Below, piece by piece: positions 1 through 64,000 of a stretch of 64,000 nt of DNA. Where the stretch lies: IMG/VR virus record IMGVR_UViG_3300030099_006786; one strand, 5' to 3'. Position 1 is the first letter of the stretch. The number at the start of each line of letters is the position of its first letter. Made by a program: the position numbers and the translations under genes. The DNA is from an uncultured virus (IMG/VR IMGVR_UViG_3300030099_006786). Its lineage: Duplodnaviria > Heunggongvirae > Uroviricota > Caudoviricetes. The notes beneath the pieces are model-generated. The model was not told where the DNA came from. It saw only the letters and a program-made list of their open reading frames with translations, and searched no databases.

Positions 1-297
1 CTTTTGATTAATCGCTTTTTGAAGACGATGATTCCCATCCAGAACATATTTGTATTGGCCACCGCTCTTGACAACGATAATTGGAAACTCTAAATTTGCT
101 GCAGCAATTCTTTCGGCTCCCTGTGTTGGCAAAGATGGTAATTGTTGCGAGAGTTCTAAAACATCAATATCAACAACCGCATCTTCTAAATAATCAAGCA
201 CATCTCCGATTGTAACCTTTTCATCATCATTTTCCCACGATGTGGCGCGCCAATCTTCTGTGATATACTCTCGCCAATTTTCAAGTAGGAGTTTCAT
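1..297 (-). CDS. ParB/Srx-like N-terminal domain protein (3' end outside window)
   Basis: Hand translation MKLLLENWREYITE...FPIIVVKSGGQYKYVLDGNHRLQKA; DGNHRL ParB-type motif; ATGA overlap with ferredoxin stop. Confidence 0.75.
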   Translation of the reverse strand, partial: MKLLLENWREYITEDWRATSWENDDEKVTIGDVLDYLEDAVVDIDVLELSQQLPSLPTQGAERIAAANLEFPIIVVKSGGQYKYVLDGNHRLQKAINQK

Positions 298-527
298 TCT
301 CCGTCATCTCCTATAGCTTCCACAGGGCATTGTTCCATTGCATCATAACACTCATCTAATTCTTCATCATTTTCAGGCTGCTTATATACATAGTCATGAC
401 AGCCACTATTACTTATGGCAAAATTGTTTGGAGCAGCCTGTATACATACATTACAAAAAATACATGCCTCATCAACGTAGAATTTTCCCGGTACATTATC
501 TTCAAACTTATCTTCTTTAATAGCCAT
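294..527 (-). CDS. Ferredoxin (single-cluster 4Fe-4S/3Fe-4S type)
   Basis: CIFCNVC...CPVEAI cysteine pattern, 77 aa acidic. Confidence 0.9.
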   Translation of the reverse strand: MAIKEDKFEDNVPGKFYVDEACIFCNVCIQAAPNNFAISNSGCHDYVYKQPENDEELDECYDAMEQCPVEAIGDDGE

Positions 528-1480
528 TACTCAAGTAAATAGGATAGGATAAGCGGTAATACTATTGTAGCATCAGATTGTATTGCAAATCTAGGTGTTT
601 GACTAGAAATCTTATCCCATGTAATTTTTTCATTCGGTGGTGCACCAGAATATCCACCATACGATGCAGGCGCATCACCAATTTGGCAAAAGTAGCCCCA
701 ATGTGGTACATCTTTATTCTCATCTTGTCGCAGTGACGGTACAACACATATTGGCCAATCTCCAGCAATTCCACCCCCAACTTGTAAAAAAGCTGGACCA
801 TTAGATACATTGCTTGTGTTATTTTCGTACCAGCTTGCTAGCAACTCAAATTGTTCTGCATCACTTATTACTGAATGATATCCGTGCTTTACTTCTCCTT
901 TTTTTACGCTAGCTGTAAACATATTTCCAGTAGTGCTGTCACTCCATCCGGGTACAAACACGGGAATATCTGCTTTGTGTGCGGCCCATACCCAAGATTC
1001 GTTCAGCCTTGGAGTCACTGTTTCGCTTTCTACAATTTTGTTCAAAGCTCTTCGCATATGTTCGTAGGGGGAGAGTTTAAATTCTGAATTCCAAGATTCT
1101 AATAAGATTTTCCATACATGACGCATTACATCTTCCGGTATACATGTATCAGTAACACGATTCCAGCCCGATTTAACAAGAAATTCTTCATCTCCATCGG
1201 ATAAACTTCTCCAATAAACTTTTTTGTATCTATGCCCTTCGATAGCATTAAATACATCTTCTTCTAAATTTGCCCCAGTGCAACATATAGCACCAATTAA
1301 TCCTTTTTCAATAGCTGGGGCTAGCAATCTTCCTATTCTGGCAGTACTCATGGCACCCGACAAAGTTAAAAATATTTTATTTTTAAACTTTAATTGTTTT
1401 TCTAGTGTTTCTACCGCTCGATTTAGCTCTCCAGCATTAAAATGTAGATAATTTTCTTTAATAAATTTTTTTATACTCAT
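527..1480 (-). CDS. Deoxyhypusine synthase-like protein (bacterial type)
   Basis: GAMSTA, TGANLEED, NRVTD, GGYSGAPPNEKITWDK (catalytic Lys position), SDATIVLP. Confidence 0.9.
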   Translation of the reverse strand: MSIKKFIKENYLHFNAGELNRAVETLEKQLKFKNKIFLTLSGAMSTARIGRLLAPAIEKGLIGAICCTGANLEEDVFNAIEGHRYKKVYWRSLSDGDEEFLVKSGWNRVTDTCIPEDVMRHVWKILLESWNSEFKLSPYEHMRRALNKIVESETVTPRLNESWVWAAHKADIPVFVPGWSDSTTGNMFTASVKKGEVKHGYHSVISDAEQFELLASWYENNTSNVSNGPAFLQVGGGIAGDWPICVVPSLRQDENKDVPHWGYFCQIGDAPASYGGYSGAPPNEKITWDKISSQTPRFAIQSDATIVLPLILSYLLE

Positions 1481-2049
1481 AATATCAGTTTTACTAACTC
1501 CATCACATTTTCTTTACCTGTGATTCCAGACCACCTAGATGATATGCAAAAAAACGTTATATCAAACATAGGCAAAGTATTATTAATATTATACACCTGT
1601 TTAATATTAAATTTAAGTTCAGGTAAATCAAATAACATATCTTCCGAATCACTATTTCTAAACCAAGTGTACTCTGTGACATTTTTGTTTTTTAAAAAGT
1701 AAACCCAATTTCCTTCGTCTAATTTATCAAGCGAATGCCAGCCGGGATAATAAATATCATGATGATGATCAAAATTATAAATTGACATTTTAATATTATC
1801 AGGTAGAAAATTTAATATTTCATCATGATTTTCGATAATAATGACAGGGGCATGCTTTTTAATATTATTTTTGACAACTGATTTTAATATATTTAGTTTT
1901 TCTGGGTTACACTCAGGTTTAAAAATTGTGTTGTTTTTTAAAATTGATGATTGTTCTTCATCAGAAATTCTAACGCCTTCGATAAATTCATCATAGTTTG
2001 AAATACTAGGGCTATAAGCATAATCTATATCAATAGAAAGAACATTCAT
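1477..2049 (-). CDS. UPF0489-like / ureohydrolase-fold metallohydrolase
   Basis: LSIDIDY, ENHDE, NFDHHHD, DEGNW metal-ligand-like motifs. Confidence 0.55.
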   Translation of the reverse strand: MNVLSIDIDYAYSPSISNYDEFIEGVRISDEEQSSILKNNTIFKPECNPEKLNILKSVVKNNIKKHAPVIIIENHDEILNFLPDNIKMSIYNFDHHHDIYYPGWHSLDKLDEGNWVYFLKNKNVTEYTWFRNSDSEDMLFDLPELKFNIKQVYNINNTLPMFDITFFCISSRWSGITGKENVMELVKLIL

Positions 2050-2562
2050 TTACTTTTTCTTTGATTTATTCATTCTTTGTGTTTTACGTTTTGATGCTTC
2101 TTTTCTTTTTTTAGCATAATCAAAAGACTTTTTCAATCGTGCTTTGACTTCAGGGTCTTTAGCATTTTTATATGCTGCTCTGGCACGTTGATGAATCAAA
2201 TTTATTATTTGTGACTGTCGTTTATGAGATTTTGATTTAAATGATTCTTTCGAAAGAGTATCCTTGATATCCTGAACAGTTGAAAACTTAACGGATACGG
2301 TATCACTTGGGTTCTCGTCGGTGTATAATCTTCGACCAGAACCTTTAGGCTTTTTTCCGGTACCCTTCTTCGGGTCAGCCTCATCTAGCTCTATCTCTTC
2401 ATTTTTTTTCTTTTTCTTCTTTTTCTTGACGCAATTTGGATACATCTTACCAAACATTTTTTTCATGCCTTTTTTCTCGTATCCGGGCCAACATTTTTCT
2501 AAAAGAATATTATCTAATTCTTCCATAATCATTTGTTTAAGTTTTTCTTCAGTTATATTCAT
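2050..2562 (-). CDS. Basic hypothetical protein, putative internal virion protein
   Basis: Start moved to MNITEEKLKQMIMEE (ATGA overlap); CWPGY...PNCV module; poly-Lys; GSGRRLYTDENP. Confidence 0.75.
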   Translation of the reverse strand: MNITEEKLKQMIMEELDNILLEKCWPGYEKKGMKKMFGKMYPNCVKKKKKKKKNEEIELDEADPKKGTGKKPKGSGRRLYTDENPSDTVSVKFSTVQDIKDTLSKESFKSKSHKRQSQIINLIHQRARAAYKNAKDPEVKARLKKSFDYAKKRKEASKRKTQRMNKSKKK

Positions 2563-2915
2563 TTTTTCAACCAGTATTTTACCCATGCATAGGGCTTTCT
2601 TTCTTCTAAATAGTTTTCATCTTCATCATTTTCATAGGCTTCTAATTCAAAAGGATTCAAATAATAAGCTTCATTACCACTTAGTCCAGATAGTAAGCCT
2701 TTTATATGAAAATAGCCGTACATTATCCATTGAAAAATGAACAACATTTCTAATTGTTGTTTGTAATGAATTGTTTCGTGTCGCTTAGTTCGATCTGACA
2801 TTTCGCCTCTAGAGGCAACAATGATAAAAAAACTAAATGCACCTACATCAATTGGAGCGATGTAAGAAAGCCAAATTGGAAGTTTACTATTCTCAAACAT
2901 TAAAGGCAATTTCAT
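2559..2915 (-). CDS. HExxH zincin-like small protein
   Basis: RHETIH...NPFELEAY. Confidence 0.65.
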   Translation of the reverse strand: MKLPLMFENSKLPIWLSYIAPIDVGAFSFFIIVASRGEMSDRTKRHETIHYKQQLEMLFIFQWIMYGYFHIKGLLSGLSGNEAYYLNPFELEAYENDEDENYLEERKPYAWVKYWLKK

Positions 2916-2962
2916 ATTAAGACCCATCCACACTAAAGTCTTTTATAAATAGTATATTAAAA

Positions 2963-3496
2963 TTACTTTTGTAAACCTTTTACATTATTTCCACTACGGG
3001 ACCAAACCCCGTTCATAATGTGGCCTGTAATATTAACGTCATTCCAGCCTAACGCATGACCTAACTCATGTTCGAGAATTCTAGAAGAATCATTCCAACC
3101 TTCTAAAATTTCTATTTTAACTTTTAAAATTCTTTTATCTTCTTCAGAAAACCATGTTTTTGTATTGCCTACGTGATCACTGAATTTAAAATTGTTACTT
3201 GGAATATCAATCATTATTTGACCAAATAAGGGTTCTCCCATGGCGCACTGATAATCTTGTTTGTTAGCATAATATACATTGCCAAAGCTGTAACCTAATT
3301 TTTTCCAAAAATCTAGTGCTGTATTTAATCTGGATTTAGTTATGCGACTAGAATTACAGACTATAATATGTGGTGGCGAAGCCCACTCTCTTTCTTGTTT
3401 TAAATGTTGACTAGCAATCTCATAATAATCATTAACCAATACTGGCCCTTCTGGATTTCCTGTTAACAGATAAAGATATAATAATTTTTGTATCAA
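2963..3496 (-). CDS. Matrixin (M10)-like metzincin protease
   Basis: HELGHALGWND plus Met-turn HIMN; hydrophobic N-terminus. Confidence 0.75.
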   Translation of the reverse strand: MIQKLLYLYLLTGNPEGPVLVNDYYEIASQHLKQEREWASPPHIIVCNSSRITKSRLNTALDFWKKLGYSFGNVYYANKQDYQCAMGEPLFGQIMIDIPSNNFKFSDHVGNTKTWFSEEDKRILKVKIEILEGWNDSSRILEHELGHALGWNDVNITGHIMNGVWSRSGNNVKGLQK

Positions 3497-3507
3497 AGTT
3501 AGAATCC

Positions 3508-3750
3508 TTAATTGTCATATTGTTGATCAATTTTGTCAGAAATCATATTTGTGGCTTTCAACATATCTTCGGTATCAACTTCTTTTATTATAAGGTTTTT
3601 TGTTTTCGGCTCATAATACATTCCTATTAAGTCACCTTTGGATATGTTTTTTTGTTCTTCTTCTGAAATAACAATTTTGCCACCATTTTTCTTAACCAAA
3701 ATTGTTAATAAACTAAAAAGATACTCTGGATCTTGCAAATATTTACTCAT
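3508..3750 (-). CDS. Hypothetical protein
   Basis: ORF with ATGA overlap to upstream stop. Confidence 0.7.
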   Translation of the reverse strand: MSKYLQDPEYLFSLLTILVKKNGGKIVISEEEQKNISKGDLIGMYYEPKTKNLIIKEVDTEDMLKATNMISDKIDQQYDN

Positions 3751-6170
3751 GAGTTTAAAAATCCTTTCCACGTTTTTACGAGGCTTTCATTTGTTTGCAT
3801 AAACGATGGCTGGCGAGAATTAACAAACTGAGCTAAAACTCTGTTGAACACTACCGTAAGGTTATCTTCATCGTCCATTTCACCCTCTACAAGCTCCTGA
3901 AACAATCCAGCCATAATATCGGGCTCATCAGCATTAATCGAGAATATAGCGGTAAATGCAATCTCCCCACCCTTTTCGACTGTTACGGCATTCATAGATA
4001 AGTAATATTGCGTATTCTCTTCTTTTCTTGGTGCTTCTAATAGTTGTTTTCTCAACTCAATTCTAAAGTCGCGAGAATCAACAATCTGTTTTAATACATC
4101 AATTCCCAATCCTAAATCTTCTGGATCATAGTAATGTGTGTATCGTGCTGTGGACTCGTAAGAATCGTAATAATCTCCATCAGTTTCTAAGTCCCACTCA
4201 TAAGAAGTAAGCTCTCTATCTTCAATTGCTACGGCTAGTCTCATATACTTTCCGCCTTCCATTTGTCCGTTTTTCTTAAAATATTCAGTAAGAACTTCTT
4301 CGAAAGCATCTCTTCTATCATCAATTATACTATCAATCTTCTGACACGCTTCTTCGAATTGCTCAGGGAAAGAAAAGTATGAATCGCCAGCAATTTCAGG
4401 ATGCTCAAAATTGATTTGAATGGTTAAATGTATTTCTTCGCGAACCTTGCGAATTACAGGAGTATCGTCCTTCGAGGGCACGAAAATGGTACCAAATCTT
4501 TCATTTAAGTCATCAACAGAGTCCCACACAACTTCTTCTGCGTTACTAGGCAATCTTTTCCACTCATCAATTGGCCATTTTGCAATAAATGCCGCATAAG
4601 GTTTAATATAAGCACCATCAGCACCATCATCGCCTACTTCAAAATCTACATATGTCTGAGCCATACGATCATTATATTCTCGCTGTATGTTTTCACATTG
4701 TCCATCATAGGAACGGACAACATCGCCAATTAAATCAGCATCAAGGGCGTCTTCGGTATCTGTGTTTTGTTTCATATTACCGCTAACGCGCTGACCCACT
4801 AACATCCTCATTAACTCCGCACGACCCGATGCATTTGCAGTATCTTCATACGAACCGCCAAAAATCATAAATTTGCTTAAATCAATTTTGCCATCTTGTT
4901 TTGGCATATTTGCGATGACTTCTTCTTGACTTGATCTCGCCCAGTTAGTAACTTGGTTGGCTAAACCGGGAATATCTGCGCCATATACACGTTTTTCAGG
5001 CATTCCAACGTCTTGTCCGTCATCATAACGCTTTGGAGGTTCATCACCTTCGTAATATCTAACATGACGAACACGAATTCTAGAAACTGGCTCAATATCG
5101 CCGCTAAATGGGCGCTTATCGTCTAAAAACACCTCACCTTCTTGAATTTCTTGCTCAGCACTGTCTATATTGCTCGTATTAGTGGCGCTCAGAAGGTCTT
5201 CAGTCTCAACCACGTATGCTACCGCTCCATGGCCCTGAGCCTCGGCTACAGCGCATTTATAGTACGATTGATAGGCACCTTGACGACTAGGTGGGGTGTG
5301 ACAAGAGGTAATTTCGTCAAAATCGCTCATTCTGAGCACATCTATGGGATGCCGAGTGATAATAATGGAAAATTTGTCATTATCGATGTTATTTATCTCT
5401 TTTTTGATGTATCCGGCGTTCTTTTTCCAATATTCGCCGTATTCAGTCGCTAAATCAGTCATATTATAGCCGGCAGGCCCCGCAACTCCCGGATTTACGA
5501 CATATAAGTAAATTTGATTGTTAATTCTCTTAAAATTCTCATATTCTTTCTCATCGAGCGCTGCTTTTAGCATTTTTCCGGTAACTCGGCTTGGCGTATC
5601 AATACCCCTGCCATCTGATAGCTTATAGTTAACATCATCCATATGTTTGTAGACTTTTTGGTATATTTCGTCTTTTCTTCGGCTTAAATCAGCTAATTTA
5701 GAGAAAAGTTTGCCGATTTTCATCTGAATCTTCTTAGTTTTCTTCTTTGGTTCAGGTCCACCCATTAAAGTATCAAGAAAATCGTCTGATGTGCGCAGAT
5801 CACGCTCGGCATACACCATACCTTTATCCCAATCTACTTCATATTCTTGAGATCTGAAGAATTCTGTGAATTTTCCAAGTTCTGTTGAGAGGTCAATGGT
5901 CGGAAATGGTATGACAACACGCATTTTACCGCTAAAAAGGTCATTTAAAGGCAAATTTGCAGGATCAAGGTCATCTAATACGTCTTCAAGCACTCGCATC
6001 TCGTCTTCGGTGACTTCTCGGAGTACTTTTTCATTAACAGGGACACAATTTGGCACCATTCGGTCACCTTTTTTCTTTAAACCAGCCTGCTTATAACCGT
6101 CCCAACATTTTTCTTGCAAAATATCCAATAATTCAATAGTTTTATTGAGAATTTGTTCATCTGTGGCCAT
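3747..6170 (-). CDS. Large acidic hypothetical protein, putative virion protein
   Basis: 807-aa ORF; CWDGY...PNCV module after LQE; TRHPIDVLRMSDF..SCH block. Confidence 0.8.
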   Translation of the reverse strand: MATDEQILNKTIELLDILQEKCWDGYKQAGLKKKGDRMVPNCVPVNEKVLREVTEDEMRVLEDVLDDLDPANLPLNDLFSGKMRVVIPFPTIDLSTELGKFTEFFRSQEYEVDWDKGMVYAERDLRTSDDFLDTLMGGPEPKKKTKKIQMKIGKLFSKLADLSRRKDEIYQKVYKHMDDVNYKLSDGRGIDTPSRVTGKMLKAALDEKEYENFKRINNQIYLYVVNPGVAGPAGYNMTDLATEYGEYWKKNAGYIKKEINNIDNDKFSIIITRHPIDVLRMSDFDEITSCHTPPSRQGAYQSYYKCAVAEAQGHGAVAYVVETEDLLSATNTSNIDSAEQEIQEGEVFLDDKRPFSGDIEPVSRIRVRHVRYYEGDEPPKRYDDGQDVGMPEKRVYGADIPGLANQVTNWARSSQEEVIANMPKQDGKIDLSKFMIFGGSYEDTANASGRAELMRMLVGQRVSGNMKQNTDTEDALDADLIGDVVRSYDGQCENIQREYNDRMAQTYVDFEVGDDGADGAYIKPYAAFIAKWPIDEWKRLPSNAEEVVWDSVDDLNERFGTIFVPSKDDTPVIRKVREEIHLTIQINFEHPEIAGDSYFSFPEQFEEACQKIDSIIDDRRDAFEEVLTEYFKKNGQMEGGKYMRLAVAIEDRELTSYEWDLETDGDYYDSYESTARYTHYYDPEDLGLGIDVLKQIVDSRDFRIELRKQLLEAPRKEENTQYYLSMNAVTVEKGGEIAFTAIFSINADEPDIMAGLFQELVEGEMDDEDNLTVVFNRVLAQFVNSRQPSFMQTNESLVKTWKGFLNS

Positions 6171-6173
6171 ATT

Positions 6174-7427
6174 TTACTTGCCTTTACGTGAATATTTGCC
6201 TGAACATTTCCATTTTTGACGCGAAAGACACAAAGGGGTTCCTCTATCTTTACCTGAGCAATCTTTTCCATGTGATTTCATATCGCCATAAGATCTGGCG
6301 CAGTATGCATTGCCTTTTCCAGTGCCGGGCTTAATTCTGGCACCACCACCCTTCGCTTTACCAGCTTGGCCATAAGAAACACACTTTCCTTTTACTCTAC
6401 GAGCAAACTTTTTGCCTTTTGATGGTTTACATGCTTTCTTTTTCTTAGCTTCTTCTAATTCTTCGTCTTCATCAATTAATCCGTAATACAAAGATTCTTC
6501 AAGATATTTTTCAGTTTCTTCATTTGTAAATTGAATTATTTTAACGTTGTCTTTACCATAAGTTTTACAAGGATCTTGTCCGCAGCCACAGTTCATAGCC
6601 TCAGAAACAGACTTTTCATTGCTTGATTTACTATTATTTGATTCAGAAACAATTTTATCAATTTTATCAGCCTGCCCTGCATGCATTTTGGAGGCCATTT
6701 TCAATTGATCTGCTATATCTTCAAGGGTTTTTTCGTCTTTTTTAGAGTGTGATTCTTCTAATTCATCATTTGGAGAACGATCTATGATATCTTCAAGCTC
6801 TTTTGCTTGTCCGGCATGTAATTCAGATGATGCTCTGAGCTTTTTAGACATTCTTTTGAGAGTTTTTTCGTCTGCTGCTGTGTGAGACTCACCTAAAACT
6901 TCGATGATTTCGTTTTCAATTGTAATATCAAGCTCTTCTTTCTTAGAATTACCCCAATTTTTAGCACCAACCTTGCGACACTTGACTAATGCACCTGATG
7001 CATATGCACTGGGCCATACTTTATAGCGTGATTTTACTTTGTGATAGCAAGCATCTTTCTTGCCTTCCTTCTCATTCATGACAGCTTCAAGTTCTTCGCG
7101 AACAATTTGTTCTAAATCCATAGAAATTTCCTCATTTTTTCTTTTTTTAGCTTTTTTACCCCAAGATTTTCCTTTTCCGCGCTCTTTACAAGCACCGGGT
7201 GTGGGCCTACAAGCTGGATACTTCTTGCGTTTTTCTTTTCCTGAACGACCACAAGACTTATAACCACCTTTTCCGTCTGGAGCATTGCAATCAACCCAAC
7301 CCTTCTTCTTACCTTTAGCGCCTTTTCTTCCAAACCAATCTCTCAAAGAAGATTCTTTGCTAGATTCACTGCCGGCTTTCTTACGTTTGCTTTTTTTCTC
7401 ATCTAAATCTTCGTATAAATCACGCAT
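6174..7427 (-). CDS. Modular basic Cys-rich protein (DUF5872-like segments), putative internal virion protein
   Basis: SLRDWF...YPACRP, KVWPSAYASGALVKCR, YCARS...KWKC modules; two ESH...HAGQA repeats. Confidence 0.75.
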   Translation of the reverse strand: MRDLYEDLDEKKSKRKKAGSESSKESSLRDWFGRKGAKGKKKGWVDCNAPDGKGGYKSCGRSGKEKRKKYPACRPTPGACKERGKGKSWGKKAKKRKNEEISMDLEQIVREELEAVMNEKEGKKDACYHKVKSRYKVWPSAYASGALVKCRKVGAKNWGNSKKEELDITIENEIIEVLGESHTAADEKTLKRMSKKLRASSELHAGQAKELEDIIDRSPNDELEESHSKKDEKTLEDIADQLKMASKMHAGQADKIDKIVSESNNSKSSNEKSVSEAMNCGCGQDPCKTYGKDNVKIIQFTNEETEKYLEESLYYGLIDEDEELEEAKKKKACKPSKGKKFARRVKGKCVSYGQAGKAKGGGARIKPGTGKGNAYCARSYGDMKSHGKDCSGKDRGTPLCLSRQKWKCSGKYSRKGK

Positions 7428-7878
7428 TTTTGTCAAATCCTGTAAATTTTAAAGCTTTCTCCAATAAATAGATCGGAATCTCGCTATTTTCTAAGTCTTT
7501 TACTTCATTAATTGTAAGCCACTTGAAGTCATCGTGCTCTATAATGCCACTTTCTGGATTTGGTATCAATACATCAACTTCGCCAGTCCACTTTCTAGTA
7601 AGAAAATAATATTTTTTATTTTTTGGCTCTCCAAGATAAATTAAATCAGTTTTATTACATTTTAAGCCAGTTTCTTCTTCTAATTCTCTTAGGGCGCCAT
7701 CTTCAATTGAGTTATCATCATCATCAATGTGGCCACCGGGAATAGTCCATTGCCCAGCTCTATGATCTGACTTAGATCTTCTAATAATAAGAAATTGTTG
7801 CTTATCATTAAGACAAACAACAATTCCAGCAGCTTTATTTTCACCTTCATGAAGAAATTTATTCCATGAATGTTTCAT
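7420..7878 (-). CDS. NUDIX hydrolase
   Basis: PGGHID...GALRELEEETGL Nudix box. Confidence 0.92.
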   Translation of the reverse strand: MKHSWNKFLHEGENKAAGIVVCLNDKQQFLIIRRSKSDHRAGQWTIPGGHIDDDDNSIEDGALRELEEETGLKCNKTDLIYLGEPKNKKYYFLTRKWTGEVDVLIPNPESGIIEHDDFKWLTINEVKDLENSEIPIYLLEKALKFTGFDKNA

Positions 7879-8606
7879 TTGCAGGCTCTTGGTATTTTTC
7901 CTTTAAAACCATTACAGAATGGCTTTATGGCTTTTTCTATATTTAATTGCTCAATTGGCACAACCCAGATCATATTTTCTTGAACTTGAACATTTGGTGC
8001 ATACTCAACATCAACACCGTATAATATACCAACAATCTGACCTTTTAAATTATAAATCACTGAGCCCGAACAGCCAAACCATCCATAAGTTTGAAGTATG
8101 ATATGCTTGTCTCCTATTCTGCCAGAATTTTCATAACCTGCAACTCTACCATTGAATGACATTAATTTATGGCTTGAGGGAAATCCAGAATAAAATATTT
8201 CTGTTCCTATACCGGCTATATTATCTAGAGGATTATATTTCATTGGTTCAATTGTGAAAAATTCCATACTAAAGTATAACACAGCAATATCATCTACTGC
8301 ATCTGAATAAATTAAAGTTGCCATTCTAGATTCACTACCATGAGATACTAGATAATTTGTACCTAATACGCCGTCAGTAACATGTTGAGCAGTAATTATT
8401 AAATTTAAATCCTTATAAATTATATATGAACCAGAACCGTGGCCACCTGTAAATGGTTTTGTTACTTTCACCGCGGCCCCGCGAATCTTTTTTTCTACAC
8501 TATTCATTGAGCTGTTAACATTTTCTACCGGCTTCTTGATATCTTTAACATCGGCAACGCTGGGCACGCTCAATAAAAACCCAAGCAATAAAATAATATA
8601 TTTCAC
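7875..8606 (-). CDS. Trypsin-like serine protease with signal peptide
   Basis: TAQH, DIA, GCSGS triad motifs. Confidence 0.85.
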   Translation of the reverse strand: MKYIILLLGFLLSVPSVADVKDIKKPVENVNSSMNSVEKKIRGAAVKVTKPFTGGHGSGSYIIYKDLNLIITAQHVTDGVLGTNYLVSHGSESRMATLIYSDAVDDIAVLYFSMEFFTIEPMKYNPLDNIAGIGTEIFYSGFPSSHKLMSFNGRVAGYENSGRIGDKHIILQTYGWFGCSGSVIYNLKGQIVGILYGVDVEYAPNVQVQENMIWVVPIEQLNIEKAIKPFCNGFKGKIPRACK

Positions 8607-8649
8607 CTAATAACCCTCCGAGTGTAATTAGGCATCTTATAAGTTAAAA

Positions 8650-8811
8650 TCATTGAGGTCTAATAAAATGAACAAGAAGTAGTAAAATGTTTACTATACT
8701 TAAAATTTGTAAGCTCATGAGATTTTCAAAAGTCGCGAATCCAAACATAAAAACGTTTATTACAATTCCCCACATACATAAAGTGTTTAGGATTTTTGAA
8801 AAGCGTTTCAT
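8650..8811 (-). CDS. Small two-TM membrane protein (53 aa)
   Basis: Hand translation MKRFSKILNTLCMWGIVINVFMFGF...LLLLVHFIRPQ. Confidence 0.55.
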   Translation of the reverse strand: MKRFSKILNTLCMWGIVINVFMFGFATFENLMSLQILSIVNILLLLVHFIRPQ

Positions 8812-8826
8812 GGGTTCCCCCTATTA

Positions 8827-9093
8827 TTATATAGGGACACCAACTTTTGATAGTAGTTCTACACAGTTAATTTCATACTCAACGACTCTGCAGTTTTCAA
8901 AAACGTAAACGGGGATATAAAGAAAAAGTAATTCTTGGTCACAGTGTGGGCGCCTCGAAATCATGCCTAGTTTTTTGTTCTCGCGCTCGCGGGCCCCGGG
9001 ATATACCCAGACAAGGTCCCCAAGGTCAAAGCCAGTCAGCCAGCTAGCAGCAGGGGTTTTTATTTCCACAAATCGCGATTTTTTTTCTTCCAT
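8827..9093 (-). CDS. VGDLV-family small SH3/KOW-like protein
   Basis: FDLGDLVWV...LGMI. Confidence 0.65.
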   Translation of the reverse strand: MEEKKSRFVEIKTPAASWLTGFDLGDLVWVYPGARERENKKLGMISRRPHCDQELLFLYIPVYVFENCRVVEYEINCVELLSKVGVPI

Positions 9094-9122
9094 TTTTTTC
9101 CTAAATTTTTTCCTAAATTTTT

Positions 9123-9404
9123 TTATTCGCTAGACAAATAATCGGATTCGAAATACTCACCGTCTTTACTATATAACTCAACGGTACCCACAACGACAGA
9201 TAATTTTAAGCTTTCTTCTTCTAAAAATTCAGGACATAGAGTATCCGCTTCGTCGTTTTGTTTAAACCAATTAATTTCCCAAATGTATATATCGTCTTCG
9301 ACAATATCGATAAATCGCTTACGTCTAACTAAAAAACCACTAGCTTGAAGAGTATGGTCAATTATCATATCCCCAGCATTAAATTTAACATGTTGGGCTT
9401 GCAT
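9123..9404 (-). CDS. VGDLV-family small protein (divergent)
   Basis: FNAGDMII...GFLV...WEINW; start uncertain. Confidence 0.6.
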   Translation of the reverse strand: MQAQHVKFNAGDMIIDHTLQASGFLVRRKRFIDIVEDDIYIWEINWFKQNDEADTLCPEFLEEESLKLSVVVGTVELYSKDGEYFESDYLSSE

Positions 9405-9417
9405 ATGCAAGTTTTTT

Positions 9418-9711
9418 TCAAATATCGACATCTTCGGGATCCTTATCGACAACAACCCAACGGCCACTATTCAATAGACCCAAAATTCCAAACTCAGTAA
9501 ATGGTGTGTTTCTATTTTGTATATTTGTCGATGGTCCCGTCCACATCATGTTCCAAGCCCATATTGGCAACTCTTCATCACGCCATACTTCCATAACGTT
9601 ATAGCGGCTTACAAATATGCCCACATCACCACTAATGACGTCTTGGACCATAATACCAATACTTAAATCAGATTCGCCCCAAACGAAATATTTACCATCT
9701 TTGCCCATCAA
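9418..9711 (-). CDS. VGDLV-family small protein (divergent)
   Basis: LSIGIMV..VGIFV...WNMMW. Confidence 0.6.
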   Translation of the reverse strand: MMGKDGKYFVWGESDLSIGIMVQDVISGDVGIFVSRYNVMEVWRDEELPIWAWNMMWTGPSTNIQNRNTPFTEFGILGLLNSGRWVVVDKDPEDVDI

Positions 9712-9724
9712 TGTAATTAGCTTT

Positions 9725-9976
9725 TTACAAGCTTATAGGCTTATGTTGTTTACTTTGTTGTAGACATGCGCGCACAATATTATCACTATTTTGCACAGTG
9801 TCGTCGGAAGCTTCAACAATTTCGCACCTTTTAATTGGCTTTAAAAATTCAGTTTTCGACTTCATGGTGGAAATATACAATTCTTCTACCGAAGGATTGA
9901 TTGTTGGCTTACTTTCGACTAAATCAACTAACTTTACACACGACAAACAAATGAATACACCATATAAGTAATACAT
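9725..9976 (-). CDS. Hypothetical protein, possible lipoprotein
   Basis: Hydrophobic N-terminus ending LSC. Confidence 0.5.
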   Translation of the reverse strand: MYYLYGVFICLSCVKLVDLVESKPTINPSVEELYISTMKSKTEFLKPIKRCEIVEASDDTVQNSDNIVRACLQQSKQHKPISL

Positions 9977-9990
9977 ATGAATAACCTTAT

Positions 9991-10266
9991 CTACCTTACC
10001 TTAATGCGATCGATCATATAAGGATGCTTAAGCGACATGTCTCTATATAGAGTCTTAAGTACTTTTTTGGCAATTTCCGCCACTTCTTCTTTGGTATCCG
10101 GCTTTTTGTAGGACTTGATGATTTCGTCTTCGATCATGTCCTTGACTTCCTTGCTTTTCAACTTCTTGTCGAGTTCCCTGTTGATAATCTGTCGGATTTC
10201 AGCCTTATCATCCCGGGTCAGTTCCTCGACTATTAGCTGTTCGATTAATTTAAAGTCATTATCCAT
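9991..10266 (-). CDS. Hypothetical helical protein
   Basis: ORF with AGGTGG RBS and upstream CTACTTA motif. Confidence 0.75.
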   Translation of the reverse strand: MDNDFKLIEQLIVEELTRDDKAEIRQIINRELDKKLKSKEVKDMIEDEIIKSYKKPDTKEEVAEIAKKVLKTLYRDMSLKHPYMIDRIKVR

Positions 10267-10296
10267 TATTAACCACCTACTATAAGTAGAAAGATA

Positions 10297-10554
10297 TTAC
10301 AAAGAAACCAATTTAATATGCGCACTAGGTACCAGTGTGATATTACCAAGCTTAAACCAATACACTGTATACATGTTATACAGGAACCGCTGACCGGTAC
10401 GCTTCATATCTATAACAATCCCCAGCGCCTCATGCCTCTCGTCAATCATAATAAAATCTGGTGTATAGTTATAGCCTGTAAATTTCACTAAATCCCCTAC
10501 GCTAAACACGTATGGATCGTTTTTCGACTCATTGGCGCCTGTACCATCACTCAC
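10297..10554 (-). CDS. VGDLV-family small SH3/KOW-like protein
   Basis: FSVGDLVKF...LGIVID...YTVYW. Confidence 0.75.
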   Translation of the reverse strand: MSDGTGANESKNDPYVFSVGDLVKFTGYNYTPDFIMIDERHEALGIVIDMKRTGQRFLYNMYTVYWFKLGNITLVPSAHIKLVSL

Positions 10555-10566
10555 ATAATTAACTAG

Positions 10567-10800
10567 CTAACACTTTTTTAATCTGTGTATGGTATGCATC
10601 CAATCACGTGAAACATCTGCGTTGCTTTTCTTAATCCACCATATACGTGCCATATTCATTAGCGGCGCCTCTGGCTCTCTTGGTTCGTCGTATAATTCTA
10701 GAATGACTGCTATACCACCATGGCATGTACATGTCACTAAGTCACCCACCTTAAGATTATGATCTGGTGGCTCGTCGAAGAAATCTTTCACCCGGTCCAT
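10567..10800 (-). CDS. VGDLV-family small SH3/KOW-like protein
   Basis: Start moved to MDRVKDFF; LKVGDLVTC..IAVILE...ARIWW. Confidence 0.7.
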   Translation of the reverse strand: MDRVKDFFDEPPDHNLKVGDLVTCTCHGGIAVILELYDEPREPEAPLMNMARIWWIKKSNADVSRDWMHTIHRLKKC

Positions 10801-10944
10801 TACACCCACACTTATACGTAGTGTAAATCTGGTGAAAATTTTGGGGCGATTTTTTACGGCATGGATATTTTCAATTTTTCTCAGCGCTATTGAAAACAGG
10901 CTATACACCGTGTCAGGGATATGTCAACTCTATGGGACATAGAT

Positions 10945-10971
10945 CCCGGTAGGGGGGTGGGGGGTACCCCC
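10945..10971. other. G-run element with 12-bp palindrome GGGGGTACCCCC
   Basis: cccggtaggggggtggggggtaccccc in non-coding DNA, flanked by TGTCA boxes. Confidence 0.8.
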
Positions 10972-10984
10972 TGTCAATTGTCAG

Positions 10985-11140
10985 TTAATTGTCAGAATGA
11001 TAATCGCGTTTATAACATTTAATACCATCATATAATACACACGCATATATGTATAAGGCTAATGGTGTATAGAACCCAAGGATAAGCCCCTTACTAACTA
11101 CGTTTTCAACTACCTTATTTATTTTATCTCTTCTCGACAA
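10985..11140 (-). CDS. Small membrane-associated protein (51 aa)
   Basis: GGGAGAG RBS, TTG start, MSRRDKINKVVENVVSKGLILGFY...; CTAATTA motif upstream. Confidence 0.5.
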   Translation of the reverse strand: MSRRDKINKVVENVVSKGLILGFYTPLALYIYACVLYDGIKCYKRDYHSDN

Positions 11141-11206
11141 TCAATCTCTCCCTAAACAGTTTATTATATTATTAATTAGTACTGTATTCGTTTATGTTCG
11201 CGCGCA

Positions 11207-11293
11207 TCAATATGCCATTAGCAACACAAACATAGCTGTCCACATAACGGCCGCTAAACAATCGTAAACTTTCATCTCGGTGGTGTACTGCAT
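11207..11293 (-). CDS. 28-aa hydrophobic peptide
   Basis: AGGAGAG RBS directly after a promoter; MQYTTEMKVYDCLAAVMWTAMFVLLMAY. Confidence 0.5.
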   Translation of the reverse strand: MQYTTEMKVYDCLAAVMWTAMFVLLMAY

Positions 11294-11318
11294 GCAATTC
11301 TCTCCTTTGTATACAATT

Positions 11319-11372
11319 ATTATAACTGATCTCGCGCAACAAATCAAGCGCAAGATGTCAAGGAATTGTCAA
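11319..11372 (-). promoter_or_regulatory. sigma70-type promoter with upstream TGACA boxes
   Basis: TTGATT-17-TATAAT; boxes 14 and 25 bp upstream of -35. Confidence 0.7.
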
Positions 11373-11383
11373 GGAATTACTTT

Positions 11384-11439
11384 CAATGCGGACAATAATT
11401 GACTTGACACACAATGCGGACAGAATATGGCTTGACACT
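11384..11439 (+). repeat. 28-bp tandem direct repeat x2 (CAATGCGGACA-N8-CTTGACAC)
   Basis: Copies start at 11384 and 11412. Confidence 0.85.
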
Positions 11440-11466
11440 TGACGATAATGATAGAGCGTATATACT
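11439..11466 (+). promoter_or_regulatory. Candidate plus-strand sigma70 promoter
   Basis: TTGACG-16-TATACT, no ORF downstream. Confidence 0.45.
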
Positions 11467-11543
11467 AAGTCTTTAAACAAATTCAAACATAAACAGATAC
11501 ACCATCATAAAACATAATATAATTGTCATACATACGCGTACAC

Positions 11544-11747
11544 TTACGTACCACCGGAAGCTACTGACGAATATAGGCCTTCAACCACAGGAATCGCTAC
11601 TTGCTGTAAACACTTTAATGAATTGTTATATAAAGTGTAATTGTTTTTATCCTTATCTACTACTACACAAAAGGCTTTTACTCTACTGTGATGTAATGCT
11701 TTTCTTTTTATTAATTCTCCTATATTAAACATTACTATTCTCGCCAT
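11544..11747 (-). CDS. VGDLV-family small protein (divergent)
   Basis: FNIGELIK...CVVVD. Confidence 0.55.
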   Translation of the reverse strand: MARIVMFNIGELIKRKALHHSRVKAFCVVVDKDKNNYTLYNNSLKCLQQVAIPVVEGLYSSVASGGT

Positions 11748-12015
11748 CTAATTCCTTAGCTTGTTCCGTCATTCTCGCTATGTCCGAAACAGTTAAAGGA
11801 TTTTCTTTTCTACGTTTGTTTTGTTCTCGCAGCAATTTGTTGTATCGCTTTTTCACGTACTTAACAACATGTAGATTCTCGATACCAATTAATGAATATC
11901 TACGTTTACCCTCCATTGTCACAGCCTTCTTATCTGGCTTGGTTAGAATTGTCTCAGTGCCGATCAATTTACCGTCCACTAAATTCAATTCTGTTTTGCT
12001 TACGTAATAATTCAC
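11725..12015 (-). CDS. Hypothetical protein
   Basis: GTGA overlap with upstream ORF, AAGG RBS. Confidence 0.65.
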   Translation of the reverse strand: MNYYVSKTELNLVDGKLIGTETILTKPDKKAVTMEGKRRYSLIGIENLHVVKYVKKRYNKLLREQNKRRKENPLTVSDIARMTEQAKELDGENSNV

Positions 12016-12308
12016 TCAGAAACTACCTTCAAAGGTTCGCCGGTAGCGTACAGCTTTGCAGCAAATTTACGCAATTGTGTGACACGATTCTGCGCGGTTT
12101 TCAACTCGGCCATAATTTCATCAACCTCAATCAAAGCGGCCGAAAGGTTAGAAAGAATCTCAGGTTCCGACATTTCGATACCTCCAACGCCGTCACTATT
12201 ACGCACGTTGAACATATTAGCAGAGTACCAATTCCCTTTATTAGAGCGGCAGATTTTGAGATCACCGGAAAGTTCTGATTCGGGGATAAATACGTTGTTA
12301 CCTGACAT
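12012..12308 (-). CDS. Hypothetical protein with C-terminal coiled coil
   Basis: Start moved to MSGNNVF behind CAGGAGG RBS. Confidence 0.7.
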   Translation of the reverse strand: MSGNNVFIPESELSGDLKICRSNKGNWYSANMFNVRNSDGVGGIEMSEPEILSNLSAALIEVDEIMAELKTAQNRVTQLRKFAAKLYATGEPLKVVSE

Positions 12309-12319
12309 TTGTTTGTCCT

Positions 12320-12606
12320 CCTGTGGACGGTTGGAAAGTGGGGGATCTCTTTTTATACTCGCGGCCCTTTCGAGTGTGTCCATTAATTTGCGGCATAATT
12401 GCCGCTAAGTTATGAGGATGGCTAAACCTCTTATAGCCGTTTATTGGGAGTTTTCATTATCTTAACCTCGGCGTGCTTCGCCTCATGGGTGGGAATTGCT
12501 CCCTCTGTGACTAATCCAAGCCCGCCACAGTTACCGGCTCTATGCAGTTGGGGGTTTTCATTATCTTGACCTCTGGCGCTTGGCGCTTTGCGGGTTATGG
12601 GTACGA
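12320..12606 (-). ncRNA. Candidate structured ncRNA with duplicated GAGGUYAAGAUAAUGAAAACYCCCAA motif
   Basis: ~290-nt gene-free gap, several GC hairpins, two 24/26-identical copies at 12444-12469 and 12548-12573. Confidence 0.55.
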
Positions 12607-12942
12607 TTAGATGCCTTCACCATCTTGGAGTGCGGCGAGTGCTGCCTTATCATCTTCGGTCAAGTGCTCTTTGGCTTTCTTGCGAAGGCTTGCGGCGCTC
12701 ATGCGCGTGGGGTTTTTGTGCTCGGCGTTACAGCCTGCGGCGAACGACTCGGCCCATGAAGGATCGGGGAAGTCCATGACGGCCTGCTTGCCTTGCGTGC
12801 TGGAGTGCCGAAAGACAACCCACATTTTAGGGCCGACTTGCTCAACAGTCCAGCCTTGCAGTTGCTTGCGCGTTGGAGGCGCAGGTGCGGGCTTGTACTG
12901 TTTGGCGGTTTGGATTTTGATTTGATCGATGGCTCTTTGCAT
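12607..12942 (-). CDS. Hypothetical early protein
   Basis: AAGGGG RBS, GC-rich ORF. Confidence 0.75.
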   Translation of the reverse strand: MQRAIDQIKIQTAKQYKPAPAPPTRKQLQGWTVEQVGPKMWVVFRHSSTQGKQAVMDFPDPSWAESFAAGCNAEHKNPTRMSAASLRKKAKEHLTEDDKAALAALQDGEGI

Positions 12943-12952
12943 GGTTTACCCC

Positions 12953-13126
12953 TTACTGGATTTGCTTGATGTTCAAGAAGTCGGTGATGGCGGTAGCCGG
13001 TACCGATGAGTCACGGAGAAAGATAGCCCTTGCTTCTTCTTTTGAGTGAGCACGCACGATCCGAGTTTGACGCGGGCGCATTGGCTCGCGGAGGTGGAAA
13101 GTGATGCGGAAGGTGTCGAGTTGCAT
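12953..13126 (-). CDS. Hypothetical early protein (57 aa)
   Basis: Start moved to MQLDTF behind AAGGAG. Confidence 0.75.
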   Translation of the reverse strand: MQLDTFRITFHLREPMRPRQTRIVRAHSKEEARAIFLRDSSVPATAITDFLNIKQIQ

Positions 13127-13149
13127 AGTTTTCTCCTTTCTATACATAT

Positions 13150-13203
13150 AATATAACACCGGGAGGCATAAAAGTCAAGGATTTAATTGTCAAGAAAATG
13201 TTA
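13150..13203 (-). promoter_or_regulatory. Composite early promoter
   Basis: TTGACT-17-TG-TATATT; TGACA-like boxes at +15 and +26. Confidence 0.85.
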
Positions 13204-13371
13204 AGCCACTTTTTTCATGTCTTGGACAAGTGCAGCGGTTTGCTTACACATGTGGCCGGGGATTTTCACAAGCCACATGCTACTGTCCCAGTCGGCTTTA
13301 CCGATGATGGTGCCGACCTTCCAGCCTTGGAACTTGGTGTTTACTTTAACTGTGTTACCGATTGCGAACAT
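13201..13371 (-). CDS. VGDLV-family small SH3/KOW-like protein
   Basis: MFAIGNTVKV...GTIIG...WLVK; AAGGAG RBS. Confidence 0.75.
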   Translation of the reverse strand: MFAIGNTVKVNTKFQGWKVGTIIGKADWDSSMWLVKIPGHMCKQTAALVQDMKKVA

Positions 13372-13398
13372 GATAGACTCCTTTCTTTCTATACTTAT

Positions 13399-13452
13399 AA
13401 TATAACACCCGCGAGCGTTAAAGTCAAGCACTTAATTGTCAAGAGAATGTCA
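13399..13452 (-). promoter_or_regulatory. Composite early promoter
   Basis: TTGACT-17-TG-TATATT; boxes +15/+26. Confidence 0.85.
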
Positions 13453-13584
13453 GGGAGTAGTTTGCGAAAATAAGACAATAAGAGCCAGCAAAATAGCATC
13501 GAACTTGATCATCAGTCTCACAAACTCAGGCGATACTGAATGTGCAGCGAGCACACCCAGCTTTTTCTGTTTCAGTCGCAACAT
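13450..13584 (-). CDS. Small hydrophobic protein (44 aa)
   Basis: GGGAG RBS; stop lies in a TGACA box. Confidence 0.4.
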   Translation of the reverse strand: MLRLKQKKLGVLAAHSVSPEFVRLMIKFDAILLALIVLFSQTTP

Positions 13585-13793
13585 GTTGGGTGCTCCCAGT
13601 TTGCTACTTGCCAATCGCTGATCACTTCTTCGGCGTGAAGTGAGTCAACGTAGTTACTCCACGCTTCGGAGCGAGCAACAATGTCAGGCTCGCCGTCGCG
13701 TTCATGCTGCTGTTGCACCATCGGAAGGATCATCTCAGTGAACTGATCGACAGCATCGGACCAGAGGATAACAGAATCAAGTTGTGAGGCCAT
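13572..13793 (-). CDS. Hypothetical early protein
   Basis: Start moved to MASQLDS behind AAGGAG. Confidence 0.75.
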   Translation of the reverse strand: MASQLDSVILWSDAVDQFTEMILPMVQQQHERDGEPDIVARSEAWSNYVDSLHAEEVISDWQVANWEHPTCCD

Positions 13794-13822
13794 AGAATAA
13801 TCTCCTTTCTTTCTATACTTAT

Positions 13823-13876
13823 AATATAACACCCGCGAAGGTAAAAGTCAATGGTGATCTTGTCAGGGAATTGTCA
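13823..13876 (-). promoter_or_regulatory. Composite early promoter
   Basis: TTGACT-17-TG-TATATT; boxes +15/+26. Confidence 0.85.
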
Positions 13877-13881
13877 GACAA

Positions 13882-14283
13882 TTACCACTTCAACGGATCG
13901 TTAGGTCGGTCCCAAATATCAACACGCTGCTGCTCTGACGGCTCGCGCTCATCGGTATCGCTACGTGTGAACCGCATAGTGCGGCGGCTTGCGGCCATGC
14001 TGGTGGCCTTAGCTTGCTCGCGGGCTCGGATGCCAGCGTCGATAAAATCATCCTCGGACACGGAGAAACTAAACCCCTCTTCAATCTCGGTAGGCTCTCG
14101 GTCAATAACCCAGTCAGGATCATCGTGACGTGCAACCTGCTCTAAGAGGTCATCGTGTAGTTCTAAGGCTCCAGTGAAGCCATCGCCATCGTTGTCAAAC
14201 TCTGAAGCGAAGAACGTCAGGGCGTTCATAATCAGATTCACGTCCGACTCGGTAAGTAAGATTTTCAAAACTTGATCATTCAT
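13882..14283 (-). CDS. Acidic hypothetical early protein
   Basis: AGGGGA RBS, 133 aa. Confidence 0.75.
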   Translation of the reverse strand: MNDQVLKILLTESDVNLIMNALTFFASEFDNDGDGFTGALELHDDLLEQVARHDDPDWVIDREPTEIEEGFSFSVSEDDFIDAGIRAREQAKATSMAASRRTMRFTRSDTDEREPSEQQRVDIWDRPNDPLKW

Positions 14284-14292
14284 GATAATCCC

Positions 14293-14394
14293 CTAACAGG
14301 TTGCCCACTTGAAGGCGAGGAAAATAAGGGCGGACCAACAGGTCACGTCTGCGATAATGAGAGCGGCCATCATGCCGTTGCGGTTTTGAAGCAT
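14293..14394 (-). CDS. 33-aa single-TM peptide
   Basis: AAGGAG RBS after promoter; MLQNRNGMMAALIIADVTCWSALIFLAFKWATC. Confidence 0.6.
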   Translation of the reverse strand: MLQNRNGMMAALIIADVTCWSALIFLAFKWATC

Positions 14395-14418
14395 TTGCTT
14401 TCTCCTTTCTACCCTTAT

Positions 14419-14472
14419 AATATAACACCGAAACAGGCAGAAGTCAATAGTTTAATTGTCAAGCAATTGCCA
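14419..14472 (-). promoter_or_regulatory. Composite early promoter
   Basis: TTGACT-17-TG-TATATT; boxes +15/+26. Confidence 0.85.
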
Positions 14473-14629
14473 AGAGCGTCAAATCGCCGGATCTTTCGCT
14501 TCTCGCACTCCGCGAACGGAACCAATAAATTAATATATCACATGCAAAAGCGTAAGCTCCGCGCTCAAGCACGATCCCATAACCGCCATGCATTGAATTC
14601 CTATATTTCACCAGATCACCGACTTGCAT
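14459..14629 (-). CDS. VGDLV-family small protein (56 aa, not in ORF track)
   Basis: MQVGDLVKYRNSMHGGYGIVLE...IYWF. Confidence 0.75.
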   Translation of the reverse strand: MQVGDLVKYRNSMHGGYGIVLERGAYAFACDILIYWFRSRSARSERSGDLTLLAIA

Positions 14630-14945
14630 GCATTTTCTCCGTTACATGGCGACACTTACGACGCCAACCAAAACCGGCGCATGTGCAGCCCCAGACGTGG
14701 CCGTCGTATGTTACGGTATACGTGTTGCCCTTGCTTCCTTGAACGCTCCACGTTTGAACCTCGCCCAATTTAGACGCACTTTTATAAGGCTCGTAAACCA
14801 TAACGTCTGAAATAGTGTTAAGGGTTGCCGTTTCAGGTACGGGAAGCCAAAACTGACCAGAAACCGCCCACTTTTGACCTTTAGTGTCAGTATAAAGCAT
14901 AGGCGGCATGCTTACAATTACCGGTAATTCCTCTAAATTGCTCAT
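14616..14945 (-). CDS. SWIM zinc-finger protein
   Basis: VQGSKGNTYTV...WGCTCAGFGWRRKCRH. Confidence 0.85.
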   Translation of the reverse strand: MSNLEELPVIVSMPPMLYTDTKGQKWAVSGQFWLPVPETATLNTISDVMVYEPYKSASKLGEVQTWSVQGSKGNTYTVTYDGHVWGCTCAGFGWRRKCRHVTEKMHASR

Positions 14946-15140
14946 TTATGCCTCTGCTGGTAAAATTGTCGCTACACTTAAAGTTGTGTAAGTTTCAATC
15001 TCTTGATCGCTAATGCCCGGATCGAGCATGGTTGCGTGCATCATTAGCGCGGTGATAACTGAATCCAGACCGAAAGCGGTGCGATCAAATGGTGTTAGCT
15101 GACTTTCATCGTCAGTGCGTATAAGTGGAAGGCTTAACAT
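14946..15140 (-). CDS. Hypothetical early protein
   Basis: Start moved to MLSLPLIR behind AAGGAG. Confidence 0.7.
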   Translation of the reverse strand: MLSLPLIRTDDESQLTPFDRTAFGLDSVITALMMHATMLDPGISDQEIETYTTLSVATILPAEA

Positions 15141-15162
15141 ATTTCTCCTTGGTTCATTAGTA

Positions 15163-15215
15163 AATATAACCTCGCAGTGGATAAAGTCAAGTTTAATTCT
15201 GTCAAGCACTTGTAA
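15163..15215 (-). promoter_or_regulatory. Composite early promoter
   Basis: TTGACT-16-TATATT; boxes +15 and degenerate +26. Confidence 0.75.
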
Positions 15216-15417
15216 AGGCTTCTAAAAACATTTCGTGAAACTTCAAAACTGTACCACAACCAATAAAAGCCACGTTATAGAATGATGTGTATGTTCTACT
15301 CTCATCTATTTCTTCTGGCACTGTTTCCATAATCATAGCGATCCGATGCTCAGGCATATTAGCCTGATGTGTTGTAGTTTTGACCTTGACAAGATCACCG
15401 GGCTTAAATTTGCCCAT
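15202..15417 (-). CDS. VGDLV-family small protein
   Basis: MGKFKPGDLVKVK...YNVAF...FHEMFLE. Confidence 0.75.
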   Translation of the reverse strand: MGKFKPGDLVKVKTTTHQANMPEHRIAMIMETVPEEIDESRTYTSFYNVAFIGCGTVLKFHEMFLEAFTSA

Positions 15418-15743
15418 TAAAAAGGCTTCCGTTCGCTCATCGGTGAACATTCCCACACCAGCGGGTTCATGATCACCGGGTTACCGGTTTGATACTTGGC
15501 GAGGTTCACATGACAAGAAGTTGTCATAGAATGAAAACCATTAGCAGGTGCAGTAAAGTCTGCGATGACCATAACACCGGCAGGCGTCCGTTCTCCGATC
15601 TTCAAATTGTAGCTATACAATTCCGCGCTTCCATTTGGGTAGGACACGCTTGTCAAAGAACGCCTGTGATTACGGGCACTTAGCCCATTCTGCCATGCTT
15701 TGATAACGCCATCATTATTTAATCGTGGGCCTGTAATTGTCAT
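15417..15743 (-). CDS. Hypothetical phage protein
   Basis: AGGAG RBS; LYSY...SMTTSCH. Confidence 0.75.
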   Translation of the reverse strand: MTITGPRLNNDGVIKAWQNGLSARNHRRSLTSVSYPNGSAELYSYNLKIGERTPAGVMVIADFTAPANGFHSMTTSCHVNLAKYQTGNPVIMNPLVWECSPMSERKPF

Positions 15744-15752
15744 TTTTTACTC

Positions 15753-16988
15753 CTATGAGTCTATGGCGATGATTCGCTCAGTGGTGGAAAAGTAGGGGCG
15801 AGCTGCGTAATTTTTAGTGGTCATCCACATACGTTGGCATTTACTTGGGATAGGCTTGGGTGCCATCAAGTCTGTCAGGATGATGTGACCGTCAAAATTA
15901 TGTTCATTGACGTACTTGGTGGGCGCGTTAAAGCACGTGCCGCCGCTCAATACACGCTCAGTCTTACGGGTCTGACCCTTCTTCCAAGTATATACCTTGT
16001 CCTCTGCAACTTGCGTATCGAAAGGGATCACGGTGAACTCGGCAATCTCGGCCAGCTTGTTCAATTCAGAGAAGAACGCGGTGAGCATGCCATCATCGAC
16101 AGAACCAGACTGATCGATAGAGATAGCGATCTTAGCTTGGCGACGTACACGCTTGCCGGGGTGGACCTTTGGGAATCGCTTGTTAAGACGGCGAGGGGTC
16201 GAGCGTTTGTCAGCACGTTGTGAAGTTTTAACAAAGTACCGGAGCACCTTGCGCCAGTCGATTTTAGTAGCGATACGATCCATAATATCCTGACGCATCG
16301 ACGACGACACCGTACCCCAATTGCGGGCCTTCTCAGCTTCCTCTGCTGCTTTTTTGATGGCTTCCTTCATGCGTTCGCTGGCAATCTCTTGAGTGGTGCC
16401 AGAGGCATCACCGAAGTCATCGTGTGAATCGAGAGAGTCCATGTCACCGAAGGGATCACCAGAGCCCTGACCACCTTTACCATCGCCATCTTGCTGCTGG
16501 TCCTCGCGCATTTGCTTCAACGCTTCCAGATACCACTCGTAAGTTTTGAACGGAGGCAGATCCTTAAACATACCTTCACCGGGGATGCATGCCTTCATTG
16601 GTTCCTTGCCGATGGTAGGGCCGGGGTTTGCCTCGCTTGGTAATTCGCTGGCGATATGACAATTAATAGCCAAGTCCATCGCGATGTTATCGATCCGCTT
16701 GAGTCCATCGGCAGGCTTGCGAGCAGTAACGTGCTCGAAAATCAAGTGGTAAAATTCATGTTTAAGAACACCCAGCTTGTGAGAGTCACTAAGCTGGCCC
16801 ATAAACTCAGGGTTATACATCAACTCAAATTGTGCAGTGTTAGGGTTGACACGCACACCAGCGGTAGGGATCGCAGTAGTGGCAATCTTATCAATGCGAC
16901 GAGACAGGGCAGCGAAAAACGGCTCACGCATAAGCAGGCGAGCGGTGTGCATGTTAAGGTTGAATGGCTTGTTAGTATCGTCGGACAT
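15753..16988 (-). CDS. DUF2201-type metallopeptidase + VWA domain protein
   Basis: HEFYH, NIAMDLAIN, MIDAS-like DQSGS, GGT, LTD. Confidence 0.9.
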   Translation of the reverse strand: MSDDTNKPFNLNMHTARLLMREPFFAALSRRIDKIATTAIPTAGVRVNPNTAQFELMYNPEFMGQLSDSHKLGVLKHEFYHLIFEHVTARKPADGLKRIDNIAMDLAINCHIASELPSEANPGPTIGKEPMKACIPGEGMFKDLPPFKTYEWYLEALKQMREDQQQDGDGKGGQGSGDPFGDMDSLDSHDDFGDASGTTQEIASERMKEAIKKAAEEAEKARNWGTVSSSMRQDIMDRIATKIDWRKVLRYFVKTSQRADKRSTPRRLNKRFPKVHPGKRVRRQAKIAISIDQSGSVDDGMLTAFFSELNKLAEIAEFTVIPFDTQVAEDKVYTWKKGQTRKTERVLSGGTCFNAPTKYVNEHNFDGHIILTDLMAPKPIPSKCQRMWMTTKNYAARPYFSTTERIIAIDS

Positions 16989-17010
16989 TGTTCTCTCTCC
17001 TTACATATAT

Positions 17011-17064
17011 AATATAGCACCGTAGGGGCACAAAGTCAATGGTTTAATTGTCAAGAGAATGTCA
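17011..17064 (-). promoter_or_regulatory. Composite early promoter
   Basis: TTGACT-17-TG-TATATT; boxes +15/+26. Confidence 0.85.
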
Positions 17065-17274
17065 GGGAAGATCATAATGTGCGCGCAATCTGACCTCATC
17101 TATCCAACCTTGATCGCCGTCAATGTGGAGTTTGAACCTCCACCGCTTGTTAGCTATATCCCCGTACTTGGCGCGTGCTGTTTCTTCTTTGTCAAGAATA
17201 ATAGCAGGCTTGTTATCCTGTACGCTATAAATCAAGTCGCCTATTTTTAGGCTATCAGTCCACGTCCGAGACAA
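17062..17274 (-). CDS. VGDLV-family small protein
   Basis: LKIGDLIY...AIILD. Confidence 0.75.
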   Translation of the reverse strand: MSRTWTDSLKIGDLIYSVQDNKPAIILDKEETARAKYGDIANKRWRFKLHIDGDQGWIDEVRLRAHYDLP

Positions 17275-17491
17275 TTATTAAATCTTCCTCATGGAAACGC
17301 ATGCGTTCCTCACTTTTCAACCATTTAACTTCGTACAATTTACGCTGTTGTTCAGGCTCTTTAATATCTGTGACGATCCCGACTCCGTGGGCGCGCTTAA
17401 AGCTGCGACCCAAGCCGCCGGGACCGGACAGTCTAACTATATCACCGATCTTAGGTGCCCTCAACAGTGAGCGATTAGCGGGCTTATGCAT
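17255..17491 (-). CDS. VGDLV-family small protein (YodC-like pattern)
   Basis: PKIGDIVRLSG...GIVTDI...YEVKW...FHEEDL. Confidence 0.75.
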   Translation of the reverse strand: MHKPANRSLLRAPKIGDIVRLSGPGGLGRSFKRAHGVGIVTDIKEPEQQRKLYEVKWLKSEERMRFHEEDLIIVSDVD

Positions 17492-18569
17492 CGCCCCCAC
17501 CAAGAATTTCGACAAGGTGATCACTCACTCGCACACCAGAGGCAACTTGATGCTTATGAAGTGCAACCACGTTCTCAACAATATCAGCTTCACCGAGAAC
17601 GGTCCAGAGCTTCATAGCTACCTCGGAAGGCAGTGAGATAAAGTATTCGGCCAAGTTATTAATTTGGTCGTCGGTCAATGTTTCCTTGAACACCTCGGAC
17701 GCCTCGAACTTTTCAATCATAGCAGCGTGGTCATTGATGCCCCACTTCTCAGTCTTGGCTAATTCACCACGGTCAAGAATATCCTCAACAGTGACCTGCC
17801 ACTCATACTTCTCAACGAAGTCACGGAGCGATACAGCGGCCTCGAAACCAAGGAACGCAGTCGCAAGGTTGAAAAGCATGTCACGATCGCCACCTTCATC
17901 GAATACGCCAACACCATCGGCGGTGTCGCAGTAGCGAACCCATGAGCGACGAGAAGGATAAACCTTGTTAGGCTCAAAATCACCATCATGCTCCAGATGC
18001 TTGCGGTTGTGATTAATGAAGTCCCACACTACAGAAGGCACGCGACCATTGGCCCACTTCAACCAGTCCTCAGTGGAAGGCTCCACGTCGAACACAGTCC
18101 ACCGGTCCAATTCTGCCGGGTCCATTTCACCGACCTGATACTGAGCGCCGTGCTCGCCACCGTTGACAGCGGCGACAACCAGAGTCTCAGGGTGAAGGTG
18201 CCAGCCGTTAATCTTGCGGCTATCGGTCAACTCGAAAAGACCCTGACGGACCTCTTGAGTCGCACGGTCAACCTCATCCAAGAACAGGAGAACAGGCTGC
18301 TCACAGGCTGTAACAAGCCAGTCAGGAGCGTTCCACGTGGTAGCCTTGCGGCCGTTGATAGACGTGTCGGCCGTGTCAGGCAGGCCAAGCAAGTCACCCT
18401 CAGTCATCTGAGAAGCGCGGCGCTCGACAACCGGCAGGCTGCGAGTCTCAGCAATTTGGTAAACCACCTGTGATTTACCAACACCGTGACGACCACGGAT
18501 AAGCACCGGAAGGCGCGAGTTAAGGACGTGGGGGGCGACGGTCAGGAATGTTGCGAAGTCGATAGCCAT
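17484..18569 (-). CDS. MoxR-type AAA+ ATPase
   Basis: Walker A GRHGVGKS, Walker B LLFLDE, AAVN, MDPAELDR, PSRRSW. Confidence 0.92.
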   Translation of the reverse strand: MAIDFATFLTVAPHVLNSRLPVLIRGRHGVGKSQVVYQIAETRSLPVVERRASQMTEGDLLGLPDTADTSINGRKATTWNAPDWLVTACEQPVLLFLDEVDRATQEVRQGLFELTDSRKINGWHLHPETLVVAAVNGGEHGAQYQVGEMDPAELDRWTVFDVEPSTEDWLKWANGRVPSVVWDFINHNRKHLEHDGDFEPNKVYPSRRSWVRYCDTADGVGVFDEGGDRDMLFNLATAFLGFEAAVSLRDFVEKYEWQVTVEDILDRGELAKTEKWGINDHAAMIEKFEASEVFKETLTDDQINNLAEYFISLPSEVAMKLWTVLGEADIVENVVALHKHQVASGVRVSDHLVEILGGGDA

Positions 18570-18618
18570 GATGTGATTCTCCAGTTGAGAGTGTTTTAGT
18601 TCTTTGCCTTACTCTATA

Positions 18619-18685
18619 AATATAACACCGGAATGCTTTAGAGTCAAGTTATTTATTGTCAAGCGAATGTCAAGAGATTTGTCAA
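18619..18685 (-). promoter_or_regulatory. Composite early promoter with three upstream boxes
   Basis: TTGACT-17-TG-TATATT; boxes +15/+26/+38. Confidence 0.85.
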
Positions 18686-18691
18686 TTAAGA

Positions 18692-18778
18692 TGGTAGCTG
18701 ATGCGGGACTCGAACCCGCAAGCCCATCCGGGCGACAGATTTTAAGTCTGTTGTGTATACCAATTCCACCAATCAGCC
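18692..18778 (-). tRNA. tRNA-Leu(UAA)
   Basis: Cloverleaf, ACAGA-CTTAAAA-TCTGT anticodon arm, long variable arm, TTCGAG, encoded CCA. Confidence 0.95.
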
Positions 18779-18799
18779 ATTTCATCCTCTTACTCTAAT

Positions 18800-18854
18800 A
18801 ATATAACCGCCTGACCCCCGCCTGTCAAGGCGAGAGTTGTCAGGGAAATGTCAA
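18800..18854 (-). promoter_or_regulatory. Composite early promoter (tRNA-Leu)
   Basis: TTGACA-17-TATATT; boxes +15/+26. Confidence 0.85.
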
Positions 18855-18856
18855 GC

Positions 18857-19750
18857 TCAGTTGACATTATCATAGTGCTCGGTCAATCCGAGATCCTTTA
18901 TGATTTCCTTAGTAATTCCAGATGGATACGCATAGTCCCATGCGCGCTGGACAGCATGCTTATTGCCCTTAGTTGGAAATACTTGCTTTATAGCCTTGTC
19001 AAGACTTTGCTCAGTTGGCTGGAGCCAACCCTTCGGTGGGTCGAGTGCAGGGACCAGCGAAGAAGGCGGAAGATCGTCGCCCTCGGCGGCTGCGTAACGC
19101 AGTGCGGTATCGTTAGCTTGCACTAATTTACTAATCTGATCGCGGGAAGTATATGGCGACTGGTTTGGTGCACCGAGTTTGCGCGCATCAACATGTTTGA
19201 CAATTAGAATAGGGCGGTTTGCGTGGCAGTCATCCCAAAGAACCGACTGAACATAACGCAGAGTTAGAATATCACGACGCCATTCACCGCTTAAATCGTA
19301 GCCTGTTGAGCGGATCGGAATCATCGAGCCCACACCGATACCTGTTTCACGCGCGGACTCCAACGCGGCGATGCGTATGCGACGTGTTTCCTCAATGAAA
19401 ATTTGTTTATCGACCTTGACAGCTTCACAGGTGCGGCGCGTGTGACCCTTGATGCCGCAATAACCACAAGTCACTTTCTTCATGCGTTCAGCTTTCGCTG
19501 CCTTGTTGGTGACTTTCTTGCCAGTAGCAAGGTCAATCTTGGTACGCTTGATATACTCCTGACGCTTGGCTTCAGCGCGCTCGGTATACCACTCAGCATC
19601 TTGTTCCTTTCCATCGGCGCGGGATTGTTCGGCCATAGAGATAGCGCCCTCGTACTGACTTTTGATTTGTGCTGAGAGTGATGGACACTTGCGTTTGTTG
19701 TGACCGCGTTGATAGCAATGTGAGCAGGTGACAGTACCAGACCAAGACAT
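18857..19750 (-). CDS. Protein with two CCHC zinc knuckles
   Basis: CSHCYQRGHNKRKC and CGYCGIKGHTRRTC. Confidence 0.85.
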   Translation of the reverse strand: MSWSGTVTCSHCYQRGHNKRKCPSLSAQIKSQYEGAISMAEQSRADGKEQDAEWYTERAEAKRQEYIKRTKIDLATGKKVTNKAAKAERMKKVTCGYCGIKGHTRRTCEAVKVDKQIFIEETRRIRIAALESARETGIGVGSMIPIRSTGYDLSGEWRRDILTLRYVQSVLWDDCHANRPILIVKHVDARKLGAPNQSPYTSRDQISKLVQANDTALRYAAAEGDDLPPSSLVPALDPPKGWLQPTEQSLDKAIKQVFPTKGNKHAVQRAWDYAYPSGITKEIIKDLGLTEHYDNVN

Positions 19751-19775
19751 ATAATTTTCTCCTTTCTATACTTAT

Positions 19776-19829
19776 AATATAACAACCTGACAGCAAAGGT
19801 CAAGGTAAATTATGTCAAGCGGTTGTCAA
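19776..19829 (-). promoter_or_regulatory. Composite early promoter
   Basis: TTGACC-16-TG-TATATT; boxes +15/+26. Confidence 0.8.
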
Positions 19830-19991
19830 GAGATCCACATTTTTCTCGAAACACCATTCCTTGTGACCGGGACCGAAAAGCGATAGGCCCTGTGTAGTCC
19901 ATAGAACATGGATGCCAATATCGCCGCGTACTTCAAGTATAACGCCGATTTGCTCAGTAAGAAAATGTTTAACAATATCACCTACTTGCAT
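19815..19991 (-). CDS. VGDLV-family small protein (58 aa, not in track)
   Basis: MQVGDIVKHFLTEQIGVILE...VLW...EW. Confidence 0.8.
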   Translation of the reverse strand: MQVGDIVKHFLTEQIGVILEVRGDIGIHVLWTTQGLSLFGPGHKEWCFEKNVDLLTTA

Positions 19992-20127
19992 TGACTAACT
20001 CCAATTTATCCCACTTGAAAGACTCGCCAGTGTGCAAGTGAATCCACGGTCGCGCCCCATCTTCGATGTGTACGACAATCGCCACGGTGCCATCATAAAT
20101 AATTTTAACTAAATCACCGACTTTCAT
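19978..20127 (-). CDS. VGDLV-family small protein (49 aa, not in track)
   Basis: MKVGDLVKIIYDGTVAIVV...LELVNASR. Confidence 0.8.
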   Translation of the reverse strand: MKVGDLVKIIYDGTVAIVVHIEDGARPWIHLHTGESFKWDKLELVNASR

Positions 20128-20245
20128 TTGTATTTTTCTCTCCGTTCAATTTAGACTTTATCCACATCCCGACGAATGGGGCAGACCCGGCTAAAGCAAA
20201 CAAGGCGTTCCATTCGCCATGACAATTAAACACGTGTTCGAGCAT
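20114..20245 (-). CDS. Small hydrophobic protein (43 aa, not in track)
   Basis: MLEHVFNCHGEWNALFALAG...NESR; overlaps both neighbours. Confidence 0.65.
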   Translation of the reverse strand: MLEHVFNCHGEWNALFALAGSAPFVGMWIKSKLNGEKNTNESR

Positions 20246-20396
20246 TGATCACCCTCAAGTGTTGTGGCTGAAAGGCACACACACGATTGTTACGGGTCAG
20301 CATGACACAATACAAATCGGATACTTTTAAGTATTCAACAATGATACCGGTGCCACAACTCCCCGTCAAACATCTAACTAAATCACCAACTTTCAT
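20226..20396 (-). CDS. VGDLV-family small protein (56 aa, not in track), probably leaderless
   Basis: MKVGDLVRCLTGSCGTGIIVE; ATG 6 nt after -10. Confidence 0.8.
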   Translation of the reverse strand: MKVGDLVRCLTGSCGTGIIVEYLKVSDLYCVMLTRNNRVCAFQPQHLRVINARTRV

Positions 20397-20402
20397 ATAT
20401 AT

Positions 20403-20456
20403 AATATAACCCCTCCAGCTATAATGTCAATTAAGGTTGTGTCAAGGAATTGTCAA
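20403..20456 (-). promoter_or_regulatory. Composite early promoter
   Basis: TTGACA-16-TATATT; boxes +15/+26. Confidence 0.8.
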
Positions 20457-20667
20457 CGAGTGAAAGGTGCTGGCTACATTCGGTATCTGGCTCTGGTGAG
20501 CCTGCCCACAAAACTTTAACGTCACGATTACCGGTATACTTTCCAGTCTCGATAATCAGGCCAATGTGAACAGACTGGGGCCCAGTGCCAAGATGAACTT
20601 CGGCTAATCCACCTTTAAGCCATCGGGCGCGCTGATGCCAATAAGTTACCAGATCACCGACTTTCAT
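20431..20667 (-). CDS. VGDLV-family small protein
   Basis: MKVGDLVTY...IGLIIE...VKVLW. Confidence 0.8.
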   Translation of the reverse strand: MKVGDLVTYWHQRARWLKGGLAEVHLGTGPQSVHIGLIIETGKYTGNRDVKVLWAGSPEPDTECSQHLSLVDNSLTQP

Positions 20668-20843
20668 TTGACAGCCTCTAAAAACTGCGAGCGAACAGTA
20701 TCGCGAACCCCGTCAGTCCACTGGACAACAAAGGTGTCACCTGTGAGTACACCACGACTAATGTTTTTGGCTAACCGTTCAATTATCAAGCCTATGCGAC
20801 CGGGATGCTCCCACGGACGCTCTACCAAATCACCGACTTGCAT
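20664..20843 (-). CDS. VGDLV-family small protein (59 aa, not in track)
   Basis: MQVGDLVERPWEHPGRIGLII...FVVQWTDG. Confidence 0.8.
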   Translation of the reverse strand: MQVGDLVERPWEHPGRIGLIIERLAKNISRGVLTGDTFVVQWTDGVRDTVRSQFLEAVK

Positions 20844-21027
20844 TCACTACCTCCAAAAATTGCGAGCGAATAGTGTCGCGAATTCCATCAGACCATTGTA
20901 CGACAAAGAAGTCACCTGTTTGCCTACCATATGTGAAATCCTTGGGAAGTTGACTAATCACTAACCCAATACGCGCATTATTTGACCATTGATTATATGA
21001 TCGCTTTACTAAGTCACCGACTTGCAT
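20830..21027 (-). CDS. VGDLV-family small protein
   Basis: Start moved to MQVGDLVKRS behind GGAGG. Confidence 0.8.
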   Translation of the reverse strand: MQVGDLVKRSYNQWSNNARIGLVISQLPKDFTYGRQTGDFFVVQWSDGIRDTIRSQFLEVVNASR

Positions 21028-21184
21028 TAAGTACCTCCAAGAATCGACTACTTTCAATCTTGGGTTTGGACTCATCTGTCCACATCACCCACACGTCATC
21101 ATCTTTAGCCCACCGCTTTCTGCATGGACCCATCACAAGGCCAATTGAACCTCTCCAGCTTACCAATGTTCCGACTTTAAGCAT
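21014..21184 (-). CDS. VGDLV-family small protein (56 aa, not in track)
   Basis: MLKVGTLVSWRGSIGLV...VWVMW...LEVLNASR. Confidence 0.8.
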   Translation of the reverse strand: MLKVGTLVSWRGSIGLVMGPCRKRWAKDDDVWVMWTDESKPKIESSRFLEVLNASR

Positions 21185-21186
21185 GT

Positions 21187-21387
21187 TCACGCGGTCACCT
21201 TCTTTAGATCATAGTCCCACATATTGTCACTCACGCCTCCGCAAGTCCACACAACCTTGAACACATGGTTACCAGTGGCGCGCGGTTCATCGACTTTAGC
21301 CACAATGATGCCCTTGTGACCCGAAGGATAATAGCCCCGCGTGTCTCCATGTATAAATATCGACTCGACCAGATCACCGACTTTCAC
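21187..21387 (-). CDS. VGDLV-family small protein
   Basis: GTG start KVGDLV...GIIV...KVVW. Confidence 0.8.
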   Translation of the reverse strand: MKVGDLVESIFIHGDTRGYYPSGHKGIIVAKVDEPRATGNHVFKVVWTCGGVSDNMWDYDLKKVTA

Positions 21388-21556
21388 TAACCACCTCCAT
21401 ATCGTTGCACTTTACAAAGCCTGATGATCTTTTGTGCGGCCAGTAAACTTGTGCAATTTCTGATCCGTCACGCAGCACCTTCATAACGATACCAACGCGC
21501 GCGCGGTGTCGGTCCATAGTATATTTGCTTTTTACAATGCTTCCAACTTCTAACAT
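21374..21556 (-). CDS. VGDLV-family small protein
   Basis: MLEVGSIVK...VGIV...QVYW...EVVSESR. Confidence 0.8.
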   Translation of the reverse strand: MLEVGSIVKSKYTMDRHRARVGIVMKVLRDGSEIAQVYWPHKRSSGFVKCNDMEVVSESR

Positions 21557-21575
21557 ATCTCTCCCTTACACTTAT

Positions 21576-21630
21576 AATATAAGACCGCGAAGCGGTTTCG
21601 GCAAGTTTTTTCTTGTCAAGCAAATGTCAA
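21576..21630 (-). promoter_or_regulatory. Composite early promoter
   Basis: TTGCCG-17-TATATT; boxes +15/+26. Confidence 0.75.
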
Positions 21631-21806
21631 GAAGAATTAATAACCTTCAACCATTTTCTCGGCTCCCATGTTGAAACTGCGTCAGTTATCCACCATACTT
21701 CAACATTCGGTGGAGGCCCATCACGTGAATCATGTGGAGCCCTTAAAATAATTCCAGTTTCCATTACAATTGAACCGGGCATACACACCAAATCACCGAC
21801 TTTCAT
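21627..21806 (-). CDS. VGDLV-family small protein (59 aa, not in track)
   Basis: MKVGDLVCMPG...GIIL...VEVWW...WEP. Confidence 0.8.
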   Translation of the reverse strand: MKVGDLVCMPGSIVMETGIILRAPHDSRDGPPPNVEVWWITDAVSTWEPRKWLKVINSS

Positions 21807-21951
21807 TTACTAATTCCACCATCGAAAGAATACACCAGCTTGTACGCCCATCGTTCCATGAGATAAGCAGCTTACTATCTCCTGCTTTGACCACTACGCC
21901 AAGCATGCCCGACTCAGAACGCCGATGGCGTACCAGATCACCGGCCCTCAC
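21793..21951 (-). CDS. VGDLV-family small protein (52 aa, not in track)
   Basis: MRAGDLVRH...LGVVV...ISWNDG...VNESR. Confidence 0.8.
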   Translation of the reverse strand: MRAGDLVRHRRSESGMLGVVVKAGDSKLLISWNDGRTSWCILSMVELVNESR

Positions 21952-22147
21952 TTAACACCTCCAGCCAGCCTTCAGGCTCCCACTCGAAACTATTGCTTCC
22001 GTTAAACCATTTAATACCAATTTGTGCGGGTGTTGTGGAATATGCTTTAGGTTCCCTTGCCAGCACAATGCCAATAAGTCCAGTATCGTGAGTATACATC
22101 GTCACCAGATCGCCAATTTTGACGCGCTTTTCGTGGTATCCCCTCAT
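21938..22147 (-). CDS. VGDLV-family small protein
   Basis: VKIGDLV...IGIVL...IKW...WEP..LEVLSEGR. Confidence 0.8.
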   Translation of the reverse strand: MRGYHEKRVKIGDLVTMYTHDTGLIGIVLAREPKAYSTTPAQIGIKWFNGSNSFEWEPEGWLEVLSEGR

Positions 22148-22428
22148 CGCTCACCCAAAAAAATACGGTCAGCAAATCGCTTTGCGTTGCGAAGGTTGCC
22201 TAAATCATTAACATCCCTGACTTGATTATCTTCTTCGTCATTCATGCGGGCAACGGATTCACGCATATACTTGCGTAAAACTTTAATAAACTCAATTTTA
22301 CCAAATGATTCTCGATGAGTTACGCCATGCGATGAGTCAACATATTGCTCATGCATCATGCGTGCGATTTTTAGTGCGGCCTTGATGCCTTCTCTATCCT
22401 CGGAATCTATTACAATTGTCATTTTCAT
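22144..22428 (-). CDS. Hypothetical early protein, probably leaderless
   Basis: ATG 6 nt after TATAAT, no RBS. Confidence 0.75.
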   Translation of the reverse strand: MKMTIVIDSEDREGIKAALKIARMMHEQYVDSSHGVTHRESFGKIEFIKVLRKYMRESVARMNDEEDNQVRDVNDLGNLRNAKRFADRIFLGER

Positions 22429-22434
22429 AATAGT

Positions 22435-22489
22435 ATTATACCTTGTTTGTGTATGTTTATCAATGTCGCGCTTGTCATGCGTTTGTCAA
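22435..22489 (-). promoter_or_regulatory. Composite early promoter
   Basis: TTGATA-17-TATAAT; boxes +15/+26. Confidence 0.8.
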
Positions 22490-22525
22490 AAGGAAAATTT
22501 TACCGAGAAAAAATCGCGCGATCGG

Positions 22526-23185
22526 CTATGAAACTTTCTTACTGTTAACCCGGCCCTTTTTTACAAATCTTTCCTCAATCCAAAACGTATTTGTGGAGGC
22601 GATAGGCAAAATCCTATACCGCTTGGCTCCCTTCGCTGGTGACAACACCGTGCCATGGTCAACCTCCAAAATCATACCGCCTAAGTTTCTGAACCTGTGG
22701 TACGCTTTATATTCTACCAATTGAGACTTGTTGCACTCGCGGATCTTAGCATGCGTGCAAAGAGAATTAGCAACGACGTGATCCCCGACTGCGAATCGGG
22801 CGGGGCGCTTACTCTCTGCTACAATCTTTTTGGCATACTTGTTATTATACATCTTAAAAAATGTTCGATAGTTTGGCACGTTGCCAGAAAGAATAACGGA
22901 GGCCAATTGTGTGTAATACCCTGAGTGCGTGTAATACTTCGCCAACAGAACAGCATCATTAACATACTTTTCGCGATACTCGACAGACCAATTTTTTAGT
23001 TTCTCAACCTCATCTAAACTATTCTGCTCAAAGACTTTAGTTAAAACTTCAAATTGTTTTTCTGATAGTTTGCGACCACGATTAAGTTGCTCAACAATAC
23101 TCTCACAAAAACCCAATGACCAATCAGACATTGTTGGTCTGTTTGTTATTTCATTAATCTTTTCAATCAATGCCTGATTAGTCAT
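22526..23185 (-). CDS. Hypothetical protein with C-terminal VGDLV-like domain
   Basis: Start moved to MTNQAL behind GGAG; FAVGDHV...GMIL...WIEERFVK. Confidence 0.8.
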   Translation of the reverse strand: MTNQALIEKINEITNRPTMSDWSLGFCESIVEQLNRGRKLSEKQFEVLTKVFEQNSLDEVEKLKNWSVEYREKYVNDAVLLAKYYTHSGYYTQLASVILSGNVPNYRTFFKMYNNKYAKKIVAESKRPARFAVGDHVVANSLCTHAKIRECNKSQLVEYKAYHRFRNLGGMILEVDHGTVLSPAKGAKRYRILPIASTNTFWIEERFVKKGRVNSKKVS

Positions 23186-23211
23186 TGTAAGTCTCCGTTT
23201 ATTATATAGAT

Positions 23212-23255
23212 AATATAACAAGATTTTACATTAATGTCAAGTCAACTAAATGTCA
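23212..23255 (-). promoter_or_regulatory. Composite promoter, +5/+16 subtype
   Basis: TTGACA-17-TG-TATATT. Confidence 0.8.
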
Positions 23256-23256
23256 G

Positions 23257-24405
23257 CTACACGTTAGGGTAAAGTGAATCATCACGTGAGAATTGCATAA
23301 TCTTGTATTTAATGATCTCAATCTCATCGGCGTCCCACTTAACATAACGATATGAACTGGTGCGGCCGCGATTCTTATTCTTAAATACTTCATTCCACTT
23401 TGTCATTAATGCGGCTGCACCATAAGTGGCATAGTTATTTGAAGAATCAAAACATAGTTCGGTTGACCAATTAGTCAGTGCGCCAAGTTTCGGAGAACTG
23501 TCGCGAACAAGAGCCATAAATTCTTTTAGTCTCTTATATCCCTCTTTACCGCTGGGTATACGATTTTTACTGACGTGAACAAAAGCTGTAATCGCCTCCA
23601 ACGCTGAAACTGGAATTTCATCAATGCCCACAAAAGTAGTTTTGATTAAATCAATCGCCGTTGAAATGTTTGGTGCTCGTTTTTCACCCCACGCGACATC
23701 CTTGTGATCGCCGCCAACATTACGAATAATACGTTGCAGCGTTGAGATACCTTCGACAAGCGGCTTATCACTACTTTTGTTAAGGTGGTCAAAGCAAAAG
23801 CCACTTGAATTAGCAATACTCCATGTATCGCATGCCATGTTGTGACGGTTGTGACTACTATCTAAAAGCTGCTGAAGAAATTTGTCGTATGATGAAATAG
23901 ACGCATTATATTTGTCTTGAGCGTTGAAAAGACGGCGGCTATCCGCAACATCTTTCACAATGCGAATGGTCGCAGGCACCATAAATACACCATTAAGATA
24001 TGCCGCAGTACCTCGGCCACCACCATCACGGATAATAAACACATCTTCGTGAATTAAATAATCAACATCAATTGGCTGAAATTGCATTGGATCAAATTTC
24101 TTGGCAATTCCAAGAATCTTATTTTTGCGTGAACGCTCAGACAAAGCATTACGCTGGCCGTGATCCTCTCTGATCTCAGCCTTGCGAATATCGAAAAGAG
24201 TTGGTTTGTAGTTTTCGTGAAAAATACCGTCAAATGAAGGCACAACCTGTGGGCCTCTCTTTAATTTCCACTCTTCAAACTCGTTAGAGATTTCAGGGTA
24301 ATCTTGAATGTTTTGCTCGATAGTGTATCGAACCCGCTTATTGGCGGTTGCTTGTTTATACTGAGGCGTTACCTCGGACGTATATTGTGGTTTTAATTTT
24401 GGCAT
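23257..24405 (-). CDS. ParB-like N-terminal domain protein
   Basis: FDPMQFQPI...IRDGGGR..AA; AAGGAG RBS. Confidence 0.6.
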   Translation of the reverse strand: MPKLKPQYTSEVTPQYKQATANKRVRYTIEQNIQDYPEISNEFEEWKLKRGPQVVPSFDGIFHENYKPTLFDIRKAEIREDHGQRNALSERSRKNKILGIAKKFDPMQFQPIDVDYLIHEDVFIIRDGGGRGTAAYLNGVFMVPATIRIVKDVADSRRLFNAQDKYNASISSYDKFLQQLLDSSHNRHNMACDTWSIANSSGFCFDHLNKSSDKPLVEGISTLQRIIRNVGGDHKDVAWGEKRAPNISTAIDLIKTTFVGIDEIPVSALEAITAFVHVSKNRIPSGKEGYKRLKEFMALVRDSSPKLGALTNWSTELCFDSSNNYATYGAAALMTKWNEVFKNKNRGRTSSYRYVKWDADEIEIIKYKIMQFSRDDSLYPNV

Positions 24406-24490
24406 AATAATATCTCCTTTTAATCTAAATTATATAAATTGCCGACACGAAATTATATCGCGTCTGTACGAAGCTCTATCGTACTTTACT

Positions 24491-24518
24491 ATTATAACAA
24501 ATAATCATCGTTTGTCAA
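24491..24518 (-). promoter_or_regulatory. sigma70-type promoter
   Basis: TTGACA-16-TG-TATAAT. Confidence 0.75.
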
Positions 24519-24545
24519 GAAAAAATAATTTTTATTTGAAATGAA

Positions 24546-24622
24546 TGGTGGGCTCTGTGGGACTTGAACCCACGACCATGCGGTTATGAGCCGCGTGCTC
24601 TGACCAACTGAGCTAAGAGCCC
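24546..24622 (-). tRNA. tRNA-CAU, most likely Ile2 (lysidine type)
   Basis: GGGCTCTTAGCTCAG..., CTCATAA loop, TTCAAG, CCA; body resembles bacterial Ile2 rather than fMet. Confidence 0.9.
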
Positions 24623-24629
24623 TCAAAAT

Positions 24630-24800
24630 TTACCTACACAGCGGCGGCTTGGCAAACAAGTGGATACCTTCGCGTGGTTCCCAGCCATGTCTTTTAATGT
24701 AGTTTTCCTTTGCCTGTTTTCCGTCAGCACCTTCAGCAATACCTATCGCGGTATACTTTCTATTTTCAATGTCATATTCCATAATTGTGTAATCAAGCAT
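24630..24800 (-). CDS. Hypothetical protein (56 aa)
   Basis: Start moved to MLDYTIME behind AGGAG. Confidence 0.7.
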   Translation of the reverse strand: MLDYTIMEYDIENRKYTAIGIAEGADGKQAKENYIKRHGWEPREGIHLFAKPPLCR

Positions 24801-24810
24801 AATTCTCCTA

Positions 24811-25185
24811 TTAGTAAGTTGCTTCTCTCTCAATGTGTATATCAAATCCCCATCCTTGTACTTCGTTGTCATCCATTTCTTCACCGATGCGAACGAAGCG
24901 GTAAAACTCGGCGGCATCAACTTCCTTGCCCTCGATTTCAATACGCTCGGACTCGCACCAATCCAAAAAGTCAGCGATGGCGGCGATTCCTTCATACGAA
25001 TCATACCACTTGATTCCTGCCCAACGGAAAAGGAATGCACCCTTTGTGCCATCATAGTCTTTAATCAACTCATCGTGATCTGCCCAACACATTTCACGAG
25101 CCTCTGGTGATTTTGCCATTGTGACCATAAACTGAGGCATAACTTCTGGTCCGACTGCCAAGATAACCTCTGAACGATAACCCAT
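24811..25185 (-). CDS. Hypothetical phage protein
   Basis: MGYRSEV...IKWY...FVRIGEE; AAGGAG RBS. Confidence 0.8.
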   Translation of the reverse strand: MGYRSEVILAVGPEVMPQFMVTMAKSPEAREMCWADHDELIKDYDGTKGAFLFRWAGIKWYDSYEGIAAIADFLDWCESERIEIEGKEVDAAEFYRFVRIGEEMDDNEVQGWGFDIHIEREATY

Positions 25186-25208
25186 ATGTATTTTCTCCTT
25201 ACACTTAT

Positions 25209-25263
25209 AATATAGCACCCGATGGTACAATTGGCAACCCCTAATTTGTCAACTAAATGTCAA
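25209..25263 (-). promoter_or_regulatory. Composite early promoter
   Basis: TTGCCA-17-TG-TATATT; boxes +15/+26. Confidence 0.8.
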
Positions 25264-25587
25264 CGCCGGAATTGGAGCAACACCACGGGGAACCTCACCC
25301 TCGACAATTCCACCATGTTTAGCAATCACGTTGGTTACGGTTTGGACCGGTACATATCCATAGACAGTTTTTGTGGGCTTGTTAACTTCTTCGGCAAAAT
25401 CAATTAACAGTGGTTCTCTTTCACTTGGAAAACCGATCTCCACAGAAGTATACTTGTCCGCGTCATCCATACGAGGCGAACAATATGCAGTAGCATGCGC
25501 CTGTACGCTCATTTCAAAGCCGTCAGCACAAATGACCCTCTTGTTTCGGGTTGCACCAGCTTCCTTAAAAAATTCATTTACATTCAT
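25249..25587 (-). CDS. Hypothetical phage protein
   Basis: CADGFEMSVQA..YCSPR...VYGYVP. Confidence 0.8.
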   Translation of the reverse strand: MNVNEFFKEAGATRNKRVICADGFEMSVQAHATAYCSPRMDDADKYTSVEIGFPSEREPLLIDFAEEVNKPTKTVYGYVPVQTVTNVIAKHGGIVEGEVPRGVAPIPALTFS

Positions 25588-25877
25588 TTGAAATCTCCTT
25601 TCTTTACAAACTTTAAGTCATTCCTTAGAAAATAGCCATCTGTTCGATGGTGCGACCTGCCATAGCGACTGCCGGGTCCATCTTGCATCCAATTGATATA
25701 GTAAAATGTCTTTTCATTAGTTGAACACTTAATCTTATCAATCCATGGATTTTCTTCAATTCTCATAACTAAGCCTACCAATGGCTTTTTCTGTACCCAT
25801 ATCATATCACGCCAGCGCCACATATCTGCCCTTTGTAAGCAATATGACGAGAGCGTTACCAAATCACCAACTTTCAT
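25584..25877 (-). CDS. VGDLV-family protein
   Basis: Start moved to MKVGDLVTL; VGLV...YINW. Confidence 0.8.
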   Translation of the reverse strand: MKVGDLVTLSSYCLQRADMWRWRDMIWVQKKPLVGLVMRIEENPWIDKIKCSTNEKTFYYINWMQDGPGSRYGRSHHRTDGYFLRNDLKFVKKGDFK

Positions 25878-25999
25878 GTTAGACACCACAAACAGTATCC
25901 AATAACCAATGACGCAGAAACAACGCCAAGCCAACTAATAATCAAAATTGCCCTCTCTGCTCTTTCAATGTCATCTTTGAATGTATTTTTATCCTTCAC
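25874..25999 (-). CDS. 41-aa single-TM protein (not in track)
   Basis: GGAGG RBS, GTG start, ILIISWLGVVSASLVIGYCLW. Confidence 0.6.
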   Translation of the reverse strand: MKDKNTFKDDIERAERAILIISWLGVVSASLVIGYCLWCLT

Positions 26000-26168
26000 T
26001 AATCACCTCCAGCATTTTAATAAATTCAATTGTCTCATCGCCATCAAACCACTTGACCCGACAGGCGCGACGGTTATGATCTGTGTATGTTGCCTTTGGG
26101 CCTATCTCCACCACAATTCCGGTGTGCTCAGGATCATGTCTTCCATGCACTAAACTTCCTACTTTCAT
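25989..26168 (-). CDS. VGDLV-family small protein (59 aa, not in track)
   Basis: MKVGSLV...TGIVVE...RVKWFDG...LEVISEG. Confidence 0.8.
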   Translation of the reverse strand: MKVGSLVHGRHDPEHTGIVVEIGPKATYTDHNRRACRVKWFDGDETIEFIKMLEVISEG

Positions 26169-26506
26169 CCTTGAATCTCCATAGGTTGTGCGTCAATGTT
26201 ATAGCTTCGATCTGCCATTCTGTCCCAACTGATCTCAGTCCAGTCAGAAAAAACCTTCCACAACTCTTTGCTGCTCATCTTCTTCAACTTTTCATGTTCC
26301 CACTCGAACGGTTCAGTTTGTGCGCCGTCAGTCTCGGTGTACGCATAGCAATCGTTCATAACGCGCAGAGCTTCTTCTTTGCTGTCAATGCTGTGAAACT
26401 CCAGTACGTCAGTGATGCACGCTAGCGCACAACCTTTCTCAGTCATGTGAACAGATGAAAACAACTCACCCTCATAGCTGCCTTGTAGTACCCAAACTTT
26501 CATCAT
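26165..26506 (-). CDS. Hypothetical protein
   Basis: AAGGAG RBS after promoter. Confidence 0.8.
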   Translation of the reverse strand: MMKVWVLQGSYEGELFSSVHMTEKGCALACITDVLEFHSIDSKEEALRVMNDCYAYTETDGAQTEPFEWEHEKLKKMSSKELWKVFSDWTEISWDRMADRSYNIDAQPMEIQG

Positions 26507-26528
26507 GATTTTTTCTCCTTATGTATAT

Positions 26529-26573
26529 AAGATAACACAGACAATTCTTAACGTCAAGTCAAGAGAATGTCAA
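26529..26573 (-). promoter_or_regulatory. Composite promoter, +5/+16 subtype
   Basis: TTGACG-17-TG-TATCTT. Confidence 0.75.
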
Positions 26574-26777
26574 CTACCTTCCAACATTCCGTGCGTCGTG
26601 CATGCTACCCACATACTGATAGGCACCCTTATTATAGAGTGGCGCAGTGCACTTCTTCATGCGTTCGGATACTTGATGTGCGTGACTTTCACCACACTCC
26701 AAACAATGCTCATATCCAAGCGCCTTACGCTTAGGGTTAAATTCTTCACCGCAGTCAAAACATTGGGGCCAGTCCAT
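26574..26777 (-). CDS. C4 zinc-finger protein resembling the DksA/TraR finger
   Basis: Start moved to MDWPQ; CFDCGEEFNPKRKALGYEHCLEC. Confidence 0.7.
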   Translation of the reverse strand: MDWPQCFDCGEEFNPKRKALGYEHCLECGESHAHQVSERMKKCTAPLYNKGAYQYVGSMHDARNVGR

Positions 26778-26797
26778 TTTTCTCTCCTTATATACAT

Positions 26798-26841
26798 AAG
26801 ATAACACCAGCAAACCTAATAGTCAAGTCAAGAAGATGTCA
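26798..26841 (-). promoter_or_regulatory. Composite promoter, +5/+16 subtype
   Basis: TTGACT-17-TG-TATCTT. Confidence 0.75.
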
Positions 26842-27043
26842 GGTACATCACATCATAATTTTTCTCATCCACGATACATTCAACGCCATCGACCCAAACA
26901 CCCCAAAGCGCATAGTTAAACGTGCAATCGACCGGTGGATTAGGATCGGCGGGCTCCCATTCTCTTAAAACAATGGCAGGGTTTGACCAGTCATCAAGAC
27001 CGAAACCAACCGGCTTAAAAGAAATTAAATCACCGACTTTCAA
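26828..27043 (-). CDS. VGDLV-family small protein
   Basis: TTG start KVGDLI...AIVL...WGVW. Confidence 0.8.
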   Translation of the reverse strand: MKVGDLISFKPVGFGLDDWSNPAIVLREWEPADPNPPVDCTFNYALWGVWVDGVECIVDEKNYDVMYLTSS

Positions 27044-27251
27044 CGAATAACTCCAAATTCGTTACCGGAATATCAACGTAACGATTGCCAAATAAAACGG
27101 TAGCATGTAACTCAGGCTCGATTAATTTCCAATCAACAACAGTACCTAATTTATCAGTACGCCAACATTTTTTATCAACAAAGCCTGTGATGATACCAGC
27201 TTGAACATTTTTACCGCTGTTGGTTCTTTTAACCAAATCACCTATTTTCAT
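27030..27251 (-). CDS. VGDLV-family small protein
   Basis: Start moved to MKIGDLVKR; ends LELFVESR. Confidence 0.8.
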   Translation of the reverse strand: MKIGDLVKRTNSGKNVQAGIITGFVDKKCWRTDKLGTVVDWKLIEPELHATVLFGNRYVDIPVTNLELFVESR

Positions 27252-27681
27252 TTTGCTTAGTTCCTTCATATTCATATAGCCCTTGGCAATTCCATCCTGT
27301 AAACCTTTCCATATTTACAAATAAAGTTCCCTTAATCATATCAATACTGGCTGGATCACTTTTTGTGTTCCAATCCATTCTCATTTTCCACAAGCCGTCA
27401 TCGCATTCAAAAATTGCTCTTACCTCACAAGATTTTTCCTTATTGCTGACTTTGACAAGATGGCACCCAGCATTGGGATTCGGAGAAGGCACGCCATAAA
27501 TAACATTCAAAAGTGTATCTTCTAAGCTACCACATTTAGTTTCTAAAGAGTCAAATTTTACCTGATACTTGCCATCAACAATAGGCTGTGTGCATTCATA
27601 TTTAACTGTGGCCGAGTCAATTTGTTGCGTTTCGCCTCCGCATGTTAAAAGCCCTAAAATTAAAATTATTTTACTTTTCAT
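27238..27681 (-). CDS. Putative Cys-rich lipoprotein
   Basis: MKSKIILILGLLTC lipobox-like; six further Cys. Confidence 0.65.
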   Translation of the reverse strand: MKSKIILILGLLTCGGETQQIDSATVKYECTQPIVDGKYQVKFDSLETKCGSLEDTLLNVIYGVPSPNPNAGCHLVKVSNKEKSCEVRAIFECDDGLWKMRMDWNTKSDPASIDMIKGTLFVNMERFTGWNCQGLYEYEGTKQNENR

Positions 27682-27931
27682 AATATGCATTCTCTGTATT
27701 ACTATGATCAGTCAGATCAGTGATGCTTGTAACGCTTGGAAATTCCTCAGTAAGATAAGCAGCAACTTGGCCCTGAAGTGTGGCCTTGGAAGCAGCACAC
27801 CCCTGACAACCGCCACTAAGGGTGACATAAAGAACGCCGTCATCAAAATTTTCAATTGTTAAATGACCGTCGTGCCCAGCGAGTGCAGGGTTTATATATG
27901 TATCAACAAATTCTCTTATTTCGTCAATCAT
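27671..27931 (-). CDS. NifU/NfuA C-terminal Fe-S carrier domain protein
   Basis: INPALAGHDG...LSGGCQGC. Confidence 0.9.
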   Translation of the reverse strand: MIDEIREFVDTYINPALAGHDGHLTIENFDDGVLYVTLSGGCQGCAASKATLQGQVAAYLTEEFPSVTSITDLTDHSNTENAYYEK

Positions 27932-28035
27932 TTTTTATCCTTGAATGAATCATCTGTAGCAAGTTTATAAAGCCAAAACCCAAATACCAAAAAAATTGGA
28001 CCCAAAACCATTGTAAAAAAATCAATCAACAACAT
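27928..28035 (-). CDS. 35-aa single-TM peptide (not in track)
   Basis: GGAG RBS; fills gap with overlaps at both ends. Confidence 0.5.
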   Translation of the reverse strand: MLLIDFFTMVLGPIFLVFGFWLYKLATDDSFKDKK

Positions 28036-28198
28036 CACATAGCTCCAATTTCTTTGCTTGCTCTATAGTATAATGCCAATCTCCGGGTATGTCAATCCAC
28101 TTTACAATAATATAACTTTCCGTGATATTAATAATTTCGCCAGAAGCCGAATCATATTTCCACATCGGCTCCATTTTAACTTTGTCACCTATTTTCAC
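28022..28198 (-). CDS. VGDLV-family small protein
   Basis: GTG start KIGDKV...GEII...IVKW. Confidence 0.8.
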   Translation of the reverse strand: MKIGDKVKMEPMWKYDSASGEIINITESYIIVKWIDIPGDWHYTIEQAKKLELCDVVD

Positions 28199-28376
28199 CA
28201 ACAACCTCCAAAACTTGCGTATCAAACCATTCAGTTTCGCCGCTAGTAAATGTGACTTTAGCAGAATGTGTCATGTGTCCCGTTCGAGATAATTGAACAA
28301 CAACACCTAACTGAGTTACATAATCTGCAAACTCATGAGGTACTGTTTCATATTTAACAAGGTCACCGACCTTCAT
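28185..28376 (-). CDS. VGDLV-family small protein
   Basis: MKVGDLVKY...LGVVV...LEVVGENR. Confidence 0.8.
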   Translation of the reverse strand: MKVGDLVKYETVPHEFADYVTQLGVVVQLSRTGHMTHSAKVTFTSGETEWFDTQVLEVVGENR

Positions 28377-28842
28377 GTCTTTTCTTGTGCTCCAACTTCA
28401 TAAGTAAATACTTCTTATTTTCTCTAGCTTCCTTCCAAGCAGAATAAAAAATCTTAGCCGATTGTGCTTTTTCGCATGTCAATGCATCAGGCTCTTGTGG
28501 AATAATTGTACCATCATGATTATATTTTTTACCGTCGCGGTGATTTGCGTAGCGCCGGGCTCTGGTAAACCCCATGTGTAAAAATTTCTTAGCCATGTCA
28601 GCACCAACAAAATCGCCAGTATTGACATAGCCATAGAACATAGATAAAATGTTTTGACTTGATACTTGTGCTTCTCTAATTGTTTTGAATCGCCAGTATT
28701 TACAAATCGTAGATTTATAAGGCTCGCAAATTAAAACACCTTGTTGACCACGACCAATTCGGTATAATTCTGGATGCTTCATATAATCAACATCAGGATT
28801 CCATTTTTCAAAATATGATTTATCGACTTGTTGCCTAGCCAC
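28363..28842 (-). CDS. DUF4385-like protein
   Basis: YRIGRGQQGVL.EPYKS...WRFKT...DMAKKFLHMGFTRARRYANH. Confidence 0.8.
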   Translation of the reverse strand: MARQQVDKSYFEKWNPDVDYMKHPELYRIGRGQQGVLICEPYKSTICKYWRFKTIREAQVSSQNILSMFYGYVNTGDFVGADMAKKFLHMGFTRARRYANHRDGKKYNHDGTIIPQEPDALTCEKAQSAKIFYSAWKEARENKKYLLMKLEHKKRHEGR

Positions 28843-29108
28843 TACTTTTCCTTTGGAAATCTGCCTTGATTACCCATTCCGTCATAATCAACAAAATCAG
28901 TCTCAGTCTTATTATAGCTTGATTCTTTTTCACTGTCAAGTTTTTTAACTAGCAAATCTGATAGTTTTTCAATTTCTTCCATAGCTGATGCATATAAGCG
29001 CAATTTGCCGTTACGTTGTAGGTGTAGTGCTTCTGATTGCAGTCTAGCAATTTTCTTTTTTAATTTGTTAACTTCTCTGTTATGTAAAAAATCTTTGATA
29101 AATTTCAT
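28842..29108 (-). CDS. DUF6435-like helical protein
   Basis: EALHLQRNGKLRLYA. Confidence 0.6.
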   Translation of the reverse strand: MKFIKDFLHNREVNKLKKKIARLQSEALHLQRNGKLRLYASAMEEIEKLSDLLVKKLDSEKESSYNKTETDFVDYDGMGNQGRFPKEK

Positions 29109-29440
29109 TGTTTCCTCTTTGGTAAATATGGCCTTATGCCGTATGCAAAAATATAATAACCACTATCGAAAATTGTTTTAATCACAGGCAATCGAGAAAA
29201 GCAGACAGATTTCTTGAACCCCATTTTCTCATACATCAGTCTAAATGTTTCAGGGCCTTTGGTTGCTTTTTGATCAAACCAGCCAATCATTTCTTTCTCA
29301 AAATCTGCTACATTACCGTCAAAATCATTAGCACTAATGTCAATAAATTTGATGCCGCAGGCTTCTGCCCGGTTACGAATCGCACCAATTTCCAGAGAGC
29401 AGACATAACAACTTTCATCATAATAAACTTTGTCAGACAT
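29105..29440 (-). CDS. DCC1-like (DUF393) thiol-disulfide oxidoreductase
   Basis: VYYDESCYVC (DxxCxxC), FIDIS. Confidence 0.85.
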   Translation of the reverse strand: MSDKVYYDESCYVCSLEIGAIRNRAEACGIKFIDISANDFDGNVADFEKEMIGWFDQKATKGPETFRLMYEKMGFKKSVCFSRLPVIKTIFDSGYYIFAYGIRPYLPKRKQ

Positions 29441-29535
29441 TAATTTTTCATATTATCAATAATGTAAAGTGAATAAAAGAAGCCGAGAACGATAAACGCC
29501 ACAACTCCATTTACAAATACTTGATAATGCTCCAT
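29440..29535 (-). CDS. 31-aa single-TM peptide (not in track)
   Basis: AGGAG RBS. Confidence 0.55.
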   Translation of the reverse strand: MEHYQVFVNGVVAFIVLGFFYSLYIIDNMKN

Positions 29536-29543
29536 GTAAACTC

Positions 29544-29723
29544 CTATTTTTTCTTCACAGGTAAATTACTTTCTGAAAACTTTAGACCTAAACATTCTTC
29601 ACAGATTTCTGTCTCCATGATTGTTTTTCTTGACAACTCTATAATTGCACGTCTATGAAAACCAATCATGTTTAAATGTGATTGAATGCATCTATCTATT
29701 AGGTTTTTTTCGTAGTCATTCAC
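29544..29723 (-). CDS. Hypothetical protein
   Basis: GTG start behind GAGG. Confidence 0.55.
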   Translation of the reverse strand: MNDYEKNLIDRCIQSHLNMIGFHRRAIIELSRKTIMETEICEECLGLKFSESNLPVKKK

Positions 29724-29949
29724 CGGTATCTTCCTCTTGGCAAACAATCACAGCATCACGGCTTTCATGCAATTTGACAACGTAAAAAACTTTGCCTTCA
29801 TAAATCTCACATGGAAAAGCGTTAACCGGCATTACAGCTATTGAAGGCCCACCGTTAGATGCAGGGTTTGAATTTAATTCGACAGTTGCAAAATGCTCGT
29901 CGAATGAATCTACCATGCCCAATAAAACAAATGTTGTTAATACTTTCAT
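29716..29949 (-). CDS. Hypothetical protein
   Basis: Start moved to MKVLTTF (ATGA overlap). Confidence 0.7.
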   Translation of the reverse strand: MKVLTTFVLLGMVDSFDEHFATVELNSNPASNGGPSIAVMPVNAFPCEIYEGKVFYVVKLHESRDAVIVCQEEDTGE

Positions 29950-30152
29950 TGATACAACTCCAAATAAGTAATCCATTCCTCAGATATTTGCCCATCATTC
30001 CATCGAATTCTTAATCTTCGAGTATGCGTACCTTTAGACTCTACCTCAGATATAACGATACCGGGTAGTGATTTAAAAGAATCAGTATACTTTTCCCACT
30101 TAAAAGATGCTGATGGGCTTGGGATATATTTTACTAAATCACCTACTCTCAT
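29946..30152 (-). CDS. VGDLV-family small protein
   Basis: Start moved to MRVGDLVKY; GIVI...IRWNDG...EW..YLE. Confidence 0.8.
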   Translation of the reverse strand: MRVGDLVKYIPSPSASFKWEKYTDSFKSLPGIVISEVESKGTHTRRLRIRWNDGQISEEWITYLELYQ

Positions 30153-30378
30153 TTTTCTTACGCTTTTTCTTATCTTTAGCATCGGCGGTAGCCACAGGCT
30201 CAGACGAATACGACTTGAATTGAAACAACGCGAATTCGTAACCACTCTCAACATTCTGGTCAATTTGATTACGAAGATACTTTGTTTTAATAGGATTGTC
30301 AGCAGCCCAGTTCAATCCCAAATAAGCTGCTAACGGTGTCATGATGATTTTAAAAATAGTTTTCACTTTTGCCTCCAA
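30139..30378 (-). CDS. Hypothetical protein with N-terminal hydrophobic segment
   Basis: Follows promoter; ends KNESR. Confidence 0.7.
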   Translation of the reverse strand: MEAKVKTIFKIIMTPLAAYLGLNWAADNPIKTKYLRNQIDQNVESGYEFALFQFKSYSSEPVATADAKDKKKRKKNESR

Positions 30379-30383
30379 TATAT

Positions 30384-30412
30384 AATATAATACACGCTAA
30401 TATAAAAGTCAA
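30384..30412 (-). promoter_or_regulatory. sigma70-type promoter
   Basis: TTGACT-17-TATATT. Confidence 0.7.
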
Positions 30413-30648
30413 GATATTTTTTTAATTATCTGAAAATCAAAAACCCACACTTTAGGTTTTTCGTTTTTACGATAAGGGACGCCGTCCTTAATTAAATTTC
30501 TAACATCTTTAAGATCATAAATGATAGCATCCCAGCCATCAACACCAAGTTCTCCTTTTTTTGGAGAATAACGATTAATTAATTTAACCTTTACATTTGA
30601 CTTGGCGAATGATTTGACAAGAACCTTGTCGTTTATTTTATATTTCAC
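30409..30648 (-). CDS. VGDLV-like small protein (divergent)
   Basis: YKINDKVLVK. Confidence 0.65.
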   Translation of the reverse strand: MKYKINDKVLVKSFAKSNVKVKLINRYSPKKGELGVDGWDAIIYDLKDVRNLIKDGVPYRKNEKPKVWVFDFQIIKKIS

Positions 30649-30650
30649 TT

Positions 30651-30890
30651 TTATTGAAATTTATCAAACAATTGATTAATGTCATTGGCTACGTTTTTCT
30701 TGAATAAGTTAAGATCGTTTGTAACCAAATGCAATTCATCAGTTAAAGAACTAACTCTATCTTGAAGTCTACTAATCTCTGTGTTTTGTTCATTAATTGT
30801 TTGACGTAATTCTGAGTTATCGTCAACAATATGGGTTTGTGGTTCCTGTGGCATTTCTTTCTCCTTTTGTTTAAAAAATATATTCCACAT
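30651..30890 (-). CDS. Coiled-coil hypothetical protein
   Basis: Heptad pattern, GGAG RBS. Confidence 0.7.
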   Translation of the reverse strand: MWNIFFKQKEKEMPQEPQTHIVDDNSELRQTINEQNTEISRLQDRVSSLTDELHLVTNDLNLFKKNVANDINQLFDKFQ

Positions 30891-30910
30891 ATATTACTCT
30901 CTCTCTAAAA

Positions 30911-30987
30911 TGGCTACCCCTCGCAGACTCGAACTGCGGACCCGCTGATTAACAGTCAGCTGCTCTAACCAACTGAGCTAAGGGGTA
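30911..30987 (-). tRNA. tRNA-Asn(GUU)
   Basis: TACCCCTTAGCTCAG..., GCTGA-CTGTTAA-TCAGC, TTCGAG, GCCA end. Confidence 0.95.
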
Positions 30988-30990
30988 ATA

Positions 30991-31084
30991 CTGGAAGGGT
31001 AGGATTCGAACCTACAAAGTGCGTTTTCACGTTATCACCACCACCGAAACAGGATGGCGCGTCTGCCAATTCCGCCACCTCCCA
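30991..31084 (-). tRNA. Non-canonical class II tRNA-like RNA, anticodon GUU
   Basis: 7-bp acceptor TGGGAGG/CCTTCCA, Leu/Ser-type D arm, CCATC-CTGTTTC-GGTGG arm, 25-nt variable arm, GTAGG-TTCGAAT-CCTAC, G73, no CCA. Confidence 0.8.
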
Positions 31085-31090
31085 ATTAAA

Positions 31091-31279
31091 TTATTTATTA
31101 TCTTCGATGATTTGATTAATGATAATCTTTAAATCATTTGCTGAAAGTTTCGATGTGTCAGATATGTTATCTAACGCTTCTTTGATTTTTTTCAATTTTC
31201 CTTCGATCCGATGAAGTGGATTGACGACAGCGATGCCAACCTGATTATAGTCAGGTGGCGGGAAATCGTGATAAGACAT
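31091..31279 (-). CDS. Hypothetical protein
   Basis: AGGAG RBS, CTAATTA motif upstream. Confidence 0.7.
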   Translation of the reverse strand: MSYHDFPPPDYNQVGIAVVNPLHRIEGKLKKIKEALDNISDTSKLSANDLKIIINQIIEDNK

Positions 31280-31310
31280 TTATGCTCCTAAAATAATTAG
31301 TGTTATTAAT

Positions 31311-31589
31311 TTAATATGTTTGAAAAATAGTATGATCCTTACCTTCTTCAACATCAGAAGAAATTGGATCAGGTCGCGGAGTGTGGATACATGCCGCTAT
31401 GCAATCCTCTCTTCTTGTCCATCGGACAAAAATTGCACTGTTATCGGTTCTTTCTTTAATTCGTGTAGCATACTGCAAGTAGGGATATTTCGCAACATAT
31501 TCCTTAAATGCTTGATCTATTTCTTCGCACGTTCCTGACACGCAACAATGTGTTGTGAAACAATCAAAAGGTATCTCATTTATAGTCAT
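31311..31589 (-). CDS. Hypothetical protein
   Basis: ATGA overlap. Confidence 0.7.
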   Translation of the reverse strand: MTINEIPFDCFTTHCCVSGTCEEIDQAFKEYVAKYPYLQYATRIKERTDNSAIFVRWTRREDCIAACIHTPRPDPISSDVEEGKDHTIFQTY

Positions 31590-31741
31590 TTTGCAGAATC
31601 CGTTGATGCTGAAACGGGTTGCTGGGGCGTGTCATCAAGATTACCAAGCCTGTAGATAGCCCAACGAAAACCAGTAATGAAAAAGGTGGCACTGCCAACA
31701 ATGCCAACCATTCCCATGAATTCCTGTAAATTAGATGTCAT
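31586..31741 (-). CDS. 51-aa single-TM protein (not in track)
   Basis: GGGAG RBS; FMGMVGIVGSATFFITGF. Confidence 0.6.
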   Translation of the reverse strand: MTSNLQEFMGMVGIVGSATFFITGFRWAIYRLGNLDDTPQQPVSASTDSAK

Positions 31742-31743
31742 TT

Positions 31744-31926
31744 TTACTCCCTAAAATAATTTGCAAGACCCATTAAGGTTGGTGCCCAAAGTCCAACAAA
31801 AATACCAAATCTCTCAGCATGCGCCGGATCACCATCGGCAGATACCCACACAAAAATGCTTGCTGCTACAGACACCAGCGATGCTACAAAAAAGGCCACT
31901 GATGTATTTTCATTTCTAATTAACAT
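31744..31926 (-). CDS. Two-TM small membrane protein
   Basis: AAGGAG RBS; GIFVGLWAPTL. Confidence 0.8.
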   Translation of the reverse strand: MLIRNENTSVAFFVASLVSVAASIFVWVSADGDPAHAERFGIFVGLWAPTLMGLANYFRE

Positions 31927-31948
31927 TTTATCTCCTTTTGTTATTAGA

Positions 31949-32025
31949 TGGCACGTCAGGCAGGGTTCGAACCTGCGACCCTCGGCTTAGAAGGCCGATG
32001 CTCTATCCAACTGAGCTACTGACGC
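31949..32025 (-). tRNA. tRNA-Arg(UCU)
   Basis: GCGTCAGTAGCTCAGTTGGATAGAGC, TCGGC-CTTCTAA-GCCGA, GCCA end. Confidence 0.95.
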
Positions 32026-32033
32026 ATATTGAT

Positions 32034-32062
32034 AGTATAACCTTTGGTTGTCGCTTTGTCAA
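32034..32062 (-). promoter_or_regulatory. sigma70-type promoter (tRNA-Arg)
   Basis: TTGACA-17-TATACT. Confidence 0.75.
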
Positions 32063-32236
32063 TTAAAGTTTATTGATTAGTGTATTTTTTACTGGCGCAG
32101 AAAATACCAATTCATCTTTTTCATCGTGAAAATGATAAGCATTTTCACTTATTGAGTATCTAGCGGCGGTAACTGTAAATGATAGTTCTCGTCTGGTCCT
32201 AGCGGCACTTCTTGAAATTACTTCATATTTATTCAT
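32063..32236 (-). CDS. Hypothetical protein (57 aa, not in track)
   Basis: TAAGGA RBS; MNKYEVISR... Confidence 0.65.
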   Translation of the reverse strand: MNKYEVISRSAARTRRELSFTVTAARYSISENAYHFHDEKDELVFSAPVKNTLINKL

Positions 32237-32279
32237 TTGTTTTATCCTTATGGTGGGTTAATATAACTAATATAATCGC

Positions 32280-32474
32280 TTAGAACGGCAAGTCAACAAT
32301 ATCATCAAAAGTCTTAACACTTGCTTGACCGTCAATCAAAAGAACAAGACAGGCTTCTTGATCCACTCGCTTTTCATGGATCTCATACCAAGCCGCTGTT
32401 CGATCATGTGTTGCAACGTGAGTCTCAAAGTTATACTTACCATCAGTATTTTGAAAAACTGCTGTGTAGATCAT
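32280..32474 (-). CDS. Hypothetical protein
   Basis: Start moved to MIYTAV behind GGGAG. Confidence 0.7.
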   Translation of the reverse strand: MIYTAVFQNTDGKYNFETHVATHDRTAAWYEIHEKRVDQEACLVLLIDGQASVKTFDDIVDLPF

Positions 32475-32493
32475 TTTTTCTCCCATTTCATAT

Positions 32494-32522
32494 ATTATAG
32501 TCACAAAATTTGTTCTTGTCAA
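32494..32522 (-). promoter_or_regulatory. sigma70-type promoter
   Basis: TTGACA-17-TATAAT. Confidence 0.8.
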
Positions 32523-32554
32523 GAGTTATCTACTAATTAATTCGGGTAGGTTAG

Positions 32555-32770
32555 ATGTTGTATGTTGTTTTGGGCGTAAGCCTGCTGATCAACTGCATGG
32601 TTATGTATATCGCATATCTCTTTTTGAAAAAGCCAAAGATAGAAAAACCGCAGGTGATTGACAAACCAAAATTAAACGAACGTGATGCTGCAATTGATTT
32701 TTTGTCGAGGCAGAAACTTGTGTATTGTCCTGAAGAAAAGGGCTACGTTGTGAGGCGACAAATAAATTAG
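32555..32770 (+). CDS. Single-TM membrane protein
   Basis: Fills a gene-free gap, TAGGT RBS, CTAATTA motif upstream on plus strand. Confidence 0.7.
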   Translation: MLYVVLGVSLLINCMVMYIAYLFLKKPKIEKPQVIDKPKLNERDAAIDFLSRQKLVYCPEEKGYVVRRQIN

Positions 32771-33153
32771 CCCTCATGTGATGACTTGGGAAAGTTGACG
32801 CCTCGCTGAATCACTTGCACATCAAACGAGAGTGATTCAAAATGTTCTACAAGTTCTTCGACAGCAGTTTGAGTATCAAATTTTTTACAACTGAAAATAT
32901 CTACAAAGCAATAGCCTTTTTCTTGAAATGTGTGAATAGAACAGTGACTTTCGGCTAATACCACGACGCCTGTAACACCACAATCCTCTGGGTATTTACC
33001 TGAGTAGTAAAATACATCAGGCTCGGAGATTCTAGTCATGCCTATTTTTTCTGGCAAGTTCAAGAGAATGTCATAAATTAACTCTTTACTGGCTAAAGTT
33101 TCTTTGTTGCAATTTTTCAAATCTAGTATTAAGTGTGGTCCGAAATAAGACAT
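32767..33153 (-). CDS. speD: S-adenosylmethionine decarboxylase proenzyme (class 1b pyruvoyl family)
   Basis: GPHLILD, GVTGVVVLAESHCSIHT self-cleavage motif, VDIFSC. Confidence 0.92.
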   Translation of the reverse strand: MSYFGPHLILDLKNCNKETLASKELIYDILLNLPEKIGMTRISEPDVFYYSGKYPEDCGVTGVVVLAESHCSIHTFQEKGYCFVDIFSCKKFDTQTAVEELVEHFESLSFDVQVIQRGVNFPKSSHEG

Positions 33154-33181
33154 AATTTACCCTCATGCAGTAATTATCTAA

Positions 33182-33367
33182 TTAGTTCTTTTTTCCTATA
33201 TCAATTATGTCATTTTGGCCATTTTCTAAACTTGTCAGAACAGTCGTCAGATATTCAGTTTGAATTTTACAATCTAAAATTTCTCGGCGTAGACGTTCTT
33301 CTTTATCCTTCAGTATTTGTAGCTGAATAGAACAAAAGTTTCGTATCTCATCAGCTAAAGAATCCAT
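33182..33367 (-). CDS. Small coiled-coil protein
   Basis: ORF abutting neighbours. Confidence 0.6.
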   Translation of the reverse strand: MDSLADEIRNFCSIQLQILKDKEERLRREILDCKIQTEYLTTVLTSLENGQNDIIDIGKKN

Positions 33368-33595
33368 TTAACGGCCACAACCTTTACAACCACCGATTCC
33401 TTTCTTGCGGTCATCCCTTGTTATTAAAACTTTTTTGAAGGTTTCTTTTTTATCCTCCATAAGTTTTCCGTTTAAAAAACCTTTAATTGTTTCACCAGTG
33501 TAAGCGGTACACAGAACTATTGCATTACTGGGTGCATGGTAAAGATGAATACCGGGGTAAATATAATCATCCTCATTTATTTCTTCAAATTTCAT
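33368..33595 (-). CDS. Hypothetical protein
   Basis: TAATG overlap; C-terminal GCKGCG. Confidence 0.7.
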   Translation of the reverse strand: MKFEEINEDDYIYPGIHLYHAPSNAIVLCTAYTGETIKGFLNGKLMEDKKETFKKVLITRDDRKKGIGGCKGCGR

Positions 33596-34524
33596 TAATC
33601 ATCCATTGTCATTGATTTGTCGTATGCATCATACTTTAATTTAGAAAGATCGTCAAGAATCTTAGCACGTCTTAAAATTTTAAACGCTATGTTCTCGGCC
33701 GAAAATTCCATCATGTCGCTTTCAAGTCCGGCACTCCGCATGTCTCTGATCTTTTGTTTTACCCGGTCCACTCCTGATAGTGTCTGATCATATTTCTCAT
33801 CCGACAACATCTTACTAAGGCGTTTGTATCTGTCTTCAATATCTTCTGCCTTCTTTTTAGCGGTTTCAAAATCTATATCTTTACGGGTGACCTTGGGTTC
33901 AACGATCCATTTATCATTCATAATCGAGTATATGCCGGTCGATATGTGATCCTCTCCGGTGTTCTCGACATAAATTTCAACATCGTATCCTTTAATTTTA
34001 ATATCATGTATGATATTCCACCTCATTCTAACACCATCAAAAAAAGACTTCACTAGTTTTGTGTCTTCGTCAATTTTAGAAAAGTCAACAATAATATGCA
34101 GATCAACGTCAGAATATTTTGACCAATTGTAGTTTGCCAGCGATCCAGTTAAAGTTATGTCCTCAATCTCGACTGGAATATCCAAACCATCAACAAAGTC
34201 CTGTGCTATTTGCTTCAATCTCTCTGAAATTTCAGGATTCAATTTTTCATCTTCCCAAATTTGTGGCTCTAATTCATCATGTACTTCAAAGCCTGATTTA
34301 TCAACGTCAATTTCTTCGAGTGCTCCACCGCCAGCAGCGCCCGGCGGGGCCGATACTTGATTGCGATTCTTGCCTTTAAAGTTGTAGTTTGCGCCACGGA
34401 AAGGACTTCCCTTGGATGCTTTCTTGGAGCCTTTTTTAAGAAAATCATCCATATCGCTTTGTAGCTTATCACCAAATGATTCATTCAATGGTGAAACAAA
34501 ATTTTTCCAAATTGTATAATCCAT
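33595..34524 (-). CDS. Pol-beta superfamily nucleotidyltransferase
   Basis: TGSLANYNWSKYSDVDLH (hGS...DxD), DVEIYVE. Confidence 0.85.
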   Translation of the reverse strand: MDYTIWKNFVSPLNESFGDKLQSDMDDFLKKGSKKASKGSPFRGANYNFKGKNRNQVSAPPGAAGGGALEEIDVDKSGFEVHDELEPQIWEDEKLNPEISERLKQIAQDFVDGLDIPVEIEDITLTGSLANYNWSKYSDVDLHIIVDFSKIDEDTKLVKSFFDGVRMRWNIIHDIKIKGYDVEIYVENTGEDHISTGIYSIMNDKWIVEPKVTRKDIDFETAKKKAEDIEDRYKRLSKMLSDEKYDQTLSGVDRVKQKIRDMRSAGLESDMMEFSAENIAFKILRRAKILDDLSKLKYDAYDKSMTMDD

Positions 34525-34536
34525 AATTTAATTAGT

Positions 34537-35220
34537 CTACCAAGAAGATAATGCTATACGCTTCCACGTATCTGTCGCTATGCAAATGTAAATGTAGTTG
34601 GCGTCGTAGCAGATTTCTCCAGCTTCACCAAATGTATTGGAGGCCGGAATTGTTCTTTGGGATCTCAGTCTAATTGTGTCACCATCAATGTCTAGTATTT
34701 GACTTGGTGACTTTGTATTAATACCGACCTTATCATTGGCTCCGTCAACATAAATCATATGAGTATTATTATCAGACTCAACACGAAAGTCCATTAGTGA
34801 GGTAGAGCCATCATTAATCACCACCTCTGGCGATGTAGACCCTTGAATATTTGAAGTGGCTCGTAATCTCAATCCTTCTCTTAAAGTGCCACCGTCGCTA
34901 ATCTCAAACACCATATGCTTGTTGCTTGCGCGATTCACAACCTTCAGGTTATCGGAGTCATTTATAAAAATTTCTGCTCTGTTCTGTCCGCTCTCGGTAA
35001 ACTTTATCTTAGGCTGCAAACCGTTTAATGTTAACAAAGCGTCAGGCGTTGTAGTACCTATTCCAACAGCGTCGTGTTGGGCGTGCAATATCTGCGAACC
35101 ACTCGGGCGCAGTGTTATAGTATCTTGATCAAAATCAATAAAGGTAGGTTCACCATCGCGATCGTCCTCGTAGTAAACATCACCCCTGCGTACACTACCT
35201 GTGGTAAACTTATAGCCCAA
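34537..35220 (-). CDS. Fibre-like virion protein
   Basis: VGIGTTTP and VGINTKSP repeats; C-terminal GEICYDANYIYIC..WKR. Confidence 0.7.
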   Translation of the reverse strand: MGYKFTTGSVRRGDVYYEDDRDGEPTFIDFDQDTITLRPSGSQILHAQHDAVGIGTTTPDALLTLNGLQPKIKFTESGQNRAEIFINDSDNLKVVNRASNKHMVFEISDGGTLREGLRLRATSNIQGSTSPEVVINDGSTSLMDFRVESDNNTHMIYVDGANDKVGINTKSPSQILDIDGDTIRLRSQRTIPASNTFGEAGEICYDANYIYICIATDTWKRIALSSW

Positions 35221-35225
35221 TTGAA

Positions 35226-35564
35226 TTAGCCTCCATCATACATAGTTTGTTCGCCATCCTCGAACGTAATAATTGTTTTATTAGTTGGGTGAGGTTTAAT
35301 ATGAATTTTCAAAAAATCATCAAATGCATCGAAAAAGGCAATAGAGCCTCGCGGTGCCGGGGTAAGCCAATGAATGACTGTGTGGCCAGTCGCAAAATTT
35401 ACACCCTCGATAACCACACCTTCGCCAGATATTCCAGTTTCATCACTTTGCCGGCATACCGTAAAGGTTCTGATCCCCTCTGGGGCACGGTTACTTGGCT
35501 TCTTAGGCTTTAAATCATCTGGTTCCGTGGACATTTCAGTCGACGGATCAATATTTTCAGACAT
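35226..35564 (-). CDS. Hypothetical phage protein
   Basis: RQSDETGISGEGVVIEGV.F..G...IHW. Confidence 0.75.
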   Translation of the reverse strand: MSENIDPSTEMSTEPDDLKPKKPSNRAPEGIRTFTVCRQSDETGISGEGVVIEGVNFATGHTVIHWLTPAPRGSIAFFDAFDDFLKIHIKPHPTNKTIITFEDGEQTMYDGG

Positions 35565-35764
35565 TACAATTCTCTCTTGTTATCAGTATCCTCAACTAAA
35601 GACACAGGAGCGTTGTCCGTGCTTTCCGTTAGGGATGCATCTTGTAAATAGATTATAACATCTTTTAATTTATTTTGCAAGTCTCCAATAGAATTTTGCA
35701 GAAAATCAATTTTGGTCATTATTTCTTTTATGTGTTCATTTTTATCTTTTTTTTGATTACTCAT
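35564..35764 (-). CDS. Small coiled-coil protein
   Basis: TAATG overlap. Confidence 0.6.
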   Translation of the reverse strand: MSNQKKDKNEHIKEIMTKIDFLQNSIGDLQNKLKDVIIYLQDASLTESTDNAPVSLVEDTDNKREL

Positions 35765-35772
35765 TTTTTATC

Positions 35773-36531
35773 TCATTTATGAAAAACAGGCGCCCAATCA
35801 ATCATTTCAGCAGGCACCACTACAACAATATCTTCTAAAACATCGACCCCGTACTCACTAGTTCCAACATCAATAGCCATTATCATGCCAGTTAATTTAC
35901 CTCTAGAATCGAATACGCCGGCGCCGCTTGAGCCAGACCATGCGTATGAATGCATGTAAATAAAGCCGTACTCGTCGAAACCAGAGATGGTACCGCCGAA
36001 GGTTAGTGGGCCTCCGCTATTTGGGTAACCTGTATAATAAACTTTGTCCATAAGATTATTGTTCTTATAATTTTTTGTGAACCCAGCAGGAAACTTTACA
36101 GCCTTCCTTGATTGTATTTTATCAACTTCAATTAATGCATAATCCATGCTTGTATTATTAACTAAAATTTTATTACAACCAACATACTCTTCAAAATATA
36201 TTATTGCTATACCACTACACTCGCCAATTAATCCGTGCGAAGTTGTTAAAACATAAAAAGTATTTTGAAATTTTAGATAAGTTCCAGAGGATAAAGAAAT
36301 CATAGTGCCGTCTGGTGTAGACGAAACAACATGCACAGATGACGCGACTGATTGCTTAATAGCATTCTTTTCATTTATGGCATAATAATTTGATATTGAG
36401 CTAGGTTGTGACAGATGATACTTGTCTTTTACAATTTTATCCAAAGATGATTTATACGATGAATAGCCAGCGATAAAAATTACAAAGGATGCTAAAAAGC
36501 ATACTATTAATGATTTCAAAATTCTGTTCAC
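35773..36531 (-). CDS. Membrane-anchored trypsin-like serine protease
   Basis: TTSH, DYA, GSSG; N-terminal TM. Confidence 0.85.
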   Translation of the reverse strand: MNRILKSLIVCFLASFVIFIAGYSSYKSSLDKIVKDKYHLSQPSSISNYYAINEKNAIKQSVASSVHVVSSTPDGTMISLSSGTYLKFQNTFYVLTTSHGLIGECSGIAIIYFEEYVGCNKILVNNTSMDYALIEVDKIQSRKAVKFPAGFTKNYKNNNLMDKVYYTGYPNSGGPLTFGGTISGFDEYGFIYMHSYAWSGSSGAGVFDSRGKLTGMIMAIDVGTSEYGVDVLEDIVVVVPAEMIDWAPVFHK

Positions 36532-36558
36532 TTAAATAACACCCTATATTAACTATCT

Positions 36559-39500
36559 CTAAACTTGATTTTGATAACTAAAAAATACTGGTAGTTCCTC
36601 CAAACCTGATTTAGTAGCGTACCAAACATCATCTTCGTTGCCTGTAATTTTAATTCTGCCGTTCTTTCCAATTGCCACGTAAACTGGCTGCATTGGACCG
36701 GTTTTAATAAAGTCTTTGTATTTATCCATAAACTTATCAGCCGGATCTCTGTTAACTCTGGACACAAACGGCCTCAATTCTTCAACGGGTACCATCGTAT
36801 GATACCGCATATTGTTTGTATTTGTTGGCACGTCATAAGCCATCACGCCACCTTCTTGCCAATCGTCAACAATACTTTGTAATGAAAGACGGGGAGTGAC
36901 AGATTTACCAGACGCCCTATCAAAAGTAGATATATCAAAACCAGCTTGGGTCTGATATTCTCTAACAGTTCGAATTGTACCCTTTACGTTTGTGCGATGC
37001 ATCGGAGATATGCGAAGTATCTTCAACCCTTTAATTTTCATTAAGCCGGGAATTAAAATACGATCACGATATTGAACCCTGCCTTGGCTACCTAGTAACT
37101 CGAATTTAATTTCATAGGTTCCAACTTGATTTCTACCAATGTCTTGCGTATCACCCACTGTTCTAACGGTGGTCACACCTTCAATACCACGGATTTCTGT
37201 TTGTGTTTCTTGGACCTCTCCACCGACGTCTTTTGAAATTGAGATATTAATTTTAACGCTATACAATCTAAGATCATATCTCTCGTCTTTTTCCTTCAGC
37301 AGCTTGTCAATCCTATCAATCTGAGCCTCCACACTCTCCTGTGCTGGTCTTGGTTCCCCAATTGTGCCTCTAATTGAGCCCTGATTGCGTGCCTTCCTTG
37401 TGATGGCAGGAGCACCCATTCTAGTAAGCTGTGTCTGTACCTCTTGGTCAAAGTAATCAGGCTTACCAGCATCATCTCCGTCTGTCTGGATTGGACCGAC
37501 ACGACGGATTTGCTGGTTGACGATTGGGCGCAAATACTTGTAGTAAGACACATACTTTTCAACCTCGTCCATCTGCTCAAAGTTTTGGTTAATCCAGCGA
37601 GCGATCATCATCGCCTTCATCCCGTCTGCGGTGTCTTGAACAGGGGTGTACATGTTTTCAATTTGTCTAATCTGAGCGAACGGCTGGCGTCCTGACGCAA
37701 TATCATCCTTTCGCGCTTGTGCGAGAGCCAATATACCACTCAGCGCATCTTGGATTGTTTTCTGTGCTGCTTGGTTCATCATCTCAGGGTTCTCGTTAAA
37801 GAAGTCCAGTATGTCTTGTGTGACTTGAATTTCTTCCTCAGATGTTCTATAGTTCATATTGATCTTATACATCCATCCAATCGGCTGAGTCGGATAACTG
37901 CTGTTCTGCCCGACTGCGCTGTTGGTTCCTTGGATGATAAAGTGTGAGTCCTTAGCTAAAATTATTCTCGCGGCTTTCGCAGCATACTCAGGACCAAATT
38001 TCATTTGTTGTTGGTCGGGATTTTCTTGCTTGGCTTTGTAAAGGTTCTCCAAGTTTCTCGCCATGTTGCGGTTTAGATCGGGATTCTCTGTTCTCGGTGG
38101 GTGTGTGTTAGACATTGGGCTGCCAAAGATTCTGCTGTATAATTCACCTATATGTCTATCATAATCTTGCCCATACATCTGAATCACTTGTGGGATTTGT
38201 CCGCCGTCGTTGATTACGTTCTGAGAGCCATCACTTCTCCAAGCAAACTCCAGCGAACCGCCACTGCCTTCCGTCACGCTCCAGTGTTCGAACTTCTTAT
38301 CAACCAAATCTCCACGAGTTCTGTCGTATGGACCTTTAGCTATGTACTCACCATCAACCAATTGGCTTCTGATTGCTTGTATGTGATCTTGCATATTGTC
38401 TTCAAGGTTGCGAAGCTCTCTCGCGATAAACTCGACTTCGCTGGCTGCGTCGTCAGCATTGTCGGCGCTCGCAGTCTCGTTTTTTGTGATACGAACGCGC
38501 AAGTGTGCGGTTTGCTTCTCGGCACCAGCGGGAACGTGATCGGGCTGTGCGCCTATAAGCATTACTACTTCGTATTCAATTTCGCCATCTTCACCGGGCA
38601 GTTCGTATAAGAGATCATCTAAGTCAATCTCATCCGTAAAGGCGCTGGATTCTCTGCTGTACGAATCGAAAGGAATATAGTCCAGCATATCATTAATGTC
38701 ACCGGAGTCAACTTCGGCTGCGGAATAATAGTTGTTGTCTCGTCTTACAATGTCAGGCCAACCTAAATCAATTTCAAAGCTCATCTCGCTGCTTATGGAT
38801 ATGTATGCGTATTGTCCATCACCACCCCAATCATTGGGATCTTGAACCTCTGCGTAAATACCCGTGTAGTCTCCTTCATAATTATTAACAACTTCATCGA
38901 CTGCTTCTTGAATTTCGTCGATGTTAAGCACTCCGTCGAAACTAACATCAGGGTTTTCTTCCTGTAAAAACTCATTCATTTCTTGGAAGCCATATGTATC
39001 ATTAGAGTGTTCGCCGGTTTCCTTAACAGAGTAAATGGGCGCGTTCTGAATAAACCAGCTAATGTATTCCCAAAGTTCTTCGTCCGGTGCGTTGTTACTG
39101 CGTCCTTTAATTTGGTAGAGTATTTGTTCGTCCTCGTTCCAAGTCATAGTCACATAAGACGATGATGCCTTGCGCTTACCTTTGCGTTCGCGGAGCGATA
39201 CAAGCACACCACGCGAGTCTGAACCGCAGTGTCCCATACGCTCGCCTTCGATAGAGCAATTATATGTGTTCAGATTATACCAGTAGAGTCCGTTATCAAA
39301 CTGGTGAATAACCATGTCTGGATCTTCTTTGTTCTCTAACTCTTCTTTGGCTATGTTATATGCCATGTTAATATCGTCTTCGCCCTTGATTAGCTCATAG
39401 TTGGTAGGCTCGTCGTTGAGCCAAGCAAATAACTTATCATAGTTGTACCACCAGCCTTTAAACTCGCGCAACATTGTGGCGGCGAGTTCTTCTTTTACTT

Positions 39501-40017
39501 TCTCGACCTTTTCGGATTCTACGCCTGCCTTGCTCAGTGCCTTGACTGCTTTCATAAAGGCTTTGCGCCAAGCCGCTGAAGGTTTCGCTAAGACGTTCAT
39601 TACATTTTGAGCCACGAAAACAATGCGTTTGTTTTGCTCAATCATTTCATCGTCGTACTCCTTGCGTACAACAGGCTTGCCATCGACTCCACCGGTGTAG
39701 TATGGCGTCATTGTTCTGGCTCTGTAATTGTCTACGGAGCCGGGGGATCTATCCTCTGGAGCAATAGCTTGAATCTCGTCCTTGAAGACTCTTTCCATAA
39801 AGCCTCCCCAATTGTTTTGAGCAAAGGTTCTTCCATTGCGGGGCAACTCATACTTCTTCCATTCGTTGCCCGCGTATGTCTTTGCTTTCTCAGGTGCGTT
39901 CGGCATCGCTGACTCAATAAAATCAACAACGCTCTCGGGCAAGCCTATGTCTCGCAAGCCCTCTGTTAAAACTTCTTCATAAAGATAATCAAACCAATTA
40001 CCAGTGGAAATGTCCAT
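36559..40017 (-). CDS. Large multidomain protein: PcfJ-like domain and C-terminal ParB-like segment
   Basis: EGERMGHCG..LVSLR...QIKGRSNNAP; PVYVAIGKNGRIKITGNED. Confidence 0.7.
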   Translation of the reverse strand: MDISTGNWFDYLYEEVLTEGLRDIGLPESVVDFIESAMPNAPEKAKTYAGNEWKKYELPRNGRTFAQNNWGGFMERVFKDEIQAIAPEDRSPGSVDNYRARTMTPYYTGGVDGKPVVRKEYDDEMIEQNKRIVFVAQNVMNVLAKPSAAWRKAFMKAVKALSKAGVESEKVEKVKEELAATMLREFKGWWYNYDKLFAWLNDEPTNYELIKGEDDINMAYNIAKEELENKEDPDMVIHQFDNGLYWYNLNTYNCSIEGERMGHCGSDSRGVLVSLRERKGKRKASSSYVTMTWNEDEQILYQIKGRSNNAPDEELWEYISWFIQNAPIYSVKETGEHSNDTYGFQEMNEFLQEENPDVSFDGVLNIDEIQEAVDEVVNNYEGDYTGIYAEVQDPNDWGGDGQYAYISISSEMSFEIDLGWPDIVRRDNNYYSAAEVDSGDINDMLDYIPFDSYSRESSAFTDEIDLDDLLYELPGEDGEIEYEVVMLIGAQPDHVPAGAEKQTAHLRVRITKNETASADNADDAASEVEFIARELRNLEDNMQDHIQAIRSQLVDGEYIAKGPYDRTRGDLVDKKFEHWSVTEGSGGSLEFAWRSDGSQNVINDGGQIPQVIQMYGQDYDRHIGELYSRIFGSPMSNTHPPRTENPDLNRNMARNLENLYKAKQENPDQQQMKFGPEYAAKAARIILAKDSHFIIQGTNSAVGQNSSYPTQPIGWMYKINMNYRTSEEEIQVTQDILDFFNENPEMMNQAAQKTIQDALSGILALAQARKDDIASGRQPFAQIRQIENMYTPVQDTADGMKAMMIARWINQNFEQMDEVEKYVSYYKYLRPIVNQQIRRVGPIQTDGDDAGKPDYFDQEVQTQLTRMGAPAITRKARNQGSIRGTIGEPRPAQESVEAQIDRIDKLLKEKDERYDLRLYSVKINISISKDVGGEVQETQTEIRGIEGVTTVRTVGDTQDIGRNQVGTYEIKFELLGSQGRVQYRDRILIPGLMKIKGLKILRISPMHRTNVKGTIRTVREYQTQAGFDISTFDRASGKSVTPRLSLQSIVDDWQEGGVMAYDVPTNTNNMRYHTMVPVEELRPFVSRVNRDPADKFMDKYKDFIKTGPMQPVYVAIGKNGRIKITGNEDDVWYATKSGLEELPVFFSYQNQV

Positions 40018-40047
40018 AATTATAACTCCAACACTATAAATAGTTGA

Positions 40048-40398
40048 TTATCTGTCATAATCATCTTCGAGTCTGACCACATCATTTAATTCTGGCGTGC
40101 TAACTTCAATAAGGTGTACGTTCATATCATCAGCACCAAATCTGTGTACTTGATTTGGCTTTACATGAAACGTATCACCCGGATAGAATTTAGTTACATT
40201 ATCATCCTTATCATAATTCAAAAGAGTACCTTGTAATACAAATACAGTCTCTTCTTTTTCTACATGATATTGTTTTGACAAGCGGTGGCCGGCCTCAATC
40301 AGCAAAAGTTTGCCAACATATTTGTCAGTATGCGCCCAATGAATTTCATAACCCCAAGGCTTCTCTACTTTATTATCTTTAATGTTTTCCCAGTTCAT
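40048..40398 (-). CDS. Cupin (mannose-6-phosphate isomerase type II-like)
   Basis: KPWG, LSKQYH..KEE, H-R-F, EVSTP..DVVRLEDDY. Confidence 0.85.
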   Translation of the reverse strand: MNWENIKDNKVEKPWGYEIHWAHTDKYVGKLLLIEAGHRLSKQYHVEKEETVFVLQGTLLNYDKDDNVTKFYPGDTFHVKPNQVHRFGADDMNVHLIEVSTPELNDVVRLEDDYDR

Positions 40399-40399
40399 A

Positions 40400-40744
40400 T
40401 TATCTCCAAAAAAGTTGAATCGCTACAATTAAAAACGATAGAAAGACACACATCATAGTTTTAATTGTGAACATGCTTTCATTTAAAAAATACCAAGTTA
40501 AAATTGGAAAGGTTAGATAAGACATACTAAATATCAAAAATCTAGGACCCCAAACTTCTCCCCATTCCTCATAACAAATTTTAATTCCGTACCAAAAACA
40601 AATACCTGTTGGCACAGAATATAATATTGCTGCAAGTAGTGGTTTATCTTTCCACCACTCCCACACAAATTGAGAATTTAATTGAAACCATCCTAAAGTT
40701 TGCCCAAGTGCAAACAAAAAACATGCAAATAAAATGTTATACAT
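40400..40744 (-). CDS. Four-TM small membrane protein (DMT/SMR-like topology)
   Basis: Four hydrophobic segments in 114 aa. Confidence 0.7.
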   Translation of the reverse strand: MYNILFACFLFALGQTLGWFQLNSQFVWEWWKDKPLLAAILYSVPTGICFWYGIKICYEEWGEVWGPRFLIFSMSYLTFPILTWYFLNESMFTIKTMMCVFLSFLIVAIQLFWR

Positions 40745-41510
40745 TGTGCGCTATAATCCTTACGCCGTTTTTACTTTCATTCAGTATCATTGTGTCAAAT
40801 TTATTTTTTAAATATTCAGCTGTCCCGGGAGTTACTGTGGATGCCATAATAATTTTATTATCACTACGTGAAGAATAATGTCTAATCTTTCTAAAATTTA
40901 AAATATTTTTTTCAGCCGAATTGTTACCGGTATCTACCAAGCCTCTTCTAATTTCATGTGGCAAAACCATAAGGACTGAACGATTACTCTCATTTTTGCT
41001 TACCAAGTCCCAATTTAACATTTCAACACTAAAACGTTTATTATATTCAAATTCTTTAACCATATCTAATTTACTCATTGTTAATCTAGAAAAGCTTTTA
41101 TCAAGATTCCCATAGGTAATTGTTCCCATTTTTGTTACCTTATTTAACAAAAAGCAGCAGCTTGCTCTGTATAAAGGATCAAAATGATCGACGACCTGTT
41201 GCTGTAAAAAATCGATATTATGACTTCCAATATCATCAAGGAAAAAATTAATGCCTTTAAATATAAGATGAGGATCATTAATCATAAAATTCCAAAAATC
41301 ATAAAATGGTTGAAATGAAACAAATCCTTTAACATAAATATCTAATTTTTCAACCAGCGATGTTTCGACACCACCCATAAAATACGGCGATAAGACAAAT
41401 TTTTTATCAGATGCATGCACTAATTTAAACAACTCTGGATAAAAATCTGAATTATCATCTAAATAATCAAAAAATATATTTTGTTGTTTATGGTTGAGCA
41501 GATGAATCAT
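40737..41510 (-). CDS. Hypothetical protein, possibly degenerate Dam-like MTase fold
   Basis: SPYFMGG and RASCCFLLNK echo Dam motifs; no DPPY. Confidence 0.4.
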   Translation of the reverse strand: MIHLLNHKQQNIFFDYLDDNSDFYPELFKLVHASDKKFVLSPYFMGGVETSLVEKLDIYVKGFVSFQPFYDFWNFMINDPHLIFKGINFFLDDIGSHNIDFLQQQVVDHFDPLYRASCCFLLNKVTKMGTITYGNLDKSFSRLTMSKLDMVKEFEYNKRFSVEMLNWDLVSKNESNRSVLMVLPHEIRRGLVDTGNNSAEKNILNFRKIRHYSSRSDNKIIMASTVTPGTAEYLKNKFDTMILNESKNGVRIIAHNV

Positions 41511-41898
41511 TAGGCCTTACTAATTGTTCTTGCATCTGTTTAATTTTTTCAATTTTTTCAAACAATTCGCCTTCACTAATTACGTTTTCAACCCTTTTTA
41601 ATTCTCTATTGTCTTGAGATTGTTCAGGGCTAGGTGCCGGCTCCTGTGTTTTAAACGAAATATATGCATTTATAATTTTAGTAATATCGTTTAATATAAA
41701 ATCAATATTAGCTAATTCAATTCTAGTTTGTTCAATCATATCTAAAGTTGATAAATCTAGTATACACTGTTCGTTGCCAAATTTACTTTCTTGACTTAAA
41801 GAAATCAACTTATTCTCAACCGTATCGGTCAGCCGTTTAACTTCTCCGTTTAAGTCATCAATATCAATTGAATACTGTATGCTAACTCTTCTTTTCAT
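41488..41898 (-). CDS. Hypothetical protein
   Basis: ORF in operon. Confidence 0.7.
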   Translation of the reverse strand: MKRRVSIQYSIDIDDLNGEVKRLTDTVENKLISLSQESKFGNEQCILDLSTLDMIEQTRIELANIDFILNDITKIINAYISFKTQEPAPSPEQSQDNRELKRVENVISEGELFEKIEKIKQMQEQLVRPNDSSAQP

Positions 41899-41899
41899 A

Positions 41900-42190
41900 T
41901 TATCCCTTAATTAATCCTTTTCTTTTGTTAAGTGAACTCTCAATTATGTTTGGCGAACCAACCACTATAATTTCTGTTCCTGTGTGACCTTTGTTGATAG
42001 TAAGCTTGGTAAACTGATGATCATTACTAAGACCGTCAGGCAATAAGCCACTTTCATTTAATTTTTTCATTCTAGATTCTTCACGTATCATAACCACATG
42101 CTCTGGATTTACAAACACTTCTCTCAAAGTATAATCTTGTTTTGTTGTCAAAGCAGAATTGTGACATACTTCTGTTAATTTTACTAACAT
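41900..42190 (-). CDS. Hypothetical protein (FlbD-like pattern)
   Basis: LVKLT...VFVNPEHVVMI. Confidence 0.6.
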   Translation of the reverse strand: MLVKLTEVCHNSALTTKQDYTLREVFVNPEHVVMIREESRMKKLNESGLLPDGLSNDHQFTKLTINKGHTGTEIIVVGSPNIIESSLNKRKGLIKG

Positions 42191-42390
42191 GCTTTCTCCA
42201 TAGGGTAGACATCTCTTATTTTAAGGTTCCACTCATGCCCATTAGCGTATACGCGATAAACATATTGACTCTTTGTGCTTAAATAAACACCAACAGTTGG
42301 TCTTTCTGTTTCTCGCAACCTCATACCCTTATCAGTCTCGCACCACAATTCAACACCTTGTGGAATGTGAATTAAATCACCCTGCTGCAT
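42184..42390 (-). CDS. VGDLV-like small protein
   Basis: MQQGDLIHI...VGVYL...YRVY. Confidence 0.7.
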   Translation of the reverse strand: MQQGDLIHIPQGVELWCETDKGMRLRETERPTVGVYLSTKSQYVYRVYANGHEWNLKIRDVYPMEKAC

Positions 42391-43967
42391 CAGCTACCCT
42401 CCGTTTGTATGACGCCGTAATTAGTTGTCATTAATGTACCAGCACAACTTGCAGCATTTGTCAATGCAGTTTTTGTAACCTTAACAGGATCAATAATACC
42501 AGCCGCAATCATGTCGACCATTTCATTCTTCCTAAAGTCCCAGCCTTTATCTTCTAAATTCTCCATCAACTGATTTAATAAAACATCAGAAGACAAGCCA
42601 GCATTTCTAGCCATTTGTATAAAGGGCTCTTTACAGGCTTCTCTAACAATCGAGGCACCAATTGCCTGATCATTGTGGTCTGTTACAATGGCAATTGACT
42701 GTGTAGCTTTAATGAGTGCTGTTCCGCCACCAGAAACAATTCCATCTTCTTGTGCGGCCCTAACAGCTTCAAGGGCATCTTCAATTCTATGCTTCTTTTC
42801 AATCATTTCTACTTCGGTAGTGCCGCCAACACTGATAACAGCAACACCAGATGACAGTCTAACAATTCTATCTTGTAGTGCTTCGCATTCTTCCATAGAT
42901 TCAGTTTGTTCTATTTGAGACTTTAAAGCCTCAATCCTTTGGTCGACTTCTTTAAAATCACAATTACCACCGACAATTGTGGTTGCATATTTAGTGGCTT
43001 CAACAAACTTCGAAGTACCGAGATCAGACAAGGTAACATCAGTAAGTTTTTTACCACTTTCTCTTGTGATAAAATTAGCACCCACAGAGACTGCCAAATC
43101 ATCCAACAAATCTCGACGCTGTTGACCATAGAAGGGCGCTTTGATCGCAGCAACCTTTAACGTACCCCTCATAGCATTCATTATAAGTGCAGCTAATGCT
43201 TGACCCTCGATATCTTCAGCGACAATAATTAGTGGCCTGTTTTCTCTTGCTGAATTTTCAAGTATTGAAAGGATTTGCTCCACATTACTAATTTTATGAT
43301 CAGTGACAAGAAATAGCGGATCATCGTGCATCATCATATTTCTACGCTCGTCGGTGACAAACGCACCAGCACAATAGCCAGCGCCGACGCGAAAGCCTTC
43401 TGTCACATCTAGTGATGTTTCCAAGGAGCGAGATTCTTCAATTGTTATTGAGCCGTCCTGCCCCACGCGATCAACAGCCAAAGCAATGAGATTTCCAATA
43501 CTAGCATCGTTATTGGCTGAAATAGTAGCGATGTGTGCAATATCTTCAGCAGTCGTGACTGGCCTAGCCAATCTCTTAAGGTTGTTTGTAATTTCTTTAA
43601 CCGTTGCATCAATTCCTCTTTGTAATTCAATTGGGCTAACACCGGAAGTGATATACTTTTGTGCCTCACGCAGAATTGCTCTCGCAAGAATGGTGGCAGT
43701 CGTCGTACCATCACCGGCAGTGTTATTGGTTTCAACCGCTGCTTGCTTAATAATTTGGACAGCAGCATTTTCAAAAGGATCATCGAGTGCAACGAATGCA
43801 GCAACAGTGACACCATCTTTAGTAATGAATGGTGTCTTGCCTTTCTCTTGTAGTAATACGTTTCTGCCTCTAGGTCCCAAGGTAGATGCCACATTGTCTG
43901 CTAGAACATTGGCACCTTTCATAATTTTATTTTGTAATGATTGTTTGTTGTCGTAATCGCGACTCAT
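42390..43967 (-). CDS. groEL: Chaperonin GroEL
   Basis: TLGPRGRNV, ITKDGVTVA, GDGTTTAT, GIIDPVKV; no GGM tail. Confidence 0.97.
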   Translation of the reverse strand: MSRDYDNKQSLQNKIMKGANVLADNVASTLGPRGRNVLLQEKGKTPFITKDGVTVAAFVALDDPFENAAVQIIKQAAVETNNTAGDGTTTATILARAILREAQKYITSGVSPIELQRGIDATVKEITNNLKRLARPVTTAEDIAHIATISANNDASIGNLIALAVDRVGQDGSITIEESRSLETSLDVTEGFRVGAGYCAGAFVTDERRNMMMHDDPLFLVTDHKISNVEQILSILENSARENRPLIIVAEDIEGQALAALIMNAMRGTLKVAAIKAPFYGQQRRDLLDDLAVSVGANFITRESGKKLTDVTLSDLGTSKFVEATKYATTIVGGNCDFKEVDQRIEALKSQIEQTESMEECEALQDRIVRLSSGVAVISVGGTTEVEMIEKKHRIEDALEAVRAAQEDGIVSGGGTALIKATQSIAIVTDHNDQAIGASIVREACKEPFIQMARNAGLSSDVLLNQLMENLEDKGWDFRKNEMVDMIAAGIIDPVKVTKTALTNAASCAGTLMTTNYGVIQTEGS

Positions 43968-43988
43968 TTATACCTCATAGTTAATAAT

Positions 43989-44017
43989 ATTATATCTAAT
44001 TATTTATAAAATGTCAA
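43989..44017 (-). promoter_or_regulatory. sigma70-type promoter (groEL)
   Basis: TTGACA-17-TATAAT. Confidence 0.75.
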
Positions 44018-44018
44018 A

Positions 44019-45677
44019 TTATTTTATGTCTTTTGTTTCTTCAGTTTTCTCGCCAATCTTTCTGGCAGAGGAAATAGCGTCATTCGCTTTGCTGTCATCT
44101 GCAAGGCCACCAGCAAAATAGCCCTGTAGGTTTTCGCTAAGGTTTGCCATTTCATCGAAAATCTCAAATACTGTGCGGTTCACATCGTCCACCAGTTCAT
44201 CGAAAACAGACTGAAGGGCCTGAAGGCCAATTTCAATCTCGCCAATTTTAATTTCAGATTGGCCTTTACCAAAGACGCGGTAATTACCGGCTAAATTTTC
44301 AATGTTATAAATATCAGCACGTGTTAGTTCGTATTGGTTTCCTGAAGTCACATAGCCAAGCGTCATTAGCAGAGCACGTCTTCTTTGCTTTTCATCAAGA
44401 TTATTGAAGAACTCTCTTGAAGCTTCTGAACTAGCAAATTTCCCAAGACCTTCACCAACTTCGTCTTTCGCCTTAACAGCCTTGAAATAAATTTCTTTTG
44501 CTTTTTCTTGTGCGGCGCCCAATATCGTTGCTAATTGAACTGGATCGGCCCCTTCAATTTGATTCTGTTCTAAAAAGTTAGTAACTAATTCTAAAACCGG
44601 AGATTTTTTAGTCGGTGCGCCGGTTTCTTTTTTATGGAATTTAAAGCCATCACGACCGATTTTGTTACCCCTAAAGAGTTTATTATTTGATAAATAACCA
44701 AGCTCACTACGTAAATCATCCAACCAAGGTACGTTTCCGACTTGACCTTTGACAATCTCATAAAATTTAGCTTCAATTTGCTCAACTGCCGGCAATTTTG
44801 GAATTTTAAATTCAAGGCCGCGTTCACCAGAAACGACACTGGCTGGCAATCTGATTAATTCACTATTTTCACGGGGTGCGCTACGATATAAAATCTCAAT
44901 AACGTTCTCAGAAGTCAAGTCGTATTGGAAGACTCCAATTTGCCCCTGTCTTCGCAAGTCATCTCCCTCTAAAGTTTTAGTGGCGACAACGTATCGCATG
45001 AAAGCTTTTGGCCTCTTAACCAAATCGCCTATTAATGCATTATAACTACCACCAGCCTTCAAAGTTTTTTCATTATAAAGCTTAAGACTGATTGGTATGC
45101 CATCGGCGGTAATATCAGCAATCGTATCTGCGCCAGCCGCAGGGATCTGTTGACCGCCAAGCAACACTGCCAAGAACGCTTCAAAGTTAAAACCTGCCGA
45201 AGACGCATTAAAATTGGTAATAACAGTTGTCAGAGTTTTAAGGAAAACTAGATATGCCAACACAGATGCAATTTTTTGACCTTGTGTTTCACCATAAGAA
45301 GGTAATTCTTTTACGCGGCTAGGATCTGTGAGCATCTTTGAGATGGTATTAAGCTTCACACGCAAATCACTGCCTTCAATGGTGCGTAAATATTGTTCCA
45401 ATTCCTCTCTTTTGGCCATGGCGCCTTCGTCATTACTATTGAGAGAGGCCCAGCCTAATTCAGAAACAGAAGGAGCGGGAATTGCCCTAGTTGATATGGT
45501 CTTTTTGCCAGAAAACATTTGCTGTTGATTGCTTTTCTTTTTCTCATCAAGAGACATGAAGCTTTCAAAGTTTTCTTTTAAGGCAATAACTTCATCAACC
45601 ATTTCTAAAATGTTTTTAAAATTTATTTTACCCTGTTTATTATATTCTTCTTTTAAGATTTCTTTTAAATTAGCCAT
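44019..45677 (-). CDS. Putative virion protein with PD-(D/E)xK-like motif
   Basis: LKEILKEE leader; GFNFEAFL...IADI...ISLK. Confidence 0.6.
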   Translation of the reverse strand: MANLKEILKEEYNKQGKINFKNILEMVDEVIALKENFESFMSLDEKKKSNQQQMFSGKKTISTRAIPAPSVSELGWASLNSNDEGAMAKREELEQYLRTIEGSDLRVKLNTISKMLTDPSRVKELPSYGETQGQKIASVLAYLVFLKTLTTVITNFNASSAGFNFEAFLAVLLGGQQIPAAGADTIADITADGIPISLKLYNEKTLKAGGSYNALIGDLVKRPKAFMRYVVATKTLEGDDLRRQGQIGVFQYDLTSENVIEILYRSAPRENSELIRLPASVVSGERGLEFKIPKLPAVEQIEAKFYEIVKGQVGNVPWLDDLRSELGYLSNNKLFRGNKIGRDGFKFHKKETGAPTKKSPVLELVTNFLEQNQIEGADPVQLATILGAAQEKAKEIYFKAVKAKDEVGEGLGKFASSEASREFFNNLDEKQRRRALLMTLGYVTSGNQYELTRADIYNIENLAGNYRVFGKGQSEIKIGEIEIGLQALQSVFDELVDDVNRTVFEIFDEMANLSENLQGYFAGGLADDSKANDAISSARKIGEKTEETKDIK

Positions 45678-45687
45678 TTATTTTTCC

Positions 45688-46353
45688 TTAAACAATAATG
45701 TCAGCGATCCCAAGTTCCAAAGCTTCTTCTGCTGATAAGTAGACATTTACTTTTTCGTTAAGCATTTTTCTTAATTGCTTTTTGGTCATCTTCGTGTTAT
45801 CAACCAAAGCGTTTACATAATCTTCTTGTAGTTGCTCAATTGCAGATAATTCGTTAGCTAAATTTGGTAGCGATCCAGCCGTTCCGCCCATGACATTATG
45901 AATCATCACTCTACAATTTTGACCGATCTTTCTCTGGCCTTGCGTACCAGCGGCGAGCACTAAAACCCCTGCGGACATTACTTTACCTAGGCCAATAGTT
46001 TGAATGTCTGTTTCTTTTTTAACATAATTCATTACATCATATAATGCAAACATATCATCGGCGTTTCCGCCATAGGTAGATACATAAAACTCAATGGGCT
46101 TTTTCTTTTCCTGATCTGTTTCAAGTATATTAATTTCGTTTAAGTATAATAGACCCTGAATTAGTTCTGCTACCTTTTCTTCCGATACGTCACCAAATAA
46201 TCCAATAGTCCTCAAATCAGGCTCCTTGGGCGGCTCACCAACGCCAAGTGAGTCAGAATCTATTATAACAATCTTTTTTTCTTTATTAGAATCATCACCT
46301 TCTTGCATAAGTTCGGACAATTTCTTTTTTACTTTATCAATCAATTTTTTCAC
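45688..46353 (-). CDS. clpP: ClpP family protease subunit
   Basis: STYGG, GLGKVMSAG, MIH, YLSAEEALELGIAD; Asn at the usual triad Asp position. Confidence 0.88.
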   Translation of the reverse strand: MKKLIDKVKKKLSELMQEGDDSNKEKKIVIIDSDSLGVGEPPKEPDLRTIGLFGDVSEEKVAELIQGLLYLNEINILETDQEKKKPIEFYVSTYGGNADDMFALYDVMNYVKKETDIQTIGLGKVMSAGVLVLAAGTQGQRKIGQNCRVMIHNVMGGTAGSLPNLANELSAIEQLQEDYVNALVDNTKMTKKQLRKMLNEKVNVYLSAEEALELGIADIIV

Positions 46354-46762
46354 CCTCTGTTAAAAAAATAGCGGCAACCTGTCTATTCTCTTGTAAGTAG
46401 TTCATTGCACTATTCCAATCATTAAAGCTAATCAAAGTTCTGAATCTTTCTGGATGGGCAGCGATAATAGACAATATTATTGTTTCTTTAAATCTTTCAA
46501 CTTCATCAGTATCATTAGCTTTTGTTTTTTCGTATAAATCGGTACCGGGAGGCATGCCAGTTTTTGAAAGCGCTCGTAGCTTTGTGTACGTGGCAAAAGA
46601 ATAAGCCTCAATGCATTTAGATAGAATTGTTAAACATATCACATGCGACAATTTAATCATCAACACTGATAGGCGCGCACTATTGAAAAAATAAAAAGTT
46701 TTACATGTTATATATCCAAAAATGAATACCAAAAAATTAAGCAGGTAATATTCCCAACTCAT
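46337..46762 (-). CDS. Membrane protein
   Basis: Start moved to MSWEYY behind TAGGA. Confidence 0.7.
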   Translation of the reverse strand: MSWEYYLLNFLVFIFGYITCKTFYFFNSARLSVLMIKLSHVICLTILSKCIEAYSFATYTKLRALSKTGMPPGTDLYEKTKANDTDEVERFKETIILSIIAAHPERFRTLISFNDWNSAMNYLQENRQVAAIFLTEGEKID

Positions 46763-46771
46763 ATAAATCCT

Positions 46772-46804
46772 AAAAAAATAACCACCAAGAGTCTTAGTGG
46801 TTAT
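46772..46804 (-). terminator. Intrinsic terminator
   Basis: ATAACCACTAAG-ACT-CTTGGTGGTTAT followed by T run. Confidence 0.8.
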
Positions 46805-46831
46805 CATATCATGTTATTGAACGTATGTCAA
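46803..46831 (-). promoter_or_regulatory. sigma70-type promoter overlapping terminator
   Basis: TTGACA-17-TG-TATGAT. Confidence 0.6.
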
Positions 46832-46832
46832 C

Positions 46833-47537
46833 TTATTTTCCAGAGAGTCTGTTAAAAATTCTCTCTGCAAGTTGTTCTGCAATGTCGTTATGTTCCTTCT
46901 CGGCTTGAAGTCTCTCAGCAACTCGCTTTGCGACTTCTGCAACAATTTCATCTTCTGATGCTTCTTCCATGTATCTCATACCGGGAGAATCGTCCTCGTC
47001 ATCCTCATCATCTGCTTCCATCATACCAACATCAACCTCTTCTTCGTCTTCTGGAGACATAGCGGCATCCATGTCATCATCACCCCCTTCGCCGCCGAGG
47101 TCATCAACGGGGTCTACGTCCATTGCGCCCCCATCATCGCCGCCGTCGTCCATATCGACTTCGACACCAACCAAATCAGCTAATTGACGAACTAGATCCA
47201 TAAATTGATCTTCTTTATCGTCACCGCCCATATCTGGCGAATCATCACCCATATCCATCTCGGGTTCTGGAGCCATATCCATTTCAGGCTCTTCGCCGGG
47301 CTTGTCCATTTCAGGCTCATCATCGGACATGCCCATTTCAGGCTCATCTTCTTCTTGATCCATGGCCATTTCGGTAACTTCTAGTTCTTCATCCACTTTT
47401 TCTTCATCGTCTTTCTCTTCGTCGATGGTATTAGAATCAGAAAATTTATCAAAGCCATTCTCAGCCAGCGGCTCGATGCTAGCGAGCTTCATGAATCTAC
47501 GAATTTCGGATTCATTTAAAAGTGTTTTTTGAGCCAT
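46833..47537 (-). CDS. Very acidic low-complexity protein, scaffold/core-like
   Basis: LLNESEIRRFMKLA leader; EPEMD repeats. Confidence 0.7.
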   Translation of the reverse strand: MAQKTLLNESEIRRFMKLASIEPLAENGFDKFSDSNTIDEEKDDEEKVDEELEVTEMAMDQEEDEPEMGMSDDEPEMDKPGEEPEMDMAPEPEMDMGDDSPDMGGDDKEDQFMDLVRQLADLVGVEVDMDDGGDDGGAMDVDPVDDLGGEGGDDDMDAAMSPEDEEEVDVGMMEADDEDDEDDSPGMRYMEEASEDEIVAEVAKRVAERLQAEKEHNDIAEQLAERIFNRLSGK

Positions 47538-47596
47538 TATGACGTTCTCCTTAAAATAAACTCAACATTAAATAGTTAGCTAAATCAATAAAAGCA

Positions 47597-47857
47597 CTAA
47601 AATTTAAACCACTGCAAGTTTGGGTTAGAATTCAATTTTTTCAAAGCCCTGTCTTGTAATTGCTTGACTCTGGCGAAAGAAATATTCAATCTTGATGCAG
47701 TTTCCCTAAGAGTAAGTCTGCCATGCTTATATATTGAAACTAAAGTACAATTATTATCTTCTTGATAATCTATGTGGTGCCGGCACTCTTGCACGGGACA
47801 AACCAAATCTTTCGATAAACAATGCCTAGCACATTTTAATAATCCATCCCCTCTCAT
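47597..47857 (-). CDS. Stand-alone sigma70 region-4 HTH protein with Cys-rich N-terminus
   Basis: LTLRETASRLNISFARVKQLQDRALKKL; five Cys upstream. Confidence 0.8.
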   Translation of the reverse strand: MRGDGLLKCARHCLSKDLVCPVQECRHHIDYQEDNNCTLVSIYKHGRLTLRETASRLNISFARVKQLQDRALKKLNSNPNLQWFKF

Positions 47858-48195
47858 AATTCTGGTTTCTGTTCCTCTATAATGTCAAATAGTTTTTCTA
47901 ATTCAATTTCTGAAAATCCAAAATCTTGGATTTTTTGCCGGCCAATTTTTTTGAGAGATCGTGATTTTTCGATTCTTTGTTTACTTAAGATTTTGTTGTC
48001 TTTGACGAAATCATCAATGTATGAGCATATACGCTCATCTGAATTTATAAAACCACTCATCACGGCCCTGAAGAAATCAGACTGGCTAATTGAATTGTGT
48101 CTAAGTCTTAAGATAAATTTAGCATGCTGGTGATCTGTTTCTTCAAAAACAATCTTCTTTAAATTGTTTCCGTAGCTGCTCTCGTCAATCGTCAC
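47854..48195 (-). CDS. Putative ribbon-helix-helix-like DNA-binding protein
   Basis: KKIVF...SQSDFFRAVM pattern. Confidence 0.45.
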   Translation of the reverse strand: MTIDESSYGNNLKKIVFEETDHQHAKFILRLRHNSISQSDFFRAVMSGFINSDERICSYIDDFVKDNKILSKQRIEKSRSLKKIGRQKIQDFGFSEIELEKLFDIIEEQKPEL

Positions 48196-49214
48196 CAGTT
48201 TCTCGCTAAGATATGAGTATTGCTTTCATTTAATCCAGAGGTAGTTTGCTTAACAAATTCAGCGTTAGAGTGCAATTGCTTTAACTCTGTCGCACCAGAG
48301 TATGAGAACCCAGACCTAATATTTCTATTTAAATCACTCAGAATGCTGGTTACAGAGCCTCTATACGGCACCTTAGTGGCCACACCCTCAAAGGACGAAT
48401 ACTTCCCTCGCCAATCATTCTGTGCTTCCTTAGATGCCATACCTCTGTAGGTCTTAAATTTAAAGCCGTTCTCGTCAGTGAAAACTCGGCCCGGTGTCTC
48501 AGACGTGCCAGCCAGCAAAGAGCCACACATAACAGCGTCAGCACCAGCGGCCAAAGCCTTAACGATATCACCGGCATTACGAATGCCACCATCGGCAATA
48601 ATTTTAACGTCACGATCTGTTTTAGAGCAGTCTAATATTGTTTGCAGCCCGGGTAGGCCATGACCAGTTTGAATTCTGGTCGAGCAAATAGAGCCACCAC
48701 CAATATTACACCTAACAGAGTCAGCACCCCAATCAGATAAATCATTGACACCCTCTAGAGTTGCAACGTTACCTGCCATAATATGAACATCATCGCCAAT
48801 TGCTTCCCTTAATTGGCTTAAAGCCTCTTTCATTAAAATATGATGACCATGGGCAACATCGATGCACACAAAACTAGCACCAGATTTTAAACAGGCCTGA
48901 GCCCTCTCAACAAAGTCGCCAGAGATACCAACGGCAACACCAACAACTTTAGCGCCTGCTGTAATTGCATCTTTGACCATCGCTCTTTGCTGCTCAAGGT
49001 TATTATATCTGTGAATGATCGCGGTGGCGCCGGCGAATGACATAGCACGGGCCATGTCCCACTCTGAAACCGTATCCATCGGGGATGCGATAATCGGGAG
49101 TAGAAGATTTAAGCCTTTGCCCAAGTCAGAGCTAATATCAATATCTGATCTAGTGCGAATCTCTGAATATTGCGGCACTAGTAATACATCATCGTAAGTC
49201 AATGTGTCTTTCAT
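48192..49214 (-). CDS. guaB: IMP dehydrogenase / GMP reductase family (no CBS domains)
   Basis: LTYDDVLLVP, SPMDTV, IDVAHGH, GGGSICSTR, ADGG, YRGMAS. Confidence 0.9.
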   Translation of the reverse strand: MKDTLTYDDVLLVPQYSEIRTRSDIDISSDLGKGLNLLLPIIASPMDTVSEWDMARAMSFAGATAIIHRYNNLEQQRAMVKDAITAGAKVVGVAVGISGDFVERAQACLKSGASFVCIDVAHGHHILMKEALSQLREAIGDDVHIMAGNVATLEGVNDLSDWGADSVRCNIGGGSICSTRIQTGHGLPGLQTILDCSKTDRDVKIIADGGIRNAGDIVKALAAGADAVMCGSLLAGTSETPGRVFTDENGFKFKTYRGMASKEAQNDWRGKYSSFEGVATKVPYRGSVTSILSDLNRNIRSGFSYSGATELKQLHSNAEFVKQTTSGLNESNTHILARNW

Positions 49215-49215
49215 T

Positions 49216-49575
49216 TTAATCTTTATTGTCCTTTATAAATTGTATAATATCTTTCGAGCGATACCAAGTATGGTCACTCGGCTTATCTGGATCTGGCATG
49301 ACAGAAATTTTATGATTGTCGCCAGTTTTAATAATGCAAATTGTAGGCGTTCCATAAAAGCCTAATTTTTTTTCGATACCCTCACCACGATTCATATTGA
49401 AAACACAAAAATTAATACCACTAAACTTTCTTGATATATCAATATAATAATCTCTCAAATGAATGCACATGGGGCATGTGTCAGAATAAAACTTAATGAC
49501 ATTAACTGCATTTTCTTGATTTTCATTAGCAATCATGTCATCTAATTTACTTCTGTTCAGTTTCTTCATTTTCAT
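49216..49575 (-). CDS. Thioredoxin-like protein
   Basis: KFYSDTCPMC, GTPT. Confidence 0.8.
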   Translation of the reverse strand: MKMKKLNRSKLDDMIANENQENAVNVIKFYSDTCPMCIHLRDYYIDISRKFSGINFCVFNMNRGEGIEKKLGFYGTPTICIIKTGDNHKISVMPDPDKPSDHTWYRSKDIIQFIKDNKD

Positions 49576-49828
49576 TTTTTGTTAGTCCTAAATTTTCTAA
49601 AGTTTCACGTGTCTTTTCAATACAGTCAGGGCAAAACAATCTTACCACCTCTTGTTTAACAACCACGTTCCATGAATTTAACATATCTTTATTTGTTTTG
49701 TCAAATTCTTTATCGCACGCACTGCACGATGTTGGCATTTTATTAAACAAAAATACTTTGTCGGAAAGCTGCTGAGTAGCATCCTTACTGGTATGCTTTT
49801 GCATAGCACGTCGTTGCTTTCTATTCAC
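49547..49828 (-). CDS. Zinc-finger hypothetical protein
   Basis: MNRKQRR, CSAC...CPDC. Confidence 0.75.
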   Translation of the reverse strand: MNRKQRRAMQKHTSKDATQQLSDKVFLFNKMPTSCSACDKEFDKTNKDMLNSWNVVVKQEVVRLFCPDCIEKTRETLENLGLTKNENEETEQK

Positions 49829-50159
49829 CTTTTCTCACATTGTTTTGTTGTGAGCGTCTAAATGTTGGAGAGTTATTTTCATTGACCGTGATAGTTTTTT
49901 CTTCCTCTTCTTCAACAAAAACCTCTGTTGGTTCTTCAGGCGGCTCTTCTTCAGTAGGCCCCGACAAAAGATCCTCACTGTACTGTTGAAGCGTAAGCAT
50001 AGCGCCCTCAAATTGAACCAACTCAAGGGCCCGAGCAGCTAAAAATTCTGAGTCGCCTTGCACAGTGGGTTGCTCACAGCGGTCTTTAATAATCCCATAT
50101 GTCTCTACCGCTTTAGATTTCAATAACAATATGGTTGCATTAATTTTACTATTTGACAT
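49821..50159 (-). CDS. Hypothetical protein
   Basis: AAGGA RBS. Confidence 0.7.
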   Translation of the reverse strand: MSNSKINATILLLKSKAVETYGIIKDRCEQPTVQGDSEFLAARALELVQFEGAMLTLQQYSEDLLSGPTEEEPPEEPTEVFVEEEEEKTITVNENNSPTFRRSQQNNVRKGE

Positions 50160-50169
50160 TTTTTTATCC

Positions 50170-50643
50170 TTATTTATTCATGGCACCAAAAATTTGCCTT
50201 TGATTAGTTCCTTCAAAGACGACGACAGCAGATGGGAATGGTGCTGCATTCGTACTGTCGCCAAATTTTAATCTACCTTTCACAAAATATACTTCATCGG
50301 CGCGCATGACATATTGGTGCCAGTATTTTGTATCGGTTCGCGCAGGAATTAGCATGACAGCCTTAGTGCCATCTTTGCGTGATTCCTCAAAGGCTTTTTT
50401 GATCCATTTTTCAATGCCTCTGCCATATGGTGGGTTGATAAAACTAGTAAACCCTTCCCAATTCTTAGACAAGCCATCGTCAGCTTCAGTGAAAAACTGT
50501 GTGCATTTCGTATTATCGCTATCAGCACATGGATCTAAATTGAAAGGACCAAATCGCCAATCAAGTTTATTGAAAAAATCTTGAGGCGTAGCCCACTCAC
50601 CTGTTTTTGATGAAAACATAGTCGCTTGTGCTTGTTTATTCAT
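50170..50643 (-). CDS. Phage-type DNA N6-adenine methyltransferase
   Basis: Start moved to MNKQAQ; WATP, LDPCA, NPPY, LIPARTDT, GRLKF. Confidence 0.92.
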   Translation of the reverse strand: MNKQAQATMFSSKTGEWATPQDFFNKLDWRFGPFNLDPCADSDNTKCTQFFTEADDGLSKNWEGFTSFINPPYGRGIEKWIKKAFEESRKDGTKAVMLIPARTDTKYWHQYVMRADEVYFVKGRLKFGDSTNAAPFPSAVVVFEGTNQRQIFGAMNK

Positions 50644-50878
50644 CTGTGACCCCAGAAATAATTCCAAAGTTTTCAACAACCTCATCAATATCAACCTTGT
50701 GCTTAAAAAGTCGATAAGCTTTAACGGCAGCTCTAATTTCATCTGTGTTTAGCCAGCCATTATTTCTAAACTCGGCGCGCAATTCACGCTTTTGTTCTTG
50801 ATAGGGTTCAATACACTCTTCAATTTCCCTAAGCGATCGAATGTATTCTTTAACGTATTGTTTTTTTTGATTGGACAT
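50636..50878 (-). CDS. DsbA(T4)/GapR-like small DNA-binding protein
   Basis: Start MSNQKK behind GGAGG; YIRSLREIE...KRELR...IRAAVK. Confidence 0.6.
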   Translation of the reverse strand: MSNQKKQYVKEYIRSLREIEECIEPYQEQKRELRAEFRNNGWLNTDEIRAAVKAYRLFKHKVDIDEVVENFGIISGVTDE

Positions 50879-50900
50879 TAGCCCTCCTTTGTTCATTATT

Positions 50901-50929
50901 AATATATCAAACTAATCTATCATTGTCAA
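50901..50929 (-). promoter_or_regulatory. sigma70-type promoter
   Basis: TTGACA-17-TG-TATATT. Confidence 0.75.
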
Positions 50930-51627
50930 CAATTAATACCAAAAAGTTGTTTAATAAATTTTTTGACAAGTAAGTCTTTTTCATCATCAGATTCACACTC
51001 TGCAAACAAATAATTATAAGTTGTTTTTTTACCAGCTAGCTTTTGATCGAGCAAATCAATCTGTCTTCTCATCCAATTAATTTGTTCTTTGTAATTCTTT
51101 GGTAGTGAAATATTATACTTTTCGGCAAGGTCAAGTAAAATAAAATACCTTTTTGTTTCTAGCGATTCTTTAGCCTCATTAAATAGTTCCAAATGTCTTG
51201 ATTTCTCATCTTCCGGCATATCTTTTTTCATGCGATCGGGGTGTAAATGTAAAGCTAATTTTTTAAACAATTTATTGAACGCCTCATGAACCTCTGAATT
51301 CTCCTTTTCGATGATTTGTTCTTCTTCGGAAATGGCATCAGAACTATGTGCAAGAACATTAGATTCAGTCTCGTTCTCATTGTCTTGTAGAAATCTCCCG
51401 TTTGTTTTTTCTTCTCTCAAGCCTTTGTAAGCATTTTCAACTTTATCACTATGATTTTTATTTAGTTCTTTTAAAGAAATTTCATTCTTTGCACAATAAG
51501 TCTCAAGATAATTTTGAAATTCATTGCCAGTTTTATTAGAAATCTCAACAACTAAATCTATTTCATCATGCAGGTATCTCAGTTTATTAACATACCTTTT
51601 CCACTGTAATTTTTGACTAGCTGACAT
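50926..51627 (-). CDS. J-domain protein
   Basis: LFKKLALHLHPD...LFNEAKE. Confidence 0.8.
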   Translation of the reverse strand: MSASQKLQWKRYVNKLRYLHDEIDLVVEISNKTGNEFQNYLETYCAKNEISLKELNKNHSDKVENAYKGLREEKTNGRFLQDNENETESNVLAHSSDAISEEEQIIEKENSEVHEAFNKLFKKLALHLHPDRMKKDMPEDEKSRHLELFNEAKESLETKRYFILLDLAEKYNISLPKNYKEQINWMRRQIDLLDQKLAGKKTTYNYLFAECESDDEKDLLVKKFIKQLFGINC

Positions 51628-51641
51628 TTGAAGGCTCCAGC

Positions 51642-52601
51642 TTAATTAGCCATGCCCTCATTCAAAGTATCACGATAATTTAATAAAGCCAACTCTTTAT
51701 GTTTAGCCTCAATCATTACGTCAAGATCATACCCATAATCATTGAATGGGTTTACAATCATATCTGAATGAGCCTGTGGTTTAATCTTAGGATTTCCATG
51801 TTCAATTGACCGAGACTCAGCATAATGCACAACAGGCTTAATGTCATCTGGCCATGTTGAGATAGCCAATTCCAATGCTTCACGCTCGGTAAGATCGCCG
51901 GGATGCAGCATGTGATGATGATAGTCAAACACAATTGGAATACCAATTCGCTCGTAAACACCGCGATACAATTCTTGTGTAGAGTACAAAGACTCCTTGT
52001 CATCATTCTCAACAGTCAATCGAGAGCGAACACACTCTGGAAGTCTCTCGAAGTTACGACAAAAATTGTCGAGAGCCATCGGCTTATCGCCATACGCGGC
52101 ACCAACATGAATGTTCAGTTTTGCATAGGGCGTTCTAGGCAGATTAAGCATATCAAAAAATTCACCATGCACAGTCAAATCTTTCTTGGTTAACTCAAAG
52201 ACTCTTTCCTTGGGCGATGCTAGCTTGTTGAATGGGCCGGGGTGGGCAGTCAAACGCATCCCATTGGCTTTTGCATAGTTACCAGCCCTGTAGCATGCAG
52301 CTAGAATCAAATTGTAATCTGGTAAATCCTCAATGTTGTATTCACTAGCCCAAGGTAGAACGTCAGAGGATAGACGGTAAAAAAAGATTTGGTTTTCTTT
52401 ATTCCATTCCAAAATCTTACAGAGATCACGCACGTTTTGGAGGGCTAAGTGGGATGCGTATGTTGTACCTTTCTCCATGAACGTTCGTTTGATCATAGAG
52501 CGGTTGGTCGTGATCCTGTCAACTCCACGCGGCGCATTACCATACTTTTTCGGGTATGAAAGGTGCATGTTAATGCAGGCGTATCCGTAATTCTTACTCA
52601 T
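51642..52601 (-). CDS. uvsE: UV damage endonuclease
   Basis: GYACIN, FYRLSS, HPG, NIHVG, ENDD, DYHHH, HSD, MIEAK.KE. Confidence 0.95.
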   Translation of the reverse strand: MSKNYGYACINMHLSYPKKYGNAPRGVDRITTNRSMIKRTFMEKGTTYASHLALQNVRDLCKILEWNKENQIFFYRLSSDVLPWASEYNIEDLPDYNLILAACYRAGNYAKANGMRLTAHPGPFNKLASPKERVFELTKKDLTVHGEFFDMLNLPRTPYAKLNIHVGAAYGDKPMALDNFCRNFERLPECVRSRLTVENDDKESLYSTQELYRGVYERIGIPIVFDYHHHMLHPGDLTEREALELAISTWPDDIKPVVHYAESRSIEHGNPKIKPQAHSDMIVNPFNDYGYDLDVMIEAKHKELALLNYRDTLNEGMAN

Positions 52602-52619
52602 CTATCCTCCGACTTAAAA

Positions 52620-52648
52620 AATATAACAAATGTTGGTGTACTTGTCAA
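52620..52648 (-). promoter_or_regulatory. sigma70-type promoter (uvsE)
   Basis: TTGACA-17-TG-TATATT. Confidence 0.75.
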
Positions 52649-52663
52649 GCATAAATTAAACAA

Positions 52664-55600
52664 TTATCCTAATAATCTAAAAGACTTTCCAATGGCATAC
52701 GCAGAGAAGCCCCACTGCTCGTCATACTTAAGTCTTGCCATGTACGGCCTGTTAATATGGATAGCATCCTTCTCGGGTCTAATCCCCCAACACCTAATTC
52801 TAGTTAATTGATTGTTGCTATCAGTTACTTCAACAATCCAATACGACTTACCATTCTTGGTTTTACGTGGATCAACCTTGCGTGGTATAAACCAACAAAC
52901 CTGTAATTCAGAATCAAATTCAGAAATTGGTGGGATATATTTTTCTTGTAGTTTCTCTACTGTCTCAGTGCTGATAACTAGGTTAATTGGGAACACACCA
53001 GTCAAGTCGGTCTTAAATTGTATTATTTCTTCTTCAGTAAAGTCACCTTCTGGTGCATACGCTTCAATGTTCTCAGCTAACTTCTTTAAATTCTTCGGCC
53101 GGTCGACGATACAAGCTGACCAGAAATGTTTACGACCTGTAAATCTATCATCAACAATATTATCAAGGGCGCCTCCACGACACAATGCATCAAGAGACTT
53201 CTTGTTAAGCTTTGAGTAAGTTATATTCTCATTGAACAAAACTTCTTCTGCAGAGTTTAGTGGTCGGTTAGCAAGTATCTGGTCAATTGCTGCAGCACCA
53301 AGTCCCTTGATTGAGGTAAGTGGCTGAATCAAGGTTTTGCCATCTTCGCTAATCTCCCAGACCCTTCCTGACTTATTAATATCAAGTGGTGCAATATCAA
53401 ATCCAAATTGCTTCGCTATATTGATTGCTTTTTCCTTGCGTGTCTCAGGTTCCTTATCCAAGAATGCTGCCATCCACTCAGCAGGATAGTAATTGAAGAG
53501 CCAAGCACATTGGAATGAAATAATGCTGTATGATACGGCGTGAGACTTGTTAAAACCATAGCCTGAGAAGTATTCGAATTTATCCCAAAGTGATTGGGCA
53601 GCATCCCTGCTAATTTTGTTAGCGACACAGCCACTGATAAACTTGTCGTGCAGCATTCCCTTCACTGAGCCCTTGCCTGTTCCTTTCTTGGTAAGAACCT
53701 TGCGGAGCATGTTACCTTCATCAAGTGTTAGGCCTCCAAGTTTGTGTGCGAGTAGTGCAATTTGTTCTTGGAAAATTAGGAAACCAAATGTTTCTTGTGT
53801 AATGTCATGAGCGTCATCATTAAGATAATTAATATGGTGCGGGCTTTCTTTGGCTTCAATATATTCATCGTGAACATTTGCCGCTAATGGGCCCGGGCGG
53901 TAAATAGACGTGATAGCCGATACATCAATAATATTTGTTGGCTTGGCTCTAACACAAAACTTTTGTGCACCCTGTTCTGTAAATTGAAAGATGCCGGCCC
54001 ACTTACCAGAGTGAAAAATGTTTTCATAAACCTGTTGATCATTTAAGTCAACAACGTCTGGATGCAAATTCTTTTCATAGTAGTCTCTAATTTGTGCAAA
54101 CGTAGGTTCTTCAACACCGTGATGGCGCTTCAGGATATGGTAGATTGCCCCCTCCATCATCTTGAGCGTGGATAGTCCAAGCAAATCGAACTTAATGAAG
54201 CCCATGGGTTCAAGGTGTCGAACGTTCTGACCCTCGGCCCACGGAGCCTGACGAACACCACCCGAGTTAATCAGGGGCATGCTCTTATCTAAATCCTCTG
54301 CGATAACCACCCCACCGGCATGTCGAGAACACGAACGAACCTGACCTACCAAACCTTCAACGTGAGTCTTGACGGCAGGATATTTGTTAAGATACGCCTG
54401 TAATGTGGGAGAAAATTCAATTACTTCTTCCCATGTCGGAGCATAGATACCGGCCTTAATCCCATGCTTTCTTTTAGCTTCAGGTGTTGCCTCACGGATC
54501 ATAATTGAAGTTACTGTATTTACTTCAGTAAATGGAATATTATACAGCTTGGAAATATCCTTAATTAAAGACTTAAGCTGTAGAGTATTCCAATTTGAAA
54601 TAGGAGCAACACAATCCTCACCCCACATTTCTACTAGCTTCTCTTTTAAAACCATACTATCTGATACATCATAATCAATGTCTGGATAGTCTTTAGCATC
54701 GGAACGCAAGAAGCGCGAAAACAGAAGTCCGTGTTTAATTGGATCAACTTGTGTAATGTTTAGCGCGTAAGCCACAAGAGAGCCAGCAGCAGAGCCTCGG
54801 CCGGGGCCAGTAAGCATCATATCCGTCGCAACATCAACAATGGATTTCATCGTTAGGAAGTATTTCGAAAACCCCCGGTCGTCAATGACATTCAATTCGT
54901 GCCTTAACCTGTCTGTGTACTCTTTGTTAGTGTGTAAGCCTTTATCTTTTAGGCCCTCTAGAGAATAATTTACCAAGGCCTGCGTAGCTGTAAAGCCCGC
55001 GGGCACAACGAATTCGGGGAGGCGGACTGTATTGTCGGGCAAGAAATTCTCGATGCGCTCAAAAGCGATGCGGTATGTTTCTTCAATACTTTTCAAGACT
55101 ACATTGTCGTCGTACTCGAACCCCGTGGATTTTGAGTATTCCTTGTAGCTTTCCCAGATCTGGTCACCATTTTTTGGATACAATTCGTATCCGATTTCTT
55201 CCACGCCTTCAGGAAGTTCTGACTCATCTTCGGCCCAAGAAGGTCGTCCCTTGCCTAGCCAACCAAGACGCTTGTAAAGTTCACGGTCTTTCCAAGCGTC
55301 AGGGTTGGGGTAGTGGCTATCGGCTGTCGTGACCAGTCCAACGCCAAACTCTTTAGCAACTTGAATTACATATTTATTAAGTTCATGCTGCTCTTTAATG
55401 TTGTTCCATTGTATCTCGGCATACCAGCGATCACCGAAAATGTCAACCATGCGTCGTGTGGACTCACGCATGGATTCGAGCACAGCTTCGTCACCGTCCT
55501 CTCGGTTTTCCCAGTAGTTTCCGGCGTACACCCCACCAAGACAAGCAGAAGAGGCAATGATACCCTCATTATACTTTTCCAATAGTGCATAGTCGATACG

Positions 55601-56092
55601 TGGATAACGATAAAAATTCTCCGGTTGATATGATTCGGATACCAACTTAAATAGGTTGTTCAACCCAGTTTGATTTTGGGCCAACAAAACAAGATGCCTA
55701 CGTCTTTTGAGAATATCTTGTACCTTTTTACTATCACCTTCATCTTCAACAGTAGCGCCTGACTGAGCATCTTTTTTAATTGCCCTTGCTCGCTTCTTAT
55801 CTTCCATTGCTTGCTCATAAGCATCGCGCCAATCAGAAATTGATGGAGTAAAATATGCCTCACAACCAAAAATAGGCTTAAACTCTTTGCCGGCCTCTTG
55901 CATCTTCTTAGCATGCAATACCTGATAAGCTAAACCGTTCATATTGCCATGATCAGTTAAGGCCAACGCTTCGCATCCATTATCATATGCAAAATCCATG
56001 TGAGCCTGCGGATATCCGATGGCGTCAAAAATGGAGCCCGCTACGCTATGCGCATGTAAGCCTACAAATTTAATTTTTGGTTGTTTCCTCAT
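52664..56092 (-). CDS. dnaE: DNA polymerase III alpha subunit (family C)
   Basis: PHP LHAHS/ALTDHG, GRGSAAGSLV, PDIDYD, KFDLLGL, YGFNKSH. Confidence 0.97.
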   Translation of the reverse strand: MRKQPKIKFVGLHAHSVAGSIFDAIGYPQAHMDFAYDNGCEALALTDHGNMNGLAYQVLHAKKMQEAGKEFKPIFGCEAYFTPSISDWRDAYEQAMEDKKRARAIKKDAQSGATVEDEGDSKKVQDILKRRRHLVLLAQNQTGLNNLFKLVSESYQPENFYRYPRIDYALLEKYNEGIIASSACLGGVYAGNYWENREDGDEAVLESMRESTRRMVDIFGDRWYAEIQWNNIKEQHELNKYVIQVAKEFGVGLVTTADSHYPNPDAWKDRELYKRLGWLGKGRPSWAEDESELPEGVEEIGYELYPKNGDQIWESYKEYSKSTGFEYDDNVVLKSIEETYRIAFERIENFLPDNTVRLPEFVVPAGFTATQALVNYSLEGLKDKGLHTNKEYTDRLRHELNVIDDRGFSKYFLTMKSIVDVATDMMLTGPGRGSAAGSLVAYALNITQVDPIKHGLLFSRFLRSDAKDYPDIDYDVSDSMVLKEKLVEMWGEDCVAPISNWNTLQLKSLIKDISKLYNIPFTEVNTVTSIMIREATPEAKRKHGIKAGIYAPTWEEVIEFSPTLQAYLNKYPAVKTHVEGLVGQVRSCSRHAGGVVIAEDLDKSMPLINSGGVRQAPWAEGQNVRHLEPMGFIKFDLLGLSTLKMMEGAIYHILKRHHGVEEPTFAQIRDYYEKNLHPDVVDLNDQQVYENIFHSGKWAGIFQFTEQGAQKFCVRAKPTNIIDVSAITSIYRPGPLAANVHDEYIEAKESPHHINYLNDDAHDITQETFGFLIFQEQIALLAHKLGGLTLDEGNMLRKVLTKKGTGKGSVKGMLHDKFISGCVANKISRDAAQSLWDKFEYFSGYGFNKSHAVSYSIISFQCAWLFNYYPAEWMAAFLDKEPETRKEKAINIAKQFGFDIAPLDINKSGRVWEISEDGKTLIQPLTSIKGLGAAAIDQILANRPLNSAEEVLFNENITYSKLNKKSLDALCRGGALDNIVDDRFTGRKHFWSACIVDRPKNLKKLAENIEAYAPEGDFTEEEIIQFKTDLTGVFPINLVISTETVEKLQEKYIPPISEFDSELQVCWFIPRKVDPRKTKNGKSYWIVEVTDSNNQLTRIRCWGIRPEKDAIHINRPYMARLKYDEQWGFSAYAIGKSFRLLG

Positions 56093-56967
56093 TCTTCTCC
56101 CTCCGTAAATGATAATTTAACATGTTTATGCGGTGTTGTCAATGGTTCATTTGGCAATTCGATACAATTTTCATCAGATAAATAGTTGCGATAACCATAC
56201 CAATTATCTATCTGATGATACCAAGGTAGCTCAATCTTGGTGGCGCCAGAATCATCTACGCACTCAAACACGGTGTCGAAATTAAAATGTCTGGCTGACC
56301 ATCGTTCTTCAAGAGGCAACTTGTCTGTTGGGTATTTGTCATCTGTATTGTAAAATGTTTTGGTTGTTTCAGAGTTTACGTGCCTTCGGCATTTTTTAAA
56401 ATCTTCGGCCATCATAGTGAACGATAAGTATAAGTTATCTTTAACTGTTTTATCTTCATAAGTTAAAAAGAAATTATTTTTTAGACTAGAAATTTGTTTT
56501 CTATGCGATCTTAAATCATAAATATCATGCAATCCAAAGGGAAATGAAACGTAGTATTTTTCTGGAACAATCCATTTGGATATTTTATTAGCAACAAACC
56601 AAGCGGCGTGAATTCCCGTAAGTACAGACCAACCATAAGAATCTCTACGATCTCTATCTTTTGGCAACACCGGAACATAATATATTGGTATCTCTTTCCT
56701 AACTTCAGACGAAAACCTCTGGTTTCTGCTGTAATAGACTGGATCATAAACCCAATCACCCACCGTTTTTCTAATTATAGGAGCCATGTCGTCATTGGCG
56801 ACTATCCATATAGTCTGGCACCCCACAACAGCACATTCAATTATTGATTTGTGAATCACAGAAAGCGCTTCATTGATTGGTAGCATAGAAACTGGTAAAT
56901 TGACTCCATAATCAATGTTTGAATTGGCTATGGGTATAATACCGGCCAGATGTACATGCCTGCTCAT
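56089..56967 (-). CDS. Sugar-nucleotidyltransferase-like (GT-A fold) protein, divergent
   Basis: AGIIP...MLPI...IIECAVVGCQTIWIV; lacks GxGxR loop. Confidence 0.5.
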   Translation of the reverse strand: MSRHVHLAGIIPIANSNIDYGVNLPVSMLPINEALSVIHKSIIECAVVGCQTIWIVANDDMAPIIRKTVGDWVYDPVYYSRNQRFSSEVRKEIPIYYVPVLPKDRDRRDSYGWSVLTGIHAAWFVANKISKWIVPEKYYVSFPFGLHDIYDLRSHRKQISSLKNNFFLTYEDKTVKDNLYLSFTMMAEDFKKCRRHVNSETTKTFYNTDDKYPTDKLPLEERWSARHFNFDTVFECVDDSGATKIELPWYHQIDNWYGYRNYLSDENCIELPNEPLTTPHKHVKLSFTEGEE

Positions 56968-57842
56968 AGTCTTCTAAGTATTTGTTTATAATTTGTAGTG
57001 CCGTAATCAAGATTTGCAATTAAATATTCTATATCGTATGGTGGCTTTTTAAATCTATCTGTTTCGCTCCAATCAGGCTTATATTTGACAATTTTATCTC
57101 TGGTAATTGTTGATGTCTTAAAATTGTAGTGCTTAGCTTTACCATTAGAATCGTAGGATGACAAAAGACCCTTCATGCCTCTGGACTCCATTTCATAAAT
57201 TGTTTTAAATCTGGCCATTGTTTCTGAAAAATCGAAATCGATAATCTGTTCTTTCGACAACGTTGAGATTGCACATGCATCTTTAACGGCCGTGTTGCCG
57301 TGAATTCTATCTGATGGGTAAAACCAAATTTTAGAAACAAATGAGTCTTTTGTCTGAATTAAGTCCATATCGTGCTTACCTCCACTATTGAAAGCAATCC
57401 AATCATAAACATAAAATAACTCTGCCTCATTCTTGTGATCAACTAATTTTTGACAACCATCATCACCAAAAAAATAGCACGTTTCAAATGATAAGTCAAG
57501 TATTCTTTTGTAATCATTAGAGCACATCAACGAATTGCCATCCCATCTAATAGTTTTACACATATCAGATAACGGAACGTTACCGTTTAATGATAACAAA
57601 AACAAAAGCCTTTCCCAGACAACATGTTTGGGAGTTCCAATGTGCAGCTCACCCTCAGAGGTGTTTAATACATTTTTAATCTTTGGAATTTTTAAAAATG
57701 AAAAGTCAACATCAGTTTCAAAATAATCAAATTTAAATGGACGCTCAGGGCAAGTAAAAAATATAGGGTAATTGTTATTAAAAGCAAACATTACTGCATG
57801 CAATGAGCTACCTACTACAATTTTATCGTACTCAAGATTCAA
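56964..57842 (-). CDS. Hypothetical protein with degenerate FAD-Rossmann start
   Basis: YDKIVVGSSLHA. Confidence 0.5.
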   Translation of the reverse strand: MNLEYDKIVVGSSLHAVMFAFNNNYPIFFTCPERPFKFDYFETDVDFSFLKIPKIKNVLNTSEGELHIGTPKHVVWERLLFLLSLNGNVPLSDMCKTIRWDGNSLMCSNDYKRILDLSFETCYFFGDDGCQKLVDHKNEAELFYVYDWIAFNSGGKHDMDLIQTKDSFVSKIWFYPSDRIHGNTAVKDACAISTLSKEQIIDFDFSETMARFKTIYEMESRGMKGLLSSYDSNGKAKHYNFKTSTITRDKIVKYKPDWSETDRFKKPPYDIEYLIANLDYGTTNYKQILRRL

Positions 57843-58746
57843 CCTTTTCTTCTTTGACTTCTTTTAAAAGCCCAACAATGTCCAATCCGGCACAATCAAT
57901 TTTTGTTTTGCTAACGTGATAGTGACTGACGAATCCTTTGAATTTACCATATGCAACTTGTTGTTCGTATTTTTTTGATGTGGTTCCAAATTGATTAACT
58001 GGTGCTTCAAAGGGAATATCAGCGCCATTATGAATGGCCTTCCATAGAGCTTTTAGTGCTTCCTTTTGTGCAGGATAAAAATCAGTAAATGGCTCCAATA
58101 AATCTCCATGAACCCAAGCTCCCTCTACTATGGGCCTCTTGCCAAATCCATTTTTAACATACCAGTCTTGATATTTTGGGTAGTATGCATTACTAATTTC
58201 AACGCCAACTGATGGTCTATTGGTTCTTTCGCTTCCAGCGTGCCACGCGGCATGCTGCAAATCCAAGGTCTGGTAGATGGTTCCATCATTATCAATTAGA
58301 AAGTGAACCGAAATACCTCTCTTGTCTAAAATTGACTGACACGATCTTGAGTTTAGGCACACATCCCAATGGTTTACGAAATATCTAATACTTCTTTTAG
58401 GTCGACTAGAATAATCGTAATACGTGCCCGGGCGTGCAGCAAGGCCACCACGCTCTGACCACAAAACAACTTTGTCCCAGACAATTGGTATAAACTCTCC
58501 ATTATATACAATGTAATTAGAATACTTACAATCGACTGGCTTATGCTGATCAATACTTGATTGCCTATCAGTCCAAACTCTTCGGAAAGTCATAGGGCCA
58601 CACAGCCCATCTGCTTTTAATCCCCTACTTCGTTGCCATTTCTTTATGGCCCTAACAAGCTTGTCATCAAAGTACTTTTCACCAAACCAACTTGGATCCC
58701 AGCCTAACTTAGCAGCCGAAGACTCATTATAAAAGTTTTTATCCAT
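57832..58746 (-). CDS. Endolysin: PG-binding domain + N-acetylmuramoyl-L-alanine amidase
   Basis: AIKKWQ..GLKADGLCGP; SVHFLID.DG.IYQ, AWHAG, GVE, SH...K.DC. Confidence 0.9.
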   Translation of the reverse strand: MDKNFYNESSAAKLGWDPSWFGEKYFDDKLVRAIKKWQRSRGLKADGLCGPMTFRRVWTDRQSSIDQHKPVDCKYSNYIVYNGEFIPIVWDKVVLWSERGGLAARPGTYYDYSSRPKRSIRYFVNHWDVCLNSRSCQSILDKRGISVHFLIDNDGTIYQTLDLQHAAWHAGSERTNRPSVGVEISNAYYPKYQDWYVKNGFGKRPIVEGAWVHGDLLEPFTDFYPAQKEALKALWKAIHNGADIPFEAPVNQFGTTSKKYEQQVAYGKFKGFVSHYHVSKTKIDCAGLDIVGLLKEVKEEKVES

Positions 58747-58753
58747 AAAAAGG

Positions 58754-59035
58754 TTATCCCATATTTTTATTAATAATTCCCACAACATAATTATCCTGAA
58801 TAATAGAATATGTCACATTATTAATGCAAATTTCTTCGATCATTTTATTGTCAACAGCAATAAAACAGCCTTTTTGTAGATCGAATCTGACATCATCAGC
58901 CCAATCTAGAACCTGATAAGAACTGTAAGCCTCTTCTTTTGGCTTATAATCTTCTGGTAAAATAATACCTGAATTTTCTGATATTTCCTCAATTTTGTTC
59001 TTAATAAGAACGTGCCTATTAACTGGCTTAAACAT
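58754..59035 (-). CDS. groES: GroES-like co-chaperonin
   Basis: FKPVNRHVLI, SGIILP, IIQDNYVVGII. Confidence 0.8.
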   Translation of the reverse strand: MFKPVNRHVLIKNKIEEISENSGIILPEDYKPKEEAYSSYQVLDWADDVRFDLQKGCFIAVDNKMIEEICINNVTYSIIQDNYVVGIINKNMG

Positions 59036-59050
59036 TTTTACCTCTCTTAA

Positions 59051-61018
59051 TTAAATTGTACAAGTATCGTTGGTGCAAAATTTGGAACCAGAACCACCTT
59101 GCTCGGTGTCAAACCTTTGGAAAGGTTTAATCTTTGAATTCATTTGTTCAAATTGCTTTTTTGTGATTGGCTCGTAAGGAGCCTGCTCATAGCCGGTTTC
59201 CTCATATCTTAAAAACGAAACAGCCTTTAATCTAGTTTCGTATAATTCTAGAGCCGTTTTAATGTGTTCTGCTTCCTCTGGTTTAAATGTCACAGTTATT
59301 GAAACAGAATTGTCCGCCCAATAATATTGATATTGTGCTGCAGTTTCAAGCTGCTCCCAAATAGAAACATCTTTTTTACCTTTTGCAAAGTAAGGCTCAT
59401 GCACGGGAAATTGTACTACTGCGGTGTTTGGTGTATACTTATCATCCTCAACGTGATAACCAGAATCTCTAAGCTTTTCAACTAAATTTGAAGTTTTCGA
59501 AAACCTGATTCGTCTGATGTAAAATTCATCTTCTGGATAGTGAATCCCGGGTGTCGAACCATTCAAGAGTGACACGGTGCCGGATGGCTTGATAGAAGTC
59601 ATACGAACTGATTTAGGAATACAAAGCCAATTTGAATATGCCTCATCAAGATCTTGAACAAATGAGTAAGCCTTGTCACACATTTCATATACAGCGCGTC
59701 TTCCAAATTTATTAAAAGCCTGAATAACACCAGACTGAGATAAGCCAATTCGTCTGTTCTTAAGCATCTTAGCATTTGTTTCAGGCCAGTGAGTATTAGA
59801 TAGTGTGATCGTCTTTCCATACAAATATGCAATCTTCAAAGTCTTAAGGTAGTCCTCTAAATCATCATGCTTTGCGGGATAAGTCTCCACAAGACAGCAA
59901 AGCTCAGCATCCTCTAGTTGCTGTTCTACACAAGGATTAAATCCAGCTACATTAACATCATCATAACGGGGGCCGTCTTTAAATCTACCTCTCGTTCTTG
60001 CGTTATCAAGCCAAATGTAGCCGGGCTCACCGTTCTTTTGGGATTGCTCGGCATGCCAAGTATAATCCATACCAACTTTAGCATTAAAAGAATTATTAGA
60101 GCCCCATCGGTGGTGATATAATTTCTCTTGATCATTTTTCATTTCTAGATATACGGTATCATCATGACGGCCCATAGCTAAAGCTGCAGAGCGCCTAACA
60201 TTACCAGAAACCACACATCTTCCAATTAAATTTTCAGTATCAACAATATCAACAGATGTAATATCTTCACCAATTTTACTGGAGTACAGCTCGGTGAGAT
60301 TTTCGTGTAATTCGATTAACGGATCGGGACCAGATGATGTGCCACCGAAGCCTTTGATTTCAGCACCAAGTGGCCTGATGGAAGAGTAGTCAAACTTGGG
60401 TACTTTGCCGCCAAAAAAGAAACCATCAAGAATGGTGTGCACAGAATTAACCCAGCCCTCTCTTGAATCATCAATAACAAGCACGTCATTTGTGTATTCT
60501 GGTTCTTGAATGGTAATCGTACCGGCACCCTCTGTATCGAACCCAACGCCAACACCAACCATTAGTGCATCCATCATCCAAGCAAATAGATAGCCACCTT
60601 TAGTAGCCAAGTCTTTAGTAGACCTAAATGCACAATTAAATAAGCCGGCAGCTGTTCTTTCGTCAACAAATTTAGTTCCCATCATCCAAAGGCCGCGGCC
60701 GGGTGGGGTCCACTTAAGGTTAAACAATCGATCATATGCATCTTTTGCAGTCTTTTGCGCTTTGTTATCATTCCACTCCAACCCAAGCTGGAAAACATGT
60801 TGCTTTTGCATATTAAACATACCCTCAACCACACGCCGACAAGTTTGCCACCACTCTTCACTACCGGCAGCGTCTTGTTCAAATTCACTAAGTCTTCTCG
60901 AATAGGTTCTTTTGTAAGTCACATAACCCAAAGGGCCCCAAGGGACTTCGGCAGTTTTATATGGCTCAACAAATGTATCTGATAATCTGAATCTGCGTAT
61001 GTTTTCAATTGTTCTCAT
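59051..61018 (-). CDS. nrdJ: Class II (B12-dependent) monomeric ribonucleotide reductase
   Basis: PPGRGLW, NC, GNVRRSA, NPCVEQ, KPSGTVS, C-terminal CTNDTC. Confidence 0.95.
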   Translation of the reverse strand: MRTIENIRRFRLSDTFVEPYKTAEVPWGPLGYVTYKRTYSRRLSEFEQDAAGSEEWWQTCRRVVEGMFNMQKQHVFQLGLEWNDNKAQKTAKDAYDRLFNLKWTPPGRGLWMMGTKFVDERTAAGLFNCAFRSTKDLATKGGYLFAWMMDALMVGVGVGFDTEGAGTITIQEPEYTNDVLVIDDSREGWVNSVHTILDGFFFGGKVPKFDYSSIRPLGAEIKGFGGTSSGPDPLIELHENLTELYSSKIGEDITSVDIVDTENLIGRCVVSGNVRRSAALAMGRHDDTVYLEMKNDQEKLYHHRWGSNNSFNAKVGMDYTWHAEQSQKNGEPGYIWLDNARTRGRFKDGPRYDDVNVAGFNPCVEQQLEDAELCCLVETYPAKHDDLEDYLKTLKIAYLYGKTITLSNTHWPETNAKMLKNRRIGLSQSGVIQAFNKFGRRAVYEMCDKAYSFVQDLDEAYSNWLCIPKSVRMTSIKPSGTVSLLNGSTPGIHYPEDEFYIRRIRFSKTSNLVEKLRDSGYHVEDDKYTPNTAVVQFPVHEPYFAKGKKDVSIWEQLETAAQYQYYWADNSVSITVTFKPEEAEHIKTALELYETRLKAVSFLRYEETGYEQAPYEPITKKQFEQMNSKIKPFQRFDTEQGGSGSKFCTNDTCTI

Positions 61019-62397
61019 TTTTTGTTTCCTTTTCTAAATTTATGATAACGGTTTACTAAAATTTCTTTTTGATCCCTCGCTGAAAGTGGCAAGGGGTTTT
61101 GTGGTATTTGACTGGCTGTTGTTGCGAAAGTCTTAGGTAAGACTTTAATACACACGTTGGACGTATCCATGAATATGTCATTAACGAATCCATCGGGCCC
61201 GTTTCTGTTTTTGGCAATAAACATCTTGCCTTTATTATTTTGCTTATCCTCAATTGTTCTTGAAATTGTACAAATAAAATCAGCTACAAAACATTTATTG
61301 AAAGCTTCAGAAATTTGCTCCATCGTAATCACCTCTGCATTCAAGCCTGAACGATTAGTTTGCGAGGCAGTCCATATTGGGCATCCAAATTCCTGCGATA
61401 ATGCTCTCAATTCTTCATATATTGATTCCAATTCATTTCTTTTTTCTTTTCTAACAGTTACTGGCTTTAGCAGGTCGGCATAGTCTACAATAATCATGCC
61501 GGGATTTATACCCCTTTTTATTAATCTCGATAAATGAGATCTAATTGTGTTTGTGGAGGCAGATTTTGTAGGATATTCTTTAACAATTAATTTTCCATCA
61601 ATGTCTTTAACAACATCATAGATTTCGTCTTTAAAATTTGCCAAGTCTGACAATGGATAACCAGTAATGCAACTATCATATCTGCTAGCAACCACCGTGT
61701 CTTGTAGTTCAAGGGTGTAGTGAATAACAGTCTTGCTTTCCTGTAAAGCTTGTGAACCTAAATGAACCAATACCATTGATTTTCCTGCACCGGTGGGCGC
61801 GATAACAACACCAAGTTCGCTTTTTCCTAAACCACCATTACATACCTTGTCAATTTCATCCCACCCGGTTGATACAGGGTTACGAAATTTAGGTATGAAT
61901 CTCTGTTCGAAATCAGCAAGGTAATCATATCCAAAATTATTTTCTGCGCCTAGTTTAATCGCGTCATTAATAACTTTTGAAATTTCATCAAATGAGCAGG
62001 TCTGCAATAAATTTACAGACTTCATCATAGCTTCTTTAAGCTTTTGCTTACGACAAAACTCTAATGCAGTTTCTTTAATGTAATCAACTTCATCAATTTC
62101 TTTCGAATGTATTTTTGCATAGTAGTCACGAACTTGTTTTTGAATTACTTCATCTTCTCTATCTAATTGAGTTCGGATGATAGATATAATTGCTTCAGCA
62201 GAAGGATGCTTGTCGTATTTAATTCTATATTCAATAATTTTGCTAGCAAAAACTCTCAAGTATTCAAGATCTAAAAAATTAATGTCCAAGACTTCAGTAA
62301 TCTGATCGGCAAATGGCCTGTCTTCAAACATTAATTGTACAAGACCTTCTTGGAAGGATTTTCCATACCTTCCAAAGTCTACTTTTTCTGCTAACAT
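61015..62397 (-). CDS. dnaB: Replicative DnaB/gp41-type helicase
   Basis: APTGAGKS, IIVDYADL, TASQTNR, AKNRNG. Confidence 0.93.
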   Translation of the reverse strand: MLAEKVDFGRYGKSFQEGLVQLMFEDRPFADQITEVLDINFLDLEYLRVFASKIIEYRIKYDKHPSAEAIISIIRTQLDREDEVIQKQVRDYYAKIHSKEIDEVDYIKETALEFCRKQKLKEAMMKSVNLLQTCSFDEISKVINDAIKLGAENNFGYDYLADFEQRFIPKFRNPVSTGWDEIDKVCNGGLGKSELGVVIAPTGAGKSMVLVHLGSQALQESKTVIHYTLELQDTVVASRYDSCITGYPLSDLANFKDEIYDVVKDIDGKLIVKEYPTKSASTNTIRSHLSRLIKRGINPGMIIVDYADLLKPVTVRKEKRNELESIYEELRALSQEFGCPIWTASQTNRSGLNAEVITMEQISEAFNKCFVADFICTISRTIEDKQNNKGKMFIAKNRNGPDGFVNDIFMDTSNVCIKVLPKTFATTASQIPQNPLPLSARDQKEILVNRYHKFRKGNKK

Positions 62398-62419
62398 AAG
62401 TTCTCTCTTTTGCTATACA

Positions 62420-62447
62420 ATTATAGCACATTTTTTACACAAGTCAA
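62420..62447 (-). promoter_or_regulatory. sigma70-type promoter (helicase)
   Basis: TTGACT-16-TG-TATAAT. Confidence 0.7.
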
Positions 62448-62541
62448 ACAAAATATCTATATTTTGTAGTCCGACTTTGTGGTTCTTGGTGCGGTAGTAT
62501 TAAGTAGTAGCCAACATATTCGTTTGCTTACTAAAATAAAA

Positions 62542-63528
62542 TTAATCCTGCTGCCCAATACATTCTAGGCTGATTTTGTTAAGGGAGGCCTTCAAATCTT
62601 CCCAATTTAGCTCCCCAAAACCGTCCTCGATCATCAGCCTTAGTATTTCAGTTTTGTTAAAAGTACATTCAAACTCAGTAATAGCATAATCAACTTTTTG
62701 TTTTGCTTGCACTGACATTTGTGGAGCGTAAAGCTGCATCATATTGTAATTGTGTTCAACAACTTCTCTCGCTTCCACAACATTTGAATAAAATTTTTGC
62801 TTTTGTTCAGTTTCGTTACAATAATCAATGACATCATCAATAGAAGCTGTCCTGCTTTCTTTAAGAAATGGTAATCTTTTTGCGATCGTGGCAAGACCAG
62901 CGCCCCTAACGCCTTTTAAATTATCACTAGCATCACCAGCAATTGCTCTGGCTAGTGCCATGTTGGTAGGATGGATGCCAATGTTCTCTGAAATGGTATT
63001 CATGCTCATAATTTCTTTCTTTGTGGGTCTAAACAATATTGTTTCGCCATCACACAATTGCATAAAGTCCTTATCGTTAGATACAATTACCTTTTGCCAG
63101 CCTGAATAATTCTCCATACTGGTTATATATGAGATTACATCATCTGCTTCAATCTCAGGCAGCATCACTTGGATGATTGGCATTTCATTGATATATTCTA
63201 TAAGTCTTGATTGTTGCCAAACCTTGTTTTGCATTTCTTGATCGTCGGTCAAGTTGTGAAATGCCCTGTTAAGACGAATCGGTTTACGGCCAGCTTTGTA
63301 GTTGCTGTCCATGCTTTTTCGCTTACGTGATCCGTTGGGGCCATCCCAAACAATAACAATTTCTTCAGGTCTTGTATCTCTAACAAGCTTTTGTAGAATC
63401 TTGATAAAGCCCTTTAGTCCACCAATGGGCTGTCCATTGGCAGAAATAGATGGGTCAACAATATATGCTCTTAGGTAAGCATTTAATGCATCAATAATCA
63501 GAACTCTTTTTTTATTATCTGGTGTCAT
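62542..63528 (-). CDS. 5'-3' exonuclease / flap endonuclease (phage RNase H type)
   Basis: LIIDA, WDG, YKAGR, EADD, SNDKDFMQL, GDASDN.KGV. Confidence 0.93.
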   Translation of the reverse strand: MTPDNKKRVLIIDALNAYLRAYIVDPSISANGQPIGGLKGFIKILQKLVRDTRPEEIVIVWDGPNGSRKRKSMDSNYKAGRKPIRLNRAFHNLTDDQEMQNKVWQQSRLIEYINEMPIIQVMLPEIEADDVISYITSMENYSGWQKVIVSNDKDFMQLCDGETILFRPTKKEIMSMNTISENIGIHPTNMALARAIAGDASDNLKGVRGAGLATIAKRLPFLKESRTASIDDVIDYCNETEQKQKFYSNVVEAREVVEHNYNMMQLYAPQMSVQAKQKVDYAITEFECTFNKTEILRLMIEDGFGELNWEDLKASLNKISLECIGQQD

Positions 63529-63539
63529 ATTATCCTCGA

Positions 63540-64000
63540 TTATGCAGTAACTGGTACGGTGAGATCTTCAGGATCTTCATAGAAGTTTTTAGCATCACCT
63601 TGTCTCATGTCGAACTTCTGAATAATTTCCTCATCCATAATTGAAATTACCTTTTGTTTAAACTCTTCATCTGATTGCACAAGGTCAGTCCATTTGGATG
63701 GTTGAAATTTCTTTGTGTATCCGTCAGGTGTTGCCAAAGTATACCACGCCCCAGCGCTTGTTAGCGATGGCGAACCCTTAATTGCATCAAACCAAGATTC
63801 TTCATCGCGAATACCAACTTCATTGCCCCATAGAATTCTAAAAGCACAGGATCTACCTTGCGTACCAAAACGTGATTTTTCTAGCTTTACCTTCACTTCT
63901 GAGCCAATTCTAAAGCCTTTCTCATCCTCGATATAGGCTGACTTAGCTTTGCGGCCTGTAAGCCAAATACGAAGCGAATAAGAATAATGCATCGCTTTAC
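63540..64000 (-). CDS. recA: RecA/UvsX recombinase, C-terminal part (5' end outside window)
   Basis: KAMHYSYSLRIWL, KVKLEKSRF, AGAWY; frame open to window edge. Confidence 0.85.
   Translation of the reverse strand, partial: KAMHYSYSLRIWLTGRKAKSAYIEDEKGFRIGSEVKVKLEKSRFGTQGRSCAFRILWGNEVGIRDEESWFDAIKGSPSLTSAGAWYTLATPDGYTKKFQPSKWTDLVQSDEEFKQKVISIMDEEIIQKFDMRQGDAKNFYEDPEDLTVPVTA

Follow-up and report, generated by a model that had tools for sequence, protein, structure and literature searches.

The locus raises the question of what a phage gains from almost 300 nt between two genes of its early operon that hold no longer ORF and are kept in its relatives. The stretch, a structured intercistronic RNA of 298 nt (12309..12606, minus strand, as for all features below; GC 0.49-0.50), is bounded on one side by the stop codon of the ORF at 12607-12942 and on the other by the ATG at 12306-12308. 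In the window, i.e., the entire 64,000 nt of DNA analysed, it ranks with the longest stretches that lack a minus-strand ORF of at least 45 aa, and no other long one is both GC-rich (0.49) and free of tRNAs. The sequence-only reading had called it the longest GC-rich gene-free gap of the early region, and its observation is confirmed. The 3' end does carry the CAGGAGG box before which the gap had been said to end, folded into the hairpin GUCC-ACAGGA-GGAC (12315..12328) and followed by the ATG.

Setting and structure of the element

A sigma-70 scan of positions 10500-14500 returned 20 promoter-like sites, with four consensus early promoters of the form TTGACT-17-TATATT upstream of the element: the nearest, with a TG, at 13150..13178, and near-identical copies ending at 13399, 13823, and 14419. 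Early sigma-70 promoters precede the element by 400-550 nt in the window as well as in one relative, and the early-operon layout is likewise the same in one relative. The same regional scan found no minus-strand terminator, nor was any promoter or terminator of its own found. The element stands in the early operon and is best read as a segment of a polycistronic early mRNA made by an uncultured ~200-kb marine phage. Near-identical units of early promoter and 5' UTR also flank small early genes of this phage.

No close DNA relatives were found among cultured phages by blastn; all matches of the DnaE polymerase to GenBank phages are below 60% identity, those listed being at ~27-31%, and the nearest record (G001) is without the element region. 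As to the host, the available passages of PMC5332604 on GroEL do not deal with this lineage. The pattern of module Y (see below) gave 152 matches, marine viral and metagenomic, with 114 distinct cores in IMG/VR, metagenomes, and one MAG contig. The element is single-copy in the window, where model R1 scored it once (E = 1.3e-17, next match E 0.4) and models R2 and R3 returned one match each; in the 5 viral contigs searched, all matches with E < 0.1 fall in a single locus. Whatever its function, the element can serve as a clean marker by which this lineage is recognised in marine metagenomes, and it may represent a new RNA family.

The element matches no curated RNA family. With Rfam 15, the whole window yielded only 5 tRNAs at gathering score, positions 12100-12800 gave 0 matches at E<=10, and ten relatives (13 kb) gave only chance-level matches of the eukaryotic snoRNA or miRNA type, far under gathering scores. 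By minimum free energy, the gap as a whole folds no better than shuffled sequences (z = 0.32; 59 of 100 shuffles equal), so that the evidence for structure has to come from comparative data. These argue that the gap is a real structured RNA, with compensatory changes in H0, X, and the pseudoknot Z. The description as an unrecognised structured RNA is supported both by the lack of an Rfam match and by compensatory changes in three helices and a pseudoknot.

From 5' to 3', the modules are ordered as C-rich box, H0, M1, X, H2, M2, Y, V, and Z. The C-rich box ACCCAUAACCC (12592..12602; consensus AACCCnAACCC) is in many relatives also found before the second motif copy. In 77 distinct sequences, hairpin H0 (GCGC-CAA-GCGC, 12576..12586) is paired to at least 98.7%, with the pair types CG 67, UG 4, and UA 3, and at the second pair GC 76 and AU 1. 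Hairpin X (12505..12530), a 7-bp stem CUGUGGC/GUCACAG with the kept 12-nt loop GGGCUUGGAUUA, is 100% paired in 54 distinct sequences, its pairs varying as UA 30/CG 23/UG 1, GU 35/AU 15/GC 4, and UA 53/CG 1; the G-U pair (35/54) identifies the gene-sense strand as the RNA. Together, X and H0 are 99.6% paired and have 4 pairs that change on both sides versus 1.2 +/- 0.6 in shuffles (0/500), in alignments (A5 and A6) that were fitted to the model stems, stem 2 of Z excepted. For the structure as a whole, the 43-sequence subset used for module Y (see below) did no better than shuffles (280/500). An all-against-all column covariation of 33 long-form sequences was dropped, its 165 pairs being mostly G/U noise; the pairs of X and Z were recovered by it.

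Between X and M2 lie the small hairpin GGGA-GCAAU-UCCC (12491..12503), which is sub-lineage-specific and reads GGAA..UUCC in the few relatives that have it, and hairpin H2 (GGCG-AAGCA-CGCC, 12470..12482), immediately 5' of M2, which by eye is unchanged in 13 of the 33 long-form sequences and is without covariation. The optional hairpin V (GCGGCA-AUUA-UGCCGC, 12390..12405), also found as an inverted repeat, has GCAGC..GCUGC at its site in relatives L178, L185, and L247, i.e., a G-C to A-U change. Module Y (GGCUA-UAA-GAGG-UU-UAGCC-AU-CCUC, 12414..12438) may form an H-type pseudoknot or, alternatively, two hairpins that exclude each other, as its GGCUA/UAGCC and GAGG/CCUC pairings overlap. It is the most conserved block of the element, with 120+ metagenome matches to the exact pattern, and 9/9 of its pairs are invariant in 43 sequences and thus show no covariation; its loop is GAGGA in most sequences and GAGGU in the window. 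Pairings sought by eye between the X loop and CCCCCAA or the CAAG of M1, between the GAGG of M and the CCUC of Y, and between the C-rich box and GAGAGGU were without covariation. All the hairpins listed by the sequence-only reading are present, including the overlapping pair in Y, and the comparison of homologues supported H0, X, and Z. Relatives also have a module W. One of its sub-types, with 8 of 35 distinct sequences, clearly shows complementarity of loop and tail as AAGAC/GUCUU; the commonest sub-type is without this pairing and has an alternative distal CCAG partner instead.

Pseudoknot Z and the starts that follow it

In module Z (12341..12375), stem 1 is formed by ACUCG/CGAGU and the loop GGG pairs with CCC past the A-rich linker AUAAAAAGAGAU. 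Among 68 distinct sequences, the pair types are CG 39/GC 19 and UA 57/CG 7 in stem 1, and GC 47/AU 16 and GC 47/AU 18 in stem 2, the latter being absent from the model by which the sequences were aligned. The covariation score of Z was unreached by 500 shuffles, and slid controls were 32-55% paired versus 81%. Compensatory changes thus back both stems and point to Z being an H-type pseudoknot. Stem 2 has CCC(C) or CUCU and not an SD as its 3' strand, and the linker measures 11-13 nt. The word TATAAAYAWAGA was rejected as a repeated regulatory word, with 5 matches versus 3.3 expected, three of them being 5' UTRs of real early promoters and not copies of Z.

Z adjoins an SD-less start in most relatives. 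The start is that of the 'YY' gene (96 aa, basic motif REQNKRRKEN), whose AUG follows the 4-nt core of Z stem 2 after a U-rich stretch of 8-12 nt in 72 of 105 distinct contexts. An SD-like tetramer is found at -20..-4 in 6 of these 72 Z-adjacent starts versus 47 of 62 long ORFs of the window. Among relatives, the YY protein has an invariant arginine/lysine-rich basic helix, and its AlphaFold2 model (pLDDT 88.8) is a folded beta-alpha protein, which Foldseek did not match to the PDB at E<=0.001 (best 0.22) and for which the ESM Atlas offered only a viral cluster named 'hypothetical protein' at 0.75. By family and fold searches, the protein is not recognisable as one that binds ssDNA.

In the window itself, the YY gene (11725..12015) has a GTG start overlapping the upstream stop, and a 98-aa gene without family match (12012..12308) is inserted between it and Z. 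The hairpin at 12315..12328 is the RBS of the inserted gene and belongs to its cassette, not to the conserved element; relatives L032 and L033 have it without the element. Such an RBS-hairpin cassette follows Z in 13 of the 105 contexts and other cassettes do so in 20. Neither the YY nor the 98-aa protein was assigned to a Pfam or PHROG family or has a metabolic annotation. Since the inserted gene has its own strong RBS, control in this phage would act on that gene or be partly vestigial.

We put the probability at roughly 0.45 that the element is a cis-acting leader whose pseudoknot gates translation initiation. It would serve as a long leader to YY, an early gene that is conserved, small, and basic and has no SD, with Z occupying the place expected for one. 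Z would most likely gate the binding of 30S at the YY start as a protein or ligand operator, and the upstream hairpins and mini-ORF(s) may set the fold or load ribosomes onto the long untranslated stretch. Conservation, the folds of H0, X, and Z, the single copy, the place in the early operon, and the SD-less start next to Z are observations, whereas that the mini-ORFs are translated, that Z gates the start, and what any regulator would be is inferred.

A more far-reaching version, in which this RNA would represent a new class of phage translational control, is doubtful. The pseudoknot would replace the SD, and one or two upstream decoy start boxes with mini-ORFs would trap ribosomes and then pass them on or keep them back, making the element an IRES-like or ligand- or protein-gated loading platform conserved in an abundant uncultured lineage of marine jumbo phages. 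If so, abundant uncultured giant phages of the ocean would control an early gene via a compact SD-replacing pseudoknot placed after decoy starts, and a well-defined RNA with rich covariation would be added to the small set of translational operators known from phages. It would also open a way into early gene regulation in phages that still resist cultivation, and supply a small portable module of pseudoknot and start for tests of SD-independent initiation.

The duplicated motif and alternative explanations

The element is kept with followers other than YY (33/105), and a function independent of the next gene therefore also fits. A stand-alone ncRNA could be cut from the early transcript and act in trans, titrating ribosomes or an RNA-binding factor of host or phage as a decoy or sponge, via its purine-rich AGAGG/AGGG loops and SD-like boxes. 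The element is retained also where the preceding gene differs (relative L150), gene cassettes are swapped at both of its edges, and its modules are gained and lost among relatives like beads on a string, as this explanation would have it; the RNA is single-copy and highly conserved, and AGAGG-like purine runs recur in M1, M2, Y, the 3' side of X, and the loops of Z and W. We nevertheless regard it as unlikely that the RNA acts in trans, as the searches gave it neither its own promoter nor its own terminator, a conserved CsrA motif of the GGA type is lacking, and the 3' module abuts a start codon in 72/105 contexts. Moreover, the element is contiguous with the upstream ORF in RNA-library contigs, which are blind to transcript ends and may contain DNA: those of runs X18 and X20, from one metatranscriptome sample, link Y and M to the upstream ORF and omit exactly 104 nt, which makes them the one-copy form. 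Runs X17 and X19 covered the upstream ORF alone, and the uncovered parts are uninformative.

The distance of 400-550 nt from the early promoters would also suit a site of transcription control like lambda nut/tR1 or HK022 put, where H0 and C-rich, G-poor tracts would load Rho or an antiterminator and thereby decide on read-through into delayed-early genes, possibly with the YY protein as the factor. C-rich boxes do flank the 4-bp GC hairpin, the invariant basic helix of the YY protein is in line with such a factor, and the C/G ratio of the RNA strand is 1.18 in the gap versus a window mean of 0.77. This excess is, however, modest, local values being at the ~95th percentile and below the 99th, and no boxA-like consensus was noticed. 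A lambda-type nut site combines a boxA with a boxB hairpin to which the arginine-rich N protein binds; the likeness here is that of H0 between C-rich tracts. The lambda N protein is disordered, whereas the YY model is folded, and the abutment of Z on an SD-less start is left unexplained, so that we consider such a site rather improbable.

The duplicated motif bears on the remaining explanations. The pattern GAGGTYAAGATAATGAAAACYCCCAA occurs exactly twice in the 64 kb, on the minus strand at 12548-12573 and 12444-12469, with a chance expectation of 0 (no match in 100 shuffles), and a repeat search returned the same pair of 26 nt, 92% (24/26) identical at a spacing of 104 nt, just as had been described from the sequence. 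In relatives, the second copy reads AAUGAAGAUCC, AAUGAAAAUCC, or AAUGACGUUCC, and the motif is single in 27 of 86 complete relatives. The second copy, and X with it, stems from a duplication of 104 nt, present in some relatives and absent from others. The proposal of a tandem aptamer is not supported, as the two copies head unlike structures, hairpin X and module Y, and one-copy relatives exist.

M1 (12548..12573) reads GAGGU-CAAGAUA-AUG AAA ACC CCC AA, with an RBS-like box, and opens a 16-codon ORF in the window. M2 (12444..12469; GAGGU-UAAGAUA-AUG) opens the mini-ORF MKTPNKRL, which terminates at the UAA inside Y. The spacer from GAGG to AUG is 8-10 nt in 67 of 70 contexts, the AUG is invariant apart from one GUG, and its distance to the GGCU of Y is exactly 19 nt in 69 of 71 despite a variable sequence; because this distance is constant, every mini-ORF ends in frame, at codon 6 or 9. 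M thus reads as a putative ribosome-binding box (GAGGU, 8-10 nt, AUG AAA) that would open a mini-ORF, 5-8 codons long, whose end falls at Y or within it. In other phage contigs, 59 of the 98 non-family sites of a relaxed motif have an ATG that opens an ORF of at least 50 codons.

The tiny peptides (MKILQ, MKFRQ, MKTPxQRL, etc.) might then themselves be the products. The lambda bar minigenes have two codons, and the alternative module of some relatives reads AUG CGA UAG; in Y'-type relatives, the box AAUGCGAUAG is conserved. The conserved SD spacing and the 19-nt distance would agree with such minigenes, yet 31 different peptides occur among the 70 contexts and the column entropy of the mini-ORF has no clean 3-base periodicity. 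The reading frame of M1 is not kept either: among 17 sequences, 4 have lost it to deletions of 1 or 2 nt, with free sites at codon position 2, and its nucleotides are nearly invariant with compensatory changes. As minigenes alone leave H0, X, and Z unexplained, we hold them to be quite improbable as the purpose of the element.

Very improbable, too, is that the locus works as DNA, with the M boxes as -10-like promoters (GATAAT/GAAAAT/TACAAT) or the repeats and palindromes as protein sites, an origin, or recombination junctions of cassettes. The variable position in GAnAAT does fit the least conserved -10 position, and the exchange of cassettes at both edges would suit junctions. M is, however, absent from the 20 sites of the sigma-70 scan (-35 and -10 hexamers 16-18 nt apart), and the near-consensus early promoters of the phage look quite different. 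The distance from H0 to the motif box varies by 0-8 nt among relatives, the motif is restricted to this locus within the window, the G-U pairs of X (35/54) are A-C mismatches on the other strand, and the cumulative GC skew takes no turn at the gap. A mimic of a CRISPR repeat (solitary repeat or RNA anti-CRISPR), as the sequence-only reading had suggested, or a type III antitoxin-like repeat RNA is extremely unlikely: there are two direct repeats, and AAUGAAAAC in the window's two copies resembles the 3' handle of a CRISPR repeat, but the conserved part reads as an SD box and AUG, the handle-like GAAAAC end is not kept in M2 of relatives, the copies are ~78 nt apart and not 30-40, with unlike intervening sequence at a 104-nt period and not the head-to-tail units of ~34-45 nt of ToxI-like antitoxins, which precede a toxin endoribonuclease gene, 27/86 relatives have one copy, and the neighbours scanned included nothing toxin-like and no cas gene.

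Comparison with known systems

The sites nutL/nutR with tR1 of lambda and put of HK022 share with the element a structured RNA a few hundred nt past early promoters and a short GC hairpin between C-rich tracts, upstream of a gene for a small basic protein. They differ in that the H0 stem has 4 bp and a loop of 3-5 nt, many extra modules are present here, the basic YY protein is predicted to be folded, and no terminator is known downstream of the element. T4-type promoter-stem-loop 'mobile regulatory cassettes' resemble this region in their repeated promoter/5'-UTR units by small early genes and in the shuffling of gene cassettes at conserved non-coding junctions, whereas the element described here is single-copy and without a consensus promoter.

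Pseudoknot riboswitches of the preQ1-I and SAM-II type have in common with Z a 5-bp hairpin, an A-rich 3' tail whose end pairs with the loop, and a pseudoknot directly upstream of the start codon. Unlike in these, neither the gap nor the ten relatives matched an Rfam model at E<=10, stem 2 of Z ends in a CCC(C) strand and not an SD, with a linker of 11-13 nt, and the downstream genes are without queuosine- or ligand-related or metabolic annotation. The H-type topology of preQ1-I is hence present in Z, and its aptamer sequence, an RBS in stem 2, and an association with ligand genes were not found.

A covariation screen of IMG/VR intergenic regions by Fremin, Bhatt and Kyrpides in 2023 reported 8495 'DNAVirus_X' candidates with motifs of 29-151 nt (PMC10690425). 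It used the same data source and the same kind of evidence as ours, and parts of the element could well be among these candidates. In the available portions of that source, neither the whole 300-nt array nor a link with SD-less starts is reported, and the element's motif words and contig numbers are absent from the three supplements available.

A phage counterpart for Z is the translational operator of gene 32 in T4 and RB69, an RNA pseudoknot in the 5' leader (PMC535899). Both are small H-type pseudoknots that belong to the leaders of early phage genes; between pseudoknot and start codon comes a stretch that is A/U-rich and less structured, with words like UAAA, and both stand at an intercistronic site where some relatives have extra ORFs inserted. 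They have no sequence similarity. In operators of this type the regulated gene encodes the repressor, which binds ssDNA or RNA; the YY protein has its invariant basic helix but is not recognisable as ssDNA-binding by family and fold searches. The T4 pseudoknot (~28 nt) lies >40 nt upstream and a normal RBS is kept, whereas Z ends 8-12 nt before an SD-less AUG. The arrangement typical of gene 32, a leader pseudoknot with an A/U-rich stretch up to the start, is found for Z in 72 of the 105 contexts.

A conserved structured RNA in an early intercistronic gap

The 298-nt gap between the stop codon of the ORF at 12607-12942 and the ATG at 12308 (12309-12606, minus strand, G+C 0.50) is among the longest stretches in the window that lack a minus-strand ORF of at least 45 aa, and it holds a genuine structured RNA, conserved and backed by covariation, with no match among Rfam families. 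Two ORF-free stretches of the window come close to it in length (about 200-225 nt), and these carry tRNA genes. A 123-aa ORF reaching 12383 was discarded as a mere in-frame extension; its ATG is absent from relatives, which makes the start at 12308, behind CAGGAGG, plausible. Exactly two copies of the 26-nt pattern GAGGTYAAGATAATGAAAACYCCCAA are present in the 64-kb window, M1 at 12548-12573 and M2 at 12444-12469; it appeared in 0 of 100 shuffles, and a repeat search returned the same pair (92% identity, spacing 104). This confirms what the sequence-only reading had observed, including all of its hairpins at their positions. Its interpretation as an unrecognised structured RNA holds, with covariation, conservation and absence from Rfam behind it, while its idea of the repeat as a tandem aptamer does not.

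From 5' to 3' on the minus strand, the element comprises a C-rich box ACCCAUAACCC (12592-12602), hairpin H0 (GCGC-CAA-GCGC, 12576-12586), M1, hairpin X (7-bp stem and 12-nt loop, 12505-12530), a small GGGA/UCCC hairpin restricted to a sub-lineage (12491-12503), hairpin H2 (GGCG-AAGCA-CGCC, 12470-12482), M2, the putative pseudoknot or switch Y (12414-12438), the optional hairpin V (12390-12405) and the H-type pseudoknot Z (12341-12375), after which comes an RBS hairpin belonging to the next gene (12315-12328). In 68 distinct sequences, pairs of Z stem 1 read CG 39/GC 19/UG 4 and UA 57/CG 7, and those of stem 2, between loop and 3' tail, GC 47/AU 16 and GC 47/AU 18; stem 2 lay outside the aligning model, thus its counts are not fitted. 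The covariation score of Z was 0.322 versus 0.160 ± 0.011 in shuffles (reached by 0/500), its pairing was 81% versus 32-55% for slid controls, and a 25-sequence MAFFT alignment, made first, gave the same picture. Pairing is 100% for stem X over 54 distinct sequences (UA 30/CG 23; GU 35/AU 15/GC 4; UA 53/CG 1) and at least 98.7% for H0 over 77 (CG 67/UG 4/UA 3; GC 76/AU 1); jointly, four of their pairs vary on both sides versus 1.2 ± 0.6 in shuffles (0/500), both stems being part of the model that aligned the sequences, and a MAFFT alignment was also used for them. V reads GCAGC/GCUGC in three relatives in place of GCGGCA/UGCCGC. Y is the most conserved block, with 9/9 pairs invariant in 43 sequences, a subset in which the whole structure did not exceed shuffles (280/500). 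Its 2-nt link from a 5-bp stem to the second stem is tight by pseudoknot geometry; a pseudoknot and a two-hairpin switch are equally likely. Folded as a whole, the gap has an unremarkable energy against shuffles (z = 0.32).

A 20-nt motif word retrieved 10 IMG/VR contigs sharing about 100 nt around it, and the upstream 111-aa protein used as a query retrieved 21 loci that share this intergenic region. The Y pattern was found in one MAG contig and at least 120 marine metagenome stretches, in total at least 152 matches and at least 114 distinct cores, some metagenome and IMG/VR records in this tally being the same contig. The MAG contig (L150, 12.9 kb, Neomarinimicrobiota), the sole match in 185,579 species genomes, carries the entire element behind a different upstream gene; either phage DNA was binned with this MAG or the contig gives a clue to the host. 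The element is single-copy: our model of M2-Y-Z (R1) matches the window once (E = 1.3e-17; next match 0.4), those of Z (R2) and H0-M1-X (R3) match once each, and in five viral contigs (47-203 kb) all matches with E < 0.1 fall within one locus, R1 being weak on contigs of the variant Y' type (E = 0.34 on the 203-kb record).

Modules are gained and lost among relatives. By regex-based counts, 59 of the 86 complete distinct loci have two M boxes, the architecture of the window being the commonest (37), and the single-box form (27/86) lacks X in 25 cases. Some relatives swap M2-Y for a box AAUGCGAUAG and a different stem; others have an extra upstream hairpin or a module of the same kind as Z, termed W and seen in relatives only. 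In W (L014, L031, L125 and similar), GCUGG of the 5' strand could pair with proximal CCAGC or with distal (U)CCAG(CA) after a UAUAAAUAUAGA linker, the distal partner forming 7 perfect pairs in L014; the two helices look mutually exclusive. In L012, L013, L023, L029 and L031, one or two tiny hydrophobic ORFs (e.g., M-NDFL..LLMLAFGLGIAIGEAI) separate the 111-aa gene from the element. M1 and M2 of the window are unusually similar, the M2 of most relatives being AAUGAAGAUCC, which suggests an exchange between the copies in the lineage of the window.

Early transcription

The window is a portion of a large phage encoding a DnaE-type polymerase, GroEL, a class II ribonucleotide reductase and five tRNAs, with genes almost all on the minus strand; no cultured relative was found, and for a related IMG/VR contig (203 kb) the completeness rating is 100%. 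The 12-20 kb part is G+C-richer (0.46-0.50 versus about 0.38), and the GC skew of this early-gene island (12001-20000) is near nil, in a genome that has a steady negative skew and about 0.38 G+C. Four near-identical minus-strand early promoters of consensus type (TTGACT-17-TATATT with TG) lie at 13150-13178, 13399-13427, 13823-13851 and 14419-14447, and a fifth near-identical copy, also on the minus strand, near 19776 (unit about 19765-19830). Each of the five units has stacked TTGAC boxes, TTGAC(T/C)-17-TATATT with TG, a common 5' UTR AUAAGUAUAGAAAG(A)AAGGAG and a small gene downstream; they resemble repeated promoter/UTR cassettes and could mediate gene shuffling. The nearest promoter is about 545 nt upstream of the gap, a layout identical in a relative, and the minus strand has no intrinsic terminator between 10500 and 14500. 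The gap is thus located inside an early polycistronic transcript.

Among sequencing runs with relatives, X18 and X20 (one sample) and X19 (another study) are recorded as RNA and X17 is only guessed to be so. The X18 and X20 contigs join Y, a single M box and the upstream ORF, skipping exactly 104 nt as in the one-copy form; lacking ends and strand and with DNA carry-over possible, they fit co-transcription with the upstream gene.

The island also holds a minus-strand gene pair (15753-16988 and 17484-18569) for a DUF2201 putative metallopeptidase with a VWA-like domain, then an AAA_5 (MoxR/dynein-like) ATPase; the PHROGs label 'HNH endonuclease' for the DUF2201 gene has no backing from Pfam domains. 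Elsewhere, a 1152-aa ORF (36559-40017, minus strand) and a 552-aa ORF adjoining the GroEL gene (44019-45677) have no Pfam or PHROG match.

Putative start boxes, the downstream gene and competing explanations

The invariant part of M is AAGAnAAUGA with GAGG(U) ahead; 8-10 nt separate GAGG from AUG in 67/70 distinct contexts, and the sole change observed in the start codon is to GUG. The M2 ORF has 5 codons (MKILQ, MKFRQ, others) or 8 (MKTPxQRL; MKTPNKRL in the window) and ends just before or within Y; AUG and GGCU are exactly 19 nt apart in 69/71 contexts despite variable intervening sequence. A relaxed motif gave 116 sites in IMG/VR, 98 of them outside the family of the element, and at 59 of these 98 an ORF of at least 50 codons starts from its ATG. 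The motif elsewhere is thus an ordinary gene start, and M can be read as a putative ribosome-binding box.

Among 105 distinct contexts, 72 have the AUG of the conserved small YY gene (91-100 aa, M..YY(V/I)(S/T)...; 11725-12015 in the window, minus strand) 8-12 nt past the 4-nt core of Z stem 2; a GUCC-N6-GGAC RBS-hairpin cassette follows the element in 13/105, as it does in the window, and other inserts in 20/105. Only 6/72 YY starts have a Shine-Dalgarno (SD)-like tetramer at -20..-4, compared with 47/62 long ORFs of the window at some start (34/62 at the longest); Z thus sits in the position expected for an SD sequence. All 144 homologues of the YY protein are unnamed. The protein carries the invariant basic stretch REQNKRRKEN, and its confidently predicted model (pLDDT 88.8) is beta-beta-alpha-beta-alpha-alpha, for which a fold search gave no match with E ≤ 0.001. 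The window has an inserted 98-aa gene (12012-12308, minus strand), equipped with a strong RBS of its own, that separates Z from the YY gene; the latter has a GTG start overlapping the upstream stop. The RBS hairpin (CAAC)CGUCC-AnGGA-GGAC(A) is portable and stands at the head of several small gene cassettes that are unrelated to one another (window 12315-12328; L008, L023, L025, L029, L032, L033, others). In L032 and L033 the RNA element is missing, and a relative of the 98-aa gene follows an apparent remnant of the 3' half of Z.

The best-supported reading, to which we assign a probability of roughly 45%, starts from the demonstrated conservation, structure, position and adjacency of the element and takes it as a cis-acting leader. 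Gating by Z and translation of the mini-ORFs are what we infer: acting as an operator that responds to a protein (the basic YY protein being the obvious candidate) or to a ligand, Z would control whether 30S subunits reach the SD-less start, and the upstream start boxes, mini-ORFs and hairpins may set the fold or keep ribosomes on the 300-nt untranslated stretch. However, the element is kept where other genes follow, as in the window, Y shows no covariation, and the proposed leader has no known regulator.

A processed decoy RNA acting in trans is a doubtful second candidate. Less probable again is a nut/put-like or Rho-dependent control site; the C/G ratio of the gap is 1.18 versus 0.77 overall, but locally this is only about the 95th percentile. 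Minigenes are improbable. A conserved peptide encoded by M was rejected because the peptides are of 31 different kinds in 70 contexts, the mini-ORF has no clean codon periodicity, and the 16-codon M1 ORF is frame-broken by 1- or 2-nt deletions in 4/17 sequences, with its free sites at second codon positions and the remainder constrained as hairpin X. Elements acting at the DNA level are slightly less probable still: the frequent G-U pair identifies the folded strand as gene-sense RNA, and a promoter scan ruled out M as a sigma-70 promoter. A CRISPR or antitoxin mimic is very improbable, the likeness to CRISPR handles that had been proposed for the motif not being kept in relatives.

Relation to known regulatory RNAs

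The element is absent from Rfam and would group with the phage leader or operator RNAs. We found no description of it in the literature, and parts of it may be among the 8495 unnamed candidate RNAs from a screen of IMG/VR intergenic regions (PMC10690425), of which three supplements, apart from two alignment archives and one table, contain neither the motif words nor five of the contig numbers. Z shares its topology with preQ1-I/SAM-II-type riboswitches, although it is not a member, the Rfam models giving no match. In its proposed working the element most resembles the T4/RB69 gene 32 operator, where a pseudoknot and an A/U-rich stretch make up part of an intercistronic leader also invaded by extra ORFs (PMC535899); our element differs from that operator in its distance to the start, its missing SD sequence and the protein concerned.

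Follow-up and report, generated by a model that had tools for sequence, protein, structure and literature searches.

A dual-coded gene junction in the tandem paralog array of an uncultured marine T4-related phage

Neighboring genes of a small phage protein family meet in a 14-nt overlap, around which one dual-coded sequence of about 27 nt provides the Shine-Dalgarno, the start codon and the stop of the gene upstream. Probably, this joint both links the members of a tandem paralog array through dual coding and provides homology for recombination, with a proposed role in translational coupling. The window, which is the whole 64,000-nucleotide stretch analysed here, comes from an uncultured marine T4-related phage of about 195 kb, whose hyperplastic early region it represents. 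T4 Gp23 was found in 3/3 complete relatives.

The protein family and its setting

The family consists of unnamed proteins of 50–80 aa. The window has 24 copies and one complete relative of 195 kb has 30, which puts the number per genome at about 30. The copies follow one another head to tail, grouped in short operons that sigma70-like promoter cassettes precede. Paralogs are about 25% identical, and their conserved ends read M-K/Q-V-G-D-L-V at the N-terminus and L-E-V-[IV]-[NS] at the C-terminus. The adjacent genes starting at 21027 and 20843 are 63% identical and, judged by this identity, are a recent tandem duplicate.

The family matched no entry in Pfam and PHROG scans. An AlphaFold2 model of a family protein (pLDDT 83.7) has five strands, and its best PDB matches in Foldseek are PetP, YorP, HspQ and KOW/Tudor/SH3 domains (TM 0.6–0.7, E-values 0.017 or weaker). 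The predicted fold is a small SH3-like β-barrel. Like the family, PetP (7r0w_V, 2n5u), YorP of B. subtilis SPβ (2heq), HspQ (5ycq), KOW and Tudor/PWWP domains form five-stranded barrels of about 60 aa, and small SH3-like barrels share with it a first strand containing G-D-x-V, but no function carries over from these matches. The position of the genes behind host-type promoters and among accessory genes suggests that they may serve early host takeover or anti-defence.

The family members of the window are arranged as follows.

10297..30152, minus strand: hyperplastic region with all 24 HMM-verified family members of the window (HMM, E ≤ 0.01)
19815..22428, minus strand: main array, three promoter-headed mini-gene chains
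Chain 1, minus strand: promoter-like 22463-22435, then starts 22428, 22147, 21951, 21806
Chain 2, minus strand: promoter-like 21604-21576, then starts 21556, 21387, 21190, 21027, 20843, 20667
Chain 3, minus strand: promoter-like 20430-20401, then starts 20396, 20245, 20127, 19991

Overlaps within the chains are of 14 nt (8), 4 nt (3: 22147, 21190 and 20667) and 20 nt (20245).

Geometry of the joint

The 14-nt-overlap junctions of the window, each written from upstream to downstream gene, are listed below.

14615..14642, minus strand: SWIM-like gene 14616-14945 (non-family) to family gene 14459-14629; ATG-CAA-GTC-GGT-GAT, GGAG 10 nt before ATG
19977..20004, minus strand: family gene 19978-20127 to family gene 19815-19991; TTGGAGTT..ATG-CAA-GTA-GGT-GAT
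20113..20140, minus strand: 43-aa ORF 20114-20245 to family gene 19978-20127
20829..20856, minus strand: family gene 20830-21027 to family gene 20664-20843
21013..21040, minus strand: family gene 21014-21190 to family gene 20830-21027
21373..21400, minus strand: family gene 21374-21556 to family gene 21187-21387; GTG start
21792..21819, minus strand: family gene 21793-21951 to family gene 21627-21806; GGAA replaces GGAG
21937..21964, minus strand: family gene 21938-22147 to family gene 21793-21951; GTG-AGG-GCC-GGT-GAT
27029..27056, minus strand: family gene 27030-27251 to family gene 26828-27043; TTG start
27237..27264, minus strand: lipoprotein-like gene 27238-27690 to family gene 27030-27251; 5′ bases not conserved
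28184..28211, minus strand: family gene 28185-28376 to family gene 28022-28198; GTG start
28362..28389, minus strand: DUF4385 gene 28363-28842 to family gene 28185-28376
30138..30165, minus strand: 79-aa ORF 30139-30378 to family gene 29946-30152; no Shine-Dalgarno 5′

The preliminary description had reported a shared motif and a constant 14-nt overlap at these 13 starts, and both were confirmed at every one. Its fusion of Shine-Dalgarno, start and upstream stop in a single sequence was also supported. The downstream gene begins with NTG, followed by AAA, CAA, AAG, AGA or AGG, then GTC, GTA, ATA or GCC, and finally GGT-GAY (13/13, minus strand). The upstream ORF, of 43–159 aa and in the +2 frame, stops on the TGA of GGT-GAY in each case (13/13), which gives the overlap and leaves the tails NESR, NASR, HASR, SESR, SEGR, VESR, NENR, GENR and HEGR. 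In the DUF4385 gene the Pfam match (E 5.9e-53) reaches residue 155 of 159, and the overlap therefore takes in only a 4-aa tail. With up to three mismatches, the 15-mer ATGAAAGTCGGTGAT occurs 17 times in the window versus 2.5 expected from shuffles, a count reached in 0 of 100 shuffles; the best 14 of these are without exception minus-strand sites, from 14.6 to 30.2 kb.

The upstream family gene had been said to supply the GGAG of the Shine-Dalgarno. This is true of seven of the eight joints with a family gene upstream, the exception being start 21806 with GGAA. At the five joints with a non-family upstream gene the bases 5′ of the start vary, and the Shine-Dalgarno is absent upstream of start 30152. 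RNA folding of the 13 joints gave no consistent structure (z from +1.24 to −2.15, at or below −1.9 in 2/13).

The 14-nt joint is used by 13 of the 16 window members that carry the N-terminal motif. Three further M-x-V-G-D starts, overlooked in the preliminary description, are without it.

20653..20667, minus strand: family start with the same 15-mer; 4-nt ATGA overlap with upstream family gene 20664-20843
20382..20396, minus strand: family start with motif, no overlap, 34-nt gap; first gene behind promoter-like 20430-20401
25863..25877, minus strand: family start with motif, no 14-nt overlap; 111 nt past family gene 25989-26168

Start 25877 follows a gap or, should a doubtful 41-aa ORF be counted, overlaps that ORF by ATGA.

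Codon choice within the joint

A test had been suggested of whether the glycine at position 4 is encoded by GGT beyond what codon usage predicts, and its result was positive. Gly4 is GGT in 16/16 window members versus 491/1233 (40%) in the background, which ranges from 34 to 42% across estimates. Among HMM-verified members in relatives, GGT is found in 475 of 532 N-terminal motifs versus 65 of 179 internal occurrences of the same motif (Fisher 1.9e-42, with rows that are not independent). The frequency is 323/338 where an upstream ORF lies in the stop frame, and 51/64 and 76/100 in the other classes. GGT thus stands at 76–80% in members whose TGA currently serves as no stop, and the stop alone is an insufficient explanation.

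Other positions of the joint are also biased. Val3 is GTT, which would make Trp the last upstream residue, in 4/338 versus a 43% background. Variants with Asn or Ser at position 5 retain the stop as GGT-AAY or GGT-AGY (with the −14 overlap in 6/16 and 5/15), and among members whose residue 5 is unable to form a stop GGT occurs in 0/9. The Glu of the C-terminal L-E-V is GAG in 168/175 before a −14 joint, in 40/55 at other ends and at 57% in the background. A Shine-Dalgarno-like word is present at 276/338 of the −14 joints versus 28/64 and 51/100 in the other classes, and GTG starts at 150/338 versus 8/64 and 9/100. Synonymous sites flanking the dual-coded part, at positions −5, −2, +18 and +21, vary. 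Taken together, these codon counts indicate that the synonymous positions of the joint are under selection that keeps the stop and the Shine-Dalgarno.

Distribution of the joint in relatives

The joint pattern occurs in at least 154 stretches of IMG/VR. Across 80 related loci the identical −14 overlap is present in 317 of 502 unique family genes, a count that, like all those across relatives, is inflated by shared descent. The relatives are all metagenome assemblies, and repeats are able to mislead assemblers. A crude gene caller, with heuristic start calls, placed −14 in 246/360 pairs with a family gene downstream; among the other 2247 pairs, −4 is commonest (238) and −14 occurs in 64, of which 34 are GGT+RR variants of the family.

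The type of upstream gene matters for the claim that the joint is a general plug-in cassette for unrelated genes, which found no support. With a family gene upstream, −14 is found in 282/346. With a non-family gene upstream (n=118) it is found in 37, versus 43 with 4-nt or 1-nt overlaps (29 at −4 and 14 at −1), so that these genes show no preference for 14 nt and come close to what reading frame alone predicts. Unrelated genes had been said to end in the same way, and they do so only in the first codons of the downstream gene; the upstream half of the joint is missing, and their own 5′ ends have no such joint (spacings of 0, 1 and 20 nt in the window). Joints with a non-family gene upstream amount to 58 instances in 28 sequence clusters. 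The largest cluster, of 17 loci, is the SWIM-like example, and represents one conserved syntenic pair, not repeated capture. Several of the small clusters are probably spurious ORFs.

Insertions, deletions and rearrangements

Alignments between relatives indicate that gene-unit indels end inside the joint, as had been suggested. Both ends lie in joints in 27 of 169 unique indels, while joints make up 2.8% of bases; in the majority, 90 of 169, neither end lies in a joint or promoter cassette, and promoter cassettes bound another class. HSP overlaps at joint-bounded indels are mostly 14–38 nt, and elsewhere mostly below 10 nt. In one clean case, two loci (L003 and L052) share 99.1% and 99.98% identity over stretches of 4.2 and 13.3 kb, and the difference between them is a single 176-nt gene unit with a perfect 20-nt direct repeat at its borders. 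Compared with locus L037, the window has an insertion of about 254 nt (block 20245..20004), which also has both ends in joints. Of the ends of BLAST matches, only 428/14271 on the left and 630/15144 on the right fall at most 120 nt from a family start.

The proposed swapping of genes at joints was not upheld: of 354 replacement-type differences examined in a crude search, only 2 had each of their four ends inside a joint. Small genes are placed differently among relatives; window segments 20667-20390 and 22428-22014 match beyond the ATPase in locus L046. One metagenome contig links 21931 to 20648, joint to joint and in changed order, with a short side of 44 nt.

RecA, said to be encoded, had no match among the 88 ORFs of the window (Pfam), and a RecA-family protein is encoded elsewhere in the genome of 5/5 complete relatives. 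Integrase families had no match among the 88 scanned ORFs. Each time paralogs duplicate or recombine in register, the joint is passed on with them. What the preliminary description called an "integrase-free expandable array" comes down to the usual unequal recombination or slippage among tandem paralogs. Because selection alone would also leave breakpoints at gene borders, the recombination mechanism is unprovable from sequence.

Proposed mechanism and alternatives

Written as DNA, the two protein ends of the family form one dual-coded joint of about 27–33 nt, TTGGAGGT-nAT-yA-ATG-AAA-GTC-GGT-GAT-yTG-GT. Here GGAGGT, 6 nt 5′ of the start, acts as the Shine-Dalgarno and NTG as the start, and the T of GGT with the GA of GAY is the upstream stop, setting the spacing at −14. 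The stop would prevent the upstream frame from running on through the start region of the next gene. The near stop and the well-spaced Shine-Dalgarno may then pass ribosomes from gene to gene, by Shine-Dalgarno-assisted re-initiation or by fresh initiation, and the frequent GTG starts fit such coupling. Unrelated upstream genes simply hit the first in-frame stop that a family start offers, +4 in one frame and +14 in the other. The joint alone would give at least 15–20 identical bases between paralogs otherwise about 25% identical, and as the sole such stretch it would be the substrate for unequal homologous recombination, served by a RecA/UvsX-type protein such as relatives encode, or for replication slippage. 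Either process at the joint would expand, contract and reorder the array. A translational coupling review gives −4, −1 and −8 as the enriched spacings and reports that coupling drops steeply as the overlap goes from −4 to −25 nt (PMC12548453), so −14 would not be the spacing to choose for coupling alone.

It is unlikely that the joint is an adaptive, integron-like cassette into which any gene is inserted, duplicated or swapped by short-homology recombination and expressed at once. The joint-bounded indels, including those between near-identical contigs, the shifting positions of small genes (the L046 case), the contig joining 21931 to 20648 and the 58 joints in 28 clusters would all suit it, but non-family genes neither favor −14 nor carry the upstream half of the joint, their largest cluster is a single syntenic pair and several small ones are probably spurious, four-ended replacements are rare, no integrase family matches any of the 88 scanned ORFs, there is no attC-like partner, and promoter cassettes border another class of indels. 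Highly improbable, too, is a passive by-product, in which tandem duplication merely copies unselected bases that have no part in recombination. Family-to-family joints do predominate, the window holds a recent tandem duplicate and any upstream ORF must end at the first stop it meets; yet among diverged paralogs with variable flanking synonymous sites, Gly4 is GGT at 89–96% versus 36% internally, Glu is GAG at 96%, GTT is avoided, Asn and Ser variants keep the stop, and indel ends match the longest common repeat.

We give a very small probability to the joint working as an operator bound in trans, for example by an RNA-binding protein or a translational repressor like RegA, or as a family-wide regulatory RNA structure. 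About 27 nt are conserved at about two-thirds of family starts, and GGT stays frequent where TGA is not used as a stop, but the 13 joints share no fold, scans of the ORFs found no candidate regulator, and sites beyond the dual-coded part vary. Conservation follows the stop and Shine-Dalgarno, not the sequence, as Asp-to-Asn/Ser changes alter the bases and keep the stop. A programmed +1 frameshift or readthrough at CGG-TGA, fusing neighboring mini-proteins into multi-domain chains, has almost negligible probability. In its favor, the downstream gene is read one base ahead of the upstream one, and the weak TGA stop has a Shine-Dalgarno 5′ of it, an arrangement that presumably bears a loose resemblance to the prfB site; however, a slippery codon is missing, CGG or AGG cannot re-pair in +1, and TGA-T, a stronger termination context than TGA-C, is preferred (281 vs 57).

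Relation to known systems

In poxvirus "gene accordions", tandem arrays of paralogs grow and shrink through unequal recombination or slippage. The family array resembles them in its head-to-tail paralogs, in copy number that varies between near-identical genomes and in ends that fall in repeated homology. It differs in that its paralogs are old and highly diverged (~25% identity), and its usable homology is the ~20–30-nt joint only, kept by dual-coding selection and not by recent duplication. Integron cassettes are likewise small promoterless genes driven by an upstream promoter and gained or lost as gene units, but the family array has no attC/attI sites and, among the 88 scanned ORFs, no integrase match, its recombination would be homology-driven, and foreign genes make no special use of the joint.

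Coupled overlapping pairs, as the review describes them, overlap by NTGA (−4), TGATG/TAATG (−1) or −8 (Brown & Wade 2025, PMC12548453). Like the joint they are co-directional, with overlapping stop and start and the Shine-Dalgarno inside the upstream gene, and the rest of the window's phage resembles them in having −4 as its commonest spacing. In contrast, −14 is not among the enriched spacings given there, weaker coupling is reported at such lengths (PMC12548453), and in the joint it is set by a conserved protein motif repeated hundreds of times.

T4-type phages carry promoter-early stem-loop (PeSL) cassettes, which are among the closest known counterparts (Arbiol et al. 2010, PMC2839356; Comeau et al. 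2014, PMC4122927). PeSLs, like the joint, are a short expression signal repeated across the hyperplastic region of a T4-related phage, mark where insertions, deletions and replacements of genes end, and are a proposed recombination substrate. True promoter cassettes (triple TTGACA, extended −10 and RBS) occur in the window's phage clade too, at other indel ends. Compared with PeSLs, the joint lies wholly within coding sequence, dual-coded by two genes, carries a Shine-Dalgarno, start and stop with no promoter, terminator or stem-loop, and is tied to one protein family, whereas PeSLs are gene-independent. The joint array is judged to be a variant of PeSL-type shuffling that resides in coding sequence and falls short of a general plug-in system.

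Anatomy of the gene joint

The joint is a stretch of about 27 nt that is coded twice, as the end of an upstream gene and as the beginning of a downstream gene of a mini-protein family. At all 13 starts named in the preliminary description, the minus strand reads NTG, a Lys, Gln, or Arg codon, GTC, GTA, ATA, or GCC, and then GGT and GAY. At each of them, an upstream ORF of 43–159 aa in the +2 frame stops on the TGA of GGT-GAY, which results in a 14-nt overlap (-14). Allowing for up to 3 mismatches, the window contains 17 copies of the joint's core 15-mer, compared to 2.5 expected. Sixteen minus-strand ORFs in the window start with M-x-[VIA]-G-D, and 13 of them have the 14-nt overlap. The other three family starts are:

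20667, minus strand: ATGA overlap instead of the 14-nt joint
20396, minus strand: after a promoter-like site, with a gap
25877, minus strand: after a 111-nt gap

A family profile verifies 24 members by HMM between 10.3 and 30.2 kb, all on one strand. Some of these have N-terminal extensions, so that their V-G-D-L-V strand is internal. The members form a head-to-tail array in which adjacent copies reach 63% identity. At 42184–42390, GroEL is followed, at an overlap of 1 nt, by a small gene that begins M-Q-Q-G-D-L-I (GGT-GAT) and may be an outlying member distant from the array.

Longest-ORF calling misplaces family starts, which is a warning for annotation. For at least five family genes it sets the start 8–37 codons too far upstream:

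Start by longest ORF, followed by start by homology
21075, 21027
25934, 25877
27275, 27251
28225, 28198
30263, 30152

RNA folds of the 13 joints gave z-scores from +1.24 to -2.15 and no common hairpin, and a model in which the joint acts through RNA unfolding was rejected for this reason. A frameshift fusion across the joint was likewise rejected, as a slippery site is absent. Recoding of TGA was dismissed as well: read with table 11, the window has open frames as long as 1152 aa, and its five tRNAs include no suppressor.

The mini-protein family

Family proteins align as M-K-V-G-D-L-V ... G-I-V ... V-x-W-x-x-G ... L-E-V-V, with a pairwise identity of about 25%. None of the 25 family-like window genes matched Pfam, and one of the 25 had a weak PHROGs match, to a group of unknown function. 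The database relatives of the family number 254, every one an unnamed metagenome protein, and neither a name nor a function came from Pfam, PHROGs, a search of 5.8 billion proteins, or the ESM Atlas. The AlphaFold2 model, for which 125 sequences were used, has a pLDDT of 83.7 and five strands, at 6–9, 20–27, 40–45, 50–54, and 58–62. Foldseek places this model among small SH3-like barrels (PetP, YorP, HspQ, KOW, Tudor/PWWP) at a TM of 0.6–0.7 (best E-value 0.017 with TM 0.66–0.70). The fold is thus predicted to be SH3-like, on Foldseek E-values of 0.017 or weaker.

Gene content and phage lineage

All long ORFs of the window are on the minus strand, and the strand bias in ORFs of at least 100 aa is 48,357 nt versus 7,098 nt. 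A Pfam scan identified ClpP, a class II ribonucleotide reductase, and a DnaB-like helicase in the window, together with the following:

527–1480: deoxyhypusine-synthase-family protein (Pfam DS, 5.5e-42)
15753–16988: DUF2201 protein
17484–18569: MoxR-like ATPase
32767–33153: S-adenosylmethionine decarboxylase (7.7e-30)
42390–43967: GroEL
52664–56092: PolIII-alpha

The MoxR-like AAA ATPase and the DUF2201 metallopeptidase/VWA protein form a pair (15753–18569) in the middle of the hyperplastic region, and this pair is conserved in all 80 loci used. The deoxyhypusine-synthase-family and S-adenosylmethionine decarboxylase genes are polyamine-related auxiliary genes. Five tRNA genes are scattered among the mini-genes:

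18692–18778: tRNA gene
24546–24622: tRNA gene
30911–30987 and 30990–31085: neighbouring tRNA-Asn(GTT) genes, of which one measures 96 nt
31949–32025: tRNA gene

The 96-nt length may reflect an insertion, an intron, or a mis-call. G+C content is 46–50% at about 12–20 kb (12001–20000) compared to 31–42% across most of the window; the richest part of the array region differs in composition from the core genes.

The virus has no close cultured relative: megablast matches were only tRNA-sized, and tblastn with the ATPase and PolIII-alpha gave identities under 32%. At least 135 related stretches are found in IMG/VR, several of them within complete records of 187–196 kb. A T4-type Gp23 capsid protein is present in all three complete relatives examined for it and a RecA-family protein in all five, which identifies the lineage as an uncultured marine T4-related phage. 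The preliminary description held that RecA is encoded; the Pfam scan found no RecA gene within the window, and the statement applies to the complete relatives.

The joint across relatives

The relatives compared are 80 loci (1.26 Mb) collected via the neighbouring MoxR-like ATPase. They contain 502 unique ORFs of 40–130 aa that start M-x-[VIA]-G-D-[LIV]-[VI], all on the ATPase strand; all are from metagenome assemblies, their counts share descent, and starts and ORFs were called heuristically.

Junction classes of the 502 unique family genes
-14 overlap: 317
ATGA (-4) overlap: 69
No upstream ORF of at least 40 aa reading in: 94
Other: 22

Taken together, 323 joints give the consensus TTGGAGGT-nAT-yA-ATG-AAA-GTC-GGT-GAT-yTG-GT, in which GGAGGT ends 6 nt before the start. 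The same dual-coded anatomy is inherited from family member to family member. A Shine-Dalgarno-like word is present at 82% of -14 joints. Starts at these joints are GTG in 150 of 338 cases (44%), compared to 8/64 and 9/100 in the other two classes, a frequency that would fit initiation helped by coupling.

By a crude gene caller, 246 of 360 gene pairs with a family gene downstream have the -14 spacing. The other 2247 pairs favour -4 (238), -1 (87), -8 (73), -14 (64), and -11 (57), and 34 of these 64 -14 pairs are GGT+RR family variants. The -14 spacing is therefore a trait of the family and not a habit of the genome. In one complete relative, all 30 members lie inside 23 kb of its 195 kb, and the joint pattern is found in at least 154 IMG/VR stretches.

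Selection on synonymous sites

If the upstream stop is maintained by selection, the fourth codon of the family gene (Gly4) should be GGT more often than codon usage predicts. This excess was found: all 16 window members with an N-terminal motif use GGT, compared to a background of 40%, a result with a probability of about 4e-7 if the 16 genes were independent.

Use of GGT among glycine codons
Window, Gly4 of members with N-terminal motif: 16/16
Window, background Gly: 491/1233 (40%)
Relatives, background Gly: 34%
Relatives, background Gly followed by Asp: 42%
Relatives, HMM-verified members, motif N-terminal: 475/532 (89%)
Relatives, HMM-verified members, motif internal: 65/179 (36%)
Upstream ORF in +2 frame: 323/338
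ATGA class: 51/64
Remaining class: 76/100

The difference between N-terminal and internal motifs has a Fisher value of 1.9e-42, calculated on non-independent rows. Other codons also indicate that the stop is what matters. GTT at Val3, with which the upstream protein would end in Trp, occurs in only 4 of 338 joints compared to 43% of background Val-before-Gly codons; Val3 is mostly GTC or GTA, which give Arg in the upstream protein. GAT is preferred over GAC (281 versus 57; background 56%). Where Asn or Ser replaces Asp at residue 5 in the related loci, GGT-AAY or GGT-AGY retains an upstream stop, now TAA or TAG, in the same place, with the -14 overlap in 6/16 and 5/15 cases, respectively. Members whose residue 5 is unable to form a stop use GGT in 0 of 9 cases.

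The preliminary description also proposed that the C-terminal L-E-V codons of an upstream member supply the Shine-Dalgarno, and this half of the joint proves to be selected as well. The Glu of L-E-V is GAG in 168 of 175 genes before a -14 joint, in 40 of 55 other ends, and in 57% of the background. Ongoing gene conversion is not the explanation, since neighbouring synonymous sites (-5, -2, +18, +21) are variable. Synonymous codons in the joint are thus under selection for both the stop and the Shine-Dalgarno.

Unrelated upstream genes

Five joints in the window have an upstream gene from outside the family:

14616–14945: SWIM-like gene
20114–20245: 43-aa ORF
27238–27690: lipoprotein-like gene
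28363–28842: DUF4385 gene
30139–30378: non-family gene

In the first, a CxC...CxH pattern is visible, but Pfam gives no SWIM match at E ≤ 0.01. The five genes have only the downstream gene's first codons in common; the bases upstream differ, and one joint is without a Shine-Dalgarno. Family upstream genes have the -14 overlap in 282 of 346 cases. At 118 unique joints with a non-family upstream gene, the spacing is -14 in 37, -4 in 29, -1 in 14, and 0 in 5, the remainder being gaps. The two out-of-frame options (37 versus 29 + 14) are therefore taken with similar frequency, which is what chance in reading frame would give. Clustering sorts the 58 non-family instances found at -14 joints into 28 groups, and the largest (17), orthologs of the SWIM-like gene, represents one inherited gene pair. 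Orthologs of the gene at 29716–29976 end in a family joint in locus L001, and 8–32 nt into a different gene in the window, L044, and L046; running into the first stop of the next gene is thus general here. The proposal that unrelated genes use the joint as a plug-in is not supported, given this absence of preference (37/118), and there is no evidence for general capture of foreign genes by the joint.

Promoter cassettes

Promoter-like sites are found at the heads of gene chains (22463, 21604, 20430, 19803, and others) and are absent from the 13 joints. The repeated cassette consists of TTGACx, 17 nt, TG-TATATT, then TATAGAAAGGA and a start, and heads each short operon. Its translation gives spurious "VLYYKYRKEK" peptides.

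13134–13155, 13383–13404, 13807–13828, 14403–14424, 19760–19781, minus strand: repeated promoter cassette
13178, 13427, 13851, 14447, 17039, 18647, 18828, 19803, 20430, 22463, 23240, 24518, 25237, 28095, 28939: promoter-like sites

In relatives, the cassettes contain an extended -10, an RBS, and as many as three TTGACA boxes. They form the ends of a further class of indels, in the manner of PeSLs, the repeated expression signals of T4-type phages.

Breakpoints in related genomes

Relatives are 65–80% identical to the window DNA, and their small genes are heavily reshuffled. BLAST matches have 14271 left and 15144 right ends overall, most of them distant from family starts. Those no more than 120 nt from a family start are sharply concentrated at the joint, with 370 of 428 left ends at -20 to +9 and 381 of 630 right ends at -10 to +29.

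Ends of 169 unique indels, at a breakpoint resolution of only about 20 nt
Two ends in family joints: 27
A single end in a joint: 23
Two ends in promoter cassettes: 8
A single end in a promoter cassette: 21
No end in a joint or promoter cassette: 90

It had been proposed that indel breakpoints would meet the junction, and they do so at both ends in 27 of 169 indels, with joints occupying 2.8% of bases. The flanking matches overlap by mostly 14–38 nt at joint events and mostly under 10 nt elsewhere. Two loci, L003 and L052, are 99.1% and 99.98% identical across 4.2 and 13.3 kb, and they differ by one 176-nt unit, a 52-aa family gene, flanked by a perfect 20-nt direct repeat in which two family genes have their opening 20 nt. 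Similarly, the window has an insertion of about 254 nt (ORF 20245 and member 20127) relative to L037, L059, and L001 that ends in two joints. Indels of whole gene units that end in the joint thus occur between relatives.

Cassette replacements called from adjacent BLAST matches had all four ends in joints in 2 of 354 cases, an uninformative measure that mostly picks diverged stretches of larger genes. In contigs of four marine DNA runs, sequence joins and loose ends accumulate at joint coordinates, and 22 of 24 loose ends among the matches listed lie no further than about 23 nt from a family start. Only 20–44 nt match on the sides concerned, and many before/behind pairs are about 30 nt apart, so that these ends may be the repeated motif in other genes; they were left out of the breakpoint evidence. 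In a single contig of one run, the opening ~20 nt of member 20667 are connected to the body of member 21951 (21931 to 20648), a changed gene order with its junction inside the common motif and a short side of 44 nt.

Comparison with known systems

The closest known system is the PeSL cassette of T4-type phages, in which repeated expression signals stand at indel ends in hyperplastic regions (PMC2839356, PMC4122927). The joint is likewise repeated in a hyperplastic region and found at indel ends between close relatives (27/169; L003/L052). PeSLs have a strong sigma70-like early promoter inside the repeat and a stem-loop terminator beside it, whereas the 13 joints have no promoter-like site and no common hairpin (z +1.24 to -2.15). 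The joint is also coding, carries signals for translation instead of transcription, and is bound to one family. The array also resembles tandem paralogs that undergo unequal recombination: its 24 one-strand members are head-to-tail homologues, and copy number differs between close relatives with ends in common homology. It is not an integron, which has a tyrosine-recombinase integrase with attI/attC sites; no integrase family was found among 88 window ORFs scanned with Pfam, and the joint lies in coding sequence and does not form an attC hairpin.

As in coupled gene pairs, stop and start overlap co-directionally (13/13 in the window, 317/502 in relatives). The enriched spacings described in a review (PMC12548453) are -4, -1, and -8, which the -14 of the joint does not match, and coupling is described there as weakening with overlaps longer than -4. 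This, with the absence of a shared hairpin, speaks against an optimised coupling device. Searches with MKVGDLV, with translational coupling, paralogs, and phage, and with hyperplastic regions, in article texts, found no description of the joint, which appears new in print and kin to known PeSL-type and paralog-array systems.

Proposed mechanism and significance

The joint is a dual-coded junction through which the members of a tandem mini-gene family chain themselves together, and it also provides homology for recombination. The stop within it would limit upstream ribosomes running into the next gene, and the well-placed Shine-Dalgarno with its nearby stop would hand ribosomes along the chain. 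As the only long identity among diverged paralogs, it would naturally lend itself to unequal homologous recombination or to slippage, which between close direct repeats can be RecA-independent. The preliminary observation is thus confirmed, and its interpretation holds for the joint, the selection, and the breakpoints, not for general foreign-gene capture.

A broader reading, which we consider rather unlikely, is that the two ends of the family's proteins have evolved into a linker that propagates itself, a coding-sequence analogue of PeSL/attC. The mini-genes would then be portable, auto-expressed cassettes, with homology-driven array shuffling and occasional trapping of foreign genes, and the joint would be selected for evolvability as well as expression.

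The self-chaining junction places four messages in a few codons: the ends of two proteins, a ribosome site and its start, a stop, and homology for recombination. It is a natural case in which selection on such messages can be measured at synonymous sites, and its -14 spacing could be used to study, in a natural setting, the distance over which a ribosome that terminates can reach back to a start. The joint would explain how tiny genes are gained, lost, and reordered in the accessory region of one abundant group of uncultured ocean phages without a dedicated recombinase site.
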